Notes under the pieces: model-generated | Databases searched by the model: none | Told to the model about the DNA's origin: nothing | What the model saw: only the letters and a program-made list of their open reading frames with translations | In this document: piece after piece, positions 1 through 64,000 of the stretch | How the letters are laid out: each line of letters opens with the position of its first letter | How positions within the stretch are numbered: the stretch's first letter is position 1 | From: Naegleria gruberi | Lineage: Eukaryota | Direction: 5' to 3' (one strand) | Assembly (NCBI GenBank): GCA_000004985.1 | Contig: GG738889.1 | DNA: 64,000 nucleotides | Position numbers and translations under genes: made by a program

Positions 1-1426
1 TAAATTATTATTATTATTATTAATAGAATTAATAATACCAGTTAATTGAGAAGGATTAAATTTTTTTTTAATATATTGTTTAAAAATAGGATTTAATTTA
101 ATAATATTATTATTATCATTTAAATCATTTGAATTAAATTGATATTTTTTAATAGTATTATTAGGATTTAAAATAATATTACCAATATTATTTAATATAC
201 CTATACCATTTATAGCATGTATTTGTCTAAGTAAAGTAGATAATGATATTTTTTTAATAATCCAATTAGATCCAATTGTTAAATCTAATAATAAATCTCC
301 TACTCTTTTTTTAGAACTCATTTTTAATATAATTAAATCTCTCATTTTAATTCCTAATTTTTTACTTGATTGAATTTCATTTTCTAATACTTGACAAAAT
401 ATTTCATATTTTCTTCTCATTTCTCCATTTATAGATTCTAATAATCCTATTGCAGGTGGTGATAATGTTGTTATATTATTATTATTATTTAAATTATTAT
501 TATTTAAATTATTATTTAAATTATTATTATTATTATAATTAATATTAAAAAATAAAATATTTGAATCACCTCTCATTTCAATATTACGTAAAGTAACATT
601 AATAAATTCTAAAGAATTATTATCATTAATATTATTTTGTATTTGTGCAATACATTCTTGTAAAATATGTGGTGTAAAAATATCTGAATATTCTGAAAAT
701 GATTTAAATATATTTGGTATTTCTCTTAATCCATTTTTTAATACTTCTTCTTCTTTTTTAGGTAATACTGCTATTTTTAATTTAGTTTTTTCATCATATT
801 TTATATCTGTATTTAATAATATATTATAAAATTTATTATCTTTAATTTTACAAAATCTTTGTAATTCTTCTTTTGTATTAATTAAATTATTTACATTATT
901 TAATTTATCTTCTTGTAATGCTATTTTAAGTAAATCACTTGATTCAGATATAAAATTAATTAAACTTGTTTTACCTGAACTTAATTTAATTGTTGGTTCA
1001 ACTATTTGTGATTGAATTTGAATATTATTTTTATTTTTATTATTATTAATATTATTAGTATTATTAATAATATTATTTGATTGAATAGATGATTGATTAA
1101 TAGATCTAGATGGTCTTTTTAAACTACTGGTAGTTGCTGTAATTGGTTGTTGAATAGTATTATTAGTATTATTATTATTAGATGAAGATATATTATTATT
1201 ATTCATTGAAGATTTAATAGATGAAATTCTAGAAGATGGTTTTTTTAATTGACTTGTTGTAATTGGTGTTTGTTCAATTAATTTCTTTTTTGGTATTGTA
1301 AAATTAATATTATCAGATATATTATTATTATCATTATTATTAGTATTATTAGAAATTGATGATTTAAATGATGATGAAATTGAATTATTATGAACATGTT
1401 CATTACTATTATTAGATTTATCAGTT
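1..1426 (-). CDS. N/S-rich hypothetical protein, internal fragment truncated by window edge and by assembly gap
   Basis: Minus-strand frame (codons ending at plus positions 3k) is open over the whole interval, about 475 codons (...QSQIVEPTIKLSSGKTSLINFI...IGLLESINGEMRRKYEIFCQVLENEIQ...FNPSQLTGIINSINNNNNNL, running off position 1). Coding-like composition; no family recognised. Absent from ORF track because no in-frame start before the gap. Confidence 0.45.
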
Positions 1427-2554
1427 NNNNNNNNNNNNNNNNNNNNNNNNNNNNNNNNNNNNNNNNNNNNNNNNNNNNNNNNNNNNNNNNNNNNNNNNNN
1501 NNNNNNNNNNNNNNNNNNNNNNNNNNNNNNNNNNNNNNNNNNNNNNNNNNNNNNNNNNNNNNNNNNNNNNNNNNNNNNNNNNNNNNNNNNNNNNNNNNNN
1601 NNNNNNNNNNNNNNNNNNNNNNNNNNNNNNNNNNNNNNNNNNNNNNNNNNNNNNNNNNNNNNNNNNNNNNNNNNNNNNNNNNNNNNNNNNNNNNNNNNNN
1701 NNNNNNNNNNNNNNNNNNNNNNNNNNNNNNNNNNNNNNNNNNNNNNNNNNNNNNNNNNNNNNNNNNNNNNNNNNNNNNNNNNNNNNNNNNNNNNNNNNNN
1801 NNNNNNNNNNNNNNNNNNNNNNNNNNNNNNNNNNNNNNNNNNNNNNNNNNNNNNNNNNNNNNNNNNNNNNNNNNNNNNNNNNNNNNNNNNNNNNNNNNNN
1901 NNNNNNNNNNNNNNNNNNNNNNNNNNNNNNNNNNNNNNNNNNNNNNNNNNNNNNNNNNNNNNNNNNNNNNNNNNNNNNNNNNNNNNNNNNNNNNNNNNNN
2001 NNNNNNNNNNNNNNNNNNNNNNNNNNNNNNNNNNNNNNNNNNNNNNNNNNNNNNNNNNNNNNNNNNNNNNNNNNNNNNNNNNNNNNNNNNNNNNNNNNNN
2101 NNNNNNNNNNNNNNNNNNNNNNNNNNNNNNNNNNNNNNNNNNNNNNNNNNNNNNNNNNNNNNNNNNNNNNNNNNNNNNNNNNNNNNNNNNNNNNNNNNNN
2201 NNNNNNNNNNNNNNNNNNNNNNNNNNNNNNNNNNNNNNNNNNNNNNNNNNNNNNNNNNNNNNNNNNNNNNNNNNNNNNNNNNNNNNNNNNNNNNNNNNNN
2301 NNNNNNNNNNNNNNNNNNNNNNNNNNNNNNNNNNNNNNNNNNNNNNNNNNNNNNNNNNNNNNNNNNNNNNNNNNNNNNNNNNNNNNNNNNNNNNNNNNNN
2401 NNNNNNNNNNNNNNNNNNNNNNNNNNNNNNNNNNNNNNNNNNNNNNNNNNNNNNNNNNNNNNNNNNNNNNNNNNNNNNNNNNNNNNNNNNNNNNNNNNNN
2501 NNNNNNNNNNNNNNNNNNNNNNNNNNNNNNNNNNNNNNNNNNNNNNNNNNNNNN
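1427..2554. other. assembly gap (1128 N)
   Basis: Run of N; the two 390/387-aa X-only ORFs in the track are artefacts of it. Confidence 0.99.
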
Positions 2555-2555
2555 T

Positions 2556-3572
2556 ATTATAAATTTACAAAGAAAGAAAATCAAGGGAATTTATAATATT
2601 GGTAAACATACAGCAGAAATTTTACGTGAAGTAATATCAGGAACCAAGAAGGGAGTGATGGTACAAGAAGTGATTGATGATTGTAGATTTATAGGTAAAA
2701 AATTGATGGATGCACAACCAACAATGTTAGTAATTGGAAATGTAACAAGAAGAGTATTATTTATTATTAGAGATGAATTTGGACAATTAATATTAACTAG
2801 AAAGAAATCCACAAATATTGTAACAAGTGGAAATTTATCAAATTTACTTGAAATGAAAAGTAATATTGATTATGATGAACCATTTGAAAGTGGATTAAAA
2901 TTAAGAATAATTGAAGGAGTTAATGAATTAATTGGAGAAATGGAAGGTTTATATAAAGATATTTGTGATTTAGCAACAGAACATATACAATCAAATGAAG
3001 TCATTTTAACAATTGGATTATCACATACTGTTGAATTCTTCCTTTTAGCTGCTGCACAAAAAGGTAAAGAATTTGATGTTATTGTAACTGAAAATGCACC
3101 TTCTTATTCAGGTCATAAAATGGCACTTAAATTAAGTAAGGCTGGTATTAGAACAACTTTAATTTCAGATGCTGCTATTTTTGCAATTATGGATAGAGTT
3201 AATAAGGTTATTGTTGGTACACATGCTGTTATGGCAAATGGTGGTCTTGTTTCTCCAACTGGTACTCATCTTGTTGCTTTAGCTGCAAAAGAAAAATCAA
3301 TTCCTGTTGTTGTTTGTAATGGTTTATACAAATTAACTCCACTCTATCCTTTAGATCAAGATTCTTTCAATGATAGACATTCTCCTTTGGAAATTATCAA
3401 ATTAGAAGATGGTACTCTATTGAGAAATGTTCATGTTGTTAATCCTGCTTTTGATTACGTTCCACCTGAATTGGTCGATTTATTCATTACAAATGTTGGA
3501 AGTCATAGTCCTTCCTATGTTTATGCTCTCTTAGCTCAATATTATGATGTTAGAGATTATGTTTTAGAATAA
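2556..3572 (+). CDS. EIF2B2: translation initiation factor eIF2B beta subunit (5' end lost in gap)
   Basis: Frame is open from the gap edge (IINLQRKKIKGIYNIGKHTAEILREVISGTKKGVMVQEV...) through TAA at 3570-3572. Strong collinear match to eIF2B-beta: VGN.TRRVL.IIR.E, EVI(L)TIG.S.TVE.FL..AA.K.K.F.VIV.E.AP...GH.MA..LSKAGI.TT.I.DAAIFA.M.RVNKVI.GT....ANG.L...TGTH..ALAAK..S.P..VC, and the C-terminal V.VHNPAFDYVPPEL(I/V)(T/D)LFI(S/T)N(I/V)G...PSY(I/V)Y.L pattern. Confidence 0.85.
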   Translation: MINLQRKKIKGIYNIGKHTAEILREVISGTKKGVMVQEVIDDCRFIGKKLMDAQPTMLVIGNVTRRVLFIIRDEFGQLILTRKKSTNIVTSGNLSNLLEMKSNIDYDEPFESGLKLRIIEGVNELIGEMEGLYKDICDLATEHIQSNEVILTIGLSHTVEFFLLAAAQKGKEFDVIVTENAPSYSGHKMALKLSKAGIRTTLISDAAIFAIMDRVNKVIVGTHAVMANGGLVSPTGTHLVALAAKEKSIPVVVCNGLYKLTPLYPLDQDSFNDRHSPLEIIKLEDGTLLRNVHVVNPAFDYVPPELVDLFITNVGSHSPSYVYALLAQYYDVRDYVLE

Positions 3573-3726
3573 ATTCTTAATATTCTATTATTATTAAAAA
3601 AGATAGAACATTTATTTGTTGTTGTTTTTAAAAAAGAAACAATATACTATGACATTACATTATAATATTGGTATTAGTATTAAAAAAACATGTGTGTCTG
3701 TGTGTAAAATTGTGTGTAAATCAGAA

Positions 3727-5556
3727 TTAAATAAGTAAAGTAACAAAATCAGATGAAAAATCAATGATTGGACATGTTTTTTCAAAAGTTAAAGAAGTCA
3801 TAAAAGCATCAGATGCTTCTTCATCATCATTAAAATGTTCAGATAAAACTTTACCCAAATGATACCAAGCCAAATGATTTGTTGGATTGATACGTACAGC
3901 ATTTTGTAAATAATTTCTTGAAAGTGTTGTTTGTTTTTCATGTTTGTAAAAAATAATACCCAATCTTAAATAGGCAATTTCACAATCAGGATCATTAATT
4001 AAAGCAGCTTCATATTCAATAATTGCATCTTTAATTTTACCAGAATCTTCAAATATTCTACCTTCACATGAATGAATTAAAGCATTTGTTTTTTTAAGTA
4101 AATTAATTAATTCTTGTTGTATTTCATCTTTTTGTATTCTACCATTATTTAATAATAAATCAATTATAGTCATATAATCACGTGATGTTTTTTGAATTGG
4201 TTCAATTGATCCAATTAATTGTTGTTGTTGTTGTCTTTTTAGGTTGTGAAGCAGATGAAATTGGTTGAGTATTATTTGGTAAAAGTGTTGAAACTTTTGA
4301 TGATTCAATTTCTTCAATTTCTTCAACTAATTGAATCATTAAATCTTTAGCTTTAGACATGTTAAATGTTGCATCATCAAGTAATTTCTTTCTTCTCAAT
4401 GCTTCACTTATAAATATATAATAATTTATAATATCAATCTTTTTTTGTCTATATTCTACTATGGATATTAATTTTTTATTTTGGATTTTGATTATTATTT
4501 AATAATAAATTATTAGTATTATTAGAAGTAGTATTAGTAGTAGTATTATTTAAATTATTTAAATTAAAATCCAATCTAGTAGTATAATTATCTAAATATT
4601 TAAATAATTCATCTGATAATTTAGAATAAGTTCTAACAGATTTATTAGAATCTAATGATGCTGATGATAATATATTATTATTAATATTAATATTACTATT
4701 AATATTAATATTATCAGATTGTTCAGATGATTGTAAAGAAATATTAAAATTAAAAGATTCTAATAATTCTTCCATACGTGCATATAATAATTTTAATTTT
4801 AAATCATTTGGATATTGTTCTAAAATAATTTTAATAATTTTAAAAGATTGTAAATAATTTTGTTTTTCACTTGATGTAAATAATAATGCTAATAAAATCC
4901 ATGATTGTTTTTCATCTTGATTTAATGAAATTGATTTTTTAATATATAAAAATGATTCTTTTAATTCTCTCATTTCACTATAAATTAATGATAAATGATA
5001 ATTTAATTTATAATCATTTGAATCATATTCATTTACTTTTAATAGAATTTTAATTGATAAATTTAATANATTATTCTTTTCTGTCATGGNNNNNNNNNNN
5101 NNNNNNNNNNNNNNNNNNNNNNNNNNNNNNNNNNNNNNNAAATACTTGACCATTTAATAAATCAATATTATTTATATTCATAATTACATCTAAATCTTTA
5201 TAACTATTTAAAATAACATCTAAATTAGTTAAATTATTATTTAAAATTATATTAAAATATTCTCCTACTATATTTGTATTCTTATTTTCTATTAATTTTA
5301 ATATTTTACTATTTAAATCTTGTAATATTGTTAAATCACTTGTCATTTGATAATATTGTATTTTAGATTCTACATGTAAACAATCACTTAAATTTTTACA
5401 TCCTAATTCTTGTGCTTTTTTAGAACATTGTTCTAATTCGGATGATTGTTTATAATCATTTTGTGATCTTGCCAATGTTAATTCACGTATTATAACTTGT
5501 GATTGTAATTGTACAAGCTTTTTAGACATTTTTTTTTTATTGTTATTGTTGTTCAT
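3727..5556 (-). CDS. TTC7: TTC7-like tetratricopeptide-repeat protein (PI4K-complex scaffold family); contains a 60-N gap and two frame disruptions
   Basis: N-terminus MNNNNNKKKMSKKLVQLQSQVIIRELTLARSQ... (ATG 5556). Middle block ILLALLFTSSEKQNYLQSFKIIKIILEQYPNDLKLKLLYARME matches the TTC7 helical core. C-terminal block ALINDPDCEIAYLRLGIIFYK...NHLAWYHLGKVLSEHF...PIIDFS matches the TTC7 C-terminal TPRs and tail (..AW.GLGEVL......EA.DCF.TALELE...P..PFS). In-frame TAA at 4476 and a +1 shift near 4200-4330 (in a QQQQ/ACAACA run) suggest unresolved short introns or indel errors. The missing middle (NLQKDLHLQ...LLSKY) is only present in the duplicate copy at 7446-7750. Confidence 0.6.
5090..5149. 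other. assembly gap (60 N) inside TTC7-like gene
   Basis: Run of N. Confidence 0.99.
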
Positions 5557-7385
5557 CCGTTGGGCGCTTCTATTATATGATGATGACACCAACAACAATA
5601 ACAATAAAATTTTATTAGCCTATGGACCAAGATTCACAGGAGAAGGCTTTGGATGACGAAAAGAGAAATAGAATGCGTGAAGAACAAATGTTTGCAAACA
5701 GTGTGGAAAGGCCAGGCTTCAAAATAAGAATATTGGAGCAAAAGTAATCTTCATCATGCTAACAAAGAAAATGATTAAATCACATCTGACGTCATTTTCA
5801 TCATCAAATGCTCCTATTAATTAATTGTTAATAGCAATAATATCTTAATATTCAAAAGTTTTATTTAGATCCATTATTATCATCATCTCCATCATTAAAT
5901 AATAATTCAAAAAAATAATAATTTAAATAATTGTGGATTAATAATTGAAAATATATGTTCATCTAATTTATTAATTTAACCTATAAACAAGTCAATTAAT
6001 TGGTTGACTACTCTTAAAAGTAAACTATTCCTATATCTTTTACAATTCTCTTCAGCAATAGATTATTCTTGTTGGCTTGTTTAAAAATCTCATAAAAATC
6101 ATGACAAGAAATTGCAAAATTGAAAAGAGTTTTCACATTTCCAATAAACTCTAAAATACAATAAATCATGTCATGACTATTTACAAGTGGACTTAAATTG
6201 ATGAATGGACTTTCAGTATGATCAATAATTGAATCAATAGAATACAACATTTTCCTAAAGGCATCCAATAAATTATCATCCCATTCAATATTACAAGTTT
6301 CTCTCTTAATAATTTCAATGAGATGTTGTTTTCTATCCTCCTCTTTATCATCCTCAGAGGAATATTTAGTCTTTTTAGAAGGTGGATATGATAACTCATT
6401 ATCATTCTCATTCTCATTATTATCATTCTCATCATTACTCAAATAATCCTTGTAATGTTCTCCCAATACATTAACTAAAACTCTATCATTCACATAACAA
6501 TCAAATTCACACAATTCCAAATATCTTGTCAAGTAAATTGGATGAACATTATTCATTAGTGAATTAATTTGTTCAAAGGGTCTAACATTCTGATACTCTG
6601 CAAAACATGCATCATTAAATTGTATTGTTCGTTTTTCTCCTGAAAACATTAAAATTTTAGTTTTATCACTCAGAGTAAATAAAACTAAATGATCATCAAA
6701 TTCGGAAATGGGAAATCCCCTCATAGCATAAAAAGGTTGTTTATATGAAACGTGAGGAAGAGAGCAAACTAATTCTTCCAAATTTAAATTGTTAATAGAG
6801 GAAATTTCAATATTAGAAAGAGCTTTTTCTAGCATGGAAAAATTGATAATGTAAAAATTGTGCATGATCACCATACGTGTTCTGGCCATTTTTTTTTTTA
6901 ATTCGTAATGTTAATTCCTTTCTTTACTGGAACTAAATAGTATTCTATTTGAATGTTGAAATGGTTTATAATATTACAATGCAAATTGGTATAAACCTAT
7001 TGATTCATTTCTTAATATCAATGACCTTATGTTATTTCATTAGATGAAACTGTCAATGTCCTTAATTCTTAATAAGTAAACTATCAAAAGGAAAGATTTA
7101 CCTTTCCACTCTTACAATGAAACTGTAGAAATACTGTTTCTCCATTGGGTTGATTGGCATAATGAGGATGATTAAGTTTCGATTGAAATATGACAAGATT
7201 TTTTAATATACCCTATTACAATGGATTTAATGAAGAAATCATTAAACGGTAACAAATAAGATTTTAAAAAGATATTCCAACAAGATATTTAGAATAGATA
7301 TTTATCATTCAATAATAATTTATAAATCATCTCATTTTCTCCACTAATATTATTGAATATTATAGTGTTTTAAGAGTNGGTGTAT
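5150..7385. repeat. segmental duplication, copy 1 (TTC7 5' part + upstream region + hypothetical gene + about 500 bp downstream)
   Basis: Near-identical to 7742-10018 with scattered substitutions and several indels (e.g. 45-bp indel at 5650-5700 vs 8250-8270); bounded by N gaps on both sides. Confidence 0.8.
6014..6889 (-). CDS. hypothetical protein (duplicate copy 1), 291 aa
   Basis: Uninterrupted ORF MARTRMVIMHNFYIINFSMLEKALSNIE...; the paralogous copy at 8605-9495 conserves the frame through indels (DKTK vs DDDKTK, PPSKK vs PPPPSKK), arguing that the frame is real. No family recognised. Confidence 0.55.
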   Translation of the reverse strand: MARTRMVIMHNFYIINFSMLEKALSNIEISSINNLNLEELVCSLPHVSYKQPFYAMRGFPISEFDDHLVLFTLSDKTKILMFSGEKRTIQFNDACFAEYQNVRPFEQINSLMNNVHPIYLTRYLELCEFDCYVNDRVLVNVLGEHYKDYLSNDENDNNENENDNELSYPPSKKTKYSSEDDKEEDRKQHLIEIIKRETCNIEWDDNLLDAFRKMLYSIDSIIDHTESPFINLSPLVNSHDMIYCILEFIGNVKTLFNFAISCHDFYEIFKQANKNNLLLKRIVKDIGIVYF

Positions 7386-7445
7386 GGAGTAATAANNNNN
7401 NNNNNNNNNNNNNNNNNNNNNNNNNNNNNNNNNNNNNNNNNNNNN
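7386..7445. other. assembly gap (60 N)
   Basis: Run of N. Confidence 0.99.
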
Positions 7446-8158
7446 TAATATTTAGATAATAATTGTAAAATATTAATTTTAATAATAGGTTGTAATAAAT
7501 TTTTTAATTGAATTAATTTTAAAATTAAATTAATTCCTTGATCAATATTATTTTTTAATAAAATTTCAATTTGATTAAAAATTTCTAATTGAATTTTATA
7601 ATTATTAAAACTATCAATTTTATCAATAATATTTGAATATTTAATTAAATGATCAATTAAAATATTACTTTTTTTAATAGATAAACATTTAAAATAAATG
7701 AATATATATGGTAATTGTAAATGTAAATCTTTTTGTAAATTAAATACTTGACCATTTAATAAATCAATATTATTTATATTCATAATTACATCTAAATCTT
7801 TATAACTATTTAAAATAACATCTAAATTAGTTAAATTATTATTTAAAATTATATTAAAATATTCTCCTACTATATTTGTATTCTTATTTTCTATTAATTT
7901 TAATATTTTACTATTTAAATCTTGTAATATTGTTAAATCACTTGTCATTTGATAATATTGTATTTTAGATTCTACATGTAAACAATCACTTAAATTTTTA
8001 CATCCTAATTCTTGTGCTTTTTTAGAACATTGTTCTAATTCGGATGATTGTTTATAATCATTTTGTGATCTTGCCAATGTTAATTCACGTATTATAACTT
8101 GTGATTGTAATTGAACAAGCTTTTTAGACATTTTTTTTTTATTGTTATTGTTGTTCAT
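7446..8158 (-). CDS. duplicated 5' portion of TTC7-like gene (copy 2; truncated at gap; either a gene fragment/pseudogene or the true continuation mis-placed by assembly)
   Basis: Same N-terminus as 5160-5556 (MNNNNNKKKMSKKLVQ...) and extends further (…NGQVFNLQKDLHLQLPYIFIYFKCLSIKKSNILIDHL...LLSKY) up to the gap. Confidence 0.4.
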
Positions 8159-10018
8159 CCGTTGGGCGCTTCTATTATATGATGATGGTGATGACACCAA
8201 CAACAATAACAATAAAATTTTATTAGCCTATGGACCAAGATTCACAGGAGAAGGCTTTGGATGACGAAAGAAGAGGAAAGGCCAGGCTTCAAGATGAGCA
8301 AAAGTAATCTTCATCATGAGCTGCTAACAAAAGAAAATATTAAATCACATCTGACGTCATTTTCATCAATGCTCCTATTAATTAATTAATTGTTAATAGC
8401 AATAATATTGTTGAAGATATTCTTTTACATGAAAATTAATATTCAAAAGTTTTATTTAGATCCATTATTATCATCATCTCCATCATTAAATAATAATTCA
8501 AAAAAATAATAATTTAAATAATTGTGGATTAATAATTGAAAATATATGTTCATCTAATTTATTAATTTAACATATAAACAAGTCAATTAATTGGTTGACT
8601 ACTCTTAAAAGTAAACTATACCTATATCTTTTACAATTCTCTTCAGCAATAGATTATTCTTGTTGGCTTGTTTAAAAATCTCATAAAAATCATGACAAGA
8701 AATTGCAAAATTGAAAAGAGTTTTCACATTTCCAATAAACTCTAAAATACAATAAATCATGTCATGACTATTTACAAGTGGACTTAAATTGATGAATGGA
8801 CTTTCAGTATGATCAATAATTGAATCAATAGAATACAACATTTTCCTAAAGGCATCCAATAAATTATCATCCCATTCAATATTACAAGTTTCTCTCTTAA
8901 TAATTTCAATGAGATGTTGTTTTCTATCCTCCTCTTCATCATCCTCAGAGGAATATTTAGTCTTTTTAGAAGGTGGTGGTGGATATGATAACTCATTATC
9001 ATTCTCATTTTCATTATTACTATCATTCTCATCATTACTCAAATAATCCTTGTAATGTTCTCCCAATACATTAACTAAAACTCTATCATTCACATAACAA
9101 TCAAATTCACACAATTCCAAATATCTTGTCAAGTAAATTGGATGAACATTATTCATTAGTGAATTAATTTGTTCAAAGGGTCTAACATTCTGATACTCTG
9201 CAAAACATGCATCATTAAATTGTATTGTTCGTTTTTCTCCTGAAAACATTAAAATTTTAGTTTTATCATCATCACTCAGAGTAAATAAAACTAAATGATC
9301 ATCAAAATCGGAAATGGGAAATCCCCTCATAGCATAAAAAGGTTGTTTATATGAAACGTGAGGAAGAGAGCAAACTAATTCTTCCAAATTTAAATTGTTA
9401 ATAGAGGAAATTTCAATATTAGAAAGAGCTTTTTCTAGCATGGAAAAATTGATAATGTAAAAATTGTGCATGATTACCATACGTGTTCTGGCCATTTTTT
9501 TTTAATTCGTAATGTTAATTCCTTTCTTTACTGGAACTGAATAGTATTCTTTTTGAATGTTGAAATGGTTTATAATATTACATTGTGAATTGGTTATAGA
9601 ATGTAATAACCCATTGATTTACATTTCTTAATATCATTGACTATTTATTATTTCATTAGATGAAACTGTCAATGTCCTTAATTCTTAATAAGCAAACTAT
9701 CAAAGGAAAGATTTACCTTTCCACTCTTACAATGAAACTGTAGAAATACTGTTTCTCCATTGGGTTGATTGGCATAATGAGGATGATTAAGTTCGATTGA
9801 AATATGACAAGATTCTTTAATATACCCTATTACAACGAATTTAATGAAGAAATCATTAAACGGTAACAAATAAGATTTTAAAAAGATATTCCAACAAGAT
9901 ATTTAGAATAGATATTTATTATTCAATACTAATTTATAAATCATCTCATTTCCTCCACTAGTATTATTGTATATATTATTGAATATTATTGTGTTTTAAG
10001 AGTGGTGTATGGAGTAAT
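7742..10018. repeat. segmental duplication, copy 2
   Basis: See copy 1. 7360-7385 (left of the gap) matches 9993-10018, so the unit end is defined. Confidence 0.8.
8605..9495 (-). CDS. hypothetical protein (duplicate copy 2), 296 aa
   Basis: Paralogue of 6014-6889; differs by 3 in-frame indels and 2 substitutions. Confidence 0.55.
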   Translation of the reverse strand: MARTRMVIMHNFYIINFSMLEKALSNIEISSINNLNLEELVCSLPHVSYKQPFYAMRGFPISDFDDHLVLFTLSDDDKTKILMFSGEKRTIQFNDACFAEYQNVRPFEQINSLMNNVHPIYLTRYLELCEFDCYVNDRVLVNVLGEHYKDYLSNDENDSNNENENDNELSYPPPPSKKTKYSSEDDEEEDRKQHLIEIIKRETCNIEWDDNLLDAFRKMLYSIDSIIDHTESPFINLSPLVNSHDMIYCILEFIGNVKTLFNFAISCHDFYEIFKQANKNNLLLKRIVKDIGIVYF

Positions 10019-10062
10019 AAAAACCTTATTTCCCATTTCTCCACATTACTCAGCTGAAATGG

Positions 10063-10071
10063 TTTGGCGCC
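10063..10071. promoter_or_regulatory. E2F-consensus half site TTTGGCGCC in 5' region of gene 10105
   Basis: GC-rich 9-mer in AT-rich context; member of the recurring TTTGGCGCCAAA family (see findings). Confidence 0.3.
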
Positions 10072-10104
10072 TTTCTGCTTTCGTGCATTTTTTGTAAAAA
10101 TAAC

Positions 10105-10836
10105 TTGGAGAGATGTTGTTTAAGAGTCAATAAAGACGATCAAAGCCTAAAAAAAAAAGTGACCACTCTCAACAATAGCATCCAGCACAGATACCTTATA
10201 CTATCATCATTGTTAATAATATTGATTGTTGATTTTGTGTTTATATCACTTTGTTTGTGGATGTTTATTCGTTCCTTTAATGAAACAGTTCACTACGGTG
10301 AAATGGTACAATTATTGAATATGAGAACGAAGGCTGTTGTAGAACAACGTGATTATCATTGTCAACATTCAAGTTATAGACAGGGTGGTGATGTATATTG
10401 TTCATCTTTAATAAGATTATTTAATTCCGAACCTTTTAATATACCAGATTCTTATTTTGGTAATTTGAATATTTTAAATCAAACTATATTAAGAAATACT
10501 AATGATTATCAATTATTAGAAAAAATACCAAATAATGGTGAATTTATTCATGTTTATATTCATGTCAATACAACTCCATTAACTTCACCTTTTATTTCAT
10601 TTTCAATTTATGAAAATTTAAAAGAATTACAAAATTTAAATGTTACTTCACCTGCCTTTTTAGGAGGATCTGTTGGTATTCTATGTATTGCAATTGCCAT
10701 AACTTTTTTAATTATTGCTATAATTATTGGATGGAGAATTAAATTAAAACAATTAAGAGATTTTCATTTAATTGATATTTTATTAATTAATTCAAATGGA
10801 ATACAAGTTAAAAAAGATGGTTCAATTAATGTTTAA
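10105..10836 (+). CDS. hypothetical membrane protein (two predicted TM helices); start codon unresolved
   Basis: ORF open from 10021; first ATG in frame only at 10261 (MFIRSF...), yet the upstream in-frame segment encodes a TM helix (YLILSSLLIILIVDFVFISLCLW), so a spliced 5' exon is likely. C-terminal TM GILCIAIAITFLIIAIIIGW. Confidence 0.3.
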   Translation: MERCCLRVNKDDQSLKKKVTTLNNSIQHRYLILSSLLIILIVDFVFISLCLWMFIRSFNETVHYGEMVQLLNMRTKAVVEQRDYHCQHSSYRQGGDVYCSSLIRLFNSEPFNIPDSYFGNLNILNQTILRNTNDYQLLEKIPNNGEFIHVYIHVNTTPLTSPFISFSIYENLKELQNLNVTSPAFLGGSVGILCIAIAITFLIIAIIIGWRIKLKQLRDFHLIDILLINSNGIQVKKDGSINV

Positions 10837-11359
10837 TTTTTATGCCCTATTATGTAGTTTATATTATTTATTATTATTTATTATTTATTTTACTATTTAT
10901 TTACTATTTATTTTTCTATTTTTTATATTTATTATTTATATTTAAATTTCAAATTGATAAAGTAATAATTGCAAGTCAATATTCCAATTTGAAATTAAAA
11001 AACAAACACACATAACATCAAATAAAATATTTTCAAGTTTTACTTCTCACTATCTAGATATCAATATTATGAACATTATCAATTCACAACCAAACTCCAC
11101 TGTGACCATCACAAATGAAGATTACAAAATGGTGGTGAAACGCCACAAAATCTTGAAGGAGTTTTTTCATCCAATCAAATTTTATCACAGATACAATCGC
11201 GTTTCTCTCTGTTTTTAAAAAAATCTCCAACAACAACAACACATCACCACCACAATTATTGTCGTTGCGCTATAAAGTTCATCATCTCATTATCATCATT
11301 GAATTCATCATCACACCAGTCAAAATATTTTCATCACTATCCAATATATTAGAAAAGAG

Positions 11360-13369
11360 ATGAAAATCCATAACAAATTATCATCAAGACCACACTCACT
11401 ATTAATTATTCTACTACTATTATCTATTATAGTAATACTATTATTTAACAATGTCAACAATAATAAGGTAACATGTCAAGTTAATATAAATAAAATTATT
11501 GAAATGACAAATAAATTAACAGAATATATATCAAATGAACAATCATTAAAAGATTTACCATTTAAATCATTTCCAATTCAATTTGCTGAACAAGCAGGTT
11601 TATATAAATCATATATTCATATGAATAATGGTGGATATGATTATGAATCTATTTTATTAAGAAGATATGCTAAAATACCTGATTTGAATATGTTTGTTAC
11701 TAATTTTGTTATTTTAACACAAATTGAATCTAATTATTTAATTACTAATTCTAAATATAGTAATAAAATTACAAATATATTAAATTTAGATAGATTAAAT
11801 TTAGCAATTAAAGCTATTTTAACATATCATGATAATAATTTTAATGAAAGTGTTCCAGTTTATAACTTTTGGCCTCAAAAATTATTACCAAATTCAAAAT
11901 ATTATCAAGCTTATCCAATTAATTTAATTGAACCTTTAAATGAATTTGGTTCAATGGAAAAGTATATTGAAGAATTATTAAAATTTCTAAAATTGGAAAA
12001 TTTATTAGAAAAAGTTGAAGATTTAATTGAAAGTTTTCAATTTCTAGCTCAAGCTTTTCATATTCCAGCTGATTATGATGATACTTCATGTAATTTAGCA
12101 TTAGGTTCAATGTTATTTAAATATTTAAATAATAATCAAGAATTAATTAATTTATGGAAATCTAAAAATGTTGATTATGATTCTTTATTTAAAATTTATG
12201 AAAGATTTGCCTATCATTTAATTGTTAATAATAATCATAATAATAATCATAATAATAATCAACTAGAACATCAAGAAGAACATCAAGAAGAACATCAAAA
12301 AGTGAACAATGAACAACATCAAAATATTATTGATCCAAGATCTTATTTTATTTTTCATAAATTTTTTGAAAATAATTTAAATATTAAATTACCAATGACA
12401 TGGTTAATGGATATTAAACAAGATAGAGATAGATTTCCAGCAGTAGCACAACCATTTAATGTTAATAATGTTGATTTGAGTGTTTTAACTAATTTTATAT
12501 TTGGAGTATCTGCACATACTTTAAATGGAAATGAGTTATTATTAGATTCACATCCAATTATAGAACAAATGTTATTAAATGCAAGTAAAATAATTGAATA
12601 TTCAATTATGAATGAAATTGAATCTAAAAGACCTGATTTATCACTTGTTTATTATCCAAGTGTTTATGATTTTTATTGGTTTATTTCTAGAACTAGTTTC
12701 CTTTTAAAGAATTCTAATACTAAATCAAGAATATTATTAGAAATTTCTAAAATATTTGATAATATTTTAATTAAATATATTACAAATAATTTATTAAATT
12801 TATCTAAAAAGAATGAAAAGAATGAAATTTATTGGGATGATTTTTTAGGAGATTTTAAAGAAAAAGAATTAGGAGAAGATAGATTATTTTCAACATCATT
12901 AGCATTATCAACATTATTAGATACATGGACAAATTTAGAAAATAATAGAAGAGTATGGAATCCATCCATTCCATTACATGTTAAAAATTTAATTGAAAAT
13001 GGAATTTTATATTTACAAGAAAATTTATTTTCATTTTGGTCAATTTATGAAAATGCATTCTTTTCAGGATCAGTGAAAGGATCAAATGATTATCCATTTT
13101 ATTATCCAATGAATTATTGTGAATTTTTAAATGGTACTATTTTAAAACCAATTGATCCTAATATGATTACTGATGATTTAATTGTTGGTATGGAGGGTTT
13201 AATTTCACCTCAACAATATGATTTATATTTAAAACAATTATGGTTTAATGAATCTGTACCTACCAAATTTAATGGTTTTGAAAAGGAAACATTTCCATTT
13301 TGGAGTTCACCTGCTTTGACTTATTCTATTACTCAATTGGTTTTTTCAAAATATTTAAGTTTAAATTAA
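11360..13369 (+). CDS. hypothetical secreted/type-II membrane protein, 669 aa (N-terminal signal anchor)
   Basis: Long uninterrupted ORF MKIHNKLSSRPHSLLIILLLLSIIVILLF..., with an HNNNHNNNQLEHQEEHQEEHQ low-complexity insert; no family recognised from sequence. Confidence 0.55.
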   Translation: MKIHNKLSSRPHSLLIILLLLSIIVILLFNNVNNNKVTCQVNINKIIEMTNKLTEYISNEQSLKDLPFKSFPIQFAEQAGLYKSYIHMNNGGYDYESILLRRYAKIPDLNMFVTNFVILTQIESNYLITNSKYSNKITNILNLDRLNLAIKAILTYHDNNFNESVPVYNFWPQKLLPNSKYYQAYPINLIEPLNEFGSMEKYIEELLKFLKLENLLEKVEDLIESFQFLAQAFHIPADYDDTSCNLALGSMLFKYLNNNQELINLWKSKNVDYDSLFKIYERFAYHLIVNNNHNNNHNNNQLEHQEEHQEEHQKVNNEQHQNIIDPRSYFIFHKFFENNLNIKLPMTWLMDIKQDRDRFPAVAQPFNVNNVDLSVLTNFIFGVSAHTLNGNELLLDSHPIIEQMLLNASKIIEYSIMNEIESKRPDLSLVYYPSVYDFYWFISRTSFLLKNSNTKSRILLEISKIFDNILIKYITNNLLNLSKKNEKNEIYWDDFLGDFKEKELGEDRLFSTSLALSTLLDTWTNLENNRRVWNPSIPLHVKNLIENGILYLQENLFSFWSIYENAFFSGSVKGSNDYPFYYPMNYCEFLNGTILKPIDPNMITDDLIVGMEGLISPQQYDLYLKQLWFNESVPTKFNGFEKETFPFWSSPALTYSITQLVFSKYLSLN

Positions 13370-13440
13370 TGATTAAACTTTGATAATAAATTATTCATTG
13401 GTTTTTTATTGTTGTATGATATTTAATTAATGATAAATTT

Positions 13441-14439
13441 ATGTTGAATAAAAATATATTTAATAAATTTAAAAATGTAATTCTTTTAAAATTTAACTTG
13501 GAAAAAAAAATGAAACAATTTAAACAGTCCATTAATTTATTGAAATTATTGAATAATAATAAAACAACTATTAATAGTTCTTCCACTGCATTCAAATCAA
13601 TTATAATCAATAATAACAATTATGGATTTAATAGAGTAAATAATTATCATCATCATTCCATTCTTCAATTGAACAATAATAATAACAATACGGAACAAAA
13701 GAATACTATTAGTACATCCAATAATAATATTAATATTAATAATAATAATAATAATAGTACTCAACAACAATTAGAAGAACAAAAATTTGTCATTTCCGAA
13801 GATGTTGAAAGTACTCCATCATCATCATTAAATAATAATACTAATACAACCAATAATAATAATACTTTTAATAAGAATCAACAACGTATTAGAATTATTA
13901 ATTCATCATCTAATAATTCCAATTCTTCATCATCATCATCTTATAAATTTACAAAAACACTTAAATATTCAATAATATTTACAATAGCATCTGTTGTAAT
14001 ATATATTATAGTAGAAACTAATAATGATAGAATGAATTATTATGTATCACCATCTAAAGTAATGGATAATCGTCAAGATTTTCCACCTGATCGTAAAATT
14101 AGAATTGGAGGTATTGTTAAAGAGGGAACAATTCAACATGGTGAAAATAATTTTCTTACAATATTTAAAATTACAGATTTGAAATATGATATTGAAATTG
14201 AATATAAAGGTGTTTTACCTGATTTATTTGAAGAAAATAGTACTGCTATTTGTGAAGGTTTTATGCTTGGACATTCTAAATTGAAATGTACTAATATTTT
14301 AGCTAAACATGATCAGAGAAATGGAATGCCACCTGAAATTGCATATGAAGTTGAAAAGAATAGAAGAGAAATGGAAAGAAGAAAATTAAATCAAGAACAA
14401 GAAAGTTCTAAGCATCATCACATTGAAAGTGAAATTTAA
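13441..14439 (+). CDS. ccmE: cytochrome c-type biogenesis protein CcmE (System I haem chaperone), N/S-rich N-terminal extension
   Basis: TM helix IIFTIASVVIYIIV, then YYVSPSKV...PDRKIRIGGIVKEGTIQHG.NNFLTIFKITD..YDIEIEYKGVLPDLFEE..TAICEGFM......C.NILAKHDQRNGMPPEI. This is collinear with E. coli CcmE FYTPGEI..P.VRLGG.V.PGSV.R......V.F.I.D....V.V.Y.GILPDLFREGQGVV..G.L.......A.EVLAKHDENY.PPEV. Alternative start at 13510. Confidence 0.8.
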   Translation: MLNKNIFNKFKNVILLKFNLEKKMKQFKQSINLLKLLNNNKTTINSSSTAFKSIIINNNNYGFNRVNNYHHHSILQLNNNNNNTEQKNTISTSNNNININNNNNNSTQQQLEEQKFVISEDVESTPSSSLNNNTNTTNNNNTFNKNQQRIRIINSSSNNSNSSSSSSYKFTKTLKYSIIFTIASVVIYIIVETNNDRMNYYVSPSKVMDNRQDFPPDRKIRIGGIVKEGTIQHGENNFLTIFKITDLKYDIEIEYKGVLPDLFEENSTAICEGFMLGHSKLKCTNILAKHDQRNGMPPEIAYEVEKNRREMERRKLNQEQESSKHHHIESEI

Positions 14440-14783
14440 TTCATGTTTTTTATCTTATGTTTTTTTATCATGTTTTTTATCATTGAGTGTTTGGTATTTC
14501 TATAAAAAAATAATTCATTTTCTTTCATGTTTAGTATAAAAGTTACAATGAACAATTTCATAAATCATATCAAATATATCATGGATAGAATGTCATTGAT
14601 ATGAAAATAAATTAATATCAATTTTTCAAAAAGTAATTATTGAGAATATTATTCATCACTCCAATCATATCAATTTACCATTGAAATTGATGAGAGAAAA
14701 TCAACTATTCAATAGCAGCACCAACCAAGGCTTTGGATTTTAAAAAAAATATTGTAAAAAAAAATAACCTCAAAAAATATAGA

Positions 14784-15735
14784 ATGAACGTACCAAAGCA
14801 ATCTATGCGTCATTTAATTGGTTCCCTGTTTCGTGAAGCAGGTGAAGCCATGGATCGTGTTGGATGTTTCTTGCAAGGAAGTTTGGCATACAAGGAAGAT
14901 TGTTAGTGTCTATATTTTTTTAAATTAATTTTAATAACAACAATAATATAATGATGACTCTTTATTAACAAATAATCATACAATTTTCATCAATCTATTT
15001 TAATATTAACAACAAATACATCAAATATATACAGTAAATAGAACTAGAAGAGTTATGAAATTCAAGAATTTTAAACCATCCGTTCAACCATCATCTTTCA
15101 TTGCTCCAAATGCCAGCGTTATTGGTTCAGTTTCTCTTGGTCCAAATTCATCTGTTTGGTACAATGTTGTTATAAGAGGTAGGTTTATATATTGTGAATG
15201 ATGATAAATTTATCAAATATTAGGTGATGTTAATTCTATACAAATCGGAGAAAATACCAATATTCAAGACAGAGTTATTATTCACTGTACAGGCAAGGTT
15301 GGCCACGAAAAGCCAACAATTATTGGAAATAATGTTACTGTTGAAAGCGGTGCTATTTTACATGCTTGTACTTTAGAAGATGAGTCTTATATTGGTTTTG
15401 GTGCCACTGTTTTGGATGGTGCTGTTGTTGGAAGAGGAGCTATGATTGCACCAGGTGCTGTTGTGACACCAGGAACTATTGTTCCAGGTGGTGAAATTTG
15501 GGCTGGTGTTCCTGCTAAGAAACTTCGTGAATTGACTCCAGAAGAACAAGAATCTATTAAGAAGTCTGCTGCTGAACTCTCAGAATTGGCTCAAGTCCAC
15601 AAGCAAGAACAAGATAAGGAATTCGAAGAATTGTTGCACGATATGGAAACATTCAAATTCCGTGAAGATAGACTCGAAGAATACACTTATGAAAAGGTTG
15701 AATCTCCATCAAGCACTGCTCCAACCAAGAATTAA
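14784..15735 (+). CDS. gamma-type carbonic anhydrase (left-handed beta-helix; complex I gamma-CA subunit family), 3 exons
   Basis: join(14784..14901,15035..15178,15224..15735). Exon 1, missed by the ORF track, encodes MNVPKQSMRHLIGSLFREAGEAMDRVGCFLQGSLAYKED, matching plant gamma-CA N-termini (G.ALDRVGS.LQGS). The donor T|GTTAGT and acceptor ACAG| give L-NRTRRVMKFKNFKPSVQPSSFIAPNASVIGSVSLGPNSSVWYNVVIRG-DVNSIQIGENTNIQD..., matching plant LSRHRTLMNVFDKSPLVDKDVFVAPSASVIGDVQ.G.GSSIWYGCVLRGDVN. Hexapeptide repeats continue to the stop at 15733. Confidence 0.8.
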
Positions 15736-15857
15736 ATTTTTTTACAATTACCATATAAACTACAGGGATGCATTAGTTTATGGGTTGATTAAATAGACAT
15801 CCTGCATAAAAATCAATTTTTAATTTACATGTTTTTTTGACAATCGTTAAGGTAAGA

Positions 15858-17207
15858 TTAATCTTCACCATAAACTGATTGAGATTGACCATCAGTCACA
15901 TCATGTTGAATTATTTGTCTATCAATACTCGCTGTGAATGCTGTCGAGCCATCATATGACCAGCATGCACTGGTTACCATCAATTCATGACCTCTCAATG
16001 TATTATGACAATGACCACTCAAATCATAAATTTTAGCCACACGTTTATCCAAAGAAACTAACATTCTCTGGTGGTATTCAGATATTGAAATATTATTGAC
16101 ACCTCCTGATTTGATTGGAATAGTCTTGACTGGTTTTGTCATGTTTCTATAATCAAAAATACGTAACTCTCCATTGTCTGTTCCTGTTATAATGAATCTA
16201 TCACTTGGAGTAAAGGCAACACAATTAACAGGATCTGAATGGGATTTGAGTGACGAAATTGGAGATTTTGAGTCTGAATGAGAGTCCCATAAAAATACAT
16301 TACCATCAGATGAAGCACAAGCAATTAATGATGACTGATAAGCACATGTAACATCATTAAGGTAGGCAGTTTCTACAGGTGAGTTTATCTTTTGAATTTC
16401 TCTTAATTCCAAATCTAACATTCTAACACAACCATCCCAACATGATGTAATAATATTATCACCACGATTGTGATGGGTGAAATCACAACTAGAAATGATA
16501 CCCTTATGTGATTCTGTATTTTTTACGTGTGGATTTCTGAGATAGGTTGGCCTATTTCTTATCATACCTTGAACACCCTCTAAAGTATTGGTTATGATTT
16601 TAACAATATATTCACAAAGTAATATCAATGTTGTTGTTGTTATATTGAACAAAGTAATAAAACATACCTTCAGTAATATAATATTTTTGTAACTCGTTAA
16701 GACTATCATCATTTTCACTATCTGTATTTACACCTTCATTTTGATAAGCTTTAAAATCAATATGACTATCTAATAAATCTTGTGTAAATAAATCATGTTG
16801 AGTTTCATTAAAAGATTCATCAAATTCAGTGCTTGTTTTGTGAATATTATCTATAGATGGTAATTTAGAATGTCTATTAAATGGTTTAAATCTATTACTA
16901 GAATCATCATCATATTCATTTTCTCCAACATATTGTCCACTTGTTGATTGATTTAAAGTGAGAGCATTATTTTGTTTTAAAGTATCAGCAAATTTCCATA
17001 AATGTACAGATTGATCACCTGAAACAGAACAAATCATTTGCGAAGTTGGATGAAATTTGATTCTATTTACAGCTCCACTATGTCCCTTATAAACAAGTAA
17101 TGGATTAAGATGAGAAAAATTAGATCCCCATAAACAACATGTTGAATCTGCTGAAGCTGTTGCAAACAGTGGTGTTGATGTGTCAATACTACAAACAGGT
17201 GACATTT
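15858..17207 (-). CDS. WD40-repeat protein, 2 exons
   Basis: complement(join(15858..16579,16668..17207)). ATG at 17207 (MSPVCSIDTSTPLFATASADSTCCLWG...). Donor AAG|GTATGT and acceptor TTTAG| remove an 88-nt intron and join ...KYYITE-E-GVQGMIRNRPTYL. Multiple WD signatures (GHSGAVNRIKFHP, SCWDGCVRMLD, ACASSDGNVFLWD, ITGTDNGELRIFD, FTASIDRQIIQHD). Confidence 0.6.
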
Positions 17208-17354
17208 TAATATCAAACACTGCATCTCTGTGAAATAAATATTTTCTAACAATTTTCTTATTATCTGGTTGTCTATCATTATTGAAATAATATTACAATG
17301 AGATAAATAACATCATATTGTTGATATATTAGTAGTCTACATATTGAAATAAAC

Positions 17355-17928
17355 CTACTTTGCTTGAATTGTCTTTTTAAATTGAGCATTGAATTGATCT
17401 TTAAGATCTTTCATTCTTTGTATTGTTGTTTTTGCTCCACTTTTTTGTTCTGGATTTGGTGTTTTAACAGGTGATTTTACATAGAGATTTTTAGATTCGG
17501 TAGAGAATGAATCCGATCGTTTTAAAGTTTCCACTTCTTTTACAGGTAATTGTTTTGATGATGGAGAGGCTTTTGATGGTGAGTTTTAATTGAATACAAA
17601 TTAAATTCTTCTTACATTTTGTCATATAATTTACTTCTTGTTTAATATATCCCATTAATTTTGTCATTTCCAAATGTTCCTCTTCTAAATCAATACTAGT
17701 ATTATTATTATTATTATTTTCAAGTCCATCCAATTGTTGAAAAAGTTTATCAATACGTTCATCCATTTCCAACAATAATTTATGAATAATATTTGGAGTC
17801 ATTTCTACGGGTGAAATAATAGAATCATTTCTTGTATTCGGATGATCCGATCCCAACGTATTATGATTCGATGGTTGATGTAATGATGATGAGCCTTGCA
17901 TTTGTTGCTGTTGATTAGTAATGCTCAT
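17355..17928 (-). CDS. hypothetical coiled-coil protein with one short intron
   Basis: ATG 17928 (MSITNQQQQMQGSSS...LEMDERIDKLFQQLDGLE...MGYIKQEVNYMTK), then a putative 46-nt intron (GTAAGA...CAAAAG), then SSPSSKQLPVKEVETLKRSDSF...IQRMKDLKDQFNAQFKKTIQAK, stop TAG at 17355-17357. Intron assignment tentative. Confidence 0.4.
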
Positions 17929-18456
17929 TTTTTGATGAAATGTTTGATGAGTTATTTCCACTCTAAGAAGGCAGCAACAAGGCTGGGATGAAAGTTGGAG
18001 AAGGCAGTTTAACTAAAAGGCTTTGTAATGTTCATTGTTTTGGTCTTCTGGTAAGGCTTGATTGATAATGGTTTACAACTCGAGAATTTATCAATTTTTA
18101 TGAAAATGACCAGTTAAGGAAAAACCATTAATTATCTCTTCAAACCTTTTTTAAGAATATTAACTACCGAACATGATGGTTGAACGGGTTCATTATTAAA
18201 CATCAATAGTGGTACTAAAATAAATATTACAAGGTGTTTCATTCTCTCTCATCAATTGATTTAATAACTTACTCCATCAATCTGTCATAAATAGTTTACT
18301 GTAATGCAACAACAGCTTAGAGCGAGGTTGAAAATTTTCTCTCAATAGTTGTTATTTTCATATAGGAGAGTATAACTGAATAATAACAAGCAAGGGCAAA
18401 AAAAACAAACAACATCAGCAACATTTTTATTCATCCCTCTCAACATCCCTTAAAAA

Positions 18457-21107
18457 ATGTTGGACAAATTCTTCTCTGAAATATTTCTCTCCTATTGTAG
18501 TGATACTCAGCAGCGACCCGAGAGAGAATTAGCCTTGAATTTAAAACAATTATTGGAAAAGAATTGTACTGAGGAAAAATTTATTTTAAGATCTCAAAGA
18601 ATTGGTATTGCAACAGCTAATAGTTTAGCAAGGTATTTTGCTCAAACTGTTAGTAAAGATAGCCCTCTTCATGTTTTGGATCTTCATGAAAATGTCATCC
18701 GAGACAAGGGCGTTCAAGCATTAATAGATGAATTAAAATCATTAAATACTGTAAAAATACTTGATTTAGGTAGTAATGATTTAGGATCAGAATCAGCCAT
18801 CCTTATTGCTGATTACCTTAAAAAACCTGATTGTAAAGTATGTATTAGTATATTATTTATATTATATCAATTATACTTATATCAATTTTCTTGAATATTA
18901 TAGTTAGAATCTTTGATACTAGGAAGTAGTGATTCAGACTTGTATGCAAATAAGATTGAAGCAGAAGGTGGTGTTTCAATTGCCGAGGCTTTATCATCAA
19001 ACTTTACTTTACATACTCTCGATTTTAATAGAAATTCTCAACTAGGAAGAAAAACTCAACAAGCATTCTTTGCTTTAGCAGATGCTTTTGATGAAAATAA
19101 GACAATTAGCTGTTTACGATTGGGACAAACTAATATGGGTTCTGTAGCTGCTGTCAATGTTATTCAATCATTGGAAGGTAATTCAAATTTGAGATATTTA
19201 GATTTACACGGAAATGATTTACCTGTAGATATTGCTGAAAGTCTTGGAAAATTAACATGCACCTGTAAAAACCTATCTGTTTTACTATTACAAAATAATT
19301 GCTTGAAACAAACAGGTGCAGAAATATTATGTAACTTCCTTAAACAAAATACTTTCATTACTGTACTTAATTTGGCTGGAAATGAAATTGGAAACGAAGG
19401 AGCATCATATGTTGCAGATTATCTGTCATGTAAACATACTTTAGTTTACTTGAATTTGAGTAAAAATCAAATAACTGAGGAAGGTATAATTACCATTGCA
19501 CAGGCTATTAATTGTCCTCAAAATACTTTACACTCTTTAAATTTGAGTAATAATAGAGTGGGAAATAGTGGTGCAAAGGCTTTAGCAAAATGTGTAGAAT
19601 ATGACCAATGTGGAATAGTTAACTTGGAATTGAATTCTTGTGGAATTGGTGATCAAGGAGCTGTATCCCTCTGTCTTTCTTTGACATGTAACACAACTCT
19701 GTTGTATATGAAAGTACACAACAATCATATTTCTGAAGGTAAGTTTTTTTCGAACCATTGCTGAATAATGTTGGAAATAGAGGCTGGAAAGGCAGTTCTA
19801 GACTTGCTGGAAAAAAATCATACACTCATGTCTTTTGATGTGAGGGGAAATCAATTAGACCACCCAACCTATTTGAAAATTAAGAAGGTTTTACAACGAA
19901 ATAAGACTGATAAAATGTTGATTGAACCAAATAAGTTAAAAAAGGAAGTAATTAGATTGAAATATGTACAAAAACTTCTTCAAGATGCATCAAAAGAACT
20001 CGAATATCAAGAAAATATTAGACTTGAAACTACTTCAAAAGTGGAAAGGATCAATGAACGAATTAAGGTAATAACAGAAGAAACAGACTCTTCTGCTTCA
20101 GATATAATTTCTCAAATTAAGGAGGAACAGAAAAGAATTGACTTTTTCCAAGATAGAATAACGGCAGTAATGGAGGATAAAAAGCAGAAGAATGCTAAAA
20201 ACGAGCAATTGATGAAAATTAAAATGGACAATCATCAAAAAGAATTGGATGGTAAGTTTATTGAATATTTCATGAATATTTACTTGTTGATAGCTAAAGC
20301 AGAGATTGAGGAAGAACTTAACGACGCCAGAGAAATGTTGCAAGACACAAGAAAAAGAAAAGAAATTGAAATCAAGTAAGTTACACTCACAATTATTGTT
20401 ATCAATATTTACAACTATTCAGAACATTGCAAGAAAAAATCAAATCAGTTAAACTCGCAGCTCAAGATGAAGAAAAGAAGAGAGAAAAACATTCAATGGA
20501 GATTGTAGATATTAGAGTTAGACTTCATGATATTGAAACTGAATTTATTAAACAGTTTGGAGAGGATCATCAAGAGAAAATTGATCAAATGTATATGGAA
20601 ATGAAGAAAGAAGATGAAGAAACGTTTGTTAGACTTGGATCTAAAACTAATCTTTTGGTGGATATGGAAGCTTTAAAGAAAGCTAAAAGTAGTACTACAC
20701 CAGGTACAAGTCACCCCTCAAAGGATTCTTCAAAAGATTCAGGAAAAACAACACCACATTCATCAACAGCAACAGCAACAACATCAACGACAGGTGTTGG
20801 AATTAGTGGAACTAGCTCAACAACAAGACCTACAACACCAAAAGAACCATCAAGTGGAAAGGATACACCAAAAACTCCAAAGGACACCAAGGATACAAGT
20901 ACAAAAACTGGACGATCTTCAACTATTGCAACAACTGGAAGAAGAAAGAGTCCACCTTCAGGAACCAGAAGAAATACTTCAACAACTCCTTCAACACCTC
21001 CACCAATTACTAATGTTGACACAAAGACACCTCCACCATCGAATAATCAAGGAAAGATGAGAGTTACCAATTTGAGTATATACGATTCTACACTGTCAAA
21101 TAAATAA
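18457..21107 (+). CDS. RNI-type leucine-rich-repeat protein with coiled-coil and S/T/P-rich tail (LRRC45-like architecture), 5 exons
   Basis: join(18457..18837,18904..19738,19781..20251,20294..20375,20423..21107); donors AAA|GTATGT, G|GTAAGT, G|GTAAGT, AA|GTAAGT; all acceptors AG with preserved phase. RI-like LRRs (LDLHENVIRDKGVQAL, LDLHGNDL, LNLAGNEIGNEGASYVADYL, LNLSKNQITEEGI, LNLSNNRVGNSGAKALA), then a heptad-rich segment, then a T/S/P tract. Confidence 0.65.
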
Positions 21108-21119
21108 CTTTTTTCAATT

Positions 21120-21725
21120 TTATTCATTGTTCATCATCATATTAATGTATTCCATGTAATTGATTTTTCCAGCATCCTCTGGATCAACTATTGATAATAG
21201 TTCAGTAGCCTTGTCGAGAGACATATTTTCACCATAGTGAACTAGAGCTTTCTCTATTAAATTTGATTTTACAAACCCTTGCCCAAGATCCTCTGTTTCA
21301 AATAATTTGAATGCTCTAATGAGTTCTTCTTTTGTATAGGTAGCATCGACAGTTCTTGACATGACTGTAACAAATTCACTAAAATCAATATCTCCTGAAC
21401 CATCCGCATCAACTTCCAACATCATTTCATCCAATTGTTCATCAGTAGGGTTCAATCCAAGCGTTTCCATGAGTGTTCTTAATTCTTCTCTTTGAATAGA
21501 ACCTATTACATTCCGAATCAAAAAGATTTTCAATAATTATTTCTTGTTATTACTACTAAATGACAATATTGAATCATACCTCCTCCATCTGTATCGACAA
21601 GATCAAATATTTCCTTAAATTCCTTCAATTCTTCTTCCGTTAATGCCTACCAGTAATTTTTGTATTCTGTTTCAAACCATCATCAAATCGGAACCTACCT
21701 TTCTTAATTGTCTCGACTTTTTCAT
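21120..21725 (-). CDS. calmodulin-like EF-hand protein, 3 exons
   Basis: complement(join(21120..21502,21580..21646,21699..21725)). MKKSRQLRK|ALTEEELKEFKEIFDLVDTDGG|GSIQREELRTLMETLGLNPTDEQLDEMMLEVDADGSGDIDFSEFV...DPEDAGKINYMEYINMMM. Introns 52 and 77 nt with GTAGGT and GTATGA donors. Collinear with calmodulin (LTEEQIAEFKEAF.LFDKDGDG.I...EL..VMRSLGQNPTE.ELQDMI.EVDADGNGTIDF.EF). Confidence 0.7.
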
Positions 21726-21758
21726 TTTGTATTGAGGTGGAGATTTATTTACAGTTTT

Positions 21759-23852
21759 TTATTTATTAAAGATTGGTTTTAAAATAGTTTCTGAGGCATC
21801 AAATGGTTTGAAAATAAGTCCGTTTGAGTTTAAGATTTCCTTTGGATTGTCATAGAATAGACTGAGAATTGATTGCCTTCCAACTTGTCTTGGAATATTA
21901 GTACAAAACTTTACACTGTATACATCCTTTACAAGTTTAGAAAGCAATCTTTCATGAGGTTTCTTATCTTTGGTTTTTCTGGAAGCTGTCAGTAATACTT
22001 TCCATTTTTCTAGGAATAACAGCCACAACTCATGGTCATCCATGATATGTGGAAACCATCTCAATTCACAACAATTGCTCTCAATCATTCTGTCATCCAA
22101 AACTCTTGTTGGGAATAGCTTCTTTGCAAGCATTTTTCTATAAGTTGTTACAATTTCACATCCATCAAGCTCCATAATGACATTTGGAGGACAATGGCAG
22201 AATTTTTGTTGACCTTTTGGTGAAGTAACAAGAGAAATTCTAAGGGATAAGTGAGGCTTTGGTACTCCTTTGAATAGCATTCCAAGCTTACCAACAACAT
22301 TTTGTCTGTTAAATATGATATCTTCCTGAGGAATATCAACTGGCTGAGTTAATGACCCTCCCATTAAATACAACTCATAATTCTTTTGGTTTTGATAATC
22401 ACCGTTCATTATTGAAAAGTTTGCATGTCCACAAGTTATTTCATGATATAGCCCCTTTTCACCTTCAACAACAATAACAAATTCAAACACCAATTGTGCA
22501 TTCACATCTTCTGTCATTGTTCTGACAAGAATTCGATTGTCTAACTCATTGGTAAACTGCCATTCATCTGTTTTGTTTGGGTTCCAAAATGCTGAAATTT
22601 GATAAATATTTGAAATGTGCTCCCCATTTGACATTAGGGAAACATACACTTTTCTTTCAAGAACCTTAACACTATCAGATGACAGAGGAATGCCTCTAGC
22701 AACATACATGCTGACCTTAAAGCTCGTCGCATAAATTGGAAGAATGTTTTTTGTGCAAGTGTCCAGTGTTAAATCTAAGAAATTGATTCCAGAACTGTTG
22801 ATGGTAGGAGTCACGAATTTGGAAGTTGAATATTTTCCTGATTGTAAAACTGAATGGAATGAAGATGTTCTAAAGGAAGATGGAAGTGTCTTAAAAATAT
22901 TAATATACATTAATGGTGCTGGCTCGAACAGTGATTTACATTTCTCGAATAAATTTCTATTTCTATACATTGCTTCAATAAACTCTATTGAACAGTTAAA
23001 GAAACTTGATTCTGTTTTACTCACCTCCAATATCAATAACTCCGTCTCCATTTTTATCAATATTAGTTAATATCTCAGTTATTACTTCCACATCTTGTTT
23101 TGGATTCATTCTTCCATTTGTTGGAATTGATTCTAAAGCTTCCTTAAACTCGTCAAATGAAAGATATCCGTCTCCATTTTTATCAAGTTTATCAAAAAAT
23201 ACTTCTATTGCCTTTCGTTTCTTATTGTCATTTTCGAAAAGAACGTGATTAACCTTTTTCTTCATTAAGGTTGAAAACTGATTCATATCCAATAAACCAT
23301 CCTTTGATCCTGCCAAATGGAAGAGTTCATTGATATATTTTGGTGATGGATCTAACCCATAAGACCGAATGGCAACAGCTAATTCATTCTTTGAGATTAG
23401 CTCATCCCCGTCAGTATCTATCATCTTGAATGCTTTTTTCATTTCCTCAACAAAAATTATATCCGATCGATTGTAGTTGGCTGATGTTGTTGATGGAGTT
23501 GTTGTTTGTTTGCTTGCTATTGATGAAATTGCAATTGACACACTTTTAGGGGATGATTTTTTAGATGAAGCCACTGAATCTGTAGTAAATTGAGTACTTC
23601 CGCTGTACAATGATGGAGATGGTGAATGAAGAATGCCTTTAACTGGTGATTGTGTTTGTTGTTGTTGTTGATGAGCAGCAAGCAAATCCCTTGCAGACTG
23701 TACTTGTTTTGGTTGCTGATTTTTAATAACAACATTTTGAGTTGGTTGTACTTTTTGAACCACCTCTTCCTCATTCAATCTTTCCTCATCTCTGTAGGAG
23801 CTTGTTGTCTCCTCAGTTTCATAATAAGTTGAAGATGCAGTCCCTACACTCA
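21759..23852 (-). CDS. four-EF-hand protein fused to a large C-terminal beta-rich (C2-like?) domain, 2 exons
   Basis: complement(join(21759..22984,23035..23852)). ATG 23852 (MSVGTASS...). EF loops DTDGDELISKNE, (KDGLLDMNQF), DKNGDGYLSFDE, DKNGDGVIDIG|E. A 50-nt intron (G|GTGAGT...CAATAG|) splits the last loop, so codon GAG (E12) is restored and the exit helix FIEAMYRNRNLFEK follows in the frame of the long downstream ORF. The ORF-track ORFs 23017..23907 and 21759..23060 are the two halves of this one gene. Confidence 0.6.
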
Positions 23853-23895
23853 TTTTTTTAAAGCAGTTTTTGGTGATTTGTAGTTGGTGGGAATA

Positions 23896-23910
23896 TTTTT
23901 GGCGCAAATT
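23896..23910. promoter_or_regulatory. E2F-like element TTTTTGGCGCAAATT, 44 bp upstream of the EF-hand/C2-like gene ATG (23852) and 214 bp upstream of MPG (divergent promoter)
   Basis: TTTGGCGC core = TTTSSCGC consensus. Confidence 0.35.
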
Positions 23911-24123
23911 CGTTCTTACTTACAGTGGGAAATATGAAGCTCAATGACAATCAGCAGGGTTTTTGATAAACGAAAATGACAAGTTTTAAAGTGAGAAGGT
24001 GTGTTGGTCATGTTTTGTAACAAGCAGAATAGTTGAATTGCAACTTCCAGTTGCCAAAGGCCACAAAATATTCTTCAAATTCAGAGAAATCGCCGTTAAA
24101 TAATCACCTACAATTACAAAAAA

Positions 24124-25134
24124 ATGAGCAAAAGAAAACAAGAAGAAATCTCCACAACAGATTCGGCCACTTCAGAAGTGACATCATCAAGTAGCGATAC
24201 CAAGAAGGTAAAAATTGATGAAAATGCTATCATTACCAAATTAAAAGAATTAGATTCTTGTAAATCTTTCAAAACAATCAAGGAATTTGAAGATACCTTC
24301 GTTTCAATCTCTGATTATTTATTTAACAACACAGAACTTGTTGTTAAAGATAAAACATATAGATTAGCGGAACTTGAATATTATTTTACATGTCCTCCTG
24401 TTCACAATGATCCGTTCTCTCATTGTCATGATTTACAAGCAACTAGAGGAGAGTGGTATTTCCATCAATCATTGGCTAAAACAAATGACAATAATTATAA
24501 AGGAGGTTCCTATAAAGGCTTGGATATTTCGATTGGTAGTGCTGGATTTAAAGGTGGAATTTTAATTAGAAGTTTATTGAAGTCTGACAACAAAACACTT
24601 GTCGAAGGTCCATCAAAATGTGTTGATGAAATAATTGGAGCCTATGATTGTGATAATATTCAAGAATTTGTTACTAAATGTTTTAAAGGACAAAAACATT
24701 TTCAAGCCTTGAGTACAAGTTCAGCATTCTACTTGAAACCAATTGATACTCCATACAGTGATACTATGGTTAAGAGTGCTAGAGTTGGTTTAACTCTAAA
24801 ACAAAAAACTCAACAAAAAGAAAGAGTAGAATATATTTTCAAACCATACAGACATTGTCTCAAAGCTAAGGATATTAAAAAGGGTAAACATTTAATGACC
24901 ATTATCCTTTATAGAGATTTGATGAAGGCAGGGGAAAGTGGTGTTGTTAAGAAGGTCGAAACAGCAACAGGAAGTTCAGGACTTTCAAAATATTTTGACA
25001 CTTATGAAGAACAAACCGACTCTGCCTTTGCTGATGTTGACAGTATTGACATATCCAAATTAGGAGATTATAGTAAGGATTTCACAACCAAACAAATTTA
25101 TGAACTAGGAGGTATTCTAAGAAATATTTTCTAG
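24124..25134 (+). CDS. MPG: DNA-3-methyladenine glycosylase (MPG/AAG family)
   Basis: AELEYYFTCPPVHNDPFSHCHD...GEWYF vs MPG ETEAYLGPED.AAHSRGG..T.RN.GMF..PG.LYVY; LVEGPSKCVDEIIGAYD vs LCSGPSKLCQAL.I; C-terminal VKSARVGLTLKQ....R.EYIFKPYRH vs AARVGV.....W...P.RFYV.GSP. Single ORF, 336 aa. Confidence 0.55.
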   Translation: MSKRKQEEISTTDSATSEVTSSSSDTKKVKIDENAIITKLKELDSCKSFKTIKEFEDTFVSISDYLFNNTELVVKDKTYRLAELEYYFTCPPVHNDPFSHCHDLQATRGEWYFHQSLAKTNDNNYKGGSYKGLDISIGSAGFKGGILIRSLLKSDNKTLVEGPSKCVDEIIGAYDCDNIQEFVTKCFKGQKHFQALSTSSAFYLKPIDTPYSDTMVKSARVGLTLKQKTQQKERVEYIFKPYRHCLKAKDIKKGKHLMTIILYRDLMKAGESGVVKKVETATGSSGLSKYFDTYEEQTDSAFADVDSIDISKLGDYSKDFTTKQIYELGGILRNIF

Positions 25135-25140
25135 ACCTAT

Positions 25141-25701
25141 TTATTTATGTAATTTAGATTCAATTAATTTTTGCAAATAAACATATTTGTCAGTCACACC
25201 TTCCCAATTAACTGAGAATGATTGTTGTAATTTTGAAGAGAATTCTTCACTATGGTACACTTTAAGGAAGCTCTTTTGCATAATGGCTAATACATCCTTG
25301 TGCATTACTGCCATCACAACTTGATATAACATAAAGATCAATGCTCCATGAACAATAAAGAACATAATCTTGGTAATAAATAAACTATTTTCATCCATCC
25401 AAACCACAACTATTATCATTAAGGAAAAGATAAAAACCAAAATCATAATTGCCGATGTACCAGTTATAATGAAATCTTCGCTTAAATCTTGAGAAAATTG
25501 ATTTTTAAATGAAATAAACCATATTGTTAGAGTGACAATAAGGAAAGATAACATTAGATGATGCTTGGCCATGAAGGATGTTTTCCCTGACGAACAGGCA
25601 AATCCACAAGTTAACATAAAAGAGAGCCAATAAATTAAACTAGGGGTAATAAATAATAAAACAATTCCTAACAACACATTAATCTCGACCAAGGATGACA
25701 T
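25141..25701 (-). CDS. hypothetical 4-TM membrane protein, 186 aa
   Basis: Uninterrupted ORF with four hydrophobic helices (VLLGIVLLFITPSLIYWLSFML; LMLSFLIVTLTIWFISF; AIMILVFIFSLMIIVVVW; IMFFIVHGALIFMLYQVVMAV). Confidence 0.45.
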   Translation of the reverse strand: MSSLVEINVLLGIVLLFITPSLIYWLSFMLTCGFACSSGKTSFMAKHHLMLSFLIVTLTIWFISFKNQFSQDLSEDFIITGTSAIMILVFIFSLMIIVVVWMDENSLFITKIMFFIVHGALIFMLYQVVMAVMHKDVLAIMQKSFLKVYHSEEFSSKLQQSFSVNWEGVTDKYVYLQKLIESKLHK

Positions 25702-25718
25702 TTTTTAATGAATGAAAA

Positions 25719-25732
25719 TTAGGCGCCAAAAT
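25719..25732. promoter_or_regulatory. E2F-like element TTAGGCGCCAAAAT, about 20 bp upstream of ATG 25701 (minus-strand gene)
   Basis: GCGCCAAA = reverse complement of TTTGGCGC. Confidence 0.35.
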
Positions 25733-26427
25733 ATTATCTTCCCTTAAAAGTTCCTCTTTAGTGAAAGCCTTATTTCATCACTAATACAAAACAATCAATA
25801 AATTGCATTTCAAAACCTCAGATTATTTGTCTTTTTATGGACATTGTTAAAAGATATTTATTAGTGATTTTTATCGAATCGTTAAAATCACCGATAATAC
25901 ATGAACAATAAAACAATTTGAATGTAACTCTATTGGTCATATATTCACTACATCATCCAATGTTAATAGACTGTCATTTTACCATCATAAAGTCATACTT
26001 TATTGTAAATACAGTATTAATAAATACATTAAGGGAATATAAAGGACAATGATGGTGTCTTCATCTCTCAATAAGAAGAACAGCCATACCTTTTTTAGAA
26101 ACGTAATGCTCCTTATTTGCCCTTCCAAAAGGCCAGAGATATTAAATTGCTCAATAAACTATTGATGGTGAAGCGACACAAACACATGCTGCAACAACTC
26201 ACCGAACACACCAGGTAAGCGAAGAAGAAGGCGGAAACTTCACCAGCCTTCCAATTCTTTTTTATTCCCAGAGGTGAAGACCTCTCTATTAGGCTCTCCA
26301 CACACAAAAAAATTGAAACAACAAGAAACTTGGGAGATTGAAGAGACAAAACCTATCTCGGAATACTTCCCATTCACTTTCCTATCACCATTCATATTAT
26401 TTATTTAACCCTACTAGTTAGTTCGAG

Positions 26428-27104
26428 ATGGTAAGTAGAAACTTCTTGTTGTTCAAAACAATCTTAATAATCATATGATAGATACAAGCATTAGGCCATC
26501 AAAAATTGTCCAATCACTTTTGCAATTCACTTAAAGAAAGTTTTAGAAGGGAGGAAATCCATCAACGATCCTGGATGGAAAAAGAAGAAAAATTGAACCG
26601 TTCTTTGTCCCCTCCTAAAACTTGTAGAAATTATTCAACCACTTCCTCAAATAGTAAAACAAGGTCATCCTCAACAAAACATAGCCACAACATTTCATCC
26701 TTCGATAATTCATTGTTGTCTTCCAAGAAGAGTATTGTTAGTAATTCTTCTTTGAAGAGTAGTAACAGCACTTGGAATAAGACTATCTCTGATTTAGTTG
26801 ATACTGCTGAAATTGGATGGGGAGTAAAAAAACAAGAAAATGAAGAAGAAGAATTTTCATTGGATCTTGGACAATTAACTTCTAAATATAATAAGAAGAG
26901 TATCATACAAAGCGAGTTTTATGATAATTCTCATTTTGGTATGTATTAGTATTTTCCATAATTTTTATTTAACTTTTATTGTTTTTAGAGGGATTCCTTA
27001 CACATAGACGAGCTCCACCTTCTCTCTGCACATCACTTAAATCAAATAACCCATCGAGAAATCACAAAAAGACAAAAAAGAGAAAGGATTTAATTTTTGA
27101 TTAA
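26428..27104 (+). CDS. hypothetical S-rich protein; model with ATG-only first exon
   Basis: join(26428..26430,26482..26938,26989..27104). ATG|GTAAGT at 26428-26436; 51-nt intron ending GATAG|; exon 2 in the frame of ORF 26506..26949 (MIQALGHQKLSNHFCNSLKESFRREE...). Second intron G|GTATGT...TTTTAG| (50 nt); terminal exon EGFLTHRRAPPSLCTSLKSNNPSRNHKKTKKRKDLIFD*. Speculative. Confidence 0.3.
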
Positions 27105-27247
27105 AAAGGTTTTGAATAAAATTGTGTAAATAATATTCTTCCAGATTGATTATTTTGATAACTTGTAATTGATTGGAACAATTTTAGTGAAATTGATTTG
27201 TAAAATCTTATCCAATTTAATTTTAATAAAACAATTTTTCAAAAAAA

Positions 27248-28116
27248 TGATAAAACGGATTTCCAGGCTAAAACACACTCCCGATGTGGTTAACATTAGG
27301 AAGAGTTTCATCAACATTTCATTCCGAAACAAAAGATATTATCTTGGATTGGATATATCATCAGCCAAGACTGGTTATTCAATTTTAAGTGATGAAGGTG
27401 CTGCTCTTGAATGTGGACTTTTTGACACACAACACATCTTTGACTCTCAAGAATTTGGATTATTCATGAAGGAAAATTTTAGGAATATTGCACAACGATA
27501 TAAATCAGATGAACAGGATGAGTGGATTGTTGGAGCTGAAGAATTTTTATTGAAATTCAATGACAAATCAACAGCAAATACTATTGCCAAGTTGTCAAAT
27601 TGTAACACTTTGGCATGTTATGAGTGTAGAAATGAATTACCTGTTAAAAAATTATTTAAATTCAATGTTAATGCAGCTAGATCATTCTTTGATATTAAAA
27701 GAGAGGAGAAAAAGAGTGAAAAAAAGTCCAAACTAAATGTGTTTAATACTTTAAAACATTTACTCCCAAAGGATTATGAAATTAGATATGGAAGAGCTGG
27801 AAATTTACATGAATCTAACTTTGATGTTACTGATTCATTATTGATTTCCTTGTACACATTTGTTAAATATAATGCTTGCGAAAACACTTTGAACTTTTTG
27901 AATCTTTTATCGAGCCATAGAGACAAAACTATTAGGAAAGAACTTATTGAATTATCATTATCTTTGAATCCACTAATTACTCAAGATTTGGAAGATGACG
28001 ATAAAATACTTTACCTTTTGGACAACTATTCATCTGCAAAAGATCACTTATTCATTCTATTTAAAAAGAATTTTCAGAAAGAATATGGACCTCATTTTAA
28101 TATAAATATTAATTAA
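27248..28116 (+). CDS. RNase-H-fold protein resembling mitochondrial Holliday-junction resolvase (Ydc2/CCE1-like)
   Basis: ATG 27248. N-terminal basic presequence-like stretch, then YYLGLDISSAKTGYSIL (RuvC/Ydc2-type first beta-strand with catalytic Asp). Family call from the motif only. Confidence 0.35.
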
Positions 28117-31100
28117 TTTTGACAGAACGGACATTTGCCATTGTTTTTCAGCATTTCAAACTCAAAATCTTCTTGTTGGAAGAAGAGATTACAATGATTA
28201 CATTGCACAATTGGGAAGTTTGGTATAATACATTTGAAAAAGTGTCTCTTGATAAGAGGATTCTTCCAATCTACAATAAATACATCTTCTCTTCTGAAAG
28301 ATTTCAACATTTCTCTGTTAACCTTTACAATCTTACCATCAATATTCAATAAAGCCTTACTAAACAAGTCTGTGAGAGTCATGTCTTCGTAAGGTTCCTC
28401 AGAATCTTGATCAAGACGAAGGGATTGAACATTTGCACTGCTTTTTTGCTCTCTCCATTTATCTCCTCCCTTTTTTCCTTGCATGCTTGGAGGTGTTTGG
28501 TTTATCAGCTTGATAGCCTCTTCTTCTTCAATTCCTTCTTCCAATTCAAACTCGACAAGTGGTAGAATGTGATATGAGAGAGGTGATCTCTGGAATGTAT
28601 GACTACAGTTAACGCAGCAATCAACACCTTTTTCATTCAGGAATGGATTGGATGCTGAACATCTAAAACAAATTGGAATACATTCCTCATTATTCCTCAT
28701 TGGCTTACTGTGAATGGAAATACTTGACAACTCAATTTCATCCATAATTGGTTTTGGAAGCCTCAAATGTTGAATATTTTGATACACTTCTCTAGCCAAT
28801 TTGTAGTTTTCTAACGATAAACCGAGTTTAGCCATCGTCACTGTAACTGTTATCCTAGAAATAGATTTAGGCAAGTTAGAAACATCTAAATTGTTATAAA
28901 GGAATAAGCAAGCATTGAACAGATGTCTGGTATCGCAAGAGTTGAATGGAAGTTCGGAGAATTTGTGTACAATGTCATAAGCAAAATAAATTTGACTGAG
29001 TTGATAATACTTTTCAAACTTTTTGATTTCCTGCCAGACAGATTCTGTTATTTGGGATTCATTCTTTGTTGTATGCATCAACTCATTGGCAACTTTCCAC
29101 AAGTAGTATGATGCGTCCTTGAATCTGTTTTCTTCAATAGCGTTTTGAGCAAGTTCTTCAATGATTTTCATTGCCTTTTCTGGTTTGTTAGCCTTTCTGA
29201 AAGCCACTTGAGCTTCATCAAATTTGTCTTCAATTGCTAAATTTTCAGCATAAGGAAGATATACTTCTGCTGAGAATTCTGGGTTCTTTTCAAGAATTTC
29301 GAAAGCTTGTTCCCACTTTTGAGCACTAACAAACAATTTGATAAGGGATGGGAAGTCACCAATCTTTTGATAGGCTTCCTTGGCGGCATCATACATCTTG
29401 TTCTTTCTAAAGTACTCAGCACACATAGCAACACCTTTGGTTTCGTTGCTGTTCAAGTTTCTGCATGTCTCTTGTAGCATATCAAACCATTTGTTATCGC
29501 CCATGATTTGAATAGCTTTCTCATAGTTACCTGCAGCAGCATACAACTCTGCAGCAGATCTATGATCAGTGTCTTCCTCAGCTGTTCTAGCTTGACGCAG
29601 AATCATATCTGTTAGGTTGATATTATCGTAGGTAATGGCAAGATCTTTTGCTTCTTTCCATTTTCTCAAATCGCACAACATATCCATAGCCATATCTGCT
29701 CTGCCTCCCTTAACAAACATTTTAGATGCTTCATCAAATTTACCTTGGTAAGCATGTATTTCAGCAACGAATAGATCTCTGTTGAATTGATTTTGCTTAA
29801 TGAGCTTTTCATATTTGTCAATCAAAGAAATAAATTTGGTGTCTTCGATTCTATTGAAACATTTTCTGGCAATATCTAAATTGACTCCCAAAAGAGCTTG
29901 AACACCCAAAAATCTCCAATCGGTTTCTGTCACTCCAAGACAAGCAATTTTGTATCCTTCAGTAAAATCAGCCTTTTCGATATATCTGTACAAGGTTGCT
30001 GATTGAGGAACATCTACAGTACTCATAGATACTTGATGTAAACAGAACACCTTTGAACCAATAAATCCAACTACTAATCCTTGAAGTTTGTGAGAATTGA
30101 CTGGGAAGTTTTCTGTCTTAATATTCAAAATACCAGATCCAGAATAACACAACATATTTTCATGTTCTGAATTCCAAGCAACACCTTCAGCATTCTTTTC
30201 TTGGTAAACGTATTTCTTATCCTTTAAATCATAAACCATCAAATCATTATTTTGGTCTACCAAAGCTAATCTTCTTCTAGACATATTCAAATCCAAACTT
30301 TTGATGGAATAGTCATGCTTCAGAAGTTGAACAGGGAAAGGGTTATCAACGAAAATCTTGAGGATAGATCCGTTAGCCAGACCAACTAGGATTGCTTCTT
30401 TGAATGGTGGACCACCAATTACTTTGATGTATTTAATTGGAGCTTCCAAATCCCAAACTCTTTGGAGGTTTCCTTTGAAATCGTAAAGATGCAACTCTTT
30501 TTCATGACAGAATATCAAATTTCCGTAAGTAACAACAAGCATGTTGCATTCGATATCTTTCACAATTTTCTCGACCAATCTGTATTGCAATTCTTCATCT
30601 CCTTCTTCACCTTCGTTCTCATTCTTATTTTGGGTTAATTCAATGACATGGATCTTGTTCTTCATTTGAATTGCCATTCTGTCTTTATAAATAGCTATCT
30701 TTTTAACGTAATCTTTGCATCTTATGGTTACTTTCTTATCGTTTACTAAGTCTTGAACAACTACATCTGTCATGGAGTCTCTAAAAGCATACAAATTGCC
30801 ATATAAACTATGTACAGTAATAAAATCCAATTTTTGAACTTGAAGCAAGCCATTATTTGTACCAATAGCCTTTCATAATAATCAGTATCAAAATTATTAC
30901 CAATTACTTACAACAAAGTTTTGGTTTGGTTTTTGAGCTACACTCCAAATCCATCCTTGATGTTTTGAAACAGGAACTAATTGAACACCATCCTTATTCC
31001 ATAATGATACTTCACCAGAAGTTCCACCAATACATAAATATTCTCCATTTGAAAAATAGGAAACTGTACAAGGATCAAATCCTAATTTTTGATCCTTAAT

Positions 31101-31841
31101 AATTTGCTTTCCACTCAAGTGATAAAATGAAATTGTTTGATCCCAACAACCAACAGCAAGAATATCATATTGTTCATCTCTTGAAGGGTTAAATGAAATT
31201 GTCCAAATAGGATCTGATCTAGCAAAGCTTACTAATTCTTTTCCTTCTCTATTATAAATTCTAACACTTCCGTCAAAAAATCCAAGAGCCATGTGCTGGC
31301 CATCACTTGTCCAACTGCAACACAGAATTTTGGAATTAACTTTAACTTTCTTTACTTCCTTTTCATCTTGGGACCACAAACCAAAATCTGTACAAGCACA
31401 ACTCAGCAATTGATTAGTTGTTGGATTGAATTCTAAACATTGAATAGAATCATTATGAGTAAATTTGAGTTTTGGTTCTCCAAGGTGAGTCCATAAAATT
31501 ACACTATTGTCAGCACTAATGATGTTTCAGTAATCATGATGAAGTTGTTAAACATACCCTCCCGAAGCAAATGTTTTACCATCTTTAACAAAAGAAAGAC
31601 AATATACATTATCCGTGTGTCCTCTACATTGTTTGATAAACTCTCCGGTAGTGGAATTGTACATCAAAACGTGTCTATAACTTGCACAAACAAGCACAGT
31701 ACCATCAGGTGAATAACAAACAGCATACACAGCTGTTGGTGCTCCACTTTTATCAGTCTATCCGCATCACCATCATATCAGTATACAACAAATTACTACA
31801 AAACCTACATAACTATCACCCCACAGTGTAGATGTCTTCAT
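28113..31841 (-). CDS. IFT122: intraflagellar transport protein 122 (IFT-A subunit), 4 exons, 1197 aa
   Basis: complement(join(28113..30869,30912..31515,31558..31757,31809..31841)). MKTSTLWGDSY|TDKSGAPTAVYAVCYSPDGT... (human [25 protein letters not shown]); FASGG|(G)ADNSVILW (human FASGSADKSVIIW); ...QNFV|AIGTNNGLLQ; LYAFRDSMTDVVVQDL (human RYAYRDSMTDVIVQHL); YIKVIGGPP; C-terminal Cys-rich CIPICFRCS..CCVNC...CPFCQ. Introns 51, 42 and 42 nt; donors GTAGGT, GTATGT, GTAAGT; phases consistent. Confidence 0.9.
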
Positions 31842-31868
31842 TTTTTTAAGGTTGTGTTTGTAGTTAAT

Positions 31869-31880
31869 TTTGGCGCCAAA
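31869..31880. promoter_or_regulatory. perfect palindrome TTTGGCGCCAAA, 28 bp upstream of IFT122 ATG (31841); divergent with gene 32051
   Basis: Exact 12-bp palindrome matching the classical E2F site. Confidence 0.4.
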
Positions 31881-32050
31881 CCAATTATTACTTCTACAAT
31901 GTTGAAAAATTGTATGCCATTAGAAAGTTTCTCATTTAGTGTCACTTAAATCGTGGTGGGAAAACATTGTATACAATTATAATATTGCTTTTTAATGATA
32001 AAGCAGAGAGAACTTGCAAACACATTCCGATCAACTTTCAATCATAAAAA

Positions 32051-32823
32051 ATGTGCCAATTTATCTTTGAGGATGATGACAAGGAATCACGTTCTGATTA
32101 TGAATTTTCTAGAGAACGTAAAATATTAGGAAGCATTTGTAGTGTCGGATTTTGCTCTGTATATATTATATTATTTGCTGTAATTCTTGGTGTAAATATT
32201 TCGTGGTCAACTCCACCAACATTGAATTGTTCGATATCGAGTGAATTGACAACAAGTTTATCAACACAAATATCACAAATTAATTTAAAAAGAAATATAT
32301 TTAATCATTATATTGATATTTCGATAGATAATAATTTATTTGCAAAATTAAAAAGTCGTTCCGTCTTGGGATATCCAATGACAATAGATTTGACATCAAA
32401 CAAGGATTCATCACTTGGTGATTCGTATGCTCTTGATGAAGTTGGAACAAGTGGTCATAATTTAACTATCCGTAATTGTAATGGTACTTTTATTGGAAAT
32501 ATAAAACAACAATATGATTCTGTGTGGAGTGATTTCATCATTAATAATTTCAATTCTAGGCCAATAATGAAAATTACAGAAAAGAGACAAATCTCACCAA
32601 AAGAATTTTATATTTATGATTATGATAATTCTAAAACTCTTATTGGAACTATTTCACAAAACCCAGCTGCTTGGGGAGACGGTATGTTTTTGATTTAATA
32701 TTTTGAAGTTTGACATTTTTAGAATGGACACTTTCTTTAAATTCAACAATTGTTTCAAAGAATGTTTCTATTGATAGAAGATTACTTTTATTCCTAGTTT
32801 CATCTATTTCGTATTCAAAATAA
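32051..32823 (+). CDS. hypothetical membrane protein (N-terminal TM; tubby/scramblase-like beta-rich body?), possible 41-nt 3' intron
   Basis: ORF 32051..32698. Optional splice G|GTATGT (32682) to TTTTAG| (32722) replaces the C-terminus GMFLI* with EWTLSLNSTIVSKNVSIDRRLLLFLVSSISYSK*, which has a hydrophobic tail. If used, the stop at 32821-32823 abuts the PRMT1 stop on the opposite strand. Confidence 0.35.
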
Positions 32824-32824
32824 A

Positions 32825-33980
<1,156 letters not shown>

Positions 33981-34152
33981 TTTTTATTCTTTCAATTTTT
34001 ATTTTCTTCAAAGAATATGATGAATAATTTCATTTTCAATTATTGTTGAATGATGGTTGTTGGAGAGAATCTTTTGACAATGGATGATGCGAATCTTTGC
34101 TTTTTATCATGATTTCAATAAGTTTATTCAATAATTTTATAGAGATGTTGTT

Positions 34153-35256
34153 TCACAGTAGAATCATTCTAGATTTACTGATCACTTCTGTTGGGTGATG
34201 AATTACATGATTACTTGTTGCATTAGTTGATGTGTTACAAATTGTAGTTAGAGTTGTCGTATTATTGTGGCTGGTAATTGAGGTAACCTTATTTTCCATC
34301 AAGAGAGTTTTAAGATTCTTGCCTTGCATTTGAGCAATTTCCTTAGAATTGAAGTTAGAGAATCCCTTTGCAATTATCTTTCTACTGTTACAATCTCGAA
34401 TAGTAACAATGTCATCCCTTTCAAACTCGCCAATTAACTTGGTTATTCCACAAGCAAGAAGATTTTTACATCTTTGTGAAAGTGCAGAGGTGGCTCCTTG
34501 ATCAACCAGAATACTACCTTTTTCTTCACCTTTTCTTAATACCTCCAGAATGGAACAATTCATTGGATAATGCGATTCGAGAGCTCTCACATGATGAACC
34601 AGAGTGTCCACATAATGGTCCGATACAGGTAGGTATTCCTGTAACCTGTAGAGGTAATCTCTGTTTGGACCTGAATGGCCAAAAGCTCTCGCAATATGTT
34701 TTGATGAACAACAGATATTCTCTGGACCAATGAATGGACACTTCTTTGGCTGTTCTCTATTTACAAACGGATCAAAATAATAAACTATGGCATTCTGACA
34801 AACTGCAATCGTATCAGAAACGTAAACCTTAACACTGGTTTTCTGATAACCAGCAACCAATTCTCTATAATCTAAATCTTTCATCACTCGCTCAGCATTC
34901 TCAAATGATACCTTATAACAAGTTCCCCAAACTATTTCCTCGTCCATATCTTCACTTTTGGAATTGATATCATGTTGTAAAGATGATTTGTGAGCAAAAT
35001 TTTGATATTGACAAGAACAAATAGGCTTATTAGATTTTTCTTTCAGTACTTTCTGATAATCATTTTCTCTGATGATTGTAAGCGTTCTTCCTTCTTGATT
35101 TGGTTGTCCTCTATGGAATAAATCCTCCAACCAGAATCTTCTTCTGAATCCTTTGATAAAACCACTAAAAGAACTTTCATATTCAAATCCCGGCCTCCAA
35201 ATAACAGACCCATAGGCAAAGATAAACAACGGAGCATCAATATCACCCATACACAT
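34153..35256 (-). CDS. ChaC-like gamma-glutamylcyclotransferase fused to a C-terminal PUA domain
   Basis: Single ORF, 367 aa. N-terminal part: LFIFAYGSVIWRPGFEY...GFIKGFRRRFW...HRG...GR.LT......W.GT.YKV...........L.YRE...GY....V.VY (ChaC/GGCT signature YGSL.W.P.F.Y......GF.RG..RRFW). C-terminal part: SILVDQGATSALSQRCKNLLACGITKLIGEFERDDIVTIRDCNSRKIIAKGFSNFNSKEIAQMQGKN, which matches the PUA domain of glutamate-5-kinase ProB (..VDEGA..A.......LLP.GI..V.G.F.RGE.V.I.......IA.G...Y.S.......G). Confidence 0.65.
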   Translation of the reverse strand: MCMGDIDAPLFIFAYGSVIWRPGFEYESSFSGFIKGFRRRFWLEDLFHRGQPNQEGRTLTIIRENDYQKVLKEKSNKPICSCQYQNFAHKSSLQHDINSKSEDMDEEIVWGTCYKVSFENAERVMKDLDYRELVAGYQKTSVKVYVSDTIAVCQNAIVYYFDPFVNREQPKKCPFIGPENICCSSKHIARAFGHSGPNRDYLYRLQEYLPVSDHYVDTLVHHVRALESHYPMNCSILEVLRKGEEKGSILVDQGATSALSQRCKNLLACGITKLIGEFERDDIVTIRDCNSRKIIAKGFSNFNSKEIAQMQGKNLKTLLMENKVTSITSHNNTTTLTTICNTSTNATSNHVIHHPTEVISKSRMILL

Positions 35257-35565
35257 GATGTTGCACTATTAATATATTGCTGGAGAGAAGTTGATCCTTT
35301 TTTTCGGTTTGAATTGTCTACTTATGATACTCATCGAAATGCATTTCCAAGCTTGCTTCAATTTCCATGGAAAAAGTCTAGACTAGGAACGGAAATATGG
35401 ATTTTCCAACTTGCTGTTTTTTTGAAGTAAAGAGATGTTTTCATAATGGAAGATTCACTCCTCATAACATTAAATACATTCTCCTTAAGTCCTCCTAAGG
35501 CAATTTTATTCTTTTAAATACCAAGTCAACATGTTTGTAATTTTATTAATTCTCAATTATTTAAA

Positions 35566-37122
35566 ATGTCTTCAAATCTTCCATGTGCAGAGATTATTTT
35601 GGAGGCTTGCAAAAAATTGAGTCACATTCTTGGTTCAAGCTTTGGTCCACTTGCTTTTCATAAATTAATTATTAATTATCATCACCATGTATTTTCGGAT
35701 GTAATTTATTCAAATGATGGAGCAACAATTATGGATTCACTTCCGATTGTTAATCCTATCGGAAGAATTTTATGTGATTTATCAAAATCTCAGGAGGAAC
35801 AAGCTGGAGATGGTACAACTGGTGTTGTTTTATTGTGTTGTGAATTGGTTAGAAATTGCTTGGAGGAATTACATTTAAAACAATTAATACCTTTGGATGT
35901 GATTTGCAGTAATTTATCTACTTTGAAAAATGTATGCAAAGAGACTTTTCTGACTATAATGCAGAGAGACAGGGTCATGATGCAACAATTTGTTACAAAT
36001 AATTGTGAAATTATTAATTTTATATGTAAAAATTCATTACAATCTAAGGAATTGAGATTTCATATTGAACATTTTAAAAGCATTTTAACTGAAGGATTTT
36101 CTAATGGAAATTCCATTCCTAAACATACTAAATTTCATATTATTGAGGGTGGCCAATTGAATGACAGTTTTGGATTTAACGGAATTTTTATGAATATTTC
36201 ACAATCTTCATTCTCAAAGAGATACGCCTATTCTAGTAGTTATTTGGATAAATTATCCAAGTGTAGATCAATATTATTGCTAAAGAGGCAAAATTTAGAA
36301 ATGAATCAAAAAGAAAAGCTATTTTGGAGAAGTTTATTTGAATTGGGAACCAGTAGTAGTGGAATAATAATTTTGATGGAGGGAGCATTCCCTTTTCATG
36401 ATATATTTTATAGTTCAGATTCTAATGTGCTGATATTTGATAAATTAAGCTCGAAACATTTGCAAAATATATCACATTCTCTAAATCTACCTTCAATTAT
36501 CCCAGTTGGATCAACCACCACAGTCGAGAATGAGGATCTCTATATTTTCGAGTCTTCTCCTAATTTTTCAATTTTTCAAAACGAGATTTTCATAACTATT
36601 CCTAATGTTTGTGACTTTTTTAATATTATTATTCGAGGGCCTTCCAATACTATTAATGAGGAATCCAAGAGGTCAATTAAGGATGCCTTCTATGTAATTA
36701 AAGGGTTTATCAATGAAAACAACTTTTTCAGTGCTTCCAATACATCAGAATTATGTGGAGGAGGATGTCACATTGAAATGAGTATATGGAGAGATGTCAG
36801 CAATTCCTCAGTACTGTCCAAAGGAATTTCAACAATATTTGCTGATAGCTTCTTATCAATAGTGAGATTTTTATTGCACTCGAGTGGATTCAAACATGAT
36901 TCAGAAATGATAATTTTACGATTGGCAAGTGAATATTCTAAAAATCCAAACTCTTTCTTTGGTATTGATCTTACCAATCAAGATTCACAAACTCCAATAA
37001 TTTCCAACATTATAGAAGCTCATATCATTGAAAATCTCAGAGTCAAGAAAATAATGATCGAGTTGGCCATTGAAACAGCCATAAATCTACTCAGAATCAA
37101 ATCAATTGATTTTACCAATTAA
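35566..37122 (+). CDS. divergent group-II chaperonin-like protein (BBS-type: MKKS/BBS10/BBS12-like), 518 aa
   Basis: Chaperonin ATP-binding signature GDGTTGVVLL preceded by the equatorial-domain pattern (DVIYSNDGATIMDSLPIVNPIGRIL.DLSKSQEEQAGDGTT). The rest is highly diverged with low-complexity inserts, as in BBS chaperonin-like proteins rather than canonical CCT subunits. Confidence 0.5.
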   Translation: MSSNLPCAEIILEACKKLSHILGSSFGPLAFHKLIINYHHHVFSDVIYSNDGATIMDSLPIVNPIGRILCDLSKSQEEQAGDGTTGVVLLCCELVRNCLEELHLKQLIPLDVICSNLSTLKNVCKETFLTIMQRDRVMMQQFVTNNCEIINFICKNSLQSKELRFHIEHFKSILTEGFSNGNSIPKHTKFHIIEGGQLNDSFGFNGIFMNISQSSFSKRYAYSSSYLDKLSKCRSILLLKRQNLEMNQKEKLFWRSLFELGTSSSGIIILMEGAFPFHDIFYSSDSNVLIFDKLSSKHLQNISHSLNLPSIIPVGSTTTVENEDLYIFESSPNFSIFQNEIFITIPNVCDFFNIIIRGPSNTINEESKRSIKDAFYVIKGFINENNFFSASNTSELCGGGCHIEMSIWRDVSNSSVLSKGISTIFADSFLSIVRFLLHSSGFKHDSEMIILRLASEYSKNPNSFFGIDLTNQDSQTPIISNIIEAHIIENLRVKKIMIELAIETAINLLRIKSIDFTN

Positions 37123-37163
37123 ACAACAAGCTTTAAAATTGCTTCTAACAAAGGCAAGAAGTG

Positions 37164-37175
37164 TTTGGCGCCAAA
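37164..37175. promoter_or_regulatory. perfect palindrome TTTGGCGCCAAA, 69 bp upstream of the TRF-like gene ATG (37244)
   Basis: Exact 12-bp palindrome; lies between the BBS-chaperonin stop (37122) and the next start. Confidence 0.4.
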
Positions 37176-37243
37176 AATTTAAAAAAAATAACCAAACAAC
37201 AATCTCACACAAAGGCTTGCATTCGCTGTTGGTGAAGTTGAAA

Positions 37244-38557
37244 ATGTCGTCATCGAAGCAACAAGAGACTAACAATACGGAACAAACACAACAACAAATG
37301 GAAACACAACAACAATATGATAATCAAGAGGAAGTTGAAATAGATGAGAGATCTTTGAAATGTAATGCTTTTATCATTGAATATATACTTTATAAAAAAG
37401 TTGATTATCTTGTAGAGGATTTGTTAAGAGAACTCCCATATGATCGCGATAATGTTAATCTTAGAACTAGATTAATTATAAGTCAATTGAATGGATTGTG
37501 GGAAGAAGTTGAACAGGAAGATAAAGTTGATGGTGATAGAATCGGATTTATTGTTAGTTCTGTGACTGCTTTACTAGGATTACTTGATGAGAGAAAACAA
37601 ACTTTTGCAGAATTTTTCCAAGAAGCAACCTTCTCCGCAGATGCTTATTCTAAAAAGATCAAGAAATGGTTGACCTCTTTCATTAATGCTGACACATATG
37701 AACTCAAATATCAATCACTTGAGGCTCTTGTCAAATATTTCAATATACTAGGAAATTATCTTGGTGAACCTAAGCTTTATTCATTGCTGAATCAACCAAA
37801 ACAAATCCAGGAGGAAACACAATCTAATGATGCTGTAATGAATGAACCACAAATACCACAAATCACTGTTGATTCACTTCCAGACGAGCCATGTACATAT
37901 TTAGGGCTTAAAAACACAGGAATTTCAACATCAGAAGAAACTACAATCTTTATAACAGAAAGACTTTTTAACGCTAGGAAACCATCAAAACCAATACCTC
38001 AGGTACCTGAGAAAGCACCAAGACAAGAAGAGCTTACTCAGCAACCTACTCAGCAAGTTGTTGCAGCCTCTACTCAATCTAATCAAGATGAACAAGCCAA
38101 GAAGAGAAAACCTACTGCTAATGCCAATAATTTAAAAAAGAAGAGGTTAATGGATAGTCAAAAGGATGCTAAAAGAGTTGTAATTATTAGGGAATTTGCT
38201 TCTTCTGAAGATGATGAAGATATTCCTATTACTCGTGCTTCTAAGCTACAAAGACCAAGATCTAAATCAGATACAAATGGTAAATCCAAGAAGAAATCTG
38301 TTTTTGAGGATTCTTCCAGTAGTGAAGAAGAAACTGAACGAGTTCTTTTCAAGCCACGTAAAAAATCAAAAGATACCAAGCAAAAGAAAGTATTTTGGAC
38401 TGATGATGAAGTTAACGCCTTACTTAAAGGTTTCAAGATGTATGGAACTCAGTGGGCAAGAATTTTAGCAGAATTCAAAAAGACTTTCCATCCCAACAGA
38501 GATAGTCTTAGTCTTCGTGACAAATACAGAAATATGGAAAAGTATGGTCAAATTTAA
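37244..38557 (+). CDS. TRF-like protein with single C-terminal Myb/SANT telobox-type domain
   Basis: ATG 37244 (MSSSKQQE...). C-terminus KKVFWTDDEVNALLKGFKMYGTQWARILAEFKKTFHPNRDSLSLRDKYRNMEK fits the telomere-repeat-binding Myb/telobox (W..EE...L..GV..YG.G.W..I.........R....L.DK.RN). Basic NLS-like tracts (KKRKPTANANNLKKKRL); N-terminal helical region could be TRFH-like. Confidence 0.55.
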   Translation: MSSSKQQETNNTEQTQQQMETQQQYDNQEEVEIDERSLKCNAFIIEYILYKKVDYLVEDLLRELPYDRDNVNLRTRLIISQLNGLWEEVEQEDKVDGDRIGFIVSSVTALLGLLDERKQTFAEFFQEATFSADAYSKKIKKWLTSFINADTYELKYQSLEALVKYFNILGNYLGEPKLYSLLNQPKQIQEETQSNDAVMNEPQIPQITVDSLPDEPCTYLGLKNTGISTSEETTIFITERLFNARKPSKPIPQVPEKAPRQEELTQQPTQQVVAASTQSNQDEQAKKRKPTANANNLKKKRLMDSQKDAKRVVIIREFASSEDDEDIPITRASKLQRPRSKSDTNGKSKKKSVFEDSSSSEEETERVLFKPRKKSKDTKQKKVFWTDDEVNALLKGFKMYGTQWARILAEFKKTFHPNRDSLSLRDKYRNMEKYGQI

Positions 38558-38578
38558 GTTGTACATTTAATAAATAAT

Positions 38579-41028
38579 TTATTCTTCGTCATCGATAACA
38601 ATAGCATCTTCATCCTCTTCCTCTACTTTTTTCTTTGATCTTGATGAGCTTGCTTTCTTTGGTTTTTCTTCAGTTTTCTTTGGTCTTCCTCTTCTCTTTG
38701 GTTGTTCTTCTTCCTCTTCGTCTTCATCTACATCTAATGCTTTGAACTTGGCTTTCTTTGAAGCTGCTGCCTTTCCTCTTGTTTTCTTTGGCTTTTCTTC
38801 CTCTTCATCACTTTCGTTCTTCTTTCTTTTAGCTCCTCTCTTTTTTGGTTTTTCTTCCTCTTCATCACTGGCAACCTTCTTTTTTCTTCCTCTTGTCGTC
38901 TTTTTTGGTTTCTCTTCCGCAGCTTCTTCGTCGCTTACAACCTTCTTTTTTCTTCCTCTGGTTGTTTTCTTTGGTATCTCTTCTTCCTCTTCTTCACTTT
39001 CATTTTTCTTCTTTCTGCTTGTAGGTTTCTTCTTTTCGACAATTTCCTCTTCCTCAAGAATATCCTCTTCATCAGATTTGTCCTCAGATTTTGAAGCCTT
39101 AGAGAGCCTGTCAGACATTATTTTATCCTTATCCAAGTTCTCTTTGCTTTCTTCTCTATACTTTTGTAAATATTTCTCCAAATCAGATTCAGAAATGTCT
39201 TGATTGGCAAATTGTTTGAGATCAGACCACAATTTCTTTTGTTTTGACTTGATATCACTAGCAACAAAGTCATCAATGGCATGAGCTTCTTCCTTATCTA
39301 CAAAGTCAACAACAGAGTTTTGGAATTCAAATTCATTCAATACTAATAAACCATTAATATTAGTTTTTTTGGTGGATGTCTCTTTCAGGAAATGTGAAAC
39401 TAAATCTTCAATCTTGATACCATCAGTAAGAGCATCACTTGCAGCATCTGCAAATAGCTCACTATTATTATCATTATTCAAAATTGCATTAAGTAATTGT
39501 TCTTTGGATTTCTTTTTCTTACTCTTCTTTTTTCCCTTTTCCTCTTCAACTTCTTCATCCTCTTCCATGTTGTCCTCTTCCTTTGATGCCTTTTTCCTTG
39601 ATAATAAAAGCAAATCTGATGGGTTGGCAATCTTTCCAACAAAGTTTTGACCAAATCTTTGAGGATTGACAGTGGCATAACCACCACTGTAATCTACTCT
39701 GAGTCTGATAATTGGTAGATCTAATCCAGGATATTTCTTATAGTAGGCTTTGAGTTCTTTAATTGCTTCTTCATCCCCTTCAAAATTACTTAGTTTGTCT
39801 TCCTTAGCTTGTTTAATTAATTGATTTACGTGTTCTTTAAGGAAATCAGCAATTTCGTCTGGATTGTTCTTAATATGTTTCAAATCTTGTTCAAAATCAG
39901 AGAGAGAAATTGAATCAAATACGTAAGGTCTTACAGTTTTCAATGTAATTGGAATAACTCTGAATGAATCTTTGTAAATTTCCAAGATGGCAACCTTTTT
40001 TGGCTTAGCTTCTTGGTGTGTGTATGTAGTAGAAATAGAACTACCTGGTTGCATTACTTCAAATCCACCAGTAGCACTTTTTGTTGGAGTGATTTGTTGT
40101 TCATGTTCATGACCCCACACTACTAGATCAAAAAATCCTTTCAGCATACTTTCACTAATATTTCCTTTCTTTGTGTGATGTTGATTTCTATTTTGGTGAA
40201 TGGTCATCAAATTAAACCATTCATTTGAACCTTGACTATCTTCACCACTTGGTCTAAAGAATGTCACTTTCTGATTTTTAAATGTTTGATATAAACGTTC
40301 GTCTCTTATATAACCAAGTCCATAAAGTGCAAGTTTAGTTTCTCCTTTTTGTACTAAAATAGGTTTAACTTGAATATTATCCACAGTTTCACACTTTCCG
40401 AAATAATTTATCAAATTACATTGTGCAAGAACATCCAAAACACTGAGACTATTCTCTCCAGACCAAGCATCATGATTACCTAATGTTTTAATCATTGTCA
40501 TATAAATTATGAAAACTCATAAAATACAAACTTACCACTGATTGCAAAAATTGGAAGAGAAATATTAACATTAGGATCTTCATAATTTACAGTTCCTTCA
40601 GGATTTGATTTGAAATTTACAGATTGATCACTTAAAATTTGCAAAGGAACAGGCTTGTCACCAAAAACATATTTTCTCAGAATTGATATTGTCTTGTGAA
40701 GAGTATCACGAGAAGGCTTGTTATCATGGAAAAGATCACCTCCCTGTAACACAAAATCTACATTATATTTGTGACCATATTGAATAATCTCCTCAAAGAT
40801 GATAAAAGAGTCATCCTTTCTAACTGTATCACGTTCCAAGTATCCAACATGATTATCCGTTGTTATTAAAACTCTGAGAACATCCTTTTCATCAACATCT
40901 TGCTCATTAACACCACTTGATCCTTCTTCAACAGGTTTAATTCCTCCCTCTTCATCATCAACATAACTACGCTGTGATGAGAGACGGAAATTAGAGGCTT
41001 GTGAAGCTCCACTCTGTGTCCTAGGCAT
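38579..41028 (-). CDS. MRE11: double-strand-break repair nuclease MRE11, 2 exons, with basic/acidic repeat tail containing AT-hook motifs
   Basis: complement(join(38579..40479,40536..41028)). LRVLITTDNHVGYLERD..R..DSF..FEEI...........VDFVLQGGDLFHDNKPSR......I..LR..VFGDKPV..QILSDQ....NYEDPN.NISLPIFAIS|GNHDAWSG...LDVLA...L.NYFG; phosphoesterase motifs III-V follow (GHEHE). The 56-nt intron (G|GTAAGT...CATTAG|) splits the GNHD motif. Confidence 0.9.
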
Positions 41029-41332
41029 ATTGTTCAATATTTATATTATTATTTACAAATTAACCACACACACCCAGAGAGTTTTCTTCTTATTGGTGAT
41101 GAGTGAGGGTCGAATAGAAAATTCGCAATTTTTTTACAGTTTTAAAATCAAGGCTTTGCTGGAAAATTACAATTTGAAATCGATAGAGATGAACAATAAT
41201 CTAAAGAAGATATAATATTTAAAAAGTGTGTACTAATAACATTGTTATTTAATATTAATTGAGGCTCTATTCTATTTACTTTGAGAAAAAAAATTTAAAT
41301 GTTTATTAATCGAATGGTACTTTGAGAAAAAA

Positions 41333-42646
41333 ATGGAAAATCTTACACCACTACTTTTTGATTTTTCCGAAGATGATCCATATTCCGAAGATGATCCAGA
41401 AGAATATTGCACAACAATGGAAAGTAGTGATGTAATGGATGATATCATTTTCAGGCCAATAGTGAATCATCTTCCAAGAGAAATAATACTTGAAATTTTG
41501 AGCTTTTTCCGATTGGAAAATATTAATCCAGTTAATAATGAAAGTGAATTAATCAAGATGTGTTTTGGCAGATTTTCAAATGATAGTAGTATTGAGTGTT
41601 TGTTTAGATGGATTGATGTAGATGGTGTAGCCTGGAGGAAAATGGACAAGTATCCACAACAGATAATTCATCTATTACAATTAAATAACAGAGGTGCAGG
41701 AATTGAATTGAAACCAGTAATGTTTCGAATGATGGAAGAGAATATAGTGATGAAGGATTTCTTCTTTGATGCTGGAAGGTTTGATTTTTCGTTGGTGGAA
41801 TCATTGGAAATGAATTGCCAACAAATGGCGCTTGATCTCATTCAGAGAGCTCTACAAACTTTTACTTTTGTGAAAAGCATTGAAATTGAGATGAGTTATT
41901 CAGAAGCTTCATTGATTGAAATTGTACCCTTCTTATCAAATATGTCAAATTTGAAATTATTTGCTTTTCATTGTGATGATTTTGTTACATTCGATTTGTT
42001 AGAATTATCCAAAGTGACTCCACAATTGGAAGAGTTAAGAATTTCATCCTCTTCTTCCATACTCGCATGTCACCAAGCTGTTTCCAATTGGAAACATTTA
42101 AAACGACTTGAATGGGCATTTGTTTCGTATGATAATTTATTTTCTGGTTTTGATGAATCTGATAACTTTAATGAGGATGCCAGACTATTCTATGAAGTTC
42201 TCAACAAGTCATTAGTTGAGCATCTTAGTTTAAAATTGGAGAAATTGACAGATTTCTTTGAAATAACATCACCCTTATTGAAGGATCTGTCATTGAAGAA
42301 TTGCACTCTTTCACCTATGAATTATTCTAACATTCTCAAGATTGAAAAATTGGAAAGATTGACATTGATCAACTCTCATGACGAAATTATCAAACAAGCT
42401 CCTTATCACCTCAAAAATCTCAAATATTTATGCATTAGTGAGTGTGATTCAAAATCTCTTGAGTACATTAACAAAATAGCTTCACTTCAAACGATTGACT
42501 TTGTTTCTCCAAAATTCATGCCTAATCAACTCTCTATCTTTAATGGACATCCTTCCCTTGACAAAATTATAATTAAAGGAATCACATTTAAAAGAGAATT
42601 TTTCAGAGATCTAGAAAATATTGAAATCAAATTACAACAGCATTAA
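41333..42646 (+). CDS. F-box / leucine-rich-repeat protein, 437 aa
   Basis: F-box motif LPREIILEILSFFRLENI near the N-terminus, followed by LRR-like segments (LEELRIS, LKRLEWAF, LKDLSLKNCTLSP, LERLTLINS, LKYLCISECD). Confidence 0.55.
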   Translation: MENLTPLLFDFSEDDPYSEDDPEEYCTTMESSDVMDDIIFRPIVNHLPREIILEILSFFRLENINPVNNESELIKMCFGRFSNDSSIECLFRWIDVDGVAWRKMDKYPQQIIHLLQLNNRGAGIELKPVMFRMMEENIVMKDFFFDAGRFDFSLVESLEMNCQQMALDLIQRALQTFTFVKSIEIEMSYSEASLIEIVPFLSNMSNLKLFAFHCDDFVTFDLLELSKVTPQLEELRISSSSSILACHQAVSNWKHLKRLEWAFVSYDNLFSGFDESDNFNEDARLFYEVLNKSLVEHLSLKLEKLTDFFEITSPLLKDLSLKNCTLSPMNYSNILKIEKLERLTLINSHDEIIKQAPYHLKNLKYLCISECDSKSLEYINKIASLQTIDFVSPKFMPNQLSIFNGHPSLDKIIIKGITFKREFFRDLENIEIKLQQH

Positions 42647-43484
42647 TTTGTGATAGATATTTTCTTCTGTATTCTTTTTACGTATTTTACGTAAAAGATA
42701 GAGAACAATTTCAGATTCTTAGATTTTTGCAACTGAATAGTTTGTAATAGACTGATTTGATTACATTTGTTGAGCGAATGATGGAAAAGAAGGCCAGTTT
42801 AGTCCATTTTACTTCCACTTTAAGGAATTTTGATGATTATCGGATATGTATGTTTTCATATTTGAGCTCGAAATGATGATTACAATTTCATATGTGAAAC
42901 TGTCTTTTCAAATCAGAGGAGCCAAAATCATCTCAATTTGTAATAATTCTGTGCTAAATTGGAACGAAAACTAGTTTCATAGCATGACTCAAGATCTTTA
43001 TTTTCCAATCAATTAACACAACTGATTTACCAACATTGAATCATAACGAGAGTAGAATTTTTAGATGTTTTTTTGCACAAAGTGAATAATTATATTATTA
43101 AGCCATCAAGGATTATACATTTACTTACTTGGTTGCTGTCACTTGTTGTAAACAGCGTGAAGCGGTGTGTAAGTGAAAGAGCAGGTGTTACTTTTAAAAG
43201 AACTGGTTTTTAAAAATGGTCTCGATTTTCCAATTAGTGTTGTGTAAATTAATCTCAGACCTACATGAAATTGATCTTGGATTGCTGAGATAATGATTCG
43301 TTTTGTTTGAAATAGTTTTGATTGTGAAAAAGTGTCGCAAATATAGGTCAAACGAATACCAAAGCACCATTTATCCTGCCCCTTCGAATGTTTTTACTTT
43401 CGTTTATTGGATTGATGAAGTTAAATTCTGCAACTAAACATTAGCTGTCTGAATAGCGAAAAACAAATAGAAAAAACAAGATAA

Positions 43485-43982
43485 ATGAAAAATTGGACCA
43501 AAACAACCAGCAGAACAGTTTCCTTCATAGACGAAACTCAAAAGGTGAAGTCTAAAGTGGAGGGAAAGAATGTTGAACCAAAACTTAAAAAAAGATTGAG
43601 AAAAGACTTACAAAACAACAAATTGCTGAAGAATTACTTTGTGTTCCATAATGAAGATCCACAGGGTGATGTGTTTATTTACAAAGTTATCCAAGATCAA
43701 AAAGACGAAACTATTAGAAACCAAGATAAAGTAATCACACGCCACAAGATACCAGTTAAAGCAATGGACATAAATAATACTTCATCAACCAATCCACCTT
43801 TTCATCCAGGCAATCATTCAGATATTCTAAATATTGCAAGTTTCCTCTCCAGTATTCCATTACAATCAGTTGACCAGCTTGATAGAACAACCATTGCATC
43901 CTTGTTTGGGCTAGATGCTACTAATCATGAAACTACACATCTATCTTATTGTAATCAAGACAATGAATCCACTTTTTTATGA
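43485..43982 (+). CDS. hypothetical protein, 165 aa
   Basis: ORF only (MKNWTKTTSRTVSFIDETQKVK...); coding-like composition; no homology recognised. Confidence 0.25.
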   Translation: MKNWTKTTSRTVSFIDETQKVKSKVEGKNVEPKLKKRLRKDLQNNKLLKNYFVFHNEDPQGDVFIYKVIQDQKDETIRNQDKVITRHKIPVKAMDINNTSSTNPPFHPGNHSDILNIASFLSSIPLQSVDQLDRTTIASLFGLDATNHETTHLSYCNQDNESTFL

Positions 43983-44172
43983 TTCTCAACAGTACTGTAA
44001 AAAAGCTTTCTCATTTGCAAGCATTCTTGAAACACAAATAAACCCTGACAATTATACTCCTGAAATGGTGGTCTTTGTTAACACTGGATTGACAATTATT
44101 AAGGTTTCATATTTTCAAGACATGGTTTTTATTATTACAATTCCTCTAGATCCACTTCATGCTTCCAAAGAA

Positions 44173-47100
44173 TTAGAATCTTGGTGGAGGTGGAGGAACA
44201 CTACCACCACCAAATGAAGGTGGAGGAGGAACACCTCCTGACATTGGTGAGGAAGGTGGAGGTGGAGGAACACTGCTTGCTCCACCAAATGAAGGTGGAG
44301 GTGGAGGCATAGAACCACCTGATGGTGGAGGTGGAGGTGGAGTATTCATCATATTTCCTCCCATTGTTGGGGATGAAGAATATGAGCTAGGACTGCTACT
44401 GTATGTATCCATAGATGGAGGTTGTGAAGTTGGAGTATGTTGTGAAGAACCACCAAATACTGATCCACGACTTCTGAAATTAGAAAATGATTGTTCATTG
44501 GTTGTGACAGTGGCAACAATTTTGACCTTTGTGAAATCTTCATCGGCTGGTGGTGCGTAATCATCTGGAGTATTGTCTGCAAGTGGATAGTAATTACGTA
44601 AGCAATTGAATACACGATTGTTAATGGAACGAACAATGTGTGCATTATTGAGGAATGGTTTCAATTTTTCAAAACCTTCCTTTGAAATATTGGAAATATT
44701 CAAAACGTGATCAGAAAAGTTGAAAGCATCAAATCTGAGTTGTTGTTGGAAGAGATAGACAATTGTAGAACCTCCCCAGAAGAAACCATCTCCAAAGACT
44801 TCAAAATCAGATGGTTCATTGGCAACTTCAGGTGGAATACAGAAAACAAATTGCAAAACACCCCACAAACGATAGAATTCCTTTGAAGAGTCCAACTTTT
44901 GCAAACGATCTGGTGGTGAAGTACCTTTCCATGATTCTCTAACGTTAGCAAGGAAACCACTCATTCTTTCCAAGAATTGTTTGAAGAGTGACAATAGTTC
45001 ACGTGGAGGTTGATACATTCTCATAGCTCTAGAAGCTTGTTCAGTAAGCTTCTTGGACAATTCTGGAGCGTGAATACTTTGTTGAACTTGTGGATCATTG
45101 ACGAATGAAGCAATAGTTGTGGCAAGTGGTGTTTGTTCAACATCCTTTCTAATATAATAATCAGAAAGTTTTTGCAACAAGAGTAAATCTTCTGACATCA
45201 TGTGTTCACTTGTTAAACCATAACGAGATGATTTACGTGCAAGACTATTCTTTTGGTGTTGTTGCTGTTGTTCTTGGAATTCAGCTTCATTTTCAATTTC
45301 TTCTTGTAACTTTTCAACTCTCTTTTGTTTGGCAGTCTTAGTGAGCGGCTTAATACCCAAGAATGGAGCAGAAGCAATATAGGTTGAAATATTTTGAGGC
45401 ATCATACTAGAATCGAGTAAGAGAAGGAAACAGATACAATTACCAATACTTCTAAAGGCGTGGAATACACCTCCCTTCAAATCATCATAATCAAGGAAAT
45501 CTCTGAATTGAGCAATGAAATATGAATAGACACCTATTAATTTGTAAGCAGCAGGTTGGAGTGTAATCTTTGGTGCAATGGCTTCCATCATAGCACCAAT
45601 GTATGGAGACATTTGATTGTACAACTTATCTTCAATATCAGTAATAACAGTTTCAATAATGAGGGCAAGAGATTCTTGACCAACCAATCTGATCAAAGTT
45701 TCAATGTGTGGACGACCGAAGAATTCCTTATATTGATCTAAAATTGGTGTGAATGCTTCAGAGAAACCAGCTGTTACAAATTGATGGAGAGCACGAGGCT
45801 TGTAACTTTCTCTCTTGTAGTCAATTTCACTGTATGTATATTTACTACGTACGAAACGATGGGTGACAGTGTTGAAACAGAAGTTAGGGAAGAAGTCCAT
45901 AATCAATTCTTCAATAATGTGTCTGGCAATACGACTTTCGAATGAAACCATACTGGTACAATCGTTGACTTCAGCAAAGACAGATTCGAAAGAGTCCAAA
46001 GCAAGGTGTTTAGATAAAAGTTGGTGAGTGATTTTAACACTTTCCAACATGATTTCCAATTCAACGATACCATTCAATTCTTGGGATTCGAATTTCTTGA
46101 TGAGAGCCAAAATGTTTTCTCTGATGTTTACGTTCATACGTTGGGTAATAATATAGTTCAAGTCAACATATCGACCAAGAATGTTAATGTGTTTCTGTAA
46201 GAGCAAAACGTCAAACTTGCTCTTGGTAAAGTTAAAGTTTGTCTTTACGAATTGATCCTTTTCTAATGGAACACGCAACTTGTTGTCAAGTAAAATACCA
46301 AGAGCAACAGATCTGTAGTGTTTGTAGATAGATTCACTCAATTTAAAGATCAATTGATCAAAGACCAAGTTAACTTCAGCTTCAATTTCATCATATAAGA
46401 ATCTACGCTTCAAAACAAACAATGCTCTATAAGCGGCATCATTGTAAATGTTAATTGGATAAATGATAGATTCCATCAAGGCACTGTTAGTTCTCTTCAA
46501 AATTTCTTCAGTAAGAATCCATGGCAATGACATTTCAATAGGGAACTGAATCTTCTTGGAAATTTCCAAATAGAATTCACGATACCACAAATCAGCCAAA
46601 TCAGCAGCACGTCTCAATGTGGTAGAGTAGGCCAACAAGTAATTCCAAGTGTAGGTCTTATTGTAGAATTCCTTGAAAGATTCGACATGGGAATCATTAA
46701 AGTCTTTCTTGGAGAAAATACCTGATTTTTGCATACCTGGACTTCTTTCACTGTACAAAGTGGAAATGATTGAACGAATCATGTGAAGTTGTGTGAAAGA
46801 TGGACCAACAATTCTCTTTGGATATTCCAAGGCAGCTTCACCCTTCTTCTTTGTTGGTTTGGTAATGTCTTGAGGTGGTTCATTGAGCCAGTCACCAGCC
46901 AAGTTTCTCAATTCCAAAACAGTTGGGAAGATTGGTCTTTGCTTGTTCTTTGTGTGATAGAGCATATCTTGTAAGTCAACTTGGATGAACTGTTGCAATT
47001 GGTAGTGAATTTCTGAACGAATCAAAGGAGCCATCAATGCATTTTGTTGTAACATGATATTTTCGAGACCCTTGATCATTGAAATGGCATCAACTAGAGC

Positions 47101-48728
47101 TGATCTTTCATCCTTGTCATAGTTGAAACGAACCACACGTTCATATTCAAGTATATCAACCTTTTGACTAGCATCAACAGCTTCATAACGTTGCTTTAAA
47201 GTTCTTGCTTGTTCATCATCAATTGGATGTGAGTATTTCCAAGCACATTGTTCCAAGATAGCGGTTGTCCAAGAGGCAATTAATTTCATACCTTGTTCAG
47301 TCATATCTTTAGCTTTTTCACGCATTGGTTGAGGAATAATTGTTAACAATTCTTGACTTGTTGGAGAATCCTTGATCAATTTCTTCATACGATTGATATG
47401 AAGTTTATAATTTTTAGTGAAATTTTGGAAATCAAATCTCATCTTTGGAATTTGATTAACAAGAAGGAATTGTTTTTGTAATTGTTCTTCTTCCTTTTGA
47501 GAGAGAGACCAATCCTTTTCTTGTAAATTTGGACAATTCTTTAAAACTGTCTTGATAGAGAATGTCATATCACCATATAATGGAATATTTGGATATGATT
47601 TGAAAATCTTGTTAAATCTACCCATACTGTTGGATCCAACTTTTCTCAAATAGTTATTCTTTGAAGTATCCTTGTTATCAATGAGATACATTCCAAATAC
47701 CAAAACACGAATTAATGTGTGTTTTTGATCACAGAACAAATATTGATGATCTTCAAAATTTTCAGAGCATCTTTCCATCAATAGAATGATAATATCTTCA
47801 TATCCAGCATTCTTTATCAGAGAATCTTTGAGACCAGAAATGATAGTATTATTGTTTGATAAGAAATTATAAAGAAGACCATATTCTTCACTCTTTGTAT
47901 CTAAGAAATTCAATTGTTCTTGTGTTAAACCTTCCTTGTCCATGAATTGAGCAGCACGTCTAACAGTTGACATGTCGTTGTTAATGGCTGCTTTCATGTT
48001 TTTGAGAGCATCCAACTTGAGGATTGTATCTAAAACACTAATCATATAATCAAACATGGTTTCACTAGGAATTTCCTTTCTCTTTTCATTAGCAGCCATT
48101 TCAATCATAATCTTTGTGAGTGTTTTGACGGTATTTGTGTGAAAAGCCATCAAATCACGAATCTTTTTAATTTCTGGTTCCAAAACATCGAAAAACTTTC
48201 TATATAATTCAGCCTTGTTTTCAGAATCTGCTTGAATTTGAGGAAGAGCACGTGAAATTGAACGATAAGTGTACAAGGTTTGAATAAAGTATTCACCAGT
48301 TTCTATTATTTCTTGCTATTATTATTGTAAGTGTTATTGTTAGTGATAGTGATGTTATTATTATAGTTGCGATATTTGATGGTTTTGTTGTTGTTATTCG
48401 AAATGGTGGAATCGAATAATATTTGTCATCAACAATTTGTGATTATTATATAATAAATAGTAAAATAAAGATCATAATTGTGAATGTAATATTAAATAGA
48501 AGCAGTGTGAGATTAGTCTAATCATGAGAACAAACCTACCAAAATTTGAATATGTTCAGCTTCTTTAGCAAAACGAGTAGTATAACCACAACGATCAGCA
48601 AAATTGAGTGGACTTGTAAAAGCACCAGTTTCGTAACTAATATAATCTGATGCTGCTTCAATGGTTGGCTGATTAGACTCAACCATGTAAGAGTTGAGTA
48701 CTTTCAATCGTTGCTTGGTATTGTCCAT
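44173..48728 (-). CDS. CYFIP: CYFIP/PIR121/Sra-1 (SCAR/WAVE complex subunit) with proline-rich C-terminal extension, 2 exons
   Basis: complement(join(44173..48315,48540..48728)). Exon 1 MDNTKQRL...PLNFADRCGYTTRFAKEAEHIQIL (human [24 protein letters not shown]); 224-nt intron with TTG|GTAGGT donor and AATAG| acceptor; exon 2 QEIIETGEYFIQTLYTYRSISRALPQ (human [26 protein letters not shown]) ...VLEPE..K......IQFPIEMS.PWILT...YDEIEAEVNL.FDQ..YKL. Continuous match along about 1240 aa, then about 140 extra residues ending (PPPPPPSGGSMPPPPPSFGG...VPPPPPRF). Confidence 0.9.
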
Positions 48729-50639
48729 TGTGTAGATGGAAGATTATTGAATAATATTGATGTACAATTTGATGGGATCTTCTTGTTGCGAAAAGCGCAG
48801 AGTAGAAATTTGGTGGGAAGGAAGAAGGGAAGGGATTTTTTTTTGTGATAGGTTAACTTGGGAATGACAGATGAATGTTTTGACAACTACTGTTCGTTGA
48901 TTGTTTTGTGCTGGAAGGTAAAATTGTGAACAAAAAATGTGTGAATTATTAAGAAGGGAATGTCATTTTGTGGTTATCTTTTCAATTTTATGAAATCAAT
49001 AATAATTGAAATTAGTACTTTAAAAATATTAATATTTCGTTCTCATTTGGTATTGATAATGATTAATATTTAGCATGTTTGATAGGGCCCAATTTGATCC
49101 TTTCTCATTCAATTTCGGGATGAAATATGGTGTAGGGACCGGAGGGCGAAAATAGTGTTGTTGTGATGAAGCAAATTCCATTTGGGGAAGATTTTAAGGT
49201 AGCAGAAAATTCACAACGTTAGAAACCAACATTTTTTTATGGTATGCCTTACTGTTTGTGTTGAGCGTCTTAAAGGAGAAGTAGCTGTTCCTTATTAAAT
49301 CCATGAAGGGTAGAATTTTTCTTGTTGCCCTTTACCTCCCGTATAAAATTTCCAGATCAATGTTTGATCAAAATCGCGAAGCTTTTTGGTTATGGGTTTT
49401 ATTGAAGTTTGATATCTGGGATCATTGGTTTTGATATTGAGTTTGCTAAGTGATGTACAGATTCTGGACCTGTGATTCAAAATAAAAAAATAAAAGGATC
49501 AAAACTGAGTACCAATGTAGACATCAAAACTTGATACCAAAATTGTTGTAAATAATTGATAATTTATTCAATTTTGACTTGTCAAAATTAACAAGTCGAA
49601 AATTTACAAGTTGAGGTAAGGAGAAATTACTACTCTTCACATCATGAAGTGATTCTATCTAATGATTAAACAATATGATTCAGACTTTTCGCATTCTATG
49701 AAATGATTCTATAGGATTGAGTTCTAATGAAAATAAACCATATGAATCATGTCCAATAATGAGATTCGTTCATATCCAAAATGAATCAATCCAATCCTAT
49801 TCATTTAATGATTTCCAATCAAACTTGAGAATGTAATTAACAATTAGTAAATTGAAAAGTTGACTTACAATGACCATTCACTTGTTGGAGATGATCTATC
49901 CAATAATGATTCTTCTCTTGATTTAATACAAGAACAATTACTTTACAAAATACAACAATTACTTACTAGTCATTATATATTGTCAATGCATTGATCCTTC
50001 TGATTGTTATTAATACAATTCAAATGTGAATGATTAACATTGCACTAATGATAAACCTACCTTACATGAATCAAGTCATTACATTGTTACATAATCTGAA
50101 ATACTTAAACTGCTGCGACCACTTTGATTATTAAATGTTGAGTGATATTATACTTACAAAAGAGTTCCACACATTTATCATGGTCAATATACTGTTATTG
50201 TTATATTATTGTTATTAGGAAATTGTACAGGAAAACCTACATTCTGATTGAAATAAATCTACACTTTACCAATTAAAATAGATCGTTTAAATTCTGATAT
50301 ATTAGTCATGATGATATTCTCATTTACTACTTACAGTGTTAATATTGAAGAGATGTATTTCTGAAAAGAGAACAAGTCTTAATAATTAATTATTCGTGAT
50401 ACTTACATTTAAGCAATTGAGAGTGGTATTTGTGCAACAATGAGGGTACAAACGTGTCGTCAAAGTTAGCAAGCAAAAAACACCAGGACCTTTGATAGCA
50501 GAGTTGCAACTTCCTACCCTCTGTGGTTTGATCTGATTCGGAAGCTGTTCTTGTTTTTGTTGTTGATGATGAATCGTCCTGTTGATCAACTATAATAATG
50601 ATGATGATCGGAATATCACAGGCTTAAATAAATACATAC

Positions 50640-51330
50640 TAGTCGATTCATCCAATTCATATTAGTTCAAAACTACTATATCGATTTACCAATCCTTGAT
50701 TGTCCAATGTAAATACTATAGTTGAGCAACCTGTTACGCAATGATTTCCTTGTACGATACCTCCTCGAATACAAAGTAGTATGCCATTTTTTTAAGGTAA
50801 AAATAGCCTTTGATTTTACAAAGGGAATTGGCGGGATCTGACAACATTCTTAAATCTATTAAGGCCACTTGTCCCAACCTGCTAGCTGGCAACTACCAAG
50901 AAGTGTCGGAATTGTATTTGGCAATGCTGCAATCAATGTTGATGAAGATGATAACGTGTGGAGATCTTACTGTTGTTGATCCATAACTGTTGATAATGGT
51001 CATTTTGAGGATGATGATGAATGTTTGGATGAAGAGTGTGGCAAAGCATAACCTTCATAAATTGGAACAGTGGCAGGCACCATCACCAGAGTCCAAAACA
51101 ACACCAGTAGTTCAACTAGAAGCATACAAGGACAAGACAGCTTGAATAGCAACATACATAGCTGAAACTGAGAAGGTTTCAAAATACGTACAGGTAAGTG
51201 TGTCTAATTATCATTCATCTTCATACTGTGCTGTAGTAGGATTGTAATCTTACTCTTGAATAAAGCTCTTATTCTATCCACAAGAGTAAGGATTCAAAGT
51301 TGTTATTCAGCATGTTTTCAGTAGCAATGA
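50640..51330 (-). pseudogene. decayed actin pseudogene fragment
   Basis: Minus-strand conceptual translation gives [36 protein letters not shown](frameshift)[15 protein letters not shown] (actin [53 protein letters not shown]). Further 5', IP*FIATENMLNN (actin PVLLTEAPLNP). 3' end *YELDESTS (actin KQEYDESGPS). Multiple stops, frameshifts and deletions (about 700 bp vs 1.1 kb). Confidence 0.6.
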
Positions 51331-51605
51331 ATCAGGGAATTTTTCAGAGTCGAATTTTGATTCAGCTATTGGATCAAAACTCTCTATCAAATCAATTTGA
51401 TCCTCGAAAAATTTAATTCGGATCACAACTCAACATCAAATTGTTTATTTTTCAAAATTTGATATTGAGTTTTCACAAACTGACCATCAAAAATTTTATA
51501 CGGGACGCAGTATTATTAAGATTTAAAAAAAGGCTTTTTGGAATGACCAACAACGCTTTGAATAACAACAATACCAACACACTATTTTTAGCGAACACAC
51601 GGAAG

Positions 51606-54600
51606 ATGTGGTCGTCTTCAATGGTATATTGTGTTCTTATTTTAATGTTGATAATATACTTTATTGAGGCTACGGAATCAACAATAACGTGCAATAACAT
51701 TGATAGCAACTTGAGTAATGTTTGCTCAGGAAATGGAATTTGTATTTCCAATAATGTTTGTTCGTGTTATGTTGGTTTTGATGGAGCTGCTTGCGATACA
51801 CCAAGAACTATTCAGAATTTATTTGCAGGATACTCTGTCTTATCAAGAAATTCTTCAATATCATCCAACAAAATAATTAATTTATTTGGAAATGTTGCAA
51901 ACACTCCCTCATCGTCTCAACTCTATACTAATTTCAATATAACATCAGGTATTACACATGATGGAGATGTCTATGCTTCTCATTACATTAACCAAGCAGA
52001 ACAATACTTTAAACAATTAGACAACCTTCCTTGCGATTTTACTCTGAGATCATCTCCCCGTATTGGTAGAATTGAGGTTCGTTATGGAGGTGTTGGTTGT
52101 TTTGAGGCTGGTTGGACTGGTCCATCAACAGTGGTTATTAAGGGCTCTCAACGAGTAGTTTTCAAGATTAAGGGTAATTTCATTACCAATGAAATAACCT
52201 TTGCTCTCTCCAAATGTGCCTCAGAGAATAATATTTACTGGCTTGTGAATGGTAATACAAAGATAACTAACAATTTTAAGGGAATTCTGAAAACTGCTGG
52301 AAAGGTCGATATCACTAATGCTAACATTGATGGAACATTGTTCATTAATAATACCTCTGCGACTTTTACAAATGTAACCTTTGGACCTGTCTCCACATTT
52401 GATCCATATCAGTCATTAACTAACTCTGAGTGCTCTCTTTCTTCTTGTTATGGAATCCTTTCCAATGAAACATCTGTTTGTGCTGGTGTAGGTTTATGTT
52501 ACGATGACAATGCCTGTTTTTGTCCATTGGGATATGGACAAGATTGTTCATTACCTTTGTGTTATGGAGTGCTTCAAAACTCTGCTAGCGTATGTTCTGG
52601 CAACGGTAATTGTACAGGACCAGATACATGTGAATGCAAAGAAGGTCATCTGGGATTGAATTGTTCAATTTCTCTCCCACCTTGCTATGGAATTGGAAAT
52701 GATACCAGTCGCATTTGCTCAGGTGTTGGAAATTGTACATCGAAAGGAGTGTGCAGTTGCCCTGATGGATATGGATTTGATTGCTCAGTACCCATTTGTA
52801 ATGGAGTGCTTGCCTACAACAAAGCATGCAGTTCTCATGGTACATGTATTGCCCCTAACAGTTGCTCATGCTCATCTCATTATCATGGAGACAATTGTGA
52901 GCTTACTACATGTTTCGATATTCCATCAGATAATTCCACGACTTGTTCTGGAAATGGTGACTGTATAGATTACAATCGCTGTAGATGTTTTGATGGGTAT
53001 CAAGGAAGTGATTGTGGTCAGTTGACAACTACAATAATCTACGAAAATATCACAATCTATGAGAATGAAACCATATGGATTGAATATAACACCACAGAAT
53101 ATATCAATGAAACTATATATATTCGTCAAAATCAAACAGATGTAGTAATTGATGATGGTGCAATTATATTTACACCAAACCCTACAGGATCTAATCCAAT
53201 TACTTTCAACACAACTAGAGTCAATGTCACTATTATTACCTACTATAATGCAACCTCAAATTCTACTACCACAGTGACAACAACTACAACAACTGTTGTC
53301 GTGTATACCACAATAGTGTGTAGTAAATCCCTTAATTGTTCCAATCATGGAGAATGTAATTCCAATGGAGCTTGTACTTGCTATTCAAACTTTGATACTG
53401 GTTTTTGGTCAGGTTCTAGTTGTAACACTTGTAGAGATGGATTCCATGGTAATAATTGTGCTACAAAGGTTGTTGGACCTGCTTACATATCCAATGATTT
53501 CACAGGAGTTACGTTTTATCTTTATGCACCAAACTCTTACACAAGTAATCAAATAAGCTGCAACAAACTATTACATCCTGATGATATCAGTAGTAACATG
53601 TTTGGAGATGCAAGCAAAATACAATGTAGCTATGTAGATAGGGCTAGCTACTTGTTTATGATTACTTTTGGGTCTAATGATTATGTATTTAATGCTGGTG
53701 CGTCTAACTTACGTATTAACACTCATGTATTTGATCAGAGTGCAGGTTCTGCAGATTATCTTTCAATGATTATCAATCTACCACAAGGATTTTCTGGTCC
53801 AGTAGCCAAGATTTCAATGGCGTTTACTTCAACATACAGCTCTTGCGAAGAAATTGTAATTGATGGTTCAGGAAGTACTGCACCATATGGAGGTAGTCTT
53901 ACATATTACTGGACTTTGCTTAATGCAGCTACAATGCAGGTTTTATCGACAAACTTTGCAAATCAACCAAAAATTACTCTTCCAGCTTCATTAAGTTCTG
54001 GAAGTTACCAAGTATCTCTGAAAATTCAAGGTGAATTCTTACATCTTTCCAGTGCAGTAGTACACACAGGAACATTCACTAAAGCTCCAAAACCTGTTCC
54101 AGTAATAACTTTTTACAAAGGAAATACCCAGCTAAGGTATACTAATCAATTCCCATATACAATCAAAAAAGTAATCGAATCTCCTTGTAGAGACTCAAAT
54201 AATACAATAGTACGTTGGGAACAACTAAGCGGACCATCTATTGAGTACTCAGTGGACTCCTATAACAATCTATACATCCCAAAACTCAAAACATTTGGAA
54301 ACAATAACTATACATTTAAGGTATCCGCTTATTATACTGATGCAAATTATCAAGGTTCTAGTGATTTTGTTTTAATTACACAATCACCTCCTTTGAGTTT
54401 AGAACTTTATCAAGCTGAAGCAAAGACTGATCACTCGACTGTTGAGGTTATTTATTCAGACCCAGAATCTGCTTTAATCTCAAAAAGTGAAACATGGACT
54501 TGGTCTAGCTTGGATTATCAAGGACCAAGATTATATACATTTTTAACTACCCAATCCAATCAAAAATCTTCTAGTCTTTACTTGACATCCAATTATTTTG

Positions 54601-57038
54601 ATCCTGTGCCAGCAATGGTCACAATTCAATTAAGAATTGAAAAATCTGATGGTAGATTTGTACAAAAGTCTTCAATTGTTCGATTTGGTGCTGTTGCTCC
54701 TTCTTTCAACGTAATCAGTCAACAACCAAACACAGCTTACTTAAAACCAGGCTCTCCAATTACAATCCATTCATTGGTTTCTTCCTCTTCAACATCTGTG
54801 TTTGTTTCTTGGAGATTAAACAATGAAATGATTTCAACTACTAAGACAATAATTCAATCAAACTGGGGAAGACAAATTAATCAGGTTATGTTTGACACCT
54901 CAAATCTTGTGGATGGTACAACAAACACAATCACAGCAGTTGTTTCAGATTCAAGCACACAAGGAACAAGTACAACCACAATAGTTGTGCAAGTGGCTAA
55001 ACGTCCATCCCTTTGTGCATGTGATATTACTCCATCAGTTGGTATTGCTATGGAAACACAGTTTTCTTTCGGTTGTACTCAATGCAAAACAACCGACAAC
55101 AATGTTGACTATAATTATGGATTTATAGATGACAGGTCTGGAATGAAGGTGTCTCTGTATAAACTCGGAGAAGTATTTTCATCTACTTTACCAGCTCCAT
55201 TGAATGGAAATACCCTTACTTGTTATATTGACATAATTGATACTGTGACCGGAGGATCGGTTAACATGACAAAGAAAATAACAGTCAACAAACAATCAAC
55301 AACAAGCTTGTCTGAAATTCAAACCTTGGTAAAGTCTTGGACTGATACCGTAAATCAATACTTGAAAGACGGACAAATCAGTAAGAGTTTCTACATGACA
55401 GCAACTTTCCTAAGAACCGATACAGTGCTAGTTAGAGAAGCAATTAAGGTTCTTGCTTCAACTTCAAGAAGAGATATTGTTTGCTCTCATGGTGTTGAAG
55501 TATCTGGAGTTTGTAAATGTGCAGACGGTTATGTTGGTACTAACTGTGAGGTTCCAATATTTGGTTACAGTCAAAGCCAGTCTGTAAAATTAACAGCCTT
55601 TACAAACATTATTAAGCTTTCTAATTCATCTTATGACATCATCAATGATGAGTATTTTACTCTTTTAGTTTTCTCAATAGATTCTGTTTTGGAAAATTAT
55701 GAGTATCTAGAGAAGAAGACTGTTGGACAAGCCCTTGACACTCTGAACCTATACCTTACAAGTGTAGTTGCTATTGATGACTTTAACTTGCCAAACGGAG
55801 TAGAAATTCTTTTGAAAAACATTATTCAAAACACTTATATTTACGTCGTTGAAAAGCAAATGTTCACAGACCAAACAGAAAACTCAAAAAAGTTGCTTAT
55901 TCTCCTCACTTTAACAACAACTCTCATGTCAAGAACCATTTCTTATGGAAGTTCTTCTAGCGTATTCAAAACTCAATATTTTTCATATACAATGAATAAG
56001 TATTCAATTTACGATTTCCCTCCAATTGTGTCAGATAACTCAAGAATATGCCAAATTATTGTTGAAGGGCTGTTTTTCTCAAATGCAAAATCAACAAAAC
56101 TTTACAGACAACCATTTGGTTTTGTTATGACTGTGTCAGATGACGTTTTCCAATTAGGACCAACTATTGGATTGCAAAAATCAACTAAAGAAAACATTCA
56201 AGCAAGTTCCTCACTGGTTTCTCCTATTATGTCCTTATCATTTAATGGGTTGACTGCTCCTGTTGATTTTAATGGTATCATCTATATTCTTCCAATCAAC
56301 AAGACAACTACCTTTAAGATATTTGATCAAGGAACTTTTGATTATGTTGAATCTGTAACTGAATATACATGTAACTCTTTTAAGGATTCACCAGAAGCAA
56401 TTACCAAATGTAAGCTTGTTGAAATGAATGCAACCCACACAAAATGTAGTTGTTCTACCCTGGGTAATGTCTTTGTAATGGAAACCACAACAATTACAAA
56501 ATATTCCCTTACAATCTTTGTGATTATGGGAGCTTCTATTATTGTAATAGGTAGTGCTATAGTCACAATATTCTCATTCTGTTGCTGTTGTTGCCGTTGT
56601 GTTGTGATAGGAAGAAGAAGATTCTCTGAACGTCATAGCGAGGCAAAGATAGTTCGTGTTAAGCATGATGTTAGAGCAATGTTTTTGGAAAAACCAGGTA
56701 CAAATGACTTTGTTACAACAGAAAGAGTTCAACTAAGGAATGATAACAATAAGGTTACAAGAACTATTATAACTACAGACCCTCTCTTAGTTACAAATAA
56801 CACAAAGACAGTTGTTATGCAAAGCCCAAGAATGTACACAAAGGAAACAACCTATGTTACCAAAACTCATCATCACCAAGGAGGACAAACAGTTGTTTTT
56901 GATACACCTAGACCTGAAGTTGTCATAGCATCTCGCCCAAGGGTTCTTGAGGAAATTGTAACCAATCGACCAGTTGTTGTGAGAAGAAATCAAGTTCAAC
57001 CAATGGATGTTGAACTTGTTGAGAGAAGAAGATATTAA
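51606..57038 (+). CDS. large type-I membrane protein with tandem EGF-like repeats, REJ/PKD-like region, single TM and cytoplasmic tail
   Basis: 1865-codon ORF from 51441. Likely start MWSSSMVYCVLILMLIIYFIEA (signal peptide) at 51606. At least 8 Cys-spaced EGF-like units (CSGNGICISNNVCSCYVGFDGAACD; CAGVGLCYDDNACFCPLGYGQDC; CSGNGNCTGPDTCECKEGHLGLNC ...). Many N-x-S/T sites; TM LTIFVIMGASIIVIGSAIVTIFSF followed by CCCCCRC. Confidence 0.7.
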   Translation: MWSSSMVYCVLILMLIIYFIEATESTITCNNIDSNLSNVCSGNGICISNNVCSCYVGFDGAACDTPRTIQNLFAGYSVLSRNSSISSNKIINLFGNVANTPSSSQLYTNFNITSGITHDGDVYASHYINQAEQYFKQLDNLPCDFTLRSSPRIGRIEVRYGGVGCFEAGWTGPSTVVIKGSQRVVFKIKGNFITNEITFALSKCASENNIYWLVNGNTKITNNFKGILKTAGKVDITNANIDGTLFINNTSATFTNVTFGPVSTFDPYQSLTNSECSLSSCYGILSNETSVCAGVGLCYDDNACFCPLGYGQDCSLPLCYGVLQNSASVCSGNGNCTGPDTCECKEGHLGLNCSISLPPCYGIGNDTSRICSGVGNCTSKGVCSCPDGYGFDCSVPICNGVLAYNKACSSHGTCIAPNSCSCSSHYHGDNCELTTCFDIPSDNSTTCSGNGDCIDYNRCRCFDGYQGSDCGQLTTTIIYENITIYENETIWIEYNTTEYINETIYIRQNQTDVVIDDGAIIFTPNPTGSNPITFNTTRVNVTIITYYNATSNSTTTVTTTTTTVVVYTTIVCSKSLNCSNHGECNSNGACTCYSNFDTGFWSGSSCNTCRDGFHGNNCATKVVGPAYISNDFTGVTFYLYAPNSYTSNQISCNKLLHPDDISSNMFGDASKIQCSYVDRASYLFMITFGSNDYVFNAGASNLRINTHVFDQSAGSADYLSMIINLPQGFSGPVAKISMAFTSTYSSCEEIVIDGSGSTAPYGGSLTYYWTLLNAATMQVLSTNFANQPKITLPASLSSGSYQVSLKIQGEFLHLSSAVVHTGTFTKAPKPVPVITFYKGNTQLRYTNQFPYTIKKVIESPCRDSNNTIVRWEQLSGPSIEYSVDSYNNLYIPKLKTFGNNNYTFKVSAYYTDANYQGSSDFVLITQSPPLSLELYQAEAKTDHSTVEVIYSDPESALISKSETWTWSSLDYQGPRLYTFLTTQSNQKSSSLYLTSNYFDPVPAMVTIQLRIEKSDGRFVQKSSIVRFGAVAPSFNVISQQPNTAYLKPGSPITIHSLVSSSSTSVFVSWRLNNEMISTTKTIIQSNWGRQINQVMFDTSNLVDGTTNTITAVVSDSSTQGTSTTTIVVQVAKRPSLCACDITPSVGIAMETQFSFGCTQCKTTDNNVDYNYGFIDDRSGMKVSLYKLGEVFSSTLPAPLNGNTLTCYIDIIDTVTGGSVNMTKKITVNKQSTTSLSEIQTLVKSWTDTVNQYLKDGQISKSFYMTATFLRTDTVLVREAIKVLASTSRRDIVCSHGVEVSGVCKCADGYVGTNCEVPIFGYSQSQSVKLTAFTNIIKLSNSSYDIINDEYFTLLVFSIDSVLENYEYLEKKTVGQALDTLNLYLTSVVAIDDFNLPNGVEILLKNIIQNTYIYVVEKQMFTDQTENSKKLLILLTLTTTLMSRTISYGSSSSVFKTQYFSYTMNKYSIYDFPPIVSDNSRICQIIVEGLFFSNAKSTKLYRQPFGFVMTVSDDVFQLGPTIGLQKSTKENIQASSSLVSPIMSLSFNGLTAPVDFNGIIYILPINKTTTFKIFDQGTFDYVESVTEYTCNSFKDSPEAITKCKLVEMNATHTKCSCSTLGNVFVMETTTITKYSLTIFVIMGASIIVIGSAIVTIFSFCCCCCRCVVIGRRRFSERHSEAKIVRVKHDVRAMFLEKPGTNDFVTTERVQLRNDNNKVTRTIITTDPLLVTNNTKTVVMQSPRMYTKETTYVTKTHHHQGGQTVVFDTPRPEVVIASRPRVLEEIVTNRPVVVRRNQVQPMDVELVERRRY

Positions 57039-57158
57039 GTTCTATTGATAAATTGATATTTTTTTCAAACTTTTTCTGTTGTGGCAACAATTTTAAACTA
57101 TTCCAATTATTATGAGACAAGAAGATCTTGTAAAAATCTATCTTCACATCATTAAAAA

Positions 57159-58571
57159 ATGCAACAAGAGGAAAACACATCTCTCCTTTCACACAATATT
57201 GATGAGTTACAATCCTTTCACACCAACACACCAAATCTATCATCATTAAATCATCAAAAAACACCCGATGAAGGAAATCCTGCCACCACGGAAGAAATAG
57301 AATCACTTTTACATCAAAATTTACCACCTCCTGGTAAATCATCAGCACTTGATGTTGTATTTAATATTAGTAATTGTACAATTGGAGCAGGCGTTTTAGC
57401 AATACCTTTTGCATTCCATCAAAGTGGAATTTTATTGGGATGTTTCATTTTGCTATTTGTTTGTGTCATTTCAACATTGACATCTCAGTTTCTGTTGAGG
57501 GCTTGTGAAATCTCAAAACAACCAACCTATAAGGAAATTGGTATGAAAGCTTTTAAGGGAAACAAGATTGCTGGCTTTATAATTGATATTTCAATGATTG
57601 TATTTTGTTTTGGAGTTATGCTTGGATATACTTCAATTGTTGGAGATTATTCATCAAGTTTATTTAAAACTATTTATTCTGATTATTATTGGCAAGGAGA
57701 AAATGTTAATTATGATAACATTCTATTCTCTAAAAACTTTAATAGCTTTTTATTAATGATAACTGTCATGTTACCTTTGAGTTGTTTCAAAAGAATTGGA
57801 TTTTTGTTTTTTACTTCCTATTTCACAATAGTTTGTGTATTGTATACTTTATTTGTCATAATGTATGGTTTCTTTTCAAAAGTTACAACACTTGATAAGA
57901 GAATTGACCATAGTATTACTTTATTTCAATCATGGGAAAGTTTTTCACAGGTTTTTGTTGCTTTTCCAGTTTTATTCTTTTCATTTGGTAATACTGTTAC
58001 ATTGATTCCAATTTATTACGAATTGAAAAATAAGAATCAGAGAACTATGACTCATGTCATTAATGGAGCTTCAGTTCTCTGTTTGATTTTCTATCTAATT
58101 ACTGGAATATTTGGTTATATTCAATTTGGAGATAATAGCATTAAGGAGAATATTCTAAACTCATTTAGAAAACACAATGTAATGGTAATATTCGCCAAAT
58201 TAGCAATGATTATTGTTTCTGTCATTTCCTATCCGCTTGTTCATTTCCCTGCAAGACAAAATGTTGAACAGCTATTATTCCCAAATAGACCATTTTCTTA
58301 TATTAGATGGATTATTGAGGCAGTTGTGTTTGCAACCTTAACCTTACTAGTTCTATTAATTCCTTTCGATTTGGTTACAATATTTGGAATAACTGGTGCC
58401 AGTGTTGGAATGATGGTCATGTTTATTTTCCCATGTGTATTCTATGCAATTCTTGAGACCAATAAGAAGAAGAGAGCTTTTGCTATTGTGGTTGCTTGTA
58501 TTTGCTTGATTTTAGGAGTAATTTCATCTGCTAGTGTTATTGCTGACTTTGTCCAGAAAATGTCTCAATAA
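57159..58571 (+). CDS. amino acid transporter (Aa_trans / SLC36-SLC38-AVT family), 470 aa
   Basis: About 11 predicted TM helices; N-terminal family signature SALDVVFNISNCTIGAGVLAIPFAFHQSGILLG; single ORF. Confidence 0.7.
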   Translation: MQQEENTSLLSHNIDELQSFHTNTPNLSSLNHQKTPDEGNPATTEEIESLLHQNLPPPGKSSALDVVFNISNCTIGAGVLAIPFAFHQSGILLGCFILLFVCVISTLTSQFLLRACEISKQPTYKEIGMKAFKGNKIAGFIIDISMIVFCFGVMLGYTSIVGDYSSSLFKTIYSDYYWQGENVNYDNILFSKNFNSFLLMITVMLPLSCFKRIGFLFFTSYFTIVCVLYTLFVIMYGFFSKVTTLDKRIDHSITLFQSWESFSQVFVAFPVLFFSFGNTVTLIPIYYELKNKNQRTMTHVINGASVLCLIFYLITGIFGYIQFGDNSIKENILNSFRKHNVMVIFAKLAMIIVSVISYPLVHFPARQNVEQLLFPNRPFSYIRWIIEAVVFATLTLLVLLIPFDLVTIFGITGASVGMMVMFIFPCVFYAILETNKKKRAFAIVVACICLILGVISSASVIADFVQKMSQ

Positions 58572-58688
58572 TTATTATTCTTCCAACAAGTACTTTGAGT
58601 CTAAACTATTTGATATTGGTGATGGAATCTAACTTCCCGCCAAAATTTTGAAATCCAAACGTTACGTTTAAAAACATTTTAAAAAAAA

Positions 58689-59810
58689 ATGTCCCAACAT
58701 AACTTTACCAACAGATTTGTTCCAGCCTCAAGCCTTTCTATTGGATCAGGAGCAAACAATACTATCAGCAGCAGCAGTAGCAGTGGTGCCTCTACCAATC
58801 GTCGCTCCTCCTTCTACTCCAACTCTGCCATGATGGCCAATAATTCATCATCACTCATAGGAAGTACAACAAATTCCTTTTCAAAGGCTACAAATAATGG
58901 TACTTCAGGACCACAACAACCACATGGATCGTCCACCTTGTTATTCTCTCATGCCAATAGAAGAGAAAGTTTTGGTGCTCCATCAAGACCAGGTGGATTT
59001 ACTCCAGGTTTGGGAGTTTCCCAATTGATTCATCATCAACATGGTGTAGGATCGAATAATAGTTCTGGTTTGATGAATAGTAGTGTTTCAGGTGCTATTA
59101 ATAATAATACTACTACTTTGAATACGAGTGGGTCAGGTGTATCATCTTCTATTGTTGTTGGGAATATTCTCAACAACACGAGTAATAGTGCTAGTAATAA
59201 TAACAACAATAGAAATTCATTGTCTGGTTCCTTCTCTCAACAAAATAGAAAGAGAGTTGCTCAAACAATGCTTCCACCTAGATCGATCAATACATTCCAC
59301 AATATTCTTGGTACATCTAGTTCACAAAAGGAAGATGTTCTTTCTCCAGAGGAAACAATTTGTAAAACTAATCCACTTGATGAAGCTTTGGTGAAGGAAA
59401 ATGCTGAATTAAAGAAGGAAAATGAAGATTTGAAACAACAATTACAAAAGTTGAAAGCTCAAATGATTGAGAGGGAAAAGGAAATGGTTGATAAGGAAGA
59501 TCAATTGAAAAAAGCACAATTTGCTAGTAAGGAGCTAACTGATTGTAAAAAGTATATTGAAAACATGTCACTTAAATTGATAGAATTAGGTGTTGATCCT
59601 AATACATTGAAGCAACATCCATCTAGCACTCTTTCATATGATTTGGTAAGTAATAATCTAATATCATATTTTCTAATGTTTTATTAGAGCAATATTCTTA
59701 TTGGTTCTTCTGTTGAGCTTGATGACTCTGTTAGAGAATTGGAAAATGTTCTCTTCAAGTATTCACCACTCTATTCCAAAACTTCAACTCTTATGCAATT
59801 GGAAGATTAA
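58689..59810 (+). CDS. S/N-rich protein with C-terminal coiled coil, 2 exons
   Basis: join(58689..59645,59688..59810). Donor TTG|GTAAGT, 42-nt intron, acceptor TTATTAG|; joins ...LSYDL|SNILIGSSVELDDSVRELENVLFKYSPLYSKTSTLMQLED*. Coiled-coil ENAELKKENEDLKQQLQKLKAQMIEREKEMVDKEDQLKK. Confidence 0.5.
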
Positions 59811-60268
59811 TTTCTGTCAAAAGAAGTTTACAAATCTATGATTCAACAACCTTGATAATGACTCAACTTTAAGACAATAGGTTGCAAAAACTGATTCACT
59901 TCACCCACCTTTTCAGTAATGTGCACGAGCTTAATGATAGACTATTCCTTGCATTTGAAAAAGTTGAATAATCCATTTCCAATTGGCTCTTGTTAACTGA
60001 GATATTAAAATGTTTATAATTTTTACATTAACTTGAAGCATTTACTAATCAATCCATCATTCTTAATCCAACTGCTTCACAAGTTGCATACTGGCGGCTG
60101 TAATAACTATTGTAAATTACTAGAGTTTCGTCTACATTCGTCATACAAGAAAAGTAATTTGCAAATAACAAGAAGCGCTAGGTTGGAAGATGAAGTAGTA
60201 TGGTCCATTGTTTTGGCACTACACTTGCTCATTCAGTATTTATAAAAAAATAAATATTTTAAATTGGT

Positions 60269-61362
60269 TTATTCTTGCTTTTCATGACTGTTCATAGAAT
60301 TCCATTCCTTCAAGAACTTTTGTCTTTCACTAACTGAAGAGTTGACTGAAACTATTCCAAGAACTTTTGGTAAAACAAGCTTTCTAATAGCAGAAAGAGT
60401 AAAGTCTAGTAAAATTGAATGAGTTTCAAATAATAAGAGAATAAAAACTTACTTTGTTCAAGAGATTTTCTATCTTCTTCACCCAAATAAATTTCAGCTA
60501 CATTCAATGTATTGTAAACTTGAGCCAAAGTTCCATAAATATGTTGCCAAAAATTACCAAGATGATAAGCTGGACTGAATTCTTCATAAGTATATTTGAA
60601 TCCAATGATAACAACTTGGAAATTCTTATCTTCTCTCAATACTTGTTCCATATCATCAAAGAAATAATTGTGGAACTTTAAAACACCTCTACCATTTGAA
60701 GTAACTGCTTCAGGGAAGACAACGACTGGTCCTCTGGAATATTTCTTAGCATCTCTAACAATTTCATGAAGAGGTTGACAATCCTTATGAAGATTATCAG
60801 TACTTTCACTAAATTGTCCAAACAAAGTATGATAAAGAGCTCCAAAAAATCCAAAAGGTTTCAATCCATAAATAACTTCACCATTTTCAATCTTACTCTT
60901 GACAGCCATTGCAAAAACTGGAGAATATTTGAAATTCAAATAAAAAAAATCAATATAAGAAACATAATTTGAAACAATCAAATCTCCATGAGCAATATCA
61001 GAAGGGACAGTCTTCTTATCCTTTCCTTCCAAATCAACTTGCTTACTCTTAACTCCACTAAATCCCAACAAGGTAAACAAAGCACATCCACAACACAAAA
61101 TACTTGCATAACGATGTAACAATCTCTTAATAAAACCAATCGGAATGATCATTGAAACATGTTGTACAGCAAAATATGGTATTAAAAAGATGCAAATTAA
61201 TAAAAACTTGATCAGGAATGGAACAGGTGAGATCAATGCTCTAAGAGGCTTTAAAACAAATTTTTGGAGTGTCGTCAAGTCTCGGAATGAATTTTTCTTT
61301 CGGTACGGAACAAAAGGATTGACGCCTGTGGCATCATCGGTAAACTTTTTAAATTTTTCCAT
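60269..61362 (-). CDS. PlsC-family (lysophospholipid) acyltransferase-like protein, 2 exons; motif I is N-Y rather than N-H
   Basis: complement(join(60269..60405,60453..61362)). ATG 61362; TM segments; motif I region IVSNYVSYIDFFYL (canonical NHxSxxD has Y in place of H); motif III VVFPEAVTSNGRGVLKF (FPEGT-type). 47-nt intron A|GTAAGT...TTTACTAG| adds NFTLSAIRKLVLPKVLGIVSVNSSVSERQKFLKEWNSMNSHEKQE*. Confidence 0.55.
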
Positions 61363-61611
61363 TTTTTTTTAAATTTAAAAATAAAAATTGATTACGTTTC
61401 AATTTTTTTAAAATTCCAACAACGAAATTAGCAAATCGAACAGAAAATGGAAGATTGCAAAGAATGTATTGAACTTTGAAAAGAATAAAGAAAAATTGAA
61501 CTGTTTCTTGACAGGTATTGTTTTCTAGACGGTGTTCGTTTTAACAATGAACGGTTCTTTTGATTTTCCCTTTAACTTGTCAATGTAACGTCAAAACAAA
61601 AGTTGAAAAAA

Positions 61612-62444
61612 ATGTCAGCAGATGAATATGGATCAGATAGTGGGTATGTTTTTAACACAATTAGGAATAAGTAAACAAACTATCAAATTTTTTAGTATAC
61701 CAACATTTAAAATCATTGTGATTGGTGACGTTTCCGTTGGTAAAACATCATTTGTATCAAGGTTTTGTGAAGGAGAATTCAAGGAAAGTTATCCATCATC
61801 AATTGGTGTTGATTTTAAATCAAAGGAAGTTAGAACAAATGATAATTCCAATGTAAAATTACAAATTTGGGATTTTAGTGCTGACATTTCTTCTAGATTC
61901 GTAACTGTTGCTAAACATTTTTATTCGGAAGCTCATGCTATTATTATTGTTTTTGATATTACTAATAAGGAATCTTTCCAAGATTTAGGTATGTGATTGT
62001 AATATTTACTGAAGAACGATTGAATATTTAACCATTTTTAATTCTTCTAATTGTGTTTGATATTTTCATCATTTTGTTTGAATATTATAATAACAATTTT
62101 CATCATTATCAATTTTTATATAATTTTTAATCTCTCAATGAATATTAGAATCTCACTGGTTAGGAGAATTACAACAACAAACTTTGAGAGAAAATCATGT
62201 AAAGATTTTAATTGGTAACAAATCAGATTTGGTTGAGAGAAGAGCTGTTTCTGATGCAACTTCACTCGCTAAGAAATATAATTGTGAATATATGGAAACA
62301 AGTGCCAAGAAAGGAGATAATATTGACAAGGCATTTTCTACACTTGCTCAAAATATTTACAATGCTTGGAAGAATGGAGGGTTCAAAGAAGAGGAATGGG
62401 CTGATGAAAAAGATTCCAAGAAAAAGAAGTGTACTTTACAATAA
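61612..62444 (+). CDS. atypical Rab-like small GTPase (Rab28-like: acidic N-terminus, expanded/degenerate switch II, C-terminal CaaX), 3 exons, 206 aa
   Basis: join(61612..61643,61696..61988,62149..62444). MSADEYGSDSG|IPTFKIIVIGDVSVGKTSFVSRF (G1), SIGVDF (G2), LQIWDFSADISSRF in place of WDTAGQERF (G3), ILIGNKSDL (G4), ETSAKKG (G5), ...KKKKCTLQ* (CaaX). Introns 52 and 160 nt (GG|GTATGT, G|GTATGT). The ORF-track version starting at 61622 reads through intron 1. Confidence 0.7.
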
Positions 62445-62489
62445 ATATATTTCCATTTTAAATATTATTGATATCTCTTATTTTACAAA

Positions 62490-64000
62490 TTATTTGAGAT
62501 CTTTTGAAGGATTTCTAGCCTCTTCTGGTAGAACACCTTCTTTAATCTTTTTGTCAATTCTAAAAAGAATGGAATTAATTACTGATTTACAAAGACCCTT
62601 TTGAGATGCTTCTGCTAATTGGAATCTTTCGGAAAGGTCATCTTGTGAAATATCATAAAGGATATCATACAGAATTTCTGCATAGATTTGATCTGTTGAA
62701 TTCGAAAGGGTATTATTTTGTGGTGTACTCGGTGAAGGTTTGCTTACTTCAAGTAATTGTTTTGGTGCCTTTTTGATGGTATTCATATTTTCTTCATCAT
62801 CATCTGAATCATCATCGTCATTATTGCCACCATCTGAATCATCATCTGAATCTGAATCATCTGAATCGTCACCAAAATCAAATTTCATCTTATTACCAGT
62901 TGATGGAGCAAGTTTGGTTGGAATGACATCTTCTTTTGCATTGTCTGAAATTTGTTGTACTGGTTTTTTCTTTTCTTTCACAGTTCCAAAATCCCATCCA
63001 TCGTTATCTTTTCTATTTACAATTGTTCCTTCTTCATCATCGTCATCATCTGAATCGTCTGATGAATCATCACTTGATGATGATTCAGAAGGATTTTTAG
63101 TATCCGTAATTGGCTTTACATAATTTAATTTGGCTTCAACTAGATCAAGAAGAGTAGAACTCTTCTTTGCATTCTTAATAAATTTGGTTTTAAGAAGATC
63201 TTTGGCGCTTGGTCTTGAACTTGGCTCTTTTTGTAAACATAACTCCACAAACTCTTTAAAATATTTTGATACTTTTGGATCATCTAATTTTGGTGCTGGT
63301 TCTTTTGGAATTTTTAATAAAGCTTGTAATGGCTTTAAGTGACTTAAAGGAGGAACTCCTTTGTACATTTCAATTGCTGTTATTCCTAAAGACCAAATAT
63401 CTGCTTTTTCTGTGTAACCTTGACGAACAATAACTTCTGGGGCCATATACTAAACGATTGTTAAACACAAATAATCTACTAATACATACATATGGGGTAC
63501 CAACAAATGTATATCTCTTTCTATTTCCCATGGTGTTTGTTAATTGTCCAGAAACTCCAAAGTCTTTTTATGATACTTGTTATCAAATAAATCTTTTCAA
63601 CACTTACCTCCGATTTTAATTTGACAATCTTTGGAGATCAAAATATTAGCACTTTTGATGTCTCTGTGAATTTTATCTTCTCCGTGCAAGTATTCCAATC
63701 CCTTTAATGTTTCTCTCATGATTACAGCAATATGTTTTTCTTCAAGACCCTTTGTTTCAGAAGAACCTCGTTGTTTTGATTGAATTTCCATAATATCTTG
63801 AATTGAACACAATAAAAGATCCATAATAATCCACAAAAAAGATCCATTGATAAAAGCTCCATAAACTTTAACTACATGTGGAGAGTTAGTACTCATCTGA
63901 ACGTGAACTTCTTTTTGAATATCCTCAATTTCATCCGTAGCCTCTTCAAGATCAATAATTTTGATAGCGATTGTCTCACCATTTAGCTTGTTGATTCCCT
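62490..64000 (-). CDS. STE20-family (GCK-III/MST-like) serine/threonine protein kinase, 3+ exons, 5' end beyond window
   Basis: complement(join(62490..63449,63490..63563,63608..>64000)). GINKLNGETIAIKIIDLEEATDEIEDIQKEVHV...HIAVIMRETLKGLEYLHGEDKIHRDIKSANILISKDCQIKIG|DFGVSGQLTNTMGNRKRYTFVGTPY|YMAPEVIVRQGYTEKADIWSLGITAIEMYKGVPP...; introns 44 and 40 nt. Asp/Ser-rich acidic tail. Confidence 0.8.

What the first reader, a model, noticed from the sequence alone, without database searches (positions are those of the whole stretch)
5150..10018. Tandem segmental duplication (2 x about 2.3 kb) bounded by assembly gaps; a paralogous gene pair plus a duplicated TTC7 5' fragment
Regions 5150-7385 and 7742-10018 are collinear copies, each carrying the 5' part of the TTC7-like gene, its upstream region, a 291/296-aa hypothetical gene and about 500 bp downstream. 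Coding parts differ only by in-frame indels and a few substitutions, whereas non-coding parts carry a 45-bp and a 30-bp indel among others. That pattern fits selection on both copies or two divergent haplotypes assembled in tandem. Each copy begins at a 60-N gap, and the only complete middle segment of TTC7 (7446-7750) sits in copy 2, not next to the gene body. The assembly here may therefore be mis-ordered, or the real locus has TTC7 disrupted by a duplication. Both copies keep a CRE-like palindrome TGACGTCA (5787-5794, 8352-8359) in the shared upstream region.
Basis: seen in the sequence. Interest (0 to 1): 0.5.

Follow-up and report, generated by a model that had tools for sequence, protein, structure and literature searches.

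The report
Probable false duplication from two haplotypes
The two 2.3-kb copies in this Naegleria gruberi scaffold are real sequence, but they are most likely the two alleles of a single locus that the shotgun assembler placed side by side, so this is an ordinary assembly artefact rather than a gene duplication.

Summary
Window 5140-7395 and 7742-10021 are collinear copies, 97.8% identical at aligned bases with about 20 indels, and they are the only large repeat in the 64 kb.

The window is the Naegleria gruberi NEG-M draft assembly. The two ORFs are GenBank genes NAEGRDRAFT_71168 (291 aa) and 71169 (296 aa).

Copy 1 is a whole 2,256-bp contig lying between two 50-N gaps (50, not 60). It has no unique sequence at either end and is fully contained in the neighbouring contig. 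This is the layout called a "duplicated contained contig", a known false-duplication artefact in heterozygous shotgun assemblies. N. gruberi is reported to be heterozygous in a mosaic pattern.

Differences cluster in non-coding DNA (4-5%). The TTC7 5' fragment has one synonymous change in 391 bp and no indel, which is not what a decaying truncated duplicate should show.

About 307 codons of TTC7 are missing from the assembly, so there is a real gap, and the extra contig sits in it.

Best reading: two alleles of one locus, confidence 0.7. A real tandem duplication (about 0.2) cannot be excluded without reads.

The TGACGTCA motif occurs no more often than chance. Interest is low.

The parts
3727..5089 (-). 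TTC7-like gene, 3' two-thirds, at the right end of contig A. It aligns to residues 572-1051 of the N. lovaniensis ortholog. GenBank models only the last 148 aa (NAEGRDRAFT_71167).
   Evidence: tblastn of P0002; TPR Pfam hits; TTC7B is a collinear C-terminal PDB hit; P0013 = EFC40918.1
5090..5139 (.). Assembly gap of exactly 50 N. A single low-quality N sits 20 bp inside contig A at 5069.
5140..7395 (.). Contig B (2,256 bp), which is copy 1. It is wholly contained by homology in 7742-10021 and has no unique sequence at either end. Proposed to be the second allele of this locus.
5140..5530 (-). TTC7 5' coding fragment in copy 1 (codons 1-130). It differs from copy 2 by one synonymous change (GTA/GTT at 5512) and has no indel.
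6014..6889 (-). 291-aa ORF, GenBank NAEGRDRAFT_71168 (EFC40919.1).
7396..7445 (.). Assembly gap of exactly 50 N. A single inserted N lies 17 bp inside contig B at 7378.
7446..8131 (-). TTC7 5' coding part at the left end of contig C (228 open codons). It aligns to residues 1-264 of the N. lovaniensis ortholog.
7742..10021 (.). Copy 2, the twin of contig B, lying inside the long contig C. Contig C continues without a break into the downstream genes.
8605..9495 (-). 296-aa ORF, GenBank NAEGRDRAFT_71169 (EFC40920.1). It differs from the 291-aa form by 3 synonymous changes, 2 conservative changes and 3 in-frame indels in low-complexity stretches.
5787..5794 (.). TGACGTCA palindrome in copy 1. Its twin is at 8352-8359.
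   Evidence: these are the only 2 hits in the window, they represent one event, and 0.38 are expected by chance
8352..8359 (.). TGACGTCA palindrome in copy 2.

Best explanation
Contig B (5140-7395) is the alternative haplotype of 7742-10021 in the heterozygous strain N. gruberi NEG-M.

Proposed sequence of events:
- Sanger reads from the two homologous chromosomes differ here by about 2% plus indels of up to 38 bp. The assembler therefore built two contigs instead of one.
- Reads from the identical flanks were merged into the long contig C. This left B as a short contig made only of the heterozygous patch.
- Mate pairs tied B to this neighbourhood. The scaffolder dropped it into the real sequencing gap inside TTC7 and separated it from its neighbours with placeholder gaps of 50 N.

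The true locus is then:
- eIF2B;
- one uninterrupted TTC7 gene, with roughly 0.9 kb of its middle unsequenced;
- one copy of the orphan gene, with 291-aa and 296-aa alleles;
- the 243-aa ORF;
- the 669-aa gene;
- CcmE.

Shown here: the contig geometry, the divergence pattern, the missing TTC7 segment, and the organism. Inferred: that the two sequences occupy the same chromosomal position.
For: 1. Geometry. B is a separate 2,256-bp contig bounded by gaps on both sides. It aligns over 100% of its length to sequence starting 346 bp away. All differences lie between 5512 and 7364, leaving identical ends of 372 bp and 31 bp. This is the 'duplicated contained contig' layout of Kelley & Salzberg 2010. 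They report that most confirmed false duplicates are under 2 kb, with a median identity of 98.1% (PMC2864568).

2. Organism. The ORF is an exact match to N. gruberi EFC40919.1. N. gruberi is reported as heterozygous (PMC9928731), with heterozygous patches in a mosaic among homozygous regions (PMC6201504).

3. Gap sizes. Both gaps flanking B are exactly 50 N, whereas the third gap in the window is 1,128 N. I infer that 50 is a floor value rather than a measured distance.

4. A real gap exists where B sits. Contig C covers residues 1-264 of the N. lovaniensis TTC7 ortholog and contig A starts at residue 572. About 307 codons are absent from the whole window.

5. Constraint on the TTC7 fragment. 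It has 1 synonymous change in 391 bp and no indel. The flanking non-coding DNA has 42 changes in 937 bp and 12 indels (Fisher P = 9e-6). If one fragment were a dead truncated copy evolving at half the non-coding rate, the chance of seeing at most 1 substitution is 0.013, and the chance of seeing no indel is 0.08. Alleles of one functional gene predict what is observed.

6. Parsimony. One sequencing gap explains every contig end. A real duplication needs two independent assembly failures and two mis-sized gaps.

7. Gene family size. Beyond this near-identical pair, an exhaustive search of the representative library finds no other N. gruberi member and only one N. lovaniensis member.
Against: - No reads, mate pairs or independent assembly could be examined, so co-location of the two sequences is inferred and not shown.
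- In Kelley & Salzberg's genomes only 30-52% of contained duplicate contigs were confirmed as false by mate pairs. Geometry alone is therefore not decisive.
- Non-coding divergence of 4-5% with many indels is high for alleles. I could not retrieve the published heterozygosity level for NEG-M.
- The constraint argument weakens if synonymous divergence (about 4 changes in roughly 290 sites, about 1.4%; my estimate) is used as the neutral rate. The expectation then falls to about 3 changes, and P(<=1) is about 0.16.
- Gene conversion between real tandem copies could also keep the TTC7 fragment identical.
- Under this reading the gap between A and B should be about 1.2 kb, not 50 N. The gap sizes therefore fit neither model well.
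- The orphan gene is not at this locus in N. lovaniensis. The region has been rearranged at least once.
Confidence: 0.7

Rival explanations
1. This is a real, recent tandem duplication of a unit of at least 2.6 kb. Its left breakpoint lies inside TTC7 and its right breakpoint lies upstream of the orphan gene. The left copy stays joined to the TTC7 body. The right copy carries a truncated TTC7 5' fragment. Both orphan-gene copies are functional paralogues. The two junction regions fell into assembly gaps because near-identical repeats break shotgun assemblies.
For: - The two sequences are placed in tandem in the published scaffold and are annotated as separate genes (71168 and 71169).
- Divergence of 2-5% with many indels is on the high side for alleles.
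- Both ORFs are intact, with only in-frame indels and 3 synonymous against 2 conservative changes, as expected for two selected copies.
- The orphan gene has moved relative to N. lovaniensis, so the locus is dynamic.
- Real repeats also cause contig breaks.
- A third to a half of contained duplicate contigs were not shown to be false in the reference study.
Against: - No junction sequence exists anywhere in the window. Both would-be junctions are hidden in gaps, and contig C still reads as TTC7 coding sequence at its very end.
- Contig B has no unique base at either end.
- The supposedly dead TTC7 fragment has no indel, no stop codon and only one synonymous change next to non-coding DNA at 4-5% divergence.
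- It requires two separate assembly failures, and a first gap holding at least 1.2 kb although it is written as 50 N.
Confidence: 0.22
2. Contig B comes from a paralogous locus elsewhere in the genome, a dispersed segmental duplication that includes a second TTC7 and a second orphan gene. Sequence similarity pulled it into this scaffold.
For: - This would also explain the conserved TTC7 coding sequence, because both genes would be full length.
- It would also explain the lack of unique ends on B.
Against: - Only one TTC7 homologue was returned for N. lovaniensis.
- The orphan family is single-copy in N. lovaniensis, and no further N. gruberi member was found.
- A second locus should have produced its own longer contigs with unique flanks, and mate pairs would link B to those rather than to this scaffold.
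- It is not testable with the window alone.
Confidence: 0.06
3. Contig B is a low-quality or chimeric assembly of the same reads, and its differences from contig C are sequencing errors.
For: Single N calls sit within 20 bp of the contig ends at 5069 and 7378.
Against: - Differences are 8-fold rarer in coding than in non-coding DNA (Fisher P = 1.5e-10).
- All indels inside the ORF are in frame.
- The differences include clean 38-bp and 26-bp indels.
- Random errors do not respect reading frames.
Confidence: 0.02

Closest known systems
Haplotype-induced false segmental duplication ('mis-assembled duplicated contained contig', Kelley & Salzberg 2010, Genome Biol 11:R28)
   Same: - A short contig (2.3 kb) aligns over its whole length, at about 96-98% identity, to a longer contig a few hundred bp away in the same scaffold.
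- It is separated from its neighbours by gaps.
- The heterozygous core has identical ends.
- The genome is heterozygous and was assembled from whole-genome shotgun Sanger reads.
- Gene models are duplicated as a result.
   Different: - The defining mate-pair test could not be run here.
- Non-coding divergence (4-5% plus many indels) is higher than the 98.1% median identity reported for vertebrates.
- The extra contig sits inside a true sequencing gap within a gene, so it also splits that gene's model.
Recent tandem segmental duplication creating a gene pair plus a truncated gene fragment
   Same: - There are two head-to-tail copies with a period of about 2.6 kb.
- Both complete ORFs are intact.
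- One boundary falls inside a neighbouring gene.
   Different: - No junction sequence is present.
- One copy has no unique flanks.
- The truncated fragment shows no sign of decay.
TTC7 / Ypp1, the tetratricopeptide scaffold of the PI4KIIIalpha complex (the flanking gene)
   Same: - The C-terminal TPR region aligns collinearly with the C-terminus of human TTC7B (E = 1.5e-9).
- The full-length N. lovaniensis ortholog has TTC7B as its top PDB match, with two collinear stretches (E = 1.4e-19).
   Different: - The sequence is very AT-rich with low-complexity inserts.
- The N. gruberi gene is incomplete in the assembly and is annotated only as a 148-aa fragment.
- No functional data exist.

Membership tests
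Haplotype-induced false duplication (duplicated contained contig, Kelley & Salzberg 2010) | The duplicate lies on a separate contig within 50 kb of its twin | tested here: met
   Contig B (5140-7395) is bounded by gaps. Its twin starts at 7742, 346 bp away.
Haplotype-induced false duplication (duplicated contained contig, Kelley & Salzberg 2010) | The alignment covers more than 93% of the short contig | tested here: met
   100% of the 2,256 bp aligns collinearly, with no unique end.
Haplotype-induced false duplication (duplicated contained contig, Kelley & Salzberg 2010) | Identity above 95% | tested here: met
   Identity is 97.8% at aligned bases (2155/2203). The BLAST segments are 95.7% over 1,590 bp and 98.7% over 528 bp, with one 118-bp stretch at 87%. 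If every gap column is counted as a mismatch, identity falls to about 92%.
Haplotype-induced false duplication (duplicated contained contig, Kelley & Salzberg 2010) | Mate-pair distances become consistent when the contig is overlaid on its twin | not testable with these tools
   No reads or mate pairs are available.
Haplotype-induced false duplication (duplicated contained contig, Kelley & Salzberg 2010) | The sequenced organism is heterozygous | tested here: met
   From the literature only. Heterozygosity of N. gruberi is cited in PMC9928731, and mosaic heterozygosity in PMC6201504. The original paper was not readable here.
Haplotype-induced false duplication (duplicated contained contig, Kelley & Salzberg 2010) | Each copy has about half the read depth of the homozygous flanks | not testable with these tools
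   No read data are available.
Real tandem segmental duplication | A junction where the end of one unit is joined to the start of the next | tested here: inconclusive
   No junction is present. Both candidate positions are in the 50-N gaps. Contig C's left end is still TTC7 coding sequence.
Real tandem segmental duplication | A truncated gene fragment evolves without constraint | tested here: not met
   The TTC7 fragment has 1 synonymous change in 391 bp and no indel, against 4.5% divergence and 12 indels in 937 bp of non-coding DNA. The test is weaker if synonymous sites are taken as the neutral rate, or if gene conversion acted.
TTC7/Ypp1 family (flanking gene) | Collinear similarity to TTC7 across the TPR solenoid, better than to generic TPR proteins | tested here: met
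   The N. lovaniensis ortholog P0002 has TTC7B as its top PDB hit (E = 1.4e-19, two stretches). The window's C-terminal 125 aa aligns to TTC7B residues 710-831 of 837. For the window fragment alone, designed TPR proteins and OGT score higher.
cAMP-response-element (CRE) regulatory site | The motif occurs more often than chance, or is conserved beyond the background | tested here: not met
   There are two hits in 64 kb, which are the two copies of one site. 0.38 are expected by chance, and 7 of 100 shuffles give at least 2. No comparable element was looked for upstream of the N. lovaniensis gene.

The most novel reading that the evidence does not exclude
The duplication is real. A recent tandem duplication of about 2.6 kb in N. 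gruberi copied a Heterolobosea-specific orphan gene together with the promoter and first 230 or more codons of TTC7. Both orphan copies, and unexpectedly the truncated TTC7 fragment, have since been kept intact by selection or gene conversion.
Probability: 0.2. Interest if true: 0.2.

Novelty: not a real feature. Interest (0 to 1): 0.1.

Why it matters
The importance is mainly practical.

- If the two copies are alleles, NAEGRDRAFT_71168 and NAEGRDRAFT_71169 are one gene counted twice.
- The misplaced contig and the sequencing gap also affect the TTC7 orthologue. It appears in the N. gruberi protein set only as a 148-aa fragment (NAEGRDRAFT_71167), against 1,051 aa in N. lovaniensis.
- Both errors can carry over into gene-family counts, pangenome presence/absence calls and estimates of recent duplication.
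- The pair does give a direct look at allelic divergence in NEG-M at one locus. Divergence is about 0.5% in coding DNA and 4-5% in non-coding DNA, with frequent indels.

Tried and rejected
- Independent copies of the locus. Exact-protein look-ups of both ORFs in public assemblies returned nothing. A metagenome scan with the family profile found no relatives. No accession is mentioned in the searchable literature.
- Published heterozygosity level. Fritz-Laylin 2010 and the 2011 review are not held. Only secondary citations were found.
- Function of the orphan protein. There is no Pfam hit: only one family member has a sub-threshold F-box-like match, E = 0.12. AlphaFold with an 8-sequence alignment gave pLDDT 34, so no fold search was run.
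- A conserved small plus-strand ORF between TTC7 and the orphan gene (5622-5747 and 8230-8307). It keeps its start and stop because the 38-bp and 10-bp indels sum to 48. However, the shared middle is read in different frames in the two copies, so I rejected it as chance.
- Whether the missing TTC7 middle is misplaced in the AT-rich contig at 1-1426. It is not. That contig is the N-terminal part of a helicase homologous to the N. lovaniensis AAA_11 gene.
- 'No N. gruberi TTC7 model exists'. I inferred this and later found it wrong: one search found the 148-aa fragment model. The first search had capped its candidates.
- A second tandem pair at 60406-61362 and 62490-63446. Both ORFs are 318 aa, but the proteins are unrelated.
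Full report
**What is in the sequence.** The window has three runs of N: 1427-2554 (1,128 N), 5090-5139 (50 N) and 7396-7445 (50 N). Single N calls lie at 5069 and 7378, close to contig ends. The region therefore consists of three contigs:
- contig A, 2555-5089;
- contig B, 5140-7395 (2,256 bp);
- contig C, from 7446 onward.

The repeat finder and a self-BLAST of the whole window show that contig B is collinear with 7742-10021 inside contig C. No other repeat longer than 150 bp exists in the 64 kb. A global alignment gives 2,155 matches, 48 substitutions and about 20 indels. The first 372 bp are identical. All differences fall between 5512 and 7364. The last 31 bp are identical apart from an inserted low-quality N. 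Contig B has no unique base at either end.

**Organism and genes.** The 291-aa ORF is identical to N. gruberi EFC40919.1, NAEGRDRAFT_71168. The 296-aa ORF is EFC40920.1, NAEGRDRAFT_71169. Both lie on a 348,446-bp scaffold.

The gene on the minus strand to the left is TTC7-like. Its C-terminal TPR region aligns collinearly with the end of human TTC7B. Its N. lovaniensis orthologue P0002 (1,051 aa) has TTC7B as its best PDB match (E = 1.4e-19).

Contig C encodes residues matching P0002 1-264. Contig A starts at P0002 residue 572. About 307 codons, roughly 0.9 kb, of TTC7 are therefore absent from the whole window. A real sequencing gap lies between A and C. In GenBank the gene is represented only by a 148-aa C-terminal fragment, NAEGRDRAFT_71167, the accession immediately before 71168 and 71169.

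**Pattern of divergence.**

| Segment | Substitutions | Indels |
|---|---|---|
| TTC7 5' coding fragment | 1 in 391 bp, synonymous | none |
| TTC7-to-ORF spacer | 21 in 435 bp | 5 |
| ORF | 5 in 875 bp (3 synonymous, 2 conservative: E/D and K/E) | 3, all in frame, in low-complexity stretches |
| ORF upstream region | 21 in 502 bp | 6 or 7 (one of the seven rows is the inserted low-quality N; a 2-bp poly-T indel at the ORF start, binned under ORF, also belongs here) |

Coding against non-coding gives Fisher P = 1.5e-10. The differences are real biological variation filtered by selection. They are not sequencing errors.

**Alleles or paralogues.** The sequence alone cannot prove either, but several points lean the same way.

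1. The layout is the 'duplicated contained contig' of Kelley & Salzberg (PMC2864568). A short contig made only of a heterozygous patch aligns completely to a nearby longer contig that also carries the homozygous flanks. Mate pairs place the short contig next to the long one. Confirmed cases in that study were mostly under 2 kb, with a median identity of 98.1%.
2. N. gruberi is reported as heterozygous, with heterozygous patches in a mosaic (PMC9928731; PMC6201504).
3. The two gaps around B are both exactly 50 N, while the other gap in the window is 1,128 N. I infer that 50 is a placeholder value.
4. There is a true gap in TTC7 at exactly this place into which the scaffolder could drop B.
5. 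If the duplication were real, one of the two TTC7 5' pieces would be a dead fragment. At half the flanking non-coding rate, about 6 substitutions and 2.5 indels would be expected in 391 bp. One substitution and no indel are seen (P = 0.013 and 0.08). The 228-codon fragment in contig C is also fully open in DNA of about 13% G+C.
6. One sequencing gap explains all contig ends under the allele model. The duplication model needs two independent failures and a first gap of at least 1.2 kb.
7. Beyond this near-identical pair, the orphan family has no other N. gruberi member and only one N. lovaniensis member in an exhaustive search of 1.84 billion representatives.

**Caveats.**
- No reads, mate pairs or second assembly could be examined.
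- Only 30-52% of contained duplicate contigs were confirmed false in the reference study.
- Non-coding divergence of 4-5% is high for alleles, and I could not retrieve the published heterozygosity level.
- If synonymous divergence (about 1.4%, my estimate) is taken as the neutral rate, the constraint test falls to P of about 0.16.
- Gene conversion could mimic the conserved TTC7 fragment.
- Neither model predicts a 50-N gap between A and B.

I put the allele (false duplication) reading at 0.7 and a real tandem duplication at about 0.2. A misplaced dispersed paralogue gets about 0.06, and sequencing error about 0.02.

**Context.** The N. lovaniensis locus L001 carries, in order, helicase, penicillin amidase, eIF2B, TTC7, a 667-aa gene and CcmE. 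Only 340 bp separate TTC7 from the 667-aa gene. The window has helicase, eIF2B, TTC7, the orphan ORF, a 243-aa ORF, a 669-aa gene and CcmE. The orphan gene and the 243-aa ORF are therefore lineage-specific occupants of this spacer. The N. lovaniensis homologue of the orphan gene, P0005, lies on another contig.

The orphan family has a conserved C-terminal motif, DMxYCILEFIGxxKTLxNF...KR..KD.G.I. It also has a central VHPI.LFRY.E motif and an acidic stretch containing KKRK. It has no Pfam match and no usable structure model.

**CRE-like motif.** TGACGTCA occurs only at the two copies of one site. With 0.38 expected by chance in the window, one independent occurrence is unremarkable.

**Verdict.** The finding is a correctly observed repeat. 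Its most likely cause is a known assembly artefact in a heterozygous draft genome. It has bookkeeping value: one gene is counted twice and TTC7 is truncated in the annotation. Its biological interest is low.

Noticed in passing
window 5535-5609 and 8137-8217: A perfect 19-bp inverted repeat (TTTTATTGTTATTGTTGTT / AACAACAATAACAATAAAA) lies immediately upstream of the TTC7 start codon in both copies. Folded as minus-strand RNA it gives -22.7 and -25.8 kcal/mol (z = -4.8 and -5.6). The 6-bp indel between the copies lies in the loop. No equivalent repeat is found upstream of the N. lovaniensis gene.
   Followed up: partly
window 3727-5089 and 7446-8131 (minus strand): About 307 codons of TTC7 (N. 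lovaniensis residues 265-571) are missing from the entire window. GenBank represents the gene only by a 148-aa C-terminal fragment, NAEGRDRAFT_71167, against 1,051 aa in N. lovaniensis.
   Followed up: yes
window 8605-10836; L001 9661-10001: Synteny with N. lovaniensis (eIF2B, TTC7, a 667/669-aa gene, CcmE) is conserved. N. gruberi, however, has the orphan ORF and a 243-aa ORF (10105-10836) that looks membrane-spanning by eye, where N. lovaniensis has only a 340-bp spacer. The N. lovaniensis homologue of the orphan gene lies on a different contig.
   Followed up: partly
window 6014-6889 and 8605-9495; proteins P0004-P0009: The orphan protein belongs to a small family. Its named members come from Naegleria and Willaertia, and four more come from unnamed ENA contigs. 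It has a strongly conserved C-terminal motif of about 50 aa and no Pfam match. Willaertia magna has two sequences more than 90% identical on two different contigs, which may be another haplotype pair.
   Followed up: partly
window 1-1426 (minus strand) and gap 1427-2554: The very AT-rich left contig (15% G+C) is one open frame of 475 codons. It is 44% identical to part of the N. lovaniensis AAA_11 helicase gene and runs into the 1,128-N gap. The penicillin-amidase gene that lies between the helicase and eIF2B in N. lovaniensis is not seen here.
   Followed up: partly
window 5622-5747 and 8230-8307 (plus strand): A small ORF (41 aa in copy 1, 25 aa in copy 2) keeps its start and stop in both copies because the 38-bp and 10-bp indels sum to 48. 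The shared middle is read in different frames, so this is probably chance.
   Followed up: yes
window 38783-38983: A short internal direct repeat of about 140 bp at 78% identity is offset by about 60 bp inside the 640-aa ORF at 38579-40501. It is probably a coding low-complexity repeat.
   Followed up: no

Follow-up and report, generated by a model that had tools for sequence, protein, structure and literature searches.

A GC-rich palindromic promoter element, a candidate E2F-type site, upstream of flagellar and lineage-specific genes in Naegleria gruberi

The consensus of E2F sites is GCGSSAAA (PMC4862756), and the HT-SELEX motif of human E2F1 is TTTGGCGCCAAA (PMC5449588), the same sequence as the Naegleria box described in this work. 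In vertebrate multiciliogenesis, E2F4/E2F5-DP1 acts with Multicilin/GEMC1 to drive ciliogenesis in non-dividing cells (review PMC12183034). In animals and choanoflagellates, part of the ciliome promoters contain the RFX X-box, i.e., GTNRCC N0-3 RGYAAC (PMC10530576). RFX has been reported to be absent from Naegleria (PMC12183034, PMC10530576), and FOXJ1 is likewise absent; according to a 2025 review, the regulators of the Naegleria cilia genes are yet to be found (PMC12183034). The literature has yet to explain how ciliated protists without RFX and FOXJ1 activate their cilia genes, which number in the hundreds. Naegleria makes its basal bodies and flagella de novo in about an hour, and transcription rises massively in the process. 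We have found no earlier account of the element described below in the literature on Naegleria E2F, GGCGCC or promoter motifs, and the preprint version of Kennard et al. (2025) contains no motif analysis.

The 64-kb stretch of N. gruberi DNA analysed here, hereafter the window, has a G+C content of about 31%, and not below 30% as a preliminary description of the sequence had stated. That description had pointed to five copies, full or partial, of a GC-rich palindrome resembling an E2F site. All five are present at their positions, and those at 31869-31880 and 37164-37175 are exact TTTGGCGCCAAA, but it omitted a box at 58633, a weak variant at 5558 and 8160, and matches at 63201 and 50828. CpG is strongly depleted in the window (581 observed vs 1452 expected), and thus dinucleotide shuffles are the right null model. 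The rough expectation that such a motif should be rarer than seen was borne out by 100 of these shuffles: TTTGGCGCCAAA has two exact matches vs 0.00 expected, and GGCGCC has four vs 0.19, all of them at sites of the preliminary description. The consensus TTTSSCGC has eight matches in six loci vs 0.77 expected (0.73 under a first-order Markov model), a number reached in none of the 100 shuffles. The looser TTSSCGS has 12 matches in nine loci vs 4.45, and five of these nine loci fall in the 100 bp preceding an ORF ATG, a zone that makes up 7.0% of the window (binomial p=1.7e-4).

The boxes are enriched 17-70 bp upstream of start codons, distances being measured to ATGs and not to TSSs. A strict TTTSSCGC/GCGSSAAA match (GCGCCAAA, GCGGGAAA, GCGCGAAA), for which the expectation in a 60-bp window is 7e-4, is found in five of the seven independent promoter-side boxes of the window and in 10 boxes at orthologous promoters, the remainder being one base off. 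The sequences flanking the boxes are unrelated from gene to gene, so the boxes are not part of a dispersed repeat, the origin that the preliminary description had named as an argument against itself. Rfam and tRNA scans of the window gave no matches. The pattern is not due to chance, and its sequence and position support the view that the palindrome is a cis-element of E2F type, probably promoter-proximal.

The perfect palindrome TTTGGCGCCAAA at 31869..31880 (this and the other promoter boxes are given without strand, unless indicated) lies 27 bp upstream of the ATG (31841) of the IFT122 gene (28113..31841, minus strand). This gene, which has several exons, encodes a component of intraflagellar transport complex A with Pfam IFT122 domains; its product starts with the first exon MKTSTLWGDSY and shares 85% identity with N. 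fowleri IFT122. The plus-strand ORF across from this box starts at 32051, 170 bp away, unless it has short upstream exons. The second perfect TTTGGCGCCAAA (37164..37175) follows the stop of a chaperonin-like gene by 42 bp and precedes by 68 bp the ATG (37244) of a gene (37244..38557, plus strand) whose 437-aa product has a single Myb/SANT domain at its C-terminus (Pfam Myb_DNA-binding, 4.8e-6). This protein had been called TRF-like; the Myb domain is there, but the resemblance to the TRF1/TRF2 Myb domains of the PDB is weak (E=0.012). The box TTAGGCGCCAAA (TTTGGCGCCTAA on the gene strand; 25719..25730) is separated by 17 bp from the downstream ATG 25701, where a gene (25141-25701, minus strand) for a multi-pass membrane protein of 186 aa begins.

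A half-site box, TTTGGCGCAAAT (ATTTGCGCCAAA on the gene strand), is found at 23898..23909, 44 bp upstream of ATG 23853 of a gene (21759..23853, minus strand) encoding an EF-hand plus C2-like protein (Pfam EF-hand); the gene consists of two ORFs, probably with one intron between them. The promoter had been considered to be shared with a divergent gene; the intergenic region is indeed divergent, but the plus-strand partner starts at 24124, 214 bp away, unless it has short upstream exons. This partner had been named as an MPG glycosylase, a name that finds no backing, since the MPG-like ORF has no Pfam match even at E<=5 and no PDB match; the same holds for the membrane protein and for the 10105 ORF discussed below. 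The EF-hand/C2 protein has five homologues, all from Naegleria or relatives, one of them being a 100% identical N. gruberi protein, suggesting that, among the homologues found, the gene is confined to Heterolobosea. The AlphaFold model of its C-terminal half, built on a 6-sequence alignment, is poor (pLDDT 49.6), and a Foldseek search with this low-confidence model returned matches of a predicted beta-sandwich to C2 domains that would indicate a generic sandwich only. The same Pfam and PDB searches gave no assignable function to this C-terminal half, nor to the coiled-coil protein that follows.

The box CTTCCCGCCAAA at 58633..58644, a canonical GGCGGGAA-type E2F site, lies 44 bp upstream of ATG 58689, which opens a gene for a 332-aa coiled-coil protein with only faint Pfam coiled-coil matches (Cnn_1N, Rootletin). 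The target of the box TTTGGCGCCTTT (10063..10074), which bears the half-site TTTGGCGC as does the 23898 box, is uncertain: it had been assigned to gene 10105, but only a 6-codon uORF begins at the close-by ATG 10112, and ORF 10105-10836 has no in-frame ATG before 10261, 186 bp from the box. The claim that the sites always lie 20-75 bp upstream of an ATG is corrected by these distances. The weak variant AAGCGCCCAACG (GCGCCCAAC) occurs twice on the minus strand, at 5558..5569, where it abuts ATG 5556 or lies 28 bp upstream of ATG 5529, and at 8160..8171; each site adjoins the start of one of two genes in a 2.6-kb tandem duplication with 94-100% identity (copies 1 and 2, respectively), and therefore they count as one event. 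A further TTTGGCGC (63201..63208, plus strand), which falls in protein kinase coding sequence (62490-63446, minus strand), is probably not functional, and TTGGCGGGA at 50828 is located in an ORF-poor stretch.

A second short element accompanies some of the boxes. ACTACAA is found on the minus strand at 31858..31864, 4 bp downstream of the IFT122 box and some 16 bp before the ATG, and at 23878..23884, 13 bp downstream of the EF-hand/C2 box and some 24 bp before the ATG. CTACAA within 60 bp of the ATG is present in 4 of 11 box promoters vs 1 of 53 others (p=0.0024), and in this subset the spacing from box to CTACAA(A) is 3-13 bp. When metagenomes were scanned for the composite TTGGCGCCAAA-N(1-8)-CTACAA-N(3-25)-AAAATG, eight unrelated contigs of 37-50% G+C were returned; none had a long ORF of the heterolobosean type, and L006 was not recovered, so the scan is uninformative.

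The ciliary part of the regulon postulated in the preliminary description is strengthened by the comparison with related amoebae, in which boxes are found at the IFT122 and DRC2 promoters of several species. An E2F-type box is present upstream of IFT122 in four species, of DRC2 in four and of the EF-hand/C2 gene in three, 17-50 bp upstream in all these cases. The IFT122 boxes all lie 25-45 bp from the ATG; N. gruberi has TTTGGCGCCAAA, L002 ATTGGCGGGAAAG, L010 TTTTCGCGC and Willaertia a degenerate GATGGCGCCCACC. At DRC2, N. lovaniensis and L006 share TTTGGCGCCAAA, N. fowleri has TTGCGCGCCAAAA and Willaertia ATTGGCGCCAAAC; this gene was found blind, as the sole other box-bearing gene of a 23.7-kb Willaertia locus. 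The EF-hand/C2 promoter has GCGCCAAA in N. gruberi and two boxes each in N. lovaniensis (GCGCGAAA and CCGCCAAA) and N. fowleri (GCGCCAAA and CCGCCAAA). Thus, strict E2F-consensus variants substitute for each other at orthologous promoters.

TTSSCGS is missing from the 150 bp upstream of all 26 annotated non-targeted neighbour genes of Willaertia and N. lovaniensis but is present there in both flagellar gene families examined (Fisher p=0.0026), a sample that comprises the two annotated families IFT122 and DRC2, the former picked because it carried the box. In Acrasis kona, the DRC2 promoter has no box and IFT122 has a degenerate one only. In the N. gruberi window, the divergent chaperonin-like gene 35566, possibly of BBS type, lacks a box, and the membrane, Myb, coiled-coil and duplicated genes are targets without an assigned function. 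The box frequency of about 7 in 40 genes in the window vs 0 in 26 in the other loci counts against the explanation that we favour below.

The preliminary description had proposed a search for E2F/DP homologues, and such factors exist: the sequences given by Medina et al. (2016; PMC4862756) comprise one E2F, one DP, one DEL (E2F7/8-like) and one RB of N. gruberi. The factors match the Pfam families E2F_TDP (1.3e-28, 1.8e-18 and 1.1e-30), E2F_CC-MB and DP. The closest solved structures to N. gruberi E2F are E2F4 (PDB 1cf7; E=2.6e-25) for the DNA-binding domain and E2F4 and E2F5 for the CC-MB domain. The recognition helix is the same as in human E2F4 (1cf7), with a stretch of 24 residues identical, and therefore N. 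gruberi E2F would be expected to bind the boxes. The boxes equal the E2F1 SELEX motif (PMC5449588) and their variants vary as GCGSSAAA allows (PMC4862756), some of them differing by one base. Taken together, the E2F identity of the boxes appears well supported, if indirectly.

We consider it rather probable that the boxes are E2F/DP or DEL sites of a regulon that includes flagellar genes. The proximal-promoter boxes would be occupied by an E2F/DP heterodimer or by the two-domain DEL protein. Each site is built from a GCG core, two flanking S bases and a run of A/T (GCGSSAAA), and in many cases this unit is duplicated to the palindrome TTTGGCGCCAAA, which would offer a half-site to each winged-helix domain. 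The genes marked in this way include flagellar structural genes (IFT122, and DRC2 in related species) together with lineage-specific ones, a subset having a bipartite promoter in which CTACAA(A) follows the box after 3-13 bp. We infer that E2F-family proteins occupy the boxes and that the genes are switched in the amoeba-to-flagellate differentiation, which might proceed through E2F/DP activation or through release of RB- or DEL-mediated repression. The retention of the box at two flagellar promoters of related amoebae makes E2F a candidate for the switch that activates the flagellum genes in N. gruberi. More tentatively, in Naegleria and its relatives the ancestral E2F/DP (or DEL)-RB module might directly control the flagellar differentiation regulon, with structural cilia genes such as IFT122 and DRC2, through the E2F box plus CTACAA(A), as RFX/FOXJ1 do in animals.

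The strongest alternative, which we nevertheless regard as unlikely, is that another, possibly lineage-specific factor binds the GGCGCC-type palindrome, which would serve as the promoter element of the flagellar genes, perhaps together with the CTACAA site, and that E2F is uninvolved. One specific palindrome, TTGGCGCCAA, is the commonest form, a second element, CTACAA, accompanies the box, and both GGCGCCCAC of Willaertia IFT122 and GCGCCCAAC of the duplicated genes fit E2F less well; but the orthologous GCGGGAAA and GCGCGAAA break the GGCGCC palindrome and remain exact E2F consensus, and the identity of the recognition helix to human E2F4 also speaks for E2F itself. An NFI site would require an N5 spacer and was discarded. 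Distinctly improbable in our opinion is a classical cell-cycle E2F regulon that marks G1/S, DNA-repair and telomere genes, with the flagellar genes incidental or minor. Cell-cycle promoters typically carry E2F sites close to the start, N. gruberi encodes E2F/DP/RB, the ancestral G1/S module, and a weakly TRF-like Myb protein is among the targets. However, no box-bearing gene recognisable as a replication or cell-cycle gene was seen in the approximately 190 kb examined, and MCM, PCNA, RNR, CDC6 and cyclins are absent from the window and from the 10 loci compared with it. The DNA-repair and telomere regulon of the preliminary description is not supported: the MPG identity is unsupported, the Myb protein is only weakly TRF-like, and the only clear DNA-repair genes of the sample, Mre11 in the window and the RING-BRCT (BRCA1/BARD1-like) gene beside DRC2 in N. 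lovaniensis, lack a box. Among the targets, IFT122 and DRC2 are those kept from species to species, and their products are required in non-dividing flagellates only; the flagellate tubulins, which are published guide genes for flagellar components, were induced in differentiation and not in a mitosis time course (PMC10802493).

It is very improbable that the element acts in the 5' leader of the mRNA as a self-complementary signal for translation control or for the co-localisation of flagellar mRNAs. The boxes are just 17-70 nt from the ATG, and some differentiation-specific Naegleria mRNAs are co-localised (PMC2139841); but half-sites and non-palindromic variants (GCGGGAAA, CCGCCAAA) are common, the orientation flips between orthologues, the sense strand being TTTCGCGC in L010 and GCGGGAAA in L002, and a perfect 12-nt palindrome leaves no loop for an RNA hairpin. 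Chance, a compositional artefact or a repeat has almost no probability left: two of the weak sites are copies in a tandem duplication and two matches lie within coding sequence, but the counts far exceed the shuffle and Markov expectations, the sites cluster beside start codons with unrelated flanks, and the box is kept at orthologous promoters in up to four species.

If E2F controls the flagellar genes, this would suggest that the link of E2F4/5 to ciliogenesis in vertebrate multiciliated cells is ancient and not a vertebrate invention, and the result would bear on how E2F-RB couples cell-cycle exit to differentiation. With a defined cis-element and an obvious candidate factor, the question of the flagellar switch would become directly testable. 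If the MCM, PCNA, RNR or cyclin genes bear the same box, a differentiation-specific role would need an additional layer, and if the flagellar link fails, these would still be the first mapped E2F-type sites in a heterolobosean, a useful but ordinary result.

Among the known systems, the RFX X-box resembles the Naegleria box in being a short palindrome near the start of ciliary genes; it was rejected because the sequence does not fit GTNRCC N0-3 RGYAAC and RFX is reported missing from Naegleria. The CDE/CHR element bound by DREAM (E2F4-DP-p130-MuvB) is a bipartite repressor site made of a GC-rich E2F-like element and a nearby second element. A GC-rich box followed a few bases on by a second short element is also seen in the Naegleria subset, but CDE/CHR was discarded as well, since the recurrent partner is CTACAA and not TTYGAA about 4 nt downstream, TTTGAA following the 58633 box only. 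The E2F/DP sites of animals and plants (TTTSSCGC/GCGSSAAA; TTTGGCGCCAAA and TTTCGCGCCAAA palindromes) share with the Naegleria boxes the consensus, including the S-S variation and the T/A runs, the palindromic double sites and, probably, the position near the starts of TATA-less promoters, and the cognate E2F, DP, E2F7/8-like and RB proteins with the RRXYD recognition helix are also present in N. gruberi. They differ in that the Naegleria boxes, which are sequence-predicted sites, were seen on IFT-A, N-DRC and lineage-specific genes and not on replication or cell-cycle genes, and in that a subset is accompanied by CTACAA. The vertebrate E2F4/5 module is comparable in that E2F4 is the closest solved structure to the single N. 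gruberi E2F. However, the vertebrate complex acts mainly on centriole-amplification genes and on FOXJ1/RFX, which then activate the structural cilia genes, whereas in Naegleria, where RFX and FOXJ1 are absent, the putative sites lie directly on the structural genes IFT122 and DRC2.

The window consists of Naegleria gruberi nuclear DNA with densely packed genes and a G+C content of about 31%, which falls to 12-22% within the first 8 kb; its ORF 21759-23060 (minus strand) matches a predicted N. gruberi protein at 100% identity. In this DNA, the short GC-rich palindrome TTTGGCGCCAAA, hereafter the box, occurs at 31869 and 37164, for 0.00 copies expected from dinucleotide shuffles; a copy with one mismatch lies at 25719, and the half-site TTTGGCGC at 10063 and 23898. 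There are eight matches to the E2F consensus TTTSSCGC, at six loci, against 0.77 expected, a count reached in none of 100 shuffles (a first-order Markov model predicts 0.73), and the four occurrences of GGCGCC in 64 kb are restricted to the sites listed in the preliminary description. Thus, these sites exist beyond chance, as proposed there. The looser pattern TTSSCGS marks nine loci, five of them in the 100-bp stretches that precede ORF start codons, which make up 7.0% of the sequence (binomial p = 1.7e-4).

The claim that an ATG always follows at 20-75 bp holds for IFT122 (27 bp from the box end to ATG 31841, minus strand), the EF-hand/C2 gene (44 bp to ATG 23853, minus strand) and the Myb gene (68 bp to ATG 37244), but not for the membrane protein gene (17 bp to ATG 25701, minus strand) nor for the 10063 box, after which the ATG opens a 6-codon upstream ORF (uORF) and, in the long ORF, an in-frame ATG first occurs 186 bp away. 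The start-codon assignments are supported by the AAAA that precedes the ATG in 36 of the 64 genes examined. The ATGs at 10112, 23934 and 31899, previously taken as gene starts, open short plus-strand ORFs of 6-16 codons; these start 20-40 bp downstream of three boxes and could represent either uORFs or very small first exons. The "ORFs" 1390-2562 and 1421-2584 are artefacts, both of which run through a 1,128-N gap (1427-2554) in the 1-2600 region, where G+C is 11.8% across the first 2 kb.

Other sites had been overlooked. A canonical GGCGGGAA-type E2F site, CTTCCCGCCAAA, is found at 58633, with the start of a coiled-coil protein gene 44 bp downstream, and the weaker variant GCGCCCAAC lies directly upstream of the genes at 5556 and 8158. 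The two GCGCCCAAC sites count only once, since they sit in a 2.6-kb tandem duplication whose copies are 94-100% identical. The duplicated units (5140-7370 and 7742-9981) hold two genes each, with N runs at 5069, 5090-5139, 7378 and 7396-7445, and could reflect a true recent event or an assembly artefact. Further matches are one in coding sequence at 63201 and TTGGCGGGA at 50828, within a 3-kb stretch lacking any ORF above 70 aa (48276-51441) between a CYFIP/Sra1-like gene and a gene for a large EGF/REJ-domain membrane protein; a long promoter, a heavily spliced gene or a non-coding transcript might account for this stretch.

CpG is strongly depleted in the window (581 observed, 1452 expected; GpC 1239), which fits cytosine methylation, and Naegleria is known for a TET homologue. 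The boxes contain CpG, yet they persist against this depletion. In animals, methylation of the central CpG blocks E2F binding.

The proposed E2F-type nature of the element is borne out by its sequence: the palindrome coincides with the motif obtained for human E2F1 by HT-SELEX (PMC5449588), and the box variants fit the family consensus GCGSSAAA (PMC4862756), some of them with one base off. N. gruberi also has the corresponding factors, namely one E2F, one DP, one DEL (E2F7/8-like, with two DNA-binding domains) and one RB (Medina et al., 2016, PMC4862756). The E2F-family sequences match Pfam E2F_TDP, E2F_CC-MB and DP. In crystal structure 1cf7, an E2F4-DP2-DNA complex, the E2F4 chain is matched by the DNA-binding domain of the E2F with E = 2.6e-25. 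The two proteins share an identical 24-residue recognition helix, and therefore the same DNA specificity would be expected for the N. gruberi protein.

Orthologous promoters keep the box. N. gruberi IFT122 shares 85% identity with its N. fowleri counterpart and 75% with the Willaertia magna one; its promoter carries TTTGGCGCCAAA, and the orthologous promoters carry GATGGCGCCCACC in W. magna (29 bp from the ATG), ATTGGCGGGAAAG in a metagenomic relative (L002, 74% amino acid identity; about 25 bp) and TTTTCGCGC in a distant relative (L010, 51% identity; about 45 bp). The sole other box-bearing gene of the Willaertia locus (ATTGGCGCCAAAC) led us to DRC2 (CCDC65), a subunit of the nexin-dynein regulatory complex, whose promoter has TTTGGCGCCAAA in N. 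lovaniensis (the only such site in 21.8 kb) and in locus L006, and TTGCGCGCCAAAA in N. fowleri. The EF-hand/C2 promoter has one box in N. gruberi (GCGCCAAA) and two, 17 bp apart, in N. lovaniensis (L007 9955-9981, CCGCCAAA and GCGCGAAA) and N. fowleri (L009 9101-9127, CCGCCAAA and GCGCCAAA). Acrasis kona lacks a box upstream of DRC2 and shows only a degenerate one upstream of IFT122. A strict match is expected by chance in a given 60-bp interval with a probability of 7e-4. The sites are not frozen copies, since they drift among GCGCCAAA, GCGGGAAA and GCGCGAAA in orthologous promoters; this drift corresponds exactly to the latitude left by the E2F consensus, and it is our strongest argument. 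A dispersed repeat is ruled out because the sequence flanking the boxes is unrelated from gene to gene.

A second element, (A)CTACAA(A), follows some of the boxes after 3-13 bp on the gene strand, 7-25 bp ahead of the ATG. It is carried by IFT122 (31858-31864, minus strand) and the EF-hand/C2 gene (23878-23884, minus strand) of N. gruberi, by IFT122 of Willaertia (L001 9990) and L002 (about 296), and by DRC2 of N. lovaniensis (L004 9988), N. fowleri (L005 495) and L006 (about 3901). Among 64 start codons, CTACAA is present within 60 bp of the ATG in 4 of 11 box promoters versus 1 of 53 others (p = 0.0024), the exception being the gene divergent from the EF-hand/C2 gene. This rarity outside box promoters rejects a general initiator; CTACAA may mark the start site in box promoters, or it may be bound by a partner factor. 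The box-less DRC2 promoter of Acrasis retains AACTACAG at the CTACAA position.

The preliminary description proposed a regulon of DNA-repair, telomere and ciliary genes. The boxes of IFT122 and DRC2 support the ciliary part, but the DNA-repair and telomere part is not supported, since Mre11 in the window has no box, the "MPG glycosylase" identity finds no support in Pfam or PDB, and the Myb protein is only weakly TRF-like. TTSSCGS was absent from the 150 bp upstream of all 26 non-targeted neighbour genes in the annotated Willaertia and N. lovaniensis loci, including a RING-BRCT (BRCA1/BARD1-like) gene, CAND1, KH, dynactin-5 (DCTN5), Arf-type GTPases and several EF-hand proteins. Compared with the two flagellar families this gives a Fisher p = 0.0026, although IFT122 was chosen for its box and orthologues are non-independent. 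About 7 of 40 window genes bear a box against none of these 26, a difference that may reflect either local clustering of co-regulated genes in the window or sampling noise. The roughly 190 kb of sequence examined contain no MCM, PCNA, RNR or cyclin gene.

Concerning the remaining genes, the EF-hand/C2 family is confined to Heterolobosea, its C2-like sandwich appearing in a low-confidence model. Window 15800-31900, L007 and L009 share one gene order, WD40, LRR, EF-hand, EF-hand/C2, MPG-like, and in L009 (N. fowleri) IFT122 is also near the EF-hand/C2 cluster. Of these three species, N. gruberi alone has the box-bearing 186-aa membrane protein gene (25141-25730), two unrelated genes taking its place in the others. 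The divergent chaperonin-like gene 35566-37122 (plus strand) matches every CCT subunit and the thermosomes at the same distance (E about 1e-20), may encode a BBS6/10/12-type chaperonin, and has no E2F-type box upstream. Two genes from DRC2, the W. magna locus encodes a protein with a Pfam XAP5 domain (L001 22072-23046, minus strand); Naegleria is said to lack XAP5, a cilia-gene regulator of Chlamydomonas (2025 review, PMC12183034).

Binding of the boxes by the E2F family is the best-supported reading and a likely one; that they are the E2F-family sites of a regulon including flagellar genes is somewhat less assured, though still probable. Beyond the observed sequence, excess, position and conservation of the boxes and the presence of the factors, we envisage that an E2F/DP heterodimer, or the two-domain DEL, would bind the box, the palindrome offering a half-site to each of the two winged-helix domains. 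Occupancy would shift as amoebae exit the cell cycle to differentiate, through RB release or replacement of a repressor, and the flagellar-apparatus genes would be turned on. E2F as the flagellar-differentiation switch of Naegleria is a tentative proposal that we hold to be rather doubtful; if true, it would be of high interest.

In full-text literature searches, we found neither a description of the box element nor a report that E2F controls Naegleria differentiation, and reviews state that Naegleria lacks RFX and FOXJ1 and that the factors governing its cilia genes have yet to be identified (PMC12183034, PMC10530576). As a set of E2F sites, the boxes are of a known kind. They find their nearest parallel in the E2F4/5-DP1-Multicilin module of vertebrate multiciliated cells (PMC12183034), in which, however, E2F targets centriole genes together with FOXJ1/RFX and not IFT or N-DRC genes directly. 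The conserved placing of the boxes on flagellar structural genes, with CTACAA as partner, is a variant worth following.

What the first reader, a model, noticed from the sequence alone, without database searches (positions are those of the whole stretch)
13441..14439. Nuclear gene for CcmE (System I cytochrome c maturation) with a non-canonical haem-binding motif
The ORF is unmistakably CcmE: TM anchor, then an OB-fold with VRLGG-type, LPDLF and LAKHD blocks. System I has a patchy distribution in eukaryotes (land plants, some algae, ciliates, jakobids, some other excavates); most others use holocytochrome c synthase. A nuclear ccmE therefore constrains the lineage and implies mitochondrial or nuclear ccmA/B/C/F/H partners. 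The conserved H-x-x-x-Y haem-ligand motif (E. coli HDENY; Tyr134 ligates haem iron) is HDQRNGM here: the His is kept, the Tyr is absent, and one residue is inserted. The protein also carries a roughly 150-aa N/S-rich N-terminal extension before the TM helix.
Basis: partly seen in the sequence, partly recalled or inferred. Interest (0 to 1): 0.6.

Follow-up and report, generated by a model that had tools for sequence, protein, structure and literature searches.

The report
Naegleria CcmE lacking its haem-ligand tyrosine
This is the nuclear gene for the mitochondrial haem chaperone CcmE of the amoeba Naegleria gruberi, an expected gene, but in Naegleria and Willaertia the almost universally conserved haem-ligand tyrosine is replaced by Asn-Gly and the altered motif is kept under strong selection.

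Summary
The ORF at 13441-14439 (+) is real and is a CcmE homologue: Pfam PF03100 E=4.7e-24, E. coli CcmE structures E=2e-16, and an AlphaFold model that best matches CcmE in the E. coli CcmABCDE complex. From Met24 (13510) it is identical to Naegleria gruberi XP_002673590.1, a 'predicted protein', so the window is N. gruberi nuclear DNA. Published Naegleria mitochondrial genomes encode ccmC and ccmF, so a nuclear ccmE is expected.

The motif observation also holds. The sequence reads H-D-Q-R-N-G-M-P-P-E where other CcmEs read H-x-x-x-Y-M-P-P-E. It is not a sequencing error: N. lovaniensis (syntenic), Willaertia magna and one metagenomic relative have the identical peptide, encoded with synonymous codon differences. 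Non-synonymous change in this tail is 0-0.08 per site against 0.37-0.93 synonymous. Of 265 aligned CcmE relatives, 260 keep the Tyr, and these four are the only full-length exceptions. Their sister sequences keep HDQRY and HDARY, so the loss happened once.

My verdict is an already catalogued gene carrying an apparently unreported natural variant of the haem-binding tail. The Tyr is reported to be dispensable in E. coli, but a one-residue insertion near the His abolishes haem attachment there. Interest is moderate. CcmA/B/H and HCCS could not be checked with these tools.

The parts
13441..14439 (+).
   Evidence: The nearest in-frame upstream stop is at 13417.
13510..14439 (+). Probable true CDS (309 aa plus stop), identical to N. 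gruberi XP_002673590.1 / EFC40846.1 / UniProt D2VQC0 (NAEGRDRAFT_71172)
   Evidence: P0003 is 100% identical and 309 aa long; its names come. The ATG has the context AAAAAAAAATG. The orthologues start MKKL/MSKL at the aligned position.
13510..13692 (+). Basic N-terminal stretch with no acidic residues (61 aa, 6 Lys/Arg); inferred mitochondrial presequence
   Evidence: All four orthologues have no Asp/Glu in their first 51-61 residues. Three have an R-x-F-[HQ]-[ST] site at residues 38-48. Targeting is an inference and was not predicted with a dedicated tool.
13693..13956 (+). Asn/Ser/Thr-rich, poorly conserved low-complexity linker before the membrane anchor
   Evidence: N+S+T is 53% over aa 24-175. 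Amino-acid identity to the orthologues is 27-33% and pN is 0.44-0.54.
13957..14013 (+). Single transmembrane anchor (ORF aa 173-191)
   Evidence: Hydropathy maximum of 2.03. The AlphaFold model has a helix at model residues 2-26. It aligns with the membrane helix of E. coli CcmE in 8ce8_E.
14032..14319 (+). CcmE OB-fold domain (Pfam PF03100, ORF aa 198-293)
14308..14310 (+). Codon of the conserved haem-attachment histidine (ORF His290 = His267 of the 309-aa protein; E. coli His130)
   Evidence: The His column holds His in 263 of 265 relatives and is conserved here.
14320..14325 (+). AAT GGA = Asn-Gly, occupying the place of the single conserved Tyr (E. coli Tyr134)
   Evidence: The codons are AAT GGA or AAT GGC in all four taxa.
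14332..14433 (+). Long C-terminal helix following the haem-binding loop; its first part (PEIAYEVEKNRRE.ER.KL) is nearly invariant in the clade
   Evidence: AlphaFold helix at model residues 129-162. In the 30-codon tail window pN is 0-0.08 against pS 0.37-0.93.

Best explanation
This is the Naegleria gruberi nuclear gene for CcmE, the mitochondrial haem chaperone of System I cytochrome c maturation.

Inferred pathway. The protein is imported through a basic N-terminal presequence and anchored in the inner membrane by one helix, with its OB-fold domain in the intermembrane space. There it receives haem from the mitochondrially encoded CcmC, binds it covalently through the conserved His (His290 of the ORF), and passes it to the mitochondrially encoded CcmF for attachment to cytochromes c and c1.

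The variant. In the common ancestor of Naegleria and Willaertia the HxxxY motif changed to H-D-Q-R-N-G, so the Tyr was replaced by Asn-Gly with a net insertion of one residue. The new tail has been held almost invariant since then. Holo-CcmE in this clade must therefore carry haem without the tyrosinate axial ligand. Either no protein ligand is used, or a neighbouring residue takes over; the invariant Met two residues further on is the most obvious candidate. The re-spaced tail is probably co-adapted to the clade's CcmC and CcmF.

Shown here: homology, fold, His conservation, Tyr loss, clade distribution and purifying selection. Inferred: localisation, covalent haem binding, and the identity or absence of a replacement ligand.
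For: Identity as CcmE:
- Pfam CcmE E=4.7e-24.
- E. coli and Shewanella CcmE structures E=2e-16 to 1e-14.
- AlphaFold model with pLDDT 86.7, showing a membrane helix, a five-strand barrel, a flexible loop and a helix. Its best PDB match is CcmE in CcmABCDE, 8ce8_E, E=1.6e-10, TM 0.69/0.71.

Organism and orthology:
- Identical to an N. gruberi protein.
- Syntenic with N. lovaniensis, sharing the 667/669-aa upstream gene and a TPR gene.
- The HDQRNGMPPE motif is identical in N. lovaniensis, W. magna and metagenomic P0001, with synonymous codon differences.

Selection and distribution:
- In the domain pN is 0.17-0.21 against pS 0.45-0.91. In the tail pN is 0-0.08 against pS 0.37-0.93.
- 260 of 265 relatives have Tyr, and the only full-length exceptions are these four.
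- In a neighbour-joining tree the four form a clade (100/100). It is sister to the Tyr-keeping P0004 and P0151 (100/100) and nested among plant and red-algal CcmE.

Literature:
- Naegleria mitochondrial DNA encodes ccmC and ccmF (PMC5421314).
- The CcmC-interface residues Asp101 and Glu105 (PMC6204919) are conserved here.
- The Tyr side chain can be removed in E. coli without loss of function (PMC3601427).
Against: - No biochemical or expression evidence for this protein was found.
- The presence of CcmA, CcmB, CcmD and CcmH, and the absence of HCCS, in N. gruberi could not be checked with these tools.
- The bacterial NCBIfam equivalog cut-offs are not reached: 105 bits against 126-310.
- In E. 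coli, inserting one extra alanine near the haem-binding His abolishes haem attachment (PMC3601427). A one-residue longer tail is therefore not obviously compatible with the canonical mechanism.
- The CcmC-interface residue Arg73 is His here, and Arg104 is Glu or Gln.
- Mitochondrial targeting rests only on composition.
Confidence: 0.8

Rival explanations
1. The gene is a decaying or repurposed relic: a CcmE homologue that no longer acts in cytochrome c maturation, as might follow a switch to System III (HCCS). Loss of the Tyr would then reflect relaxed or altered function.
For: The hallmark Tyr is missing and the tail is re-spaced. A comparable insertion kills haem attachment in E. coli (PMC3601427). 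Switches between System I and System III are recurrent in eukaryotes, and other heteroloboseans (BB2, Pharyngomonas) use HCCS (PMC5421314; PMC10879542). HCCS status in Naegleria was not tested here.
Against: There is strong purifying selection across four taxa, and it is strongest exactly in the variant tail. The haem-binding His and the CcmC-interface Asp and Glu are retained. Naegleria mitochondrial DNA keeps ccmC and ccmF, which have no known role without CcmE. A repurposed but still selected function cannot be formally excluded.
Confidence: 0.1
2. A different side chain has taken over axial ligation, so the chaperone is mechanistically canonical with a relocated ligand. Candidates are the invariant Met at His+6, or the Tyr/Phe at His+12.
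For: Met296 is invariant in all four taxa. An aromatic residue (Tyr in three, Phe in W. magna) lies at His+12 at the start of the conserved helix. The loop has lower pLDDT (about 69), consistent with a flexible tail able to fold over the haem. Phe replaces Tyr134 in about 3% of CcmEs (PMC6204919).
Against: The Met is also present in 235 of 265 canonical CcmEs that do have the Tyr, so it is not a clade-specific compensation. The His+12 position is not invariant. There is no spectroscopic evidence.
Confidence: 0.3
3. The motif is a sequencing or assembly error, or the gene is a bacterial contaminant.
For: None beyond the unusual motif.
Against: The peptide is identical in three independent assemblies, with synonymous codon differences. 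The locus is syntenic with N. lovaniensis. The CDS has 23% GC and a eukaryote-type N-terminal extension. The flanking genes are eukaryotic: a gamma carbonic anhydrase, a WD40 protein and an LRR protein. No prokaryote genome carries the variant pattern.
Confidence: 0.01

Closest known systems
Canonical bacterial CcmE (E. coli CcmE, PDB 1SR3 / 8CE8 chain E; HxxxY type)
   Same: It has the single N-terminal membrane helix, the OB-fold barrel, and the RxGG, LPDLF and LAKHD blocks. The covalent haem-binding His sits in a flexible tail. The CcmC-interface residues Asp101 and Glu105 are conserved.
   Different: The Tyr134 equivalent is replaced by Asn-Gly, with one extra residue between the His and the M-P-P-E block. 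Arg73 is His and Arg104 is Glu. There is an N-terminal extension of about 150 aa and a long conserved C-terminal helix.
Plant and red-algal mitochondrial CCME (nuclear-encoded, e.g. the Linum and Cyanidiococcus sequences recovered here; Arabidopsis AtCCME from general knowledge)
   Same: It is nuclear-encoded, with an N-terminal extension ahead of the membrane anchor. It groups with these sequences in the tree. Its partners ccmC and ccmF are in the mitochondrial genome.
   Different: Plant and red-algal proteins keep HDEKY. Plants carry an insertion within the barrel that is absent here.
Closest Tyr-keeping protist relatives P0004 (EukProt) and P0151/P0005 (Logan, ENA)
   Same: They are 40-62% identical and share YVSP..ENRE..PP.RK, CEGFM and HDQR/HDAR. 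They are the sister group with 100/100 bootstrap support.
   Different: They read HDQRY-LP and HDARY-MP, which is canonical HxxxY spacing with the Tyr. Their source organisms are not identified.
CxxxY variant CcmE of archaea and Desulfovibrio (System I*)
   Same: It is the one well-known natural variant of the CcmE haem-binding motif, and it shows that the motif can change together with its partner proteins (PMC9084895; PMC3884852).
   Different: That variant replaces the His with Cys and keeps the Tyr. Here the His is kept and the Tyr is lost.

Membership tests
CcmE protein family (Pfam PF03100) | Sequence match to the family model above the curated gathering score | tested here: met
   85.1 bits against a cut-off of 24.6, E=4.7e-24, covering profile positions 1-95 of 99.
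CcmE protein family (Pfam PF03100) | N-terminal single membrane anchor followed by an OB-fold beta-barrel | tested here: met
   Hydropathy peak at aa 173-191. The AlphaFold model has a helix followed by five strands, pLDDT 86.7. The top Foldseek hits are 8ce8_E, 1lm0, 1sr3 and 1j6q, all CcmE.
System I haem chaperone CcmE (functional class) | Conserved haem-attachment residue (His130, or Cys in the CxxxY type) in the LAKH(D) tail | tested here: met
   His290 aligns with E. coli His130, and the column holds His in 263 of 265 relatives.
System I haem chaperone CcmE (functional class) | Tyr four residues after the attachment residue (H/CxxxY), the axial iron ligand of released holo-CcmE | tested here: not met
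   The column holds Asn and is followed by an inserted Gly, whereas 260 of 265 relatives have Tyr. The same holds in three orthologues. The protein is therefore a homologue and presumed orthologue, but not a canonical HxxxY CcmE.
System I haem chaperone CcmE (functional class) | CcmC-interaction residues Arg73, Asp101 and Glu105 (PMC6204919) | tested here: inconclusive
   Asp101 and Glu105 are conserved. Arg73 is His, as in 27 other family members. The covarying Arg104 is Glu or Gln.
System I haem chaperone CcmE (functional class) | Co-occurrence with CcmC and CcmF in the same organism | not testable with these tools
   The literature states that Naegleria mitochondrial DNAs encode ccmC and ccmF (PMC5421314; PMC7900873). 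The organelle and the rest of the nuclear genome could not be searched here. No ccm gene was found among the ten neighbouring ORFs scanned.
System I haem chaperone CcmE (functional class) | Covalent haem binding and transfer to apocytochrome c | not testable with these tools
   This requires biochemistry.
NCBIfam bacterial CcmE equivalogs (NF009729, NF009727 and others) | Score above the curated equivalog cut-off | tested here: not met
   The best score is 105.1 bits against a cut-off of 171; the next is 100.9 against 126. These models are tuned to bacterial subfamilies, so a shortfall is expected for a divergent eukaryotic orthologue.

The most novel reading that the evidence does not exclude
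In Naegleria and Willaertia, System I runs with a holo-CcmE that has no tyrosinate ligand and a tail one residue longer, a change that abolishes haem attachment in E. coli. This would mean that the CcmC/CcmF machinery of this clade has co-evolved to a different haem hand-over geometry. The ATP-driven 'P-His2 to Tyr134 ligand switch' proposed for release of holo-CcmE would then be either not universal or bypassed, for example if CcmAB is absent from these mitochondria.
Probability: 0.3. Interest if true: 0.55.

Novelty: new variant of a known kind. Interest (0 to 1): 0.4.

Why it matters
CcmE is the central haem carrier of System I, and the HxxxY motif is treated as its signature. Current structural models of haem release from CcmABCD end with Tyr134 becoming the iron ligand (PMC9616876).

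A clade in which the Tyr has been replaced and the tail re-spaced, yet held nearly invariant by selection, is a ready-made natural experiment on two questions. The first is whether tyrosine ligation is needed at all. The second is how tail geometry is matched to CcmC and CcmF.

The clade includes the genus of the brain-eating amoeba N. fowleri. That species' own sequence was not recovered here, but its closest relative N. lovaniensis has the variant. Human mitochondria use HCCS rather than System I, so a lineage-specific feature of an essential respiratory-chain assembly factor could have applied interest.

Against this, the gene is already in public databases, System I in Naegleria is known, and the Tyr is dispensable in E. 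coli. The finding refines existing knowledge and does not overturn it.

Tried and rejected
- A third homologue search with only the 48-aa variant tail returned nothing, because no candidate shared three 5-residue words. It therefore gave no extra clade members such as N. fowleri.
- Scanning JGI metagenome contigs for the back-translated K-H-D-x-x-N-G-M-P-P-E pattern gave 0 hits. The scan of prokaryote genomes also gave 0. The canonical control pattern worked.
- An exact look-up of the 332-aa ORF found nothing, because the public model starts at Met24.
- Literature searches for the locus tag and accessions, CcmE with Naegleria or Dictyostelium, and CcmE with Heterolobosea, Willaertia or Discoba found no description of this variant.
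- Several key papers were not held: Fritz-Laylin 2011, Mavridou 2013, Enggist 2003 and Allen 2008. The exact E. coli Tyr134 and alanine-insertion data are therefore cited only through reviews.
- My initial guess from composition, that the window was Dictyostelium, was rejected once the exact match to N. gruberi appeared.
- Sequencing error, contamination and pseudogene were considered and rejected.
- CcmA/B/D/H and HCCS in Naegleria could not be tested, because no tool searches eukaryotic genomes by family.
- I did not measure distances from candidate replacement ligands to the His in the AlphaFold model.

Full report
**1. What is in the sequence**

The window carries an uninterrupted ORF at 13441..14439 on the + strand, 332 aa long. 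Codons 14308-14325 read CAT GAT CAG AGA AAT GGA, which is H-D-Q-R-N-G.

Several independent tests identify the protein as CcmE.
- Pfam's CcmE model (PF03100) matches aa 198-293 at 85.1 bits, against a gathering score of 24.6.
- The solved E. coli and Shewanella CcmE structures match at E=2e-16 to 1e-14.
- An AlphaFold model built on a 120-sequence alignment has mean pLDDT 86.7. It shows a membrane helix, a five-strand barrel, a lower-confidence loop holding HDQRNGMPP, and a long C-terminal helix.
- The model's best PDB match is CcmE in the E. coli CcmABCDE cryo-EM complex, 8ce8_E (E=1.6e-10, TM 0.69/0.71), followed by three further CcmE structures.

The hydropathy maximum is at aa 173-191. The preceding region is 49-53% Asn+Ser+Thr.

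**2. Where it comes from**

An exhaustive HMMER search of 1.84 billion cluster representatives returned a 309-aa protein that is 100% identical over the query. This is Naegleria gruberi XP_002673590.1 / EFC40846.1 / UniProt D2VQC0, annotated only as 'predicted protein NAEGRDRAFT_71172'. The window is therefore N. gruberi nuclear DNA.

The public model starts at Met24 of the ORF, at position 13510. That ATG has an A-rich context and aligns with the MKKL/MSKL starts of the orthologues, so it is the more likely start.

The N. lovaniensis orthologue is 68% identical over the domain, and UniRef names it a cytochrome c-type biogenesis protein. It lies in the same gene order: a 667-aa unknown protein upstream (57-73% identical to the window's 669-aa ORF), and a TPR gene further up.

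Other genes in the window near the ORF are ordinary eukaryotic nuclear genes. The gene immediately downstream encodes a gamma carbonic anhydrase of the mitochondrial complex I type, split by introns. WD40 and LRR proteins lie further downstream. None of the ten neighbouring ORFs scanned matched a ccm or HCCS family.

**3. The motif**

E. coli reads LAKH130-D-E-N-Y134-T-P-P-E, and most relatives read HDE[NK]Y-M-P-P-E. The window reads LAKH-D-Q-R-N-G-M-P-P-E. Three alignment methods all place Asn, plus an extra Gly, where the Tyr should be.

I aligned all 265 CcmE relatives under 400 aa recovered together with E. coli CcmE. Of these, 260 carry Tyr in that column and one is truncated. The only full-length exceptions are four sequences:
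- N. gruberi
- N. lovaniensis
- Willaertia magna (P0154)
- a metagenomic sequence, P0001

This sample consists of the best-scoring hits and is not a random draw from the family. It agrees with the published statement that Tyr134 is 'almost entirely conserved (in ~3% of cases it is a Phe)' (PMC6204919).

A back-translated pattern for K-H-D-x-x-N-G-M-P-P-E has no match in one genome from each of 185,579 bacterial and archaeal species, nor in the JGI metagenome contigs.

**4. It is not an error and not a relic**

The four taxa encode the identical peptide LAKHDQRNGMPPE with synonymous differences: CAT/CAC, GAT/GAC, CAG/CAA, GGA/GGC and CCA/CCT/CCG.

| Region | pN (non-synonymous differences per site) | pS (synonymous differences per site) |
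|---|---|---|
| Membrane helix plus CcmE domain | 0.17-0.21 | 0.45-0.91 |
| 30 codons from LAKHD onward | 0-0.08 | 0.37-0.93 |
| N-terminal extension | 0.44-0.61 | 0.67-0.84 |

The variant tail is thus the most strongly constrained part of the protein, while the N-terminal extension evolves fast (19-38% amino-acid identity).

In a neighbour-joining tree the four Asn-Gly sequences form a clade in 100 of 100 bootstraps. That clade is sister, again 100/100, to two protist-type sequences that keep the Tyr: P0004 with HDQRY and P0151 with HDARY. The whole group sits among plant and red-algal mitochondrial CcmEs.

The simplest history is a vertically inherited mitochondrial CcmE in which Tyr was replaced by Asn-Gly once, on the stem of the Naegleria/Willaertia lineage.

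**5. Context in the pathway**

I could not search the rest of the N. gruberi genome or its mitochondrial DNA with these tools. The literature is explicit on two partners: Naegleria mitochondrial DNAs encode ccmC and ccmF. The heteroloboseans BB2 and Pharyngomonas lack both genes and express HCCS instead, and Acrasis mitochondrial DNA also lacks them (PMC5421314; PMC4202320; PMC7900873).

A nuclear ccmE is therefore the expected missing piece, as in plants and in the jakobid Andalucia (PMC10879542; PMC7050145). Whether Naegleria has CcmA, CcmB, CcmD or CcmH, or any HCCS, remains untested here.

**6. How it most likely works**

Shown here:
- The fold, the membrane anchor and the haem-attachment His are conserved.
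- Two of the three residues mapped to the CcmC interface, Asp101 and Glu105, are conserved. Arg73 is His, and the covarying Arg104 is Glu or Gln (residues from PMC6204919).

Inferred:
- The first 61 residues from Met24 contain six Lys/Arg and no acidic residue. The same holds for the first 51-61 residues of all orthologues. Three orthologues have an R-x-F-[HQ]-[ST] site at residues 38-48. From general knowledge this fits a matrix-targeting presequence.
- The protein would then sit in the inner membrane with its barrel in the intermembrane space. It would take haem from CcmC onto His290 and deliver it to CcmF.

The tyrosinate ligand that E. coli holo-CcmE acquires on release (PMC9616876; PMC3884852) cannot form here. 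Two published E. coli observations frame this, both from PMC3601427:
- Inserting one extra alanine near the His abolishes haem attachment and cytochrome c synthesis.

The Naegleria tail combines a tolerated change with a change of the kind that is lethal in E. coli, and it is then frozen by selection. This points to co-adaptation with the clade's own CcmC and CcmF.

There are two candidates for a substitute ligand. One is the invariant Met at His+6, but 235 of 265 canonical proteins also have this Met. The other is the Tyr/Phe at His+12. A ligand-free or water-ligated haem is equally possible.

**7. Comparison with what is known, and novelty**

By homology and synteny this is a member of the CcmE family and the presumed orthologue of mitochondrial CCME. 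It fails one signature feature, the Tyr of HxxxY. It also does not reach the cut-offs of the bacterial NCBIfam equivalog models.

The one well-known natural motif variant, CxxxY in archaea and Desulfovibrio, changes the His and keeps the Tyr (PMC9084895). This is the converse case.

No paper in the searchable library mentions the locus or this variant. The library is incomplete, however, and the most relevant survey (Allen et al. 2008) was not available.

**8. Verdict**

The gene itself is already catalogued and expected. The Asn-Gly replacement of the haem-ligand Tyr, clade-wide and strongly conserved, appears to be an unreported natural variant of moderate interest.

Noticed in passing
window 14733-15735 (+): The gene immediately downstream of ccmE encodes a gamma carbonic anhydrase of the mitochondrial complex I type. 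Its last exon matches PDB 9f5x_s at E=2e-19 and plant CA1/CA2 at about 1e-16. The gene is split by introns: ORF fragments lie at 14733-14906 and 15412-15735. Two nuclear genes for mitochondrial respiratory-chain biogenesis or structure therefore sit side by side. This neighbour is not syntenic in the N. lovaniensis locus.
   Followed up: partly
window 11360-13369 (+): A 669-aa ORF just upstream has no Pfam match. It is 57-73% identical to the 667-aa gene that also precedes ccmE in N. lovaniensis (L002 7760-9873). It carries an Asn/His/Glu-rich repeat insert (NNNHNNNHNNNQLEHQEEHQEEHQ). This is a conserved protein of unknown function restricted, as far as seen, to this lineage.
   Followed up: partly
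window 1-14000 versus 14001-64000: There is a marked compositional step. GC is 12-27% in the first 14 kb, which includes the ccmE CDS at 23% GC, and 30-38% in the rest of the window. The low-GC part is rich in poly-Asn coding runs.
   Followed up: no
P0050, P0009, P0007, P0030 (one search hits): Some database proteins contain two or more CcmE-like domains. P0050 (233 aa) and P0009 (357 aa) have tandem barrels, only the last of which carries HDE.Y. A Vigna protein has three partial repeats. One 3829-aa protein has 11 matched stretches. These may be duplications or annotation artefacts; I did not examine them.
   Followed up: no
window 14269-14271 (Cys in AICEGF); L001, L002, L003 orthologues: A Cys at the E. 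coli Val111 position (I/V-C-E-G-F) is shared by the four Asn-Gly sequences and their Tyr-keeping relatives P0004, P0151 and P0006, whereas E. coli has V-V-Q-G. A conserved Cys in a protein exposed to the intermembrane space might matter for redox or haem handling. I did not analyse this further.
   Followed up: no
window 15858-17220 (-) and 18913-19764 (+): A WD40-repeat gene, split into two ORFs by a probable intron or frame change, and an LRR_6-type leucine-rich-repeat gene lie downstream. Both are ordinary nuclear genes and are unrelated to cytochrome c maturation.
   Followed up: no

Follow-up and report, generated by a model that had tools for sequence, protein, structure and literature searches.

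Does the stretch of the Naegleria gruberi genome analyzed here (64,000 nt of contig GG738889.1, referred to below as the window) contain a neighborhood of ciliary genes? The original prediction described three cilium-associated genes, encoding IFT122, a BBS-type chaperonin-like protein, and a Rab28-like GTPase, and proposed that they may be coregulated. All three genes are in place, every feature described for them was found, and the source organism is indeed flagellated, N. gruberi being an amoeboflagellate. However, evidence for a ciliary role was obtained for only one of the three, IFT122.

The IFT122 gene

The gene for IFT122, a core subunit of IFT-A, is located at positions 28113 to 31841 on the minus strand. 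Its spliced model comprises four exons (31841-31809, 31757-31558, 31515-30912, and 30869-28113), separated by three GT..AG introns of 51, 42, and 42 nt. The predicted protein contains the Pfam domains Beta-prop_IFT122_1st (1.4e-51), Beta-prop_IFT122_2nd (2.3e-110), TPR_IFT122 (9e-102), and Zn_ribbon_IFT122 (4.5e-12). It aligns end to end with the solved Chlamydomonas IFT122 (8bda_L; 1114.5 bits, residues 1-1195) and scores 1098 bits against human IFT122, confirming the predicted identity. The domains (two WD40 propellers, then a TPR solenoid, then a C-terminal zinc ribbon) follow the same order as in the solved IFT122 proteins of Chlamydomonas (8bda), human (8bbf/8fgw), and Tetrahymena (8f5o). 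Apart from its slightly shorter length (1197 aa versus 1239-1292 aa), no notable difference from these proteins was observed.

A divergent GTPase of the Rab1 group

The Rab gene on the plus strand (61612 to 62444; exons 61612-61643, 61696-61988, and 62149-62444) encodes 206 aa. Its splice model, ortholog alignment, and PDB and BLASTP comparisons place the product in the Rab1 group as a divergent GTPase whose switch II is degenerate and which ends in a CaaX box of the farnesyl type. The features that had suggested Rab28 are all present, including an acidic N terminus (MSADEYGSDSG), a switch II (WDFSADISSRF) that exceeds the canonical WDTAGQERF by two residues, and a C-terminal CTLQ. Rab28 likewise has an acidic N-terminal extension and a longer switch II region, and its CaaX box (CAVQ) also ends in Gln. 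Overall similarity nevertheless points to Rab1. The best PDB matches are Rab1A and Rab1B, and the best 60 PDB sequences, spanning more than 12 other Rab subfamilies, all score above Rab28. In BLASTP, the score is 128 bits (41% identity) for Rab1 and 79 bits (32% identity) for Rab28, the respective ranges being 125-128 and 74-79 bits. In addition, Rab28 retains WDIGGQ and carries its extra switch II residue after the Gln, whereas the Rab and its orthologs lack DxxGQ and the added residues precede RF. The two proteins also differ in the RabF1 and RabF3-5 regions. The gene product therefore falls with a nonciliary clade, the Rab1 group, rather than with Rab28.

With Rab1/Ypt1, the protein shares the RabF motifs IGVDF and KLQIWD, as well as G1 GDxxVGKT, G4 NKSD, and G5 ETSAK. 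Full-length identity is 75-76% to the N. lovaniensis and N. fowleri orthologs and 56% to that of Willaertia. Both the Gly and the Gln of DxxGQ are lost in all four orthologs, in which the DTAGQ of Rab1/Ypt1 is replaced by DFSAD, DFAAD, or DFQSL, together with two extra residues. All four keep a polybasic C terminus with a single-Cys CaaX box (KKKKCxxQ), in contrast to the CC or CXC of Rab1/Ypt1. The best Rab1/Ypt1 matches reach 40-46% identity, which is too low for an ortholog and hence indicates a lineage-specific paralog. This Rab is a Rab1-group paralog restricted to Naegleria and Willaertia, and nothing was found that links it to cilia. Judging from its motifs, it would be a membrane-bound, farnesylated GTPase that intrinsically hydrolyzes little or no GTP, and could act as a stably bound scaffold.

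A lid-truncated chaperonin paralog

The chaperonin-like gene is a single-exon ORF on the plus strand (35566 to 37122) encoding 518 aa, with 100% identity to an N. gruberi predicted protein (NAEGRDRAFT_71184; XP_002673596). It carries AGDGTTG at residues 80-86 and matches Pfam Cpn60_TCP1 at 153.6 bits. The predicted strong divergence is evident from its scores against PDB CCT and thermosome chains (E values of 1e-22 to 1e-16 at best) and the eight TIGRFAM CCT equivalog models (137 bits or less; cutoffs, 456-800). In contrast to CCT/TRiC subunits, the protein thus fits none of the eight, which is in line with its proposed position outside the canonical set. Among these models, eta is the best in five of the five family members.

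The AF2 model of the protein (pLDDT of 87.7) adopts a group II chaperonin fold and shares the three-domain organization of CCT and thermosome chains (PF00118; TM-score, 0.7-0.77). A Foldseek search of the PDB returned CCT-eta (7nvn_H) as the top match, with the lidless Mm-cpn third. The nucleotide-site motifs of CCT and thermosomes are kept, and GDGTT, NDGAT, GGG, and the catalytic Asp of xxDA are invariant across the family. However, the N terminus is approximately 20-25 residues shorter, with loss of the N-terminal strand, and the lid-bearing segment is reduced to 26-27 aa (26 in N. gruberi) from 44-47 aa in the references, corresponding to a loss of about 20 residues of the lid (helical protrusion). 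An insertion of 10-20 residues precedes the GGG motif, and the apical domain is so strongly diverged that it can barely be aligned, with Pfam covering the two flanking stretches only. Sequence and model together suggest that the protein binds ATP and probably hydrolyzes it, and that it would not be able to close a folding chamber on its own. A nonencapsulating chaperone, or an accessory or alternative CCT partner, appears likelier than a ring subunit.

Like BBS6/MKKS, BBS10, and BBS12, the family is a fast-evolving, CCT-derived paralog beyond the canonical eight, and MKKS scores in a similar range on CCT and thermosome models (50-100 bits). Comparison with BBS6/MKKS nevertheless does not support the predicted BBS-type identity. 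Cross-profile scoring revealed no specific affinity in either direction: the family profile gives MKKS at most 28 bits, whereas the median for CCT and thermosomes is 108 bits, and the MKKS profile places the family members last (13-19 bits). MKKS leans to the thermosome, theta, and gamma models, whereas the family leans to eta. Moreover, MKKS has a full-length lid segment (44 aa), unlike the shortened one of the family, and reads FSDCGL where the family retains GDGTT. The preference for eta over theta also argues against a BBS chaperonin, as theta is the proposed parent of these proteins, which were traced to the CCT8 lineage in PMC2846930. BBS chaperonins are mostly metazoan, although BBS6-like and BBS12-like sequences outside metazoans are on record (PMC10074162).

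To assess the distribution of the family, 5.8e9 proteins were searched by word index and 1.84e9 representatives were scanned in full with HMMER. Among the matches listed, the family occurs only in three Naegleria species (N. gruberi, N. fowleri, and N. lovaniensis), in Willaertia, and as a metagenome protein (P0243). With a five-sequence query profile that included Ceratiomyxa P0005, everything outside those members scored 270 bits or less, and a more distant metagenome member (P0245) reached 238 bits when the profile was restricted to the heterolobosean members. Within the family, identity between close genera is 36-47%. The gene is an additional group II chaperonin paralog that evolves rapidly and originated in Heterolobosea or among close relatives of that group.

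Could this paralog act like a BBS chaperonin without being an ortholog of one? It would then be an independent non-ring CCT paralog that aids CCT during flagellate differentiation, with a beta-propeller-rich or tubulin-based machine (BBSome, IFT-A, or flagellar tubulin) as the client. Tubulin and WD40 propellers are indeed CCT folding clients, and the general anatomy is the same, namely, a fast-evolving CCT paralog with its ATP site kept and the canonical features for ring closure lost. The host genera, moreover, are amoeboflagellates, which synthesize their flagellar apparatus de novo (PMC4819266). On the other hand, adjacency to IFT122 is not kept in Willaertia, and other heterolobosean sources are absent among the matches listed from both searches. 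Many ciliated organisms also possess a BBSome while lacking BBS6/10/12. On balance, we regard this role as improbable.

Gene order, promoters, and the ciliary neighborhood

The chaperonin-like ORF starts 3.7 kb from the start of IFT122, and N. fowleri retains the order IFT122, ChaC/PRMT, chaperonin-like, Myb, Mre11, CYFIP. In Willaertia, however, the chaperonin-like gene has wholly different neighbors and the Rab gene lies on another contig. That the three genes lie close together reflects synteny at the level of the genus. The remaining genes of the window are functionally mixed (eIF2B, CcmE, PRMT, ChaC-PUA, Mre11, CYFIP, an amino-acid transporter, and a kinase).

Coregulation had been proposed on the basis of a palindrome, TTGGCGCCAA, which precedes the IFT122 ATG by 30 bp and has four matches in the window at one mismatch or less (0.43 expected). 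The copy TTTGGCGCCAAA (31869 to 31880) is located within a 209-bp divergent promoter common to IFT122 and the ORF at 32051-32698; it fits the E2F consensus TTTSGCGCSAAA, and we take it to be a putative E2F-type site. A second copy of TTTGGCGCCAAA (37164 to 37175) is found 42 bp past the stop codon of the chaperonin-like gene. It lies approximately 70 bp upstream of the ATG at 37244 of a TRF-like single-Myb gene (the Met of MSSSK within ORF 37106-38557; Myb domain by Pfam) and is therefore part of the promoter of that gene, not of the chaperonin-like gene. The palindrome was not found upstream of the chaperonin-like or Rab gene, and no k-mer of at least 8 nt is common to the three promoters, leaving coregulation unsupported.

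These results bear directly on the reading of the locus as a ciliary neighborhood, in which IFT122 is linked to, and may be coregulated with, a BBSome-assembling chaperonin-like protein and a Rab28-like cargo GTPase. The identity of IFT122, the BBS6/10/12-like divergence of the chaperonin, the Rab28-like termini and switch II length of the Rab, and the N. fowleri gene order agree with it, but its Rab28 and BBS6 parts are already largely refuted and the linkage is lost in Willaertia, making it very unlikely. Also very unlikely is that the chaperonin-like protein is a highly diverged heterolobosean CCT-eta (CCT7) ortholog in a normal CCT ring: despite eta being its best model and top structural match, the family scores 113-144 bits against a cutoff of 669, only 0.3-25 bits over alpha, while even the CCT subunits of microsporidia reach much higher scores with their respective models (P0006, 459 bits on alpha), the lid and N-terminal strand needed by a closing ring subunit are absent, and the within-family identity indicates much faster evolution than in any essential CCT subunit.

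Since the chaperonin-like protein and the Rab are fast-evolving, lineage-restricted copies, no ciliary gene cluster is demonstrated, and with IFT122 as the single ciliary gene left, no clustering in excess of chance is seen. The named genera harboring both divergent genes are Naegleria and Willaertia only, both amoeboflagellates, a distribution that is compatible with a flagellum-linked role without showing one. With a probability of roughly 80%, this stretch of the N. gruberi genome contains one genuine cilium gene together with two unrelated, lineage-restricted paralogs of housekeeping families, and IFT122 would serve retrograde intraflagellar transport while the amoeba builds its flagella.

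IFT122 and its surroundings

All three genes described in the original prediction are present where it had placed them, and the observation itself is confirmed. Its reading was right for IFT122 and for a flagellated source, Naegleria gruberi being an amoeboflagellate. The readings of a BBS-type chaperonin, a Rab28-like GTPase and a ciliary gene cluster are wrong or unsupported.

The minus-strand gene at positions 28113-31841 encodes a protein of 1197 amino acids in a spliced model of 4 exons and three GT..AG introns (51, 42 and 42 nt). Pfam analysis of this protein revealed both N-terminal IFT122-type beta-propellers (PF23381, 1.4e-51; PF23377, 2.3e-110), far over their gathering scores, together with the IFT122 TPR domain (PF25295, 9.2e-102) and the C-terminal zinc ribbon (PF25144, 4.5e-12). 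Residues 1-1195 align collinearly with residues 1-1184 of Chlamydomonas IFT122 (8bda_L; 1114.5 bits), and human and Tetrahymena IFT122 are likewise aligned end to end with the spliced protein. In its PDB match list, no other IFT-A subunits were found at E<=1e-20, and beneath the IFT122 chains the list contains generic WD40 proteins only (top score, 195.8 bits). This domain set and the full-length match to the solved Chlamydomonas protein identify the gene as IFT122; the assignment is correct and was already known.

IFT122 forms a convergent pair with a plus-strand ORF of 315 amino acids (27169-28116), the stop codons of which overlap by 4 bp. Searches of Pfam and the PDB with this ORF returned no match. 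Its stretch GLDISSAKTGYSIL recalls the N-termini of RuvC-like nucleases, an impression only.

The rest of the window is mixed in function, with genes for eIF2B, CcmE, WD40, LRR and EF-hand proteins, PRMT, ChaC-PUA, Mre11, CYFIP, a giant REJ/EGF protein, an amino-acid transporter and a kinase. A WD40-repeat gene split across two overlapping ORFs (15858-17220, minus strand) matches the dynein assembly factor DAW1/ODA16, one of its better eukaryotic hits in the PDB. At 8e-22 and among generic WD40 proteins, this match is well below orthologue level, and the gene therefore receives no ciliary assignment. The EF-hand ORF at 23017-23907 was likewise rejected as a ciliary gene, being calmodulin-like only.

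The CYFIP/Sra1 orthologue (44173-48276, minus strand) carries a proline-rich, FH1-like C-terminal extension. The giant ORF of >1865 amino acids (51441-57038, plus strand) contains teneurin-type EGF repeats and a REJ domain, which is a module of the polycystin-1/PKDREJ type. On the minus strand, ChaC plus PUA (34153-35256) and the C-terminal part of a PRMT (32825-33598) are encoded by two ORFs; in N. fowleri, ChaC-PUA-PRMT is annotated as one 666-aa protein (L002, positions 7160-9536). It is unusual for a gamma-glutamylcyclotransferase to be fused to an arginine methyltransferase, and the single protein may be genuine or reflect merged annotations.

The DNA is AT-rich, with an overall GC content of 30% and 12-27% across the first 14 kb (12% for the initial 2 kb, then 20-27% as far as 14 kb). 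Positions 1-14000 contain several long ORFs without a Pfam match, e.g., 11360-13369 (669 amino acids), which adjoin the eIF2B (2655-3572) and CcmE-domain (13441-14439) genes.

A non-canonical group II chaperonin

The product of the plus-strand ORF at 35566-37122 is 100% identical to the predicted protein XP_002673596 (NAEGRDRAFT_71184) at NCBI. It scores 153.6 bits with Pfam Cpn60_TCP1 (PF00118; cut-off, 34.3) and is a genuine group II chaperonin, but a non-canonical one. CCT subunits and thermosomes in the PDB match it at E values of 1e-22 to 1e-16 only, and the eight TIGRFAM CCT equivalog models reach 74-137 bits versus cut-offs of 456-800. Its family has five members, from N. gruberi, N. 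fowleri, N. lovaniensis, Willaertia and a metagenome (P0243). In each of them, all eight models stay far under their cut-offs, which rejects a canonical CCT subunit (alpha to theta). Among the CCT models, eta (TIGR02345) ranks first for every one of the five, with 136.5 bits versus a cut-off of 669.2 for the N. gruberi protein and a lead over the second model of 0.3-25 bits.

Sequence identity to the orthologues equals 47% for N. fowleri, 44% for N. lovaniensis and 36% for Willaertia magna, and few other sources yielded homologues above background. When 1.84 billion representatives were scanned in full with HMMER, one metagenome protein, P0243, was added. A more distant relative, P0245, is encoded on a compact eukaryotic metagenome contig of 60.6 kb (L003, positions 8001-9749; JGI metagenome 3300062347, contig Ga0606064_0101). 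It reaches 238 bits with the family profile and has a full-length lid segment of 54 amino acids. The slime mould Ceratiomyxa fruticulosa encodes a divergent, non-canonical chaperonin (P0005) that scores 165.7 bits, above most canonical CCTs; the sole canonical CCT to score higher is Edhazardia CCT-alpha (168.7 bits). With a profile that includes P0005, the next matches are an Asgard thermosome fusion, microsporidian CCT-alpha and CCT-eta sequences.

An AlphaFold2 model was built from a 51-sequence alignment that took in family members and canonical references, and proved confident (mean pLDDT, 87.7; pTM, 0.84). The model displays the three-domain group II fold, with Foldseek TM-scores of 0.70-0.77 to CCT and thermosome chains. 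The first PDB match is CCT-eta (7nvn_H) and the third is an engineered lidless Methanococcus chaperonin (3izk). The list is made up of CCT and thermosome chains within a flat range of E values (3e-24 to 1.6e-22), and it cannot discriminate between subunits.

Across the 51 aligned sequences, residues N50 D51 G52 A53 T54, G81 D82 G83 T84 T85 and D373, the catalytic Asp of the xxDA motif, are invariant, and G400 G401 of the GGG motif are nearly so (90% or more). The helical-protrusion lid segment measures 26-27 amino acids in all five family members and 44-47 in thermosomes, CCT alpha/beta/epsilon/eta and MKKS, so that the family lacks a built-in lid of normal length. In the N. gruberi model, the lid region consists of a strand, a 7-residue loop and a 16-residue helix. 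In addition, the N-terminus begins about 20-25 residues later than that of canonical subunits, and 10-20 residues are inserted ahead of the GGG motif. An uninterrupted reading frame, conservation of the ATP site and retention across genera at only 36-47% identity argue for a functional gene. Based on the alignment and the model, the protein would use ATP but would be unable to cap a folding chamber, and it would probably not take a normal position in the ring.

The gene had been proposed to encode a BBS-type chaperonin. BBS6, BBS10 and BBS12 have been traced in published work to the CCT8 (theta) lineage (PMC2846930). A later survey assigns them mainly to Metazoa; it also lists one BBS12-like sequence from Dictyostelium and isolated BBS6-like ones from Mastigamoeba and Malawimonas (PMC10074162). 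In the five family members, the CCT-theta model ranks third to sixth among the eight, with eta first; these are model scores rather than a phylogeny, and they hint weakly at an origin outside the theta lineage.

Similarity to BBS6 was assessed by reciprocal profile searches between the heterolobosean family and mammalian MKKS sequences. With the heterolobosean profile, MKKS scores 28.4 bits or less and ranks 275th or lower of 348, in a database in which 269 CCT and thermosome sequences have a median of 108.5 bits. With the MKKS profile, the chaperonin-like family scores 13-19 bits and occupies ranks 232-242 of 242, the last of the list. Both directions thus put MKKS far from the family, with CCT subunits and thermosomes closer. 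MKKS leans to the thermosome, theta and gamma models and not to eta. Moreover, it has lost GDGTT and kept a full-length lid segment, whereas the Naegleria family shows the reverse pattern. Taken together, the reciprocal scores, the model leanings and the opposite motif and lid patterns provide no evidence for this ORF as a BBS6 relative. BBS10 and BBS12 are roughly 710-720 amino acids long and contain large insertions, for which a protein of 518 amino acids leaves no room.

One further reading, to which we assign a probability of roughly one in ten, is that Naegleria and Willaertia possess a ninth CCT-like chaperonin, naturally truncated in its lid and intact in its ATP site, which may serve as an assembly factor for the flagellar apparatus that they build de novo. 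Such a chaperonin would act outside the closed CCT chamber and in a differentiation-specific manner, with the BBSome, IFT-A propellers or flagellar tubulin as possible clients. If this were true, the animal BBS6/10/12 chaperonins would have a counterpart here that evolved independently, by convergence. No mention of NAEGRDRAFT_71184 was found in those Naegleria transcriptome papers whose text was searched.

A Rab1-like protein with an altered switch II

The spliced model of the Rab gene (61612-62444, plus strand) encodes 206 amino acids and aligns full-length with its orthologues, at 75-76% identity for those of N. lovaniensis and N. fowleri and 56% for that of Willaertia. An identical N. gruberi protein was not found in a set of 5.8 billion proteins; the gene is therefore probably absent from the reference annotation or mis-modelled in it. 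Pfam Ras matches the two large exons (2e-24 and 2e-13), and the Rab motifs GDVSVGKT (G1), NKSD (G4), ETSAK (G5) and IGVDF and KLQIWD (RabF1/RabF2) are present.

Beyond the orthologues, the best matches are Rab1-type proteins at 40-46% identity. Ordered by similarity, the PDB matches are Rab1A/Rab1B, Rab30, Rab11, Rab26, Rab39B, Rab43, Rab35, Rab8 and Rab10, and the best 60 PDB Rab sequences listed all score 105 bits or more against the Naegleria protein. The human Rab28 sequence used for comparison is identical to PDB 2hxs over residues 11-184. Over the same region, BLASTP gives 128 bits at 41% identity for Rab1 versus 79 bits at 32% for Rab28, and phmmer gives 125.5 and 73.9 bits, respectively. 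Rab28 is thus outscored by Rab1 in both comparisons and was rejected as the nearest subfamily; the closer relationship is to Rab1 and not, as had been suggested, to Rab28.

The features that had pointed to Rab28 are real resemblances but superficial ones. The extra switch II residues are placed differently: in the Naegleria Rab they precede the conserved RF; Rab28, in contrast, retains WDIGGQ, and its extra residue comes after the Gln. The farnesyl-type CxxQ CaaX end is common to both proteins and does not define a family.

The Gly and Gln of the switch II motif DxxGQ are missing from all four orthologues: the N. gruberi protein has DFSAD at this site, those of N. lovaniensis and N. fowleri have DFAAD, and the Willaertia protein has DFQSL. 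Five further Rabs included in this alignment have DTAG followed by Q, H or S. The C-terminus KKKKC[TSN][LI]Q is likewise found in all four, with the ends CTLQ, CSLQ and CNIQ. These motifs suggest a farnesylated, polybasic, Rab1-derived protein that would be deficient in hydrolysis, making it a candidate pseudo-GTPase. Nothing links it to cilia.

Gene order, upstream sequences and significance

The order IFT122, ChaC/PRMT, chaperonin-like, Myb, Mre11, CYFIP is kept in N. fowleri. In Willaertia, the neighbours of the chaperonin-like gene are genes for UPRTase, nitroreductase, amidohydrolase, separase, CCDC171 and Nrap. No IFT122 gene lies within 10 kb of it there, and the Rab and chaperonin-like genes are on separate contigs. 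Gene order that is kept in N. fowleri and lost in Willaertia represents ordinary genus-level synteny. As only IFT122 remains ciliary, the proposed cluster comes down to a single gene.

Co-regulation through a shared palindrome had been suggested as well. The palindrome TTTGGCGCCAAA, which we take to fit the E2F consensus, is located upstream of the IFT122 start (31869-31880). A second exact copy (37164-37175) lies beyond the stop codon of the chaperonin-like gene and belongs to the promoter of a TRF-like Myb gene; the two copies lie 30-70 bp upstream of the respective start codons. Related half-sites occur near other gene starts (23898, 25723, 10063 and 63201), with TTTGGCGC half-sites adjoining the starts of the minus-strand ORFs 23017-23907 and 25141-25701, and TTGGCGCCAA has 4 matches in the window with at most one mismatch versus 0.43 expected. 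Neither the palindrome nor its half-sites were found upstream of the chaperonin-like and Rab genes, a result that does not support co-regulation of the three genes through this element. Words of at least 8 nt common to all three upstream regions were also not found.

The chaperonin-like and Rab promoters do share sequence with each other (35445-35515 and 61446-61489). In the whole 64 kb there are just two occurrences of the 11-mer AATGGAAGATT, one ahead of each of these genes, and in both promoters it is followed by two more shared words of at least 10 nt in the same order. In N. fowleri and Willaertia, the sequence upstream of the chaperonin-like gene retains none of these words. Given this lack of conservation and the AT-rich DNA, the shared words are probably due to chance. 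A scan of the chaperonin-like upstream region for bacterial promoters and terminators returned nothing, and such a bacterial tool is irrelevant for a eukaryote.

The window is therefore without a ciliary cluster or shared regulation, and a lone IFT gene in 64 kb of a flagellate genome is expected. No ciliary link is demonstrated for the chaperonin-like protein or the Rab. The remaining interest is modest and concerns two unusual, lineage-restricted proteins, namely a CCT-like paralogue with a truncated lid and a Rab1-like protein deficient in GTPase motifs. To our knowledge, the animal BBS chaperonins are so far the only well-studied CCT paralogues outside the eight-subunit ring. The lid-truncated paralogue, found in a few amoeboflagellates only, would be a further case of escape from that ring and a natural counterpart of the engineered lidless chaperonins, and the Naegleria differentiation system allows both this protein and the Rab to be tested directly.

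Follow-up and report, generated by a model that had tools for sequence, protein, structure and literature searches.

A ChaC-type gamma-glutamylcyclotransferase fused to a glutamate-5-kinase-type PUA module in Naegleria gruberi and other protists

How did a PUA domain of the kind that ends glutamate 5-kinase (G5K or ProB) come to be joined to a ChaC-type gamma-glutamylcyclotransferase (GGCT), and what might it do there? The question is raised by one gene in the window analysed here, a stretch of 64,000 nucleotides from contig GG738889.1 of Naegleria gruberi, for which an earlier note made from the sequence alone had claimed an uninterrupted open reading frame of 367 codons combining these two domains. 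The frame is present at exactly the span given in Table 1, and every peptide string cited in that note is found in its translation. It lies on the minus strand, for which the note gave no indication, and the plus-strand frame across the same interval is interrupted by many stops. Two in-frame stop codons (TAA TAG, 35266-35271) lie three codons upstream of the ATG. The NCBI entry "ChacC and PUA domain-containing protein [Naegleria gruberi]" is identical to the ORF (100% identity over 100% of the length), and the single-exon reading is thus also the public gene model. The locus is an intact, ordinary nuclear gene of N. gruberi with a single exon. The accompanying remark that ChaC-PUA is not known as a described architecture holds for the literature, in which our searches on ChaC-PUA fusions, Naegleria gamma-glutamylcyclotransferase and Dictyostelium ChaC found no relevant paper, but not for the databases: precomputed Pfam tables list both ChaC and PUA for the N. 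gruberi protein and its relatives. The arrangement is therefore already catalogued by its two domains and is not a new kind of system, though it appears to be without any functional study in the literature.

Table 1. Features of the ChaC-PUA gene, from the N-terminus to the C-terminus of its product; positions are those of the window.
Feature	Positions	Strand	Basis
Complete single-exon coding sequence, 367 aa plus TGA stop (34153-34155)	34153..35256	-	ORF list
Start codon and Cys2 (Met-Cys N-terminus)	35251..35256	-	conserved across the fusion family
ChaC / gamma-glutamylcyclotransferase domain (residues 11-225)	34582..35226	-	Pfam, PDB sequence matches, AF2/Foldseek
YGS substrate-binding motif, Tyr15-Gly16-Ser17, followed by Val-Ile-Trp	35206..35214	-	sequence; aligns with ChaC2 YGSLIW
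Naegleria-specific insertion (residues 65-107) where ChaC2 has its 'loop2' gate	34936..35064	-	ortholog alignment
Glu132 codon GAA, predicted catalytic general acid/base	34861..34863	-	aligns with human ChaC2 Glu83
Interdomain linker (residues 226-243), short helix 236-242	34528..34581	-	AF2 secondary structure, pLDDT dip
G5K-type PUA module (residues 244-367; Pfam core 247-314 = 34315-34518)	34156..34527	-	Pfam, NCBIfam, profile against PDB, Foldseek
Disordered low-complexity insert in the PUA (residues ~323-355, Thr/Asn/Ser-rich), where G5K has its 'GYEYG' loop	34192..34290	-	
Terminal strand TEVISKSRMILL (residues 356-367), counterpart of the last G5K strand ('VAVHRDDMI')	34156..34191	-	conserved in all fusions

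Profile, PDB-sequence and fold comparisons all bear out the ChaC/GGCT catalytic domain. With Pfam cut-offs of 21 bits for ChaC (PF04752) and 24.8 bits for PUA (PF01472), the protein scores 130.4 bits against the former (E=9.9e-38, profile positions 2-175 of 176) and 51.7 bits against the latter (E=8.6e-14); both matches, which had been expected at residues 10-250 and 280-360, are significant, but their actual boundaries are 11-225 and 247-314. Among PDB sequences, the ChaC domain matches human ChaC2 (1.9e-16) and yeast Gcg1 (8.9e-14), and structures of the same two enzymes are the best Foldseek matches of the AF2 model (ChaC2 6ky1, E 1.7e-17, target TM-score 0.86; Gcg1 5hwi), in which the domain, with pLDDT mostly >90, is predicted to have the GGCT fold.

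The catalytic motifs are intact, including the YGS motif, a defining feature of GGCT-fold enzymes (PMC7022552), and Glu132, whose alignment column holds the Q of the 6ky1 E83Q chain; the ChaC2 residue in question, Glu83, corresponds to the conserved catalytic Glu in GGCT, GGACT and ChaC1 (PMC7022552). Across 19 fusion proteins there is no variation in YGS, His48-Arg49-Gly50, Arg131-Glu132 or Gly193, and almost none in the SGPN stretch at 195-198 (Gly196, Asn198). With human ChaC2 and ChaC1 and yeast Gcg1 (PF04752, EC 4.3.2.7), the N. gruberi protein has in common the end-to-end ChaC profile, the predicted GGCT fold, the YGS(L/V)IW, HRG, GR and SGPNxDYL motifs and the catalytic Glu. Those characterised enzymes are single-domain proteins of ~180-240 aa, whereas here a PUA module of ~125 aa is appended at the C-terminus and the protein starts with a conserved Met-Cys; the gate loop is longer by an insertion of ~43 aa, though in Naegleria alone.

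The same three kinds of comparison agree on the C-terminal module, which is a PUA of the glutamate-5-kinase/ProB type specifically. Its best NCBIfam match is TIGR01027 proB (positions 266-347 of 363, E=1.5e-15; an archaeal PUA protein follows at 3.3e-9), and the PUA profile of the fusion family finds E. coli and Burkholderia G5K in the PDB at 1e-21, over G5K residues 274-365 of 367, with the next PUA protein at 4.3e-6. This gap makes derivation from a G5K-type gene, and with it the domain shuffling suggested in the earlier note, the simplest reading. Foldseek aligns the module with G5K 2j5t over ~123 columns (E ~5e-8), and every named homolog of the module by itself is called 'glutamate 5-kinase'. 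We reject the identification of the protein itself as a glutamate 5-kinase: it reaches 57.3 bits against a TIGR01027 cut-off of 186, at positions 266-347 only, and it yields no Pfam match to the amino-acid-kinase domain PF00696.

The G5K PUA (ProB, bacterial and fungal; TIGR01027; PDB 2j5t, 8zpj, 4q1t) is by far the closest subtype, the match taking in the post-core helix and the terminal strand, and the G5K core residues Gly283, Ala284, Gly299, Phe307, Gly326 and Gly340 are kept. In contrast to G5K, the fused protein is devoid of the kinase domain, and the Naegleria PUA is interrupted by a disordered insert that varies in length among Naegleria species, is missing from the fusion orthologs P0007 and P0008 and is modelled with pLDDT <50 at residues 334-352. 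Beyond the insert, which separates it from the core, the terminal strand 'EVISKSRMILL' aligns with G5K residues 357-365 and is modelled as strands 357-359 and 364-366; because this strand corresponds to the G5K C-terminus, the module extends to the last residue and measures ~125 aa rather than the ~85 aa first proposed. RNA-binding PUAs (Cbf5/TruB, archaeosine TGT, Nip7, NSun6 and archaeal stand-alone proteins such as APE0525) have the same core fold (PF01472) but are more distant, at E 4e-6 to 1e-2 versus 1e-21 for G5K and over a core of only ~65 residues, and ChaC-PUA differs from them in having no RNA-modifying catalytic domain.

Several protist lineages have conserved the fusion architecture. 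Its domains are colinear in N. lovaniensis, N. fowleri and Willaertia, and an exhaustive HMMER search, addressing the earlier note's question about ChaC+PUA in other taxa, finds it in heterolobosean, dictyostelid and pelagophyte proteins. Among the top 150 matches from 1.84e9 representatives there are 24 PUA-bearing proteins and one with a degenerate PUA tail, giving ~25 fusion-bearing clusters at 50% identity within those best 150. Named members come from Tieghemostelium lacteum, Dictyostelium purpureum, Synstelium polycarpum and the pelagophyte Pelagomonas calceolata, the last with a cluster of 95 members from many marine samples. The same domain order occurs in transcriptomes (MMETSP, EukProt) and in metagenomes, where the neighbours of the fusions are eukaryotic genes such as PP2C-LRR, Arf (called in two pieces) and Mpv17. 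In Willaertia a standalone ChaC of 241 aa (P0023) coexists with the fusion; the fused gene is thus not the sole ChaC of these organisms but an extra, specialised paralogue. In two N. fowleri gene models ChaC-PUA is run together with PRMT1, its downstream neighbour; a GTAAGT that overlaps the N. fowleri stop codon would be the candidate splice donor. When every GT..AG pairing around the stop of N. gruberi was scanned, none gave a junction into PRMT1 that is in frame and free of stops. Read-through splicing of this kind is accordingly rejected for N. gruberi, and the merged model is not conserved.

Sequence comparisons suggest that the fusion most likely arose once. A neighbor-joining tree built from 145 ChaC domains contains a split with all 18 fusions on the same side, accompanied there only by a truncated Clastostelium transcript and the protein with the degenerate PUA tail; its bootstrap support is poor, exact monophyly of the fused ChaC domains being recovered in 0/200 replicates. 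A corresponding tree of PUA modules (28 fused, 15 from G5K) separates fused from G5K modules in only 9/500 bootstraps and by itself fits one capture or several alike. The Met-Cys start also points to a single origin: 'MC' stands 9-12 residues ahead of YGS in 15 of the 17 fusions with a complete N-terminus and precedes YGS in only 3 of 122 unfused ChaC representatives. Residues 1-4 of the N. gruberi protein are disordered in the model.

As for function, the reading that we consider somewhat more probable than its negation is that of a competent ChaC GGCT bearing a non-catalytic PUA, captured from G5K and serving as an interface module, in a paralogue family of single origin. The ChaC domain would convert cytosolic glutathione into 5-oxoproline and Cys-Gly, glutathione being the most likely substrate as judged from family membership and the intact catalytic residues. 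The PUA module, taken from a glutamate-5-kinase (ProB)-type gene and joined by a flexible linker, would offer a surface for protein-protein contacts and in this way control how the enzyme assembles, which partners it binds or how active it is, and the resulting specialised ChaC paralogues would be scattered over Heterolobosea, Dictyostelia, pelagophytes and several unidentified protists. By analogy, a tethered assembly, partner-binding or regulatory module is the most likely role of the PUA. In E. coli, G5K depends on its PUA to form filaments and higher oligomers, and the domain also modulates inhibition by proline (bioRxiv 10.1101/2024.09.19.614007; PMC6099280); it makes protein-protein contacts and does not bind substrate (bioRxiv 10.1101/2024.09.19.614007). 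For ChaC enzymes, too, a connection between activity and oligomeric state has been reported (PMC7022552).

The comparison with G5K cannot be taken literally, however, since the residues by which the G5K PUA contacts the kinase domain have been replaced, and the detailed contacts of the fused PUA must be new. The fused PUAs do not conserve Glu345, Gln344, Tyr352, Tyr354 or the H-R-D tail: the H-R-[D/N] tail, with His in 15/15 G5Ks, is lost, as are Tyr352 and Tyr354, and Lys or Arg stands in place of Gln344 in 22 of 28. The observation that both parent enzymes handle gamma-glutamyl substrates, from which the earlier note had drawn its suggestions, is for these reasons weak as a mechanism, the G5K PUA itself binding no substrate and its contact residues not being kept. 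The AF2 models have a pTM of 0.74 for N. gruberi and 0.66 for the compact ortholog P0008, whose linker has pLDDT <50; with the interdomain geometry not confidently predicted, they say nothing firm on an effect of the PUA at the active site.

PUA domains of other proteins bind RNA, and the module could instead tether the enzyme to RNA or a ribonucleoprotein, for moonlighting or localisation, or allow RNA to regulate it. We regard this as unlikely, yet as the strongest of the competing explanations. Compared with G5K PUAs the fused modules are more basic (mean net charge +2.2 versus -0.3, p=0.002, with three Pelagomonas-type fusion fragments included in the G5K set) and have gained Lys or Arg at the Gln344-equivalent position. 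The higher charge would suit nucleic-acid binding and a new protein partner equally well; the difference is small (~2.5 units) and could reflect lineage composition. The Cbf5/TruB, NSun6-type and Nip7-like PUAs are among the more distant matches of the family profile, and a JGI pipeline labels one member a 'predicted RNA-binding protein (TIGR00451 family)'. The module itself, though, belongs to the G5K subtype, the sole PUA class without an established RNA function, and the gene has no associated RNA feature. E. coli ProB is reported to bind RNA specifically in SELEX/EMSA, but the affinity is very weak (Kd well above 10 uM), and the authors are themselves cautious (PMC10380284).

A broader proposal, to which we give a low probability, sees in the family an ancient class of regulated glutathione-degrading enzyme, with a PUA acting independently of any kinase, through RNA binding or filament or condensate assembly, and with the Met-Cys start as a redox or oxygen sensor. 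The latter could be an N-terminal-Cys degron or a site of glutathionylation or acylation, and the two elements together would couple glutathione breakdown to the redox or translational state.

Slightly less probable still is a change of substrate, by which the ChaC domain would have been retargeted to gamma-Glu-Cys, a glutathione conjugate, a trypanothione-like thiol or a protein- or partner-bound gamma-glutamyl group, with the PUA contributing recognition. The canonical standalone ChaC beside the fusion in Willaertia leaves room for such a new function; the gate loop carries its insertion in all Naegleria sequences, with a conserved CSCQxQN motif inside; and ChaC2 Glu74 is not conserved, the alignment placing Arg there in N. 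gruberi. The insertion, which falls between two ChaC2-aligned stretches and has pLDDT <50 at residues 86-96, is missing from Willaertia, the dictyostelids and the other, more distant fusions, and is therefore a trait of Naegleria rather than of the fusion family. The strong end-to-end profile match and the retention of all other conserved ChaC positions likewise speak against retargeting.

We think it very improbable that the PUA docks on the organism's own glutamate 5-kinase or P5CS, thereby physically linking proline synthesis to the breakdown of glutathione (5-oxoproline to glutamate): gamma-glutamyl and 5-oxoproline chemistry is central to both pathways, and within the filaments of E. coli G5K each PUA contact is with the kinase domain of another chain, but it is precisely these contact residues that the fused PUAs have not conserved. 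That the fusion is an artefact, whether a pseudogene or neighbouring genes joined by an assembly, sequencing or annotation error, we reject as scarcely credible, because in four heterolobosean genomes, sequenced independently of one another, the gene is colinear and its frame unbroken, the domain order recurs in dictyostelids, Pelagomonas and many unrelated transcriptomic and metagenomic datasets, and the core residues of both domains are kept, with nothing specific in its favour beyond the gene merging seen nearby in N. fowleri.

The role of the G5K PUA has been debated for about 20 years, with RNA binding, allostery and filament formation all proposed. The occurrence of this very subtype, complete with its C-terminal extension, on an unrelated catalytic fold in at least three eukaryotic supergroups suggests that it has a portable function of its own, and the ChaC enzyme, being small and easily assayed, offers a simpler system in which to test it. 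Were the kinase-independent reading of the PUA true, the fusion would provide a second, independent context for settling the function of the ProB PUA. For the biology of protists, ChaC-PUA identifies a specialised paralogue of glutathione catabolism in Naegleria, the pathogen N. fowleri among them, in relatives of Dictyostelium and in an abundant marine alga, organisms in which glutathione turnover matters for stress and development.

Translation of the window recovers the uninterrupted reading frame that the earlier note had claimed for a ChaC-PUA fusion, along with every peptide string it quoted; its coordinates hold, and the strand, which it did not give, is the minus one. The plus-strand frame across 34153-35256 is broken by many stops, and an in-frame TAA TAG lies three codons 5' of the ChaC-PUA ATG. 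The product is 100% identical, end to end, to the NCBI/UniRef entry "ChacC and PUA domain-containing protein [Naegleria gruberi]", and hence the single-exon reading is the public gene model. The implied novelty of the architecture was thus overstated, as it is already present in the NCBI, UniRef and Pfam annotations of this same protein; we found no paper discussing a ChaC-PUA protein in full-text literature searches, and the protein is catalogued in databases and functionally undescribed. The locus is nuclear DNA of N. gruberi, and its neighbours are ordinary eukaryotic genes.

Features of the window and of the ChaC-PUA gene
Feature	Position	Strand	Remarks
eIF2B-family gene	2655-3572	+	Pfam match
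CcmE-domain gene	13441-14439	+	Pfam match
ChaC-PUA ORF	35256 down to 34153	-	367 codons plus TGA stop, uninterrupted
Met-Cys N-terminus (MCMG, MCQD, MCED...)	35251-35256	-	alignments A1/A2
Gate-loop insertion, about 43 aa, Naegleria only	34936-35064 (residues 65-107)	-	located where ChaC2 has its "loop2" gate
Thr/Asn/Ser/His-rich insertion, disordered	34192-34290 (residues about 323-355)	-	PUA module, Naegleria
PRMT1-type arginine methyltransferase gene	170 bp downstream of ChaC-PUA	same as ChaC-PUA	one intron
TCP-1/cpn60 family gene	about 310 bp upstream of ChaC-PUA	divergent	
Myb-domain gene	beyond the TCP-1/cpn60 family gene		

Two deposited N. fowleri models (KAF0974487.1, 666 aa; CAG4716980.1, 706 aa) merge ChaC-PUA with the downstream PRMT1. 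At that N. fowleri locus (L007, 2230-2360), a perfect GTAAGT donor shares bases with the TAA stop, and joining to an AG acceptor puts the PRMT1 leader back in frame; a scripted scan of the minus strand of the N. gruberi window at 33980-34155 found no in-frame, stop-free GT..AG junction. The N. lovaniensis annotation has ChaC-PUA and PRMT1 as two genes, and Willaertia ChaC-PUA is without a PRMT neighbour. The merger probably reflects either faulty annotation or read-through splicing peculiar to that species. Elsewhere in the window, the first 14 kb or so (1-14000) has a GC content of 12-27%, against 30-38% in the rest, and still contains long ORFs, seven of which (225-669 aa), other than the two genes tabulated, have no Pfam match. 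An identical 16-mer at 5897 and 8488 adjoins similar ORFs (6014-6889 and 8605-9495), which points to a segmental duplication some 2.6 kb in size.

The interpretation as a fusion of ChaC and PUA domains is supported by Pfam matches well over the curated cut-offs for both: PF04752 at residues 11-225 (E=9.9e-38; profile positions 2-175 of 176) and PF01472 at 247-314 (E=8.6e-14), with boundaries that depart from the 10-250 and 280-360 predicted earlier. PDB sequences matched include human ChaC2 (1.9e-16) and yeast Gcg1 (8.9e-14), and in the AlphaFold2 model (mean pLDDT 84.7, pTM 0.74) the ChaC domain can be overlaid on ChaC2 (target TM-score 0.86). The defining features of GGCT-fold enzymes, a YGSL-type motif together with a catalytic Glu (PMC7022552), are represented here by Tyr15-Gly16-Ser17-Val18 and the predicted catalytic Glu132, which aligns with ChaC2 Glu83 (Gln in the same column of the E83Q crystal chain). 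Arg131-Glu132, His48-Arg49-Gly50, Gly56-Arg57 and Gly193 are invariant in 19/19 fusion proteins, among which the SGPN stretch at 195-198 is almost so (Gly196, Asn198). Glu74 of ChaC2 is not kept in ChaC-PUA. Given this family membership and the intact catalytic residues, the domain would convert glutathione to 5-oxoproline and Cys-Gly. The gate-loop insertion, partly disordered in the model, contains a conserved Cys-x-Cys motif (CSCQxQN / CGCQRQN) and has no counterpart in Willaertia or in any other non-Naegleria fusion compared.

The description of the C-terminal module as a "ProB-type PUA" was correct, though its length is about 125 aa, extending to the last residue, and not about 85 aa. Among NCBIfam models the proB equivalog TIGR01027 scores best (E=1.5e-15, over positions 266-347 of 363), with archaeal PUA proteins at 3.3e-9. 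A profile made from 14 diverse fused PUA modules matches the glutamate 5-kinases (G5Ks) of E. coli and Burkholderia at about 1e-21, aligning G5K residues 274-365 of 367, against 4e-6 to 1e-2 for the next PUA proteins (PH1915, APE0525, Cbf5), which are matched only in the core; Foldseek comparison is consistent with this type. The conserved terminal strand "EVISKSRMILL" is the counterpart of the G5K terminus "VAVHRDDMI". In Naegleria the second insertion lies between the post-core helix and this strand, where G5K has its regulatory GYEYG loop, and it differs in sequence and length between species of the genus. Pfam and NCBIfam profiles detect no amino-acid-kinase domain, and therefore ChaC-PUA is not itself a G5K.

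Colinear orthologs occur in N. lovaniensis (57% identity), N. fowleri (55%) and Willaertia magna (48%). When 1.84 billion representatives at 50% identity were searched exhaustively with a profile, fusions ranked at the top and the PUA module was present in 24 of the best 150 matches, which also include P0124, a 314-aa JGI metagenome protein with a degenerate PUA-like tail. The architecture is rare, yet present in at least Heterolobosea, Amoebozoa and Stramenopiles, with members in Tieghemostelium lacteum, Dictyostelium purpureum, Synstelium polycarpum and Pelagomonas calceolata (a 90% cluster with 95 members from marine samples) and further ones in MMETSP and EukProt transcriptomes. Metagenomic fusion contigs carry eukaryotic neighbours, including PP2C-LRR, an Arf gene called in two pieces and Mpv17. 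As Willaertia magna also encodes a standalone 241-aa ChaC (KAL9650736.1), the fused form is an additional paralogue and not the sole ChaC of Heterolobosea. A Cochliopodium minus transcript (P0017, 324 aa) has the first 100 or so ChaC residues tandemly duplicated in one predicted protein, probably a transcriptome-assembly artefact.

When 145 ChaC domains were placed in a neighbour-joining tree, a split with weak bootstrap support set apart all 18 of the fusions whose domains are complete, together with only two other sequences, a truncated Clastostelium transcript and P0124. In the PUA tree, fused and G5K modules do not form separate groups (identity averages 39% within the fused set and 34% between fused and G5K). 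A single fusion event is the more economical reading, and it is supported by an unexpected common feature: a Met-Cys start 9-12 residues N-terminal of the YGS motif in 15 of the 17 fusions with an intact N-terminus, but in only 3/122 unfused ChaC representatives. One ChaC without PUA, from Diphylleia rotans (P0105, 246 aa), starts with MCED, and the tail of P0124 (...VVVLKKDLILT) is below detection by the PUA profile; these two proteins may represent stages of the family either before fusion or in decay. Conservation does not extend to the residues around Met-Cys, and the model has a disordered N-terminus. The Met-Cys start could serve as an N-terminal-Cys degron, as a redox or glutathionylation site, or for acylation, and the conserved Cys may point to redox- or oxygen-linked control.

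In E. coli G5K, the PUA domain is not needed for catalysis; filaments, bundles and proline-induced higher oligomers depend on it, and via Tyr352 and Tyr354 it stabilises the regulatory loop (bioRxiv 10.1101/2024.09.19.614007; PMC6099280); its function is still "not well understood" (PMC11573504). Fused modules keep the structural core residues and lose the G5K-specific contacts: His360 of the H-R-[D/N] tail is present in 15/15 G5Ks but 2/28 fusions, Tyr352 and Tyr354 in 0/28, and the Gln344-equivalent is Lys or Arg in 22/28. Their mean net charge is +2.2, versus -0.3 (p=0.002) for a G5K set that includes three Pelagomonas-type fusion fragments. In two AlphaFold2 models, confident domains, an uncertain linker and moderate pTM (0.74, 0.66) fit a tethered rather than rigidly packed module. 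Since ChaC activity is proposed to be modulated by oligomeric state (PMC7022552), we lean slightly towards the view that the PUA module would mediate assembly, partner binding or regulation through a new interaction surface. The main rival, that it binds RNA, seems rather unlikely to us; the RNA binding of ProB is specific but weak, with a Kd well above 10 uM (PMC10380284). ChaC-PUA is chiefly of value as an independent setting in which to test what the G5K-type PUA domain does.
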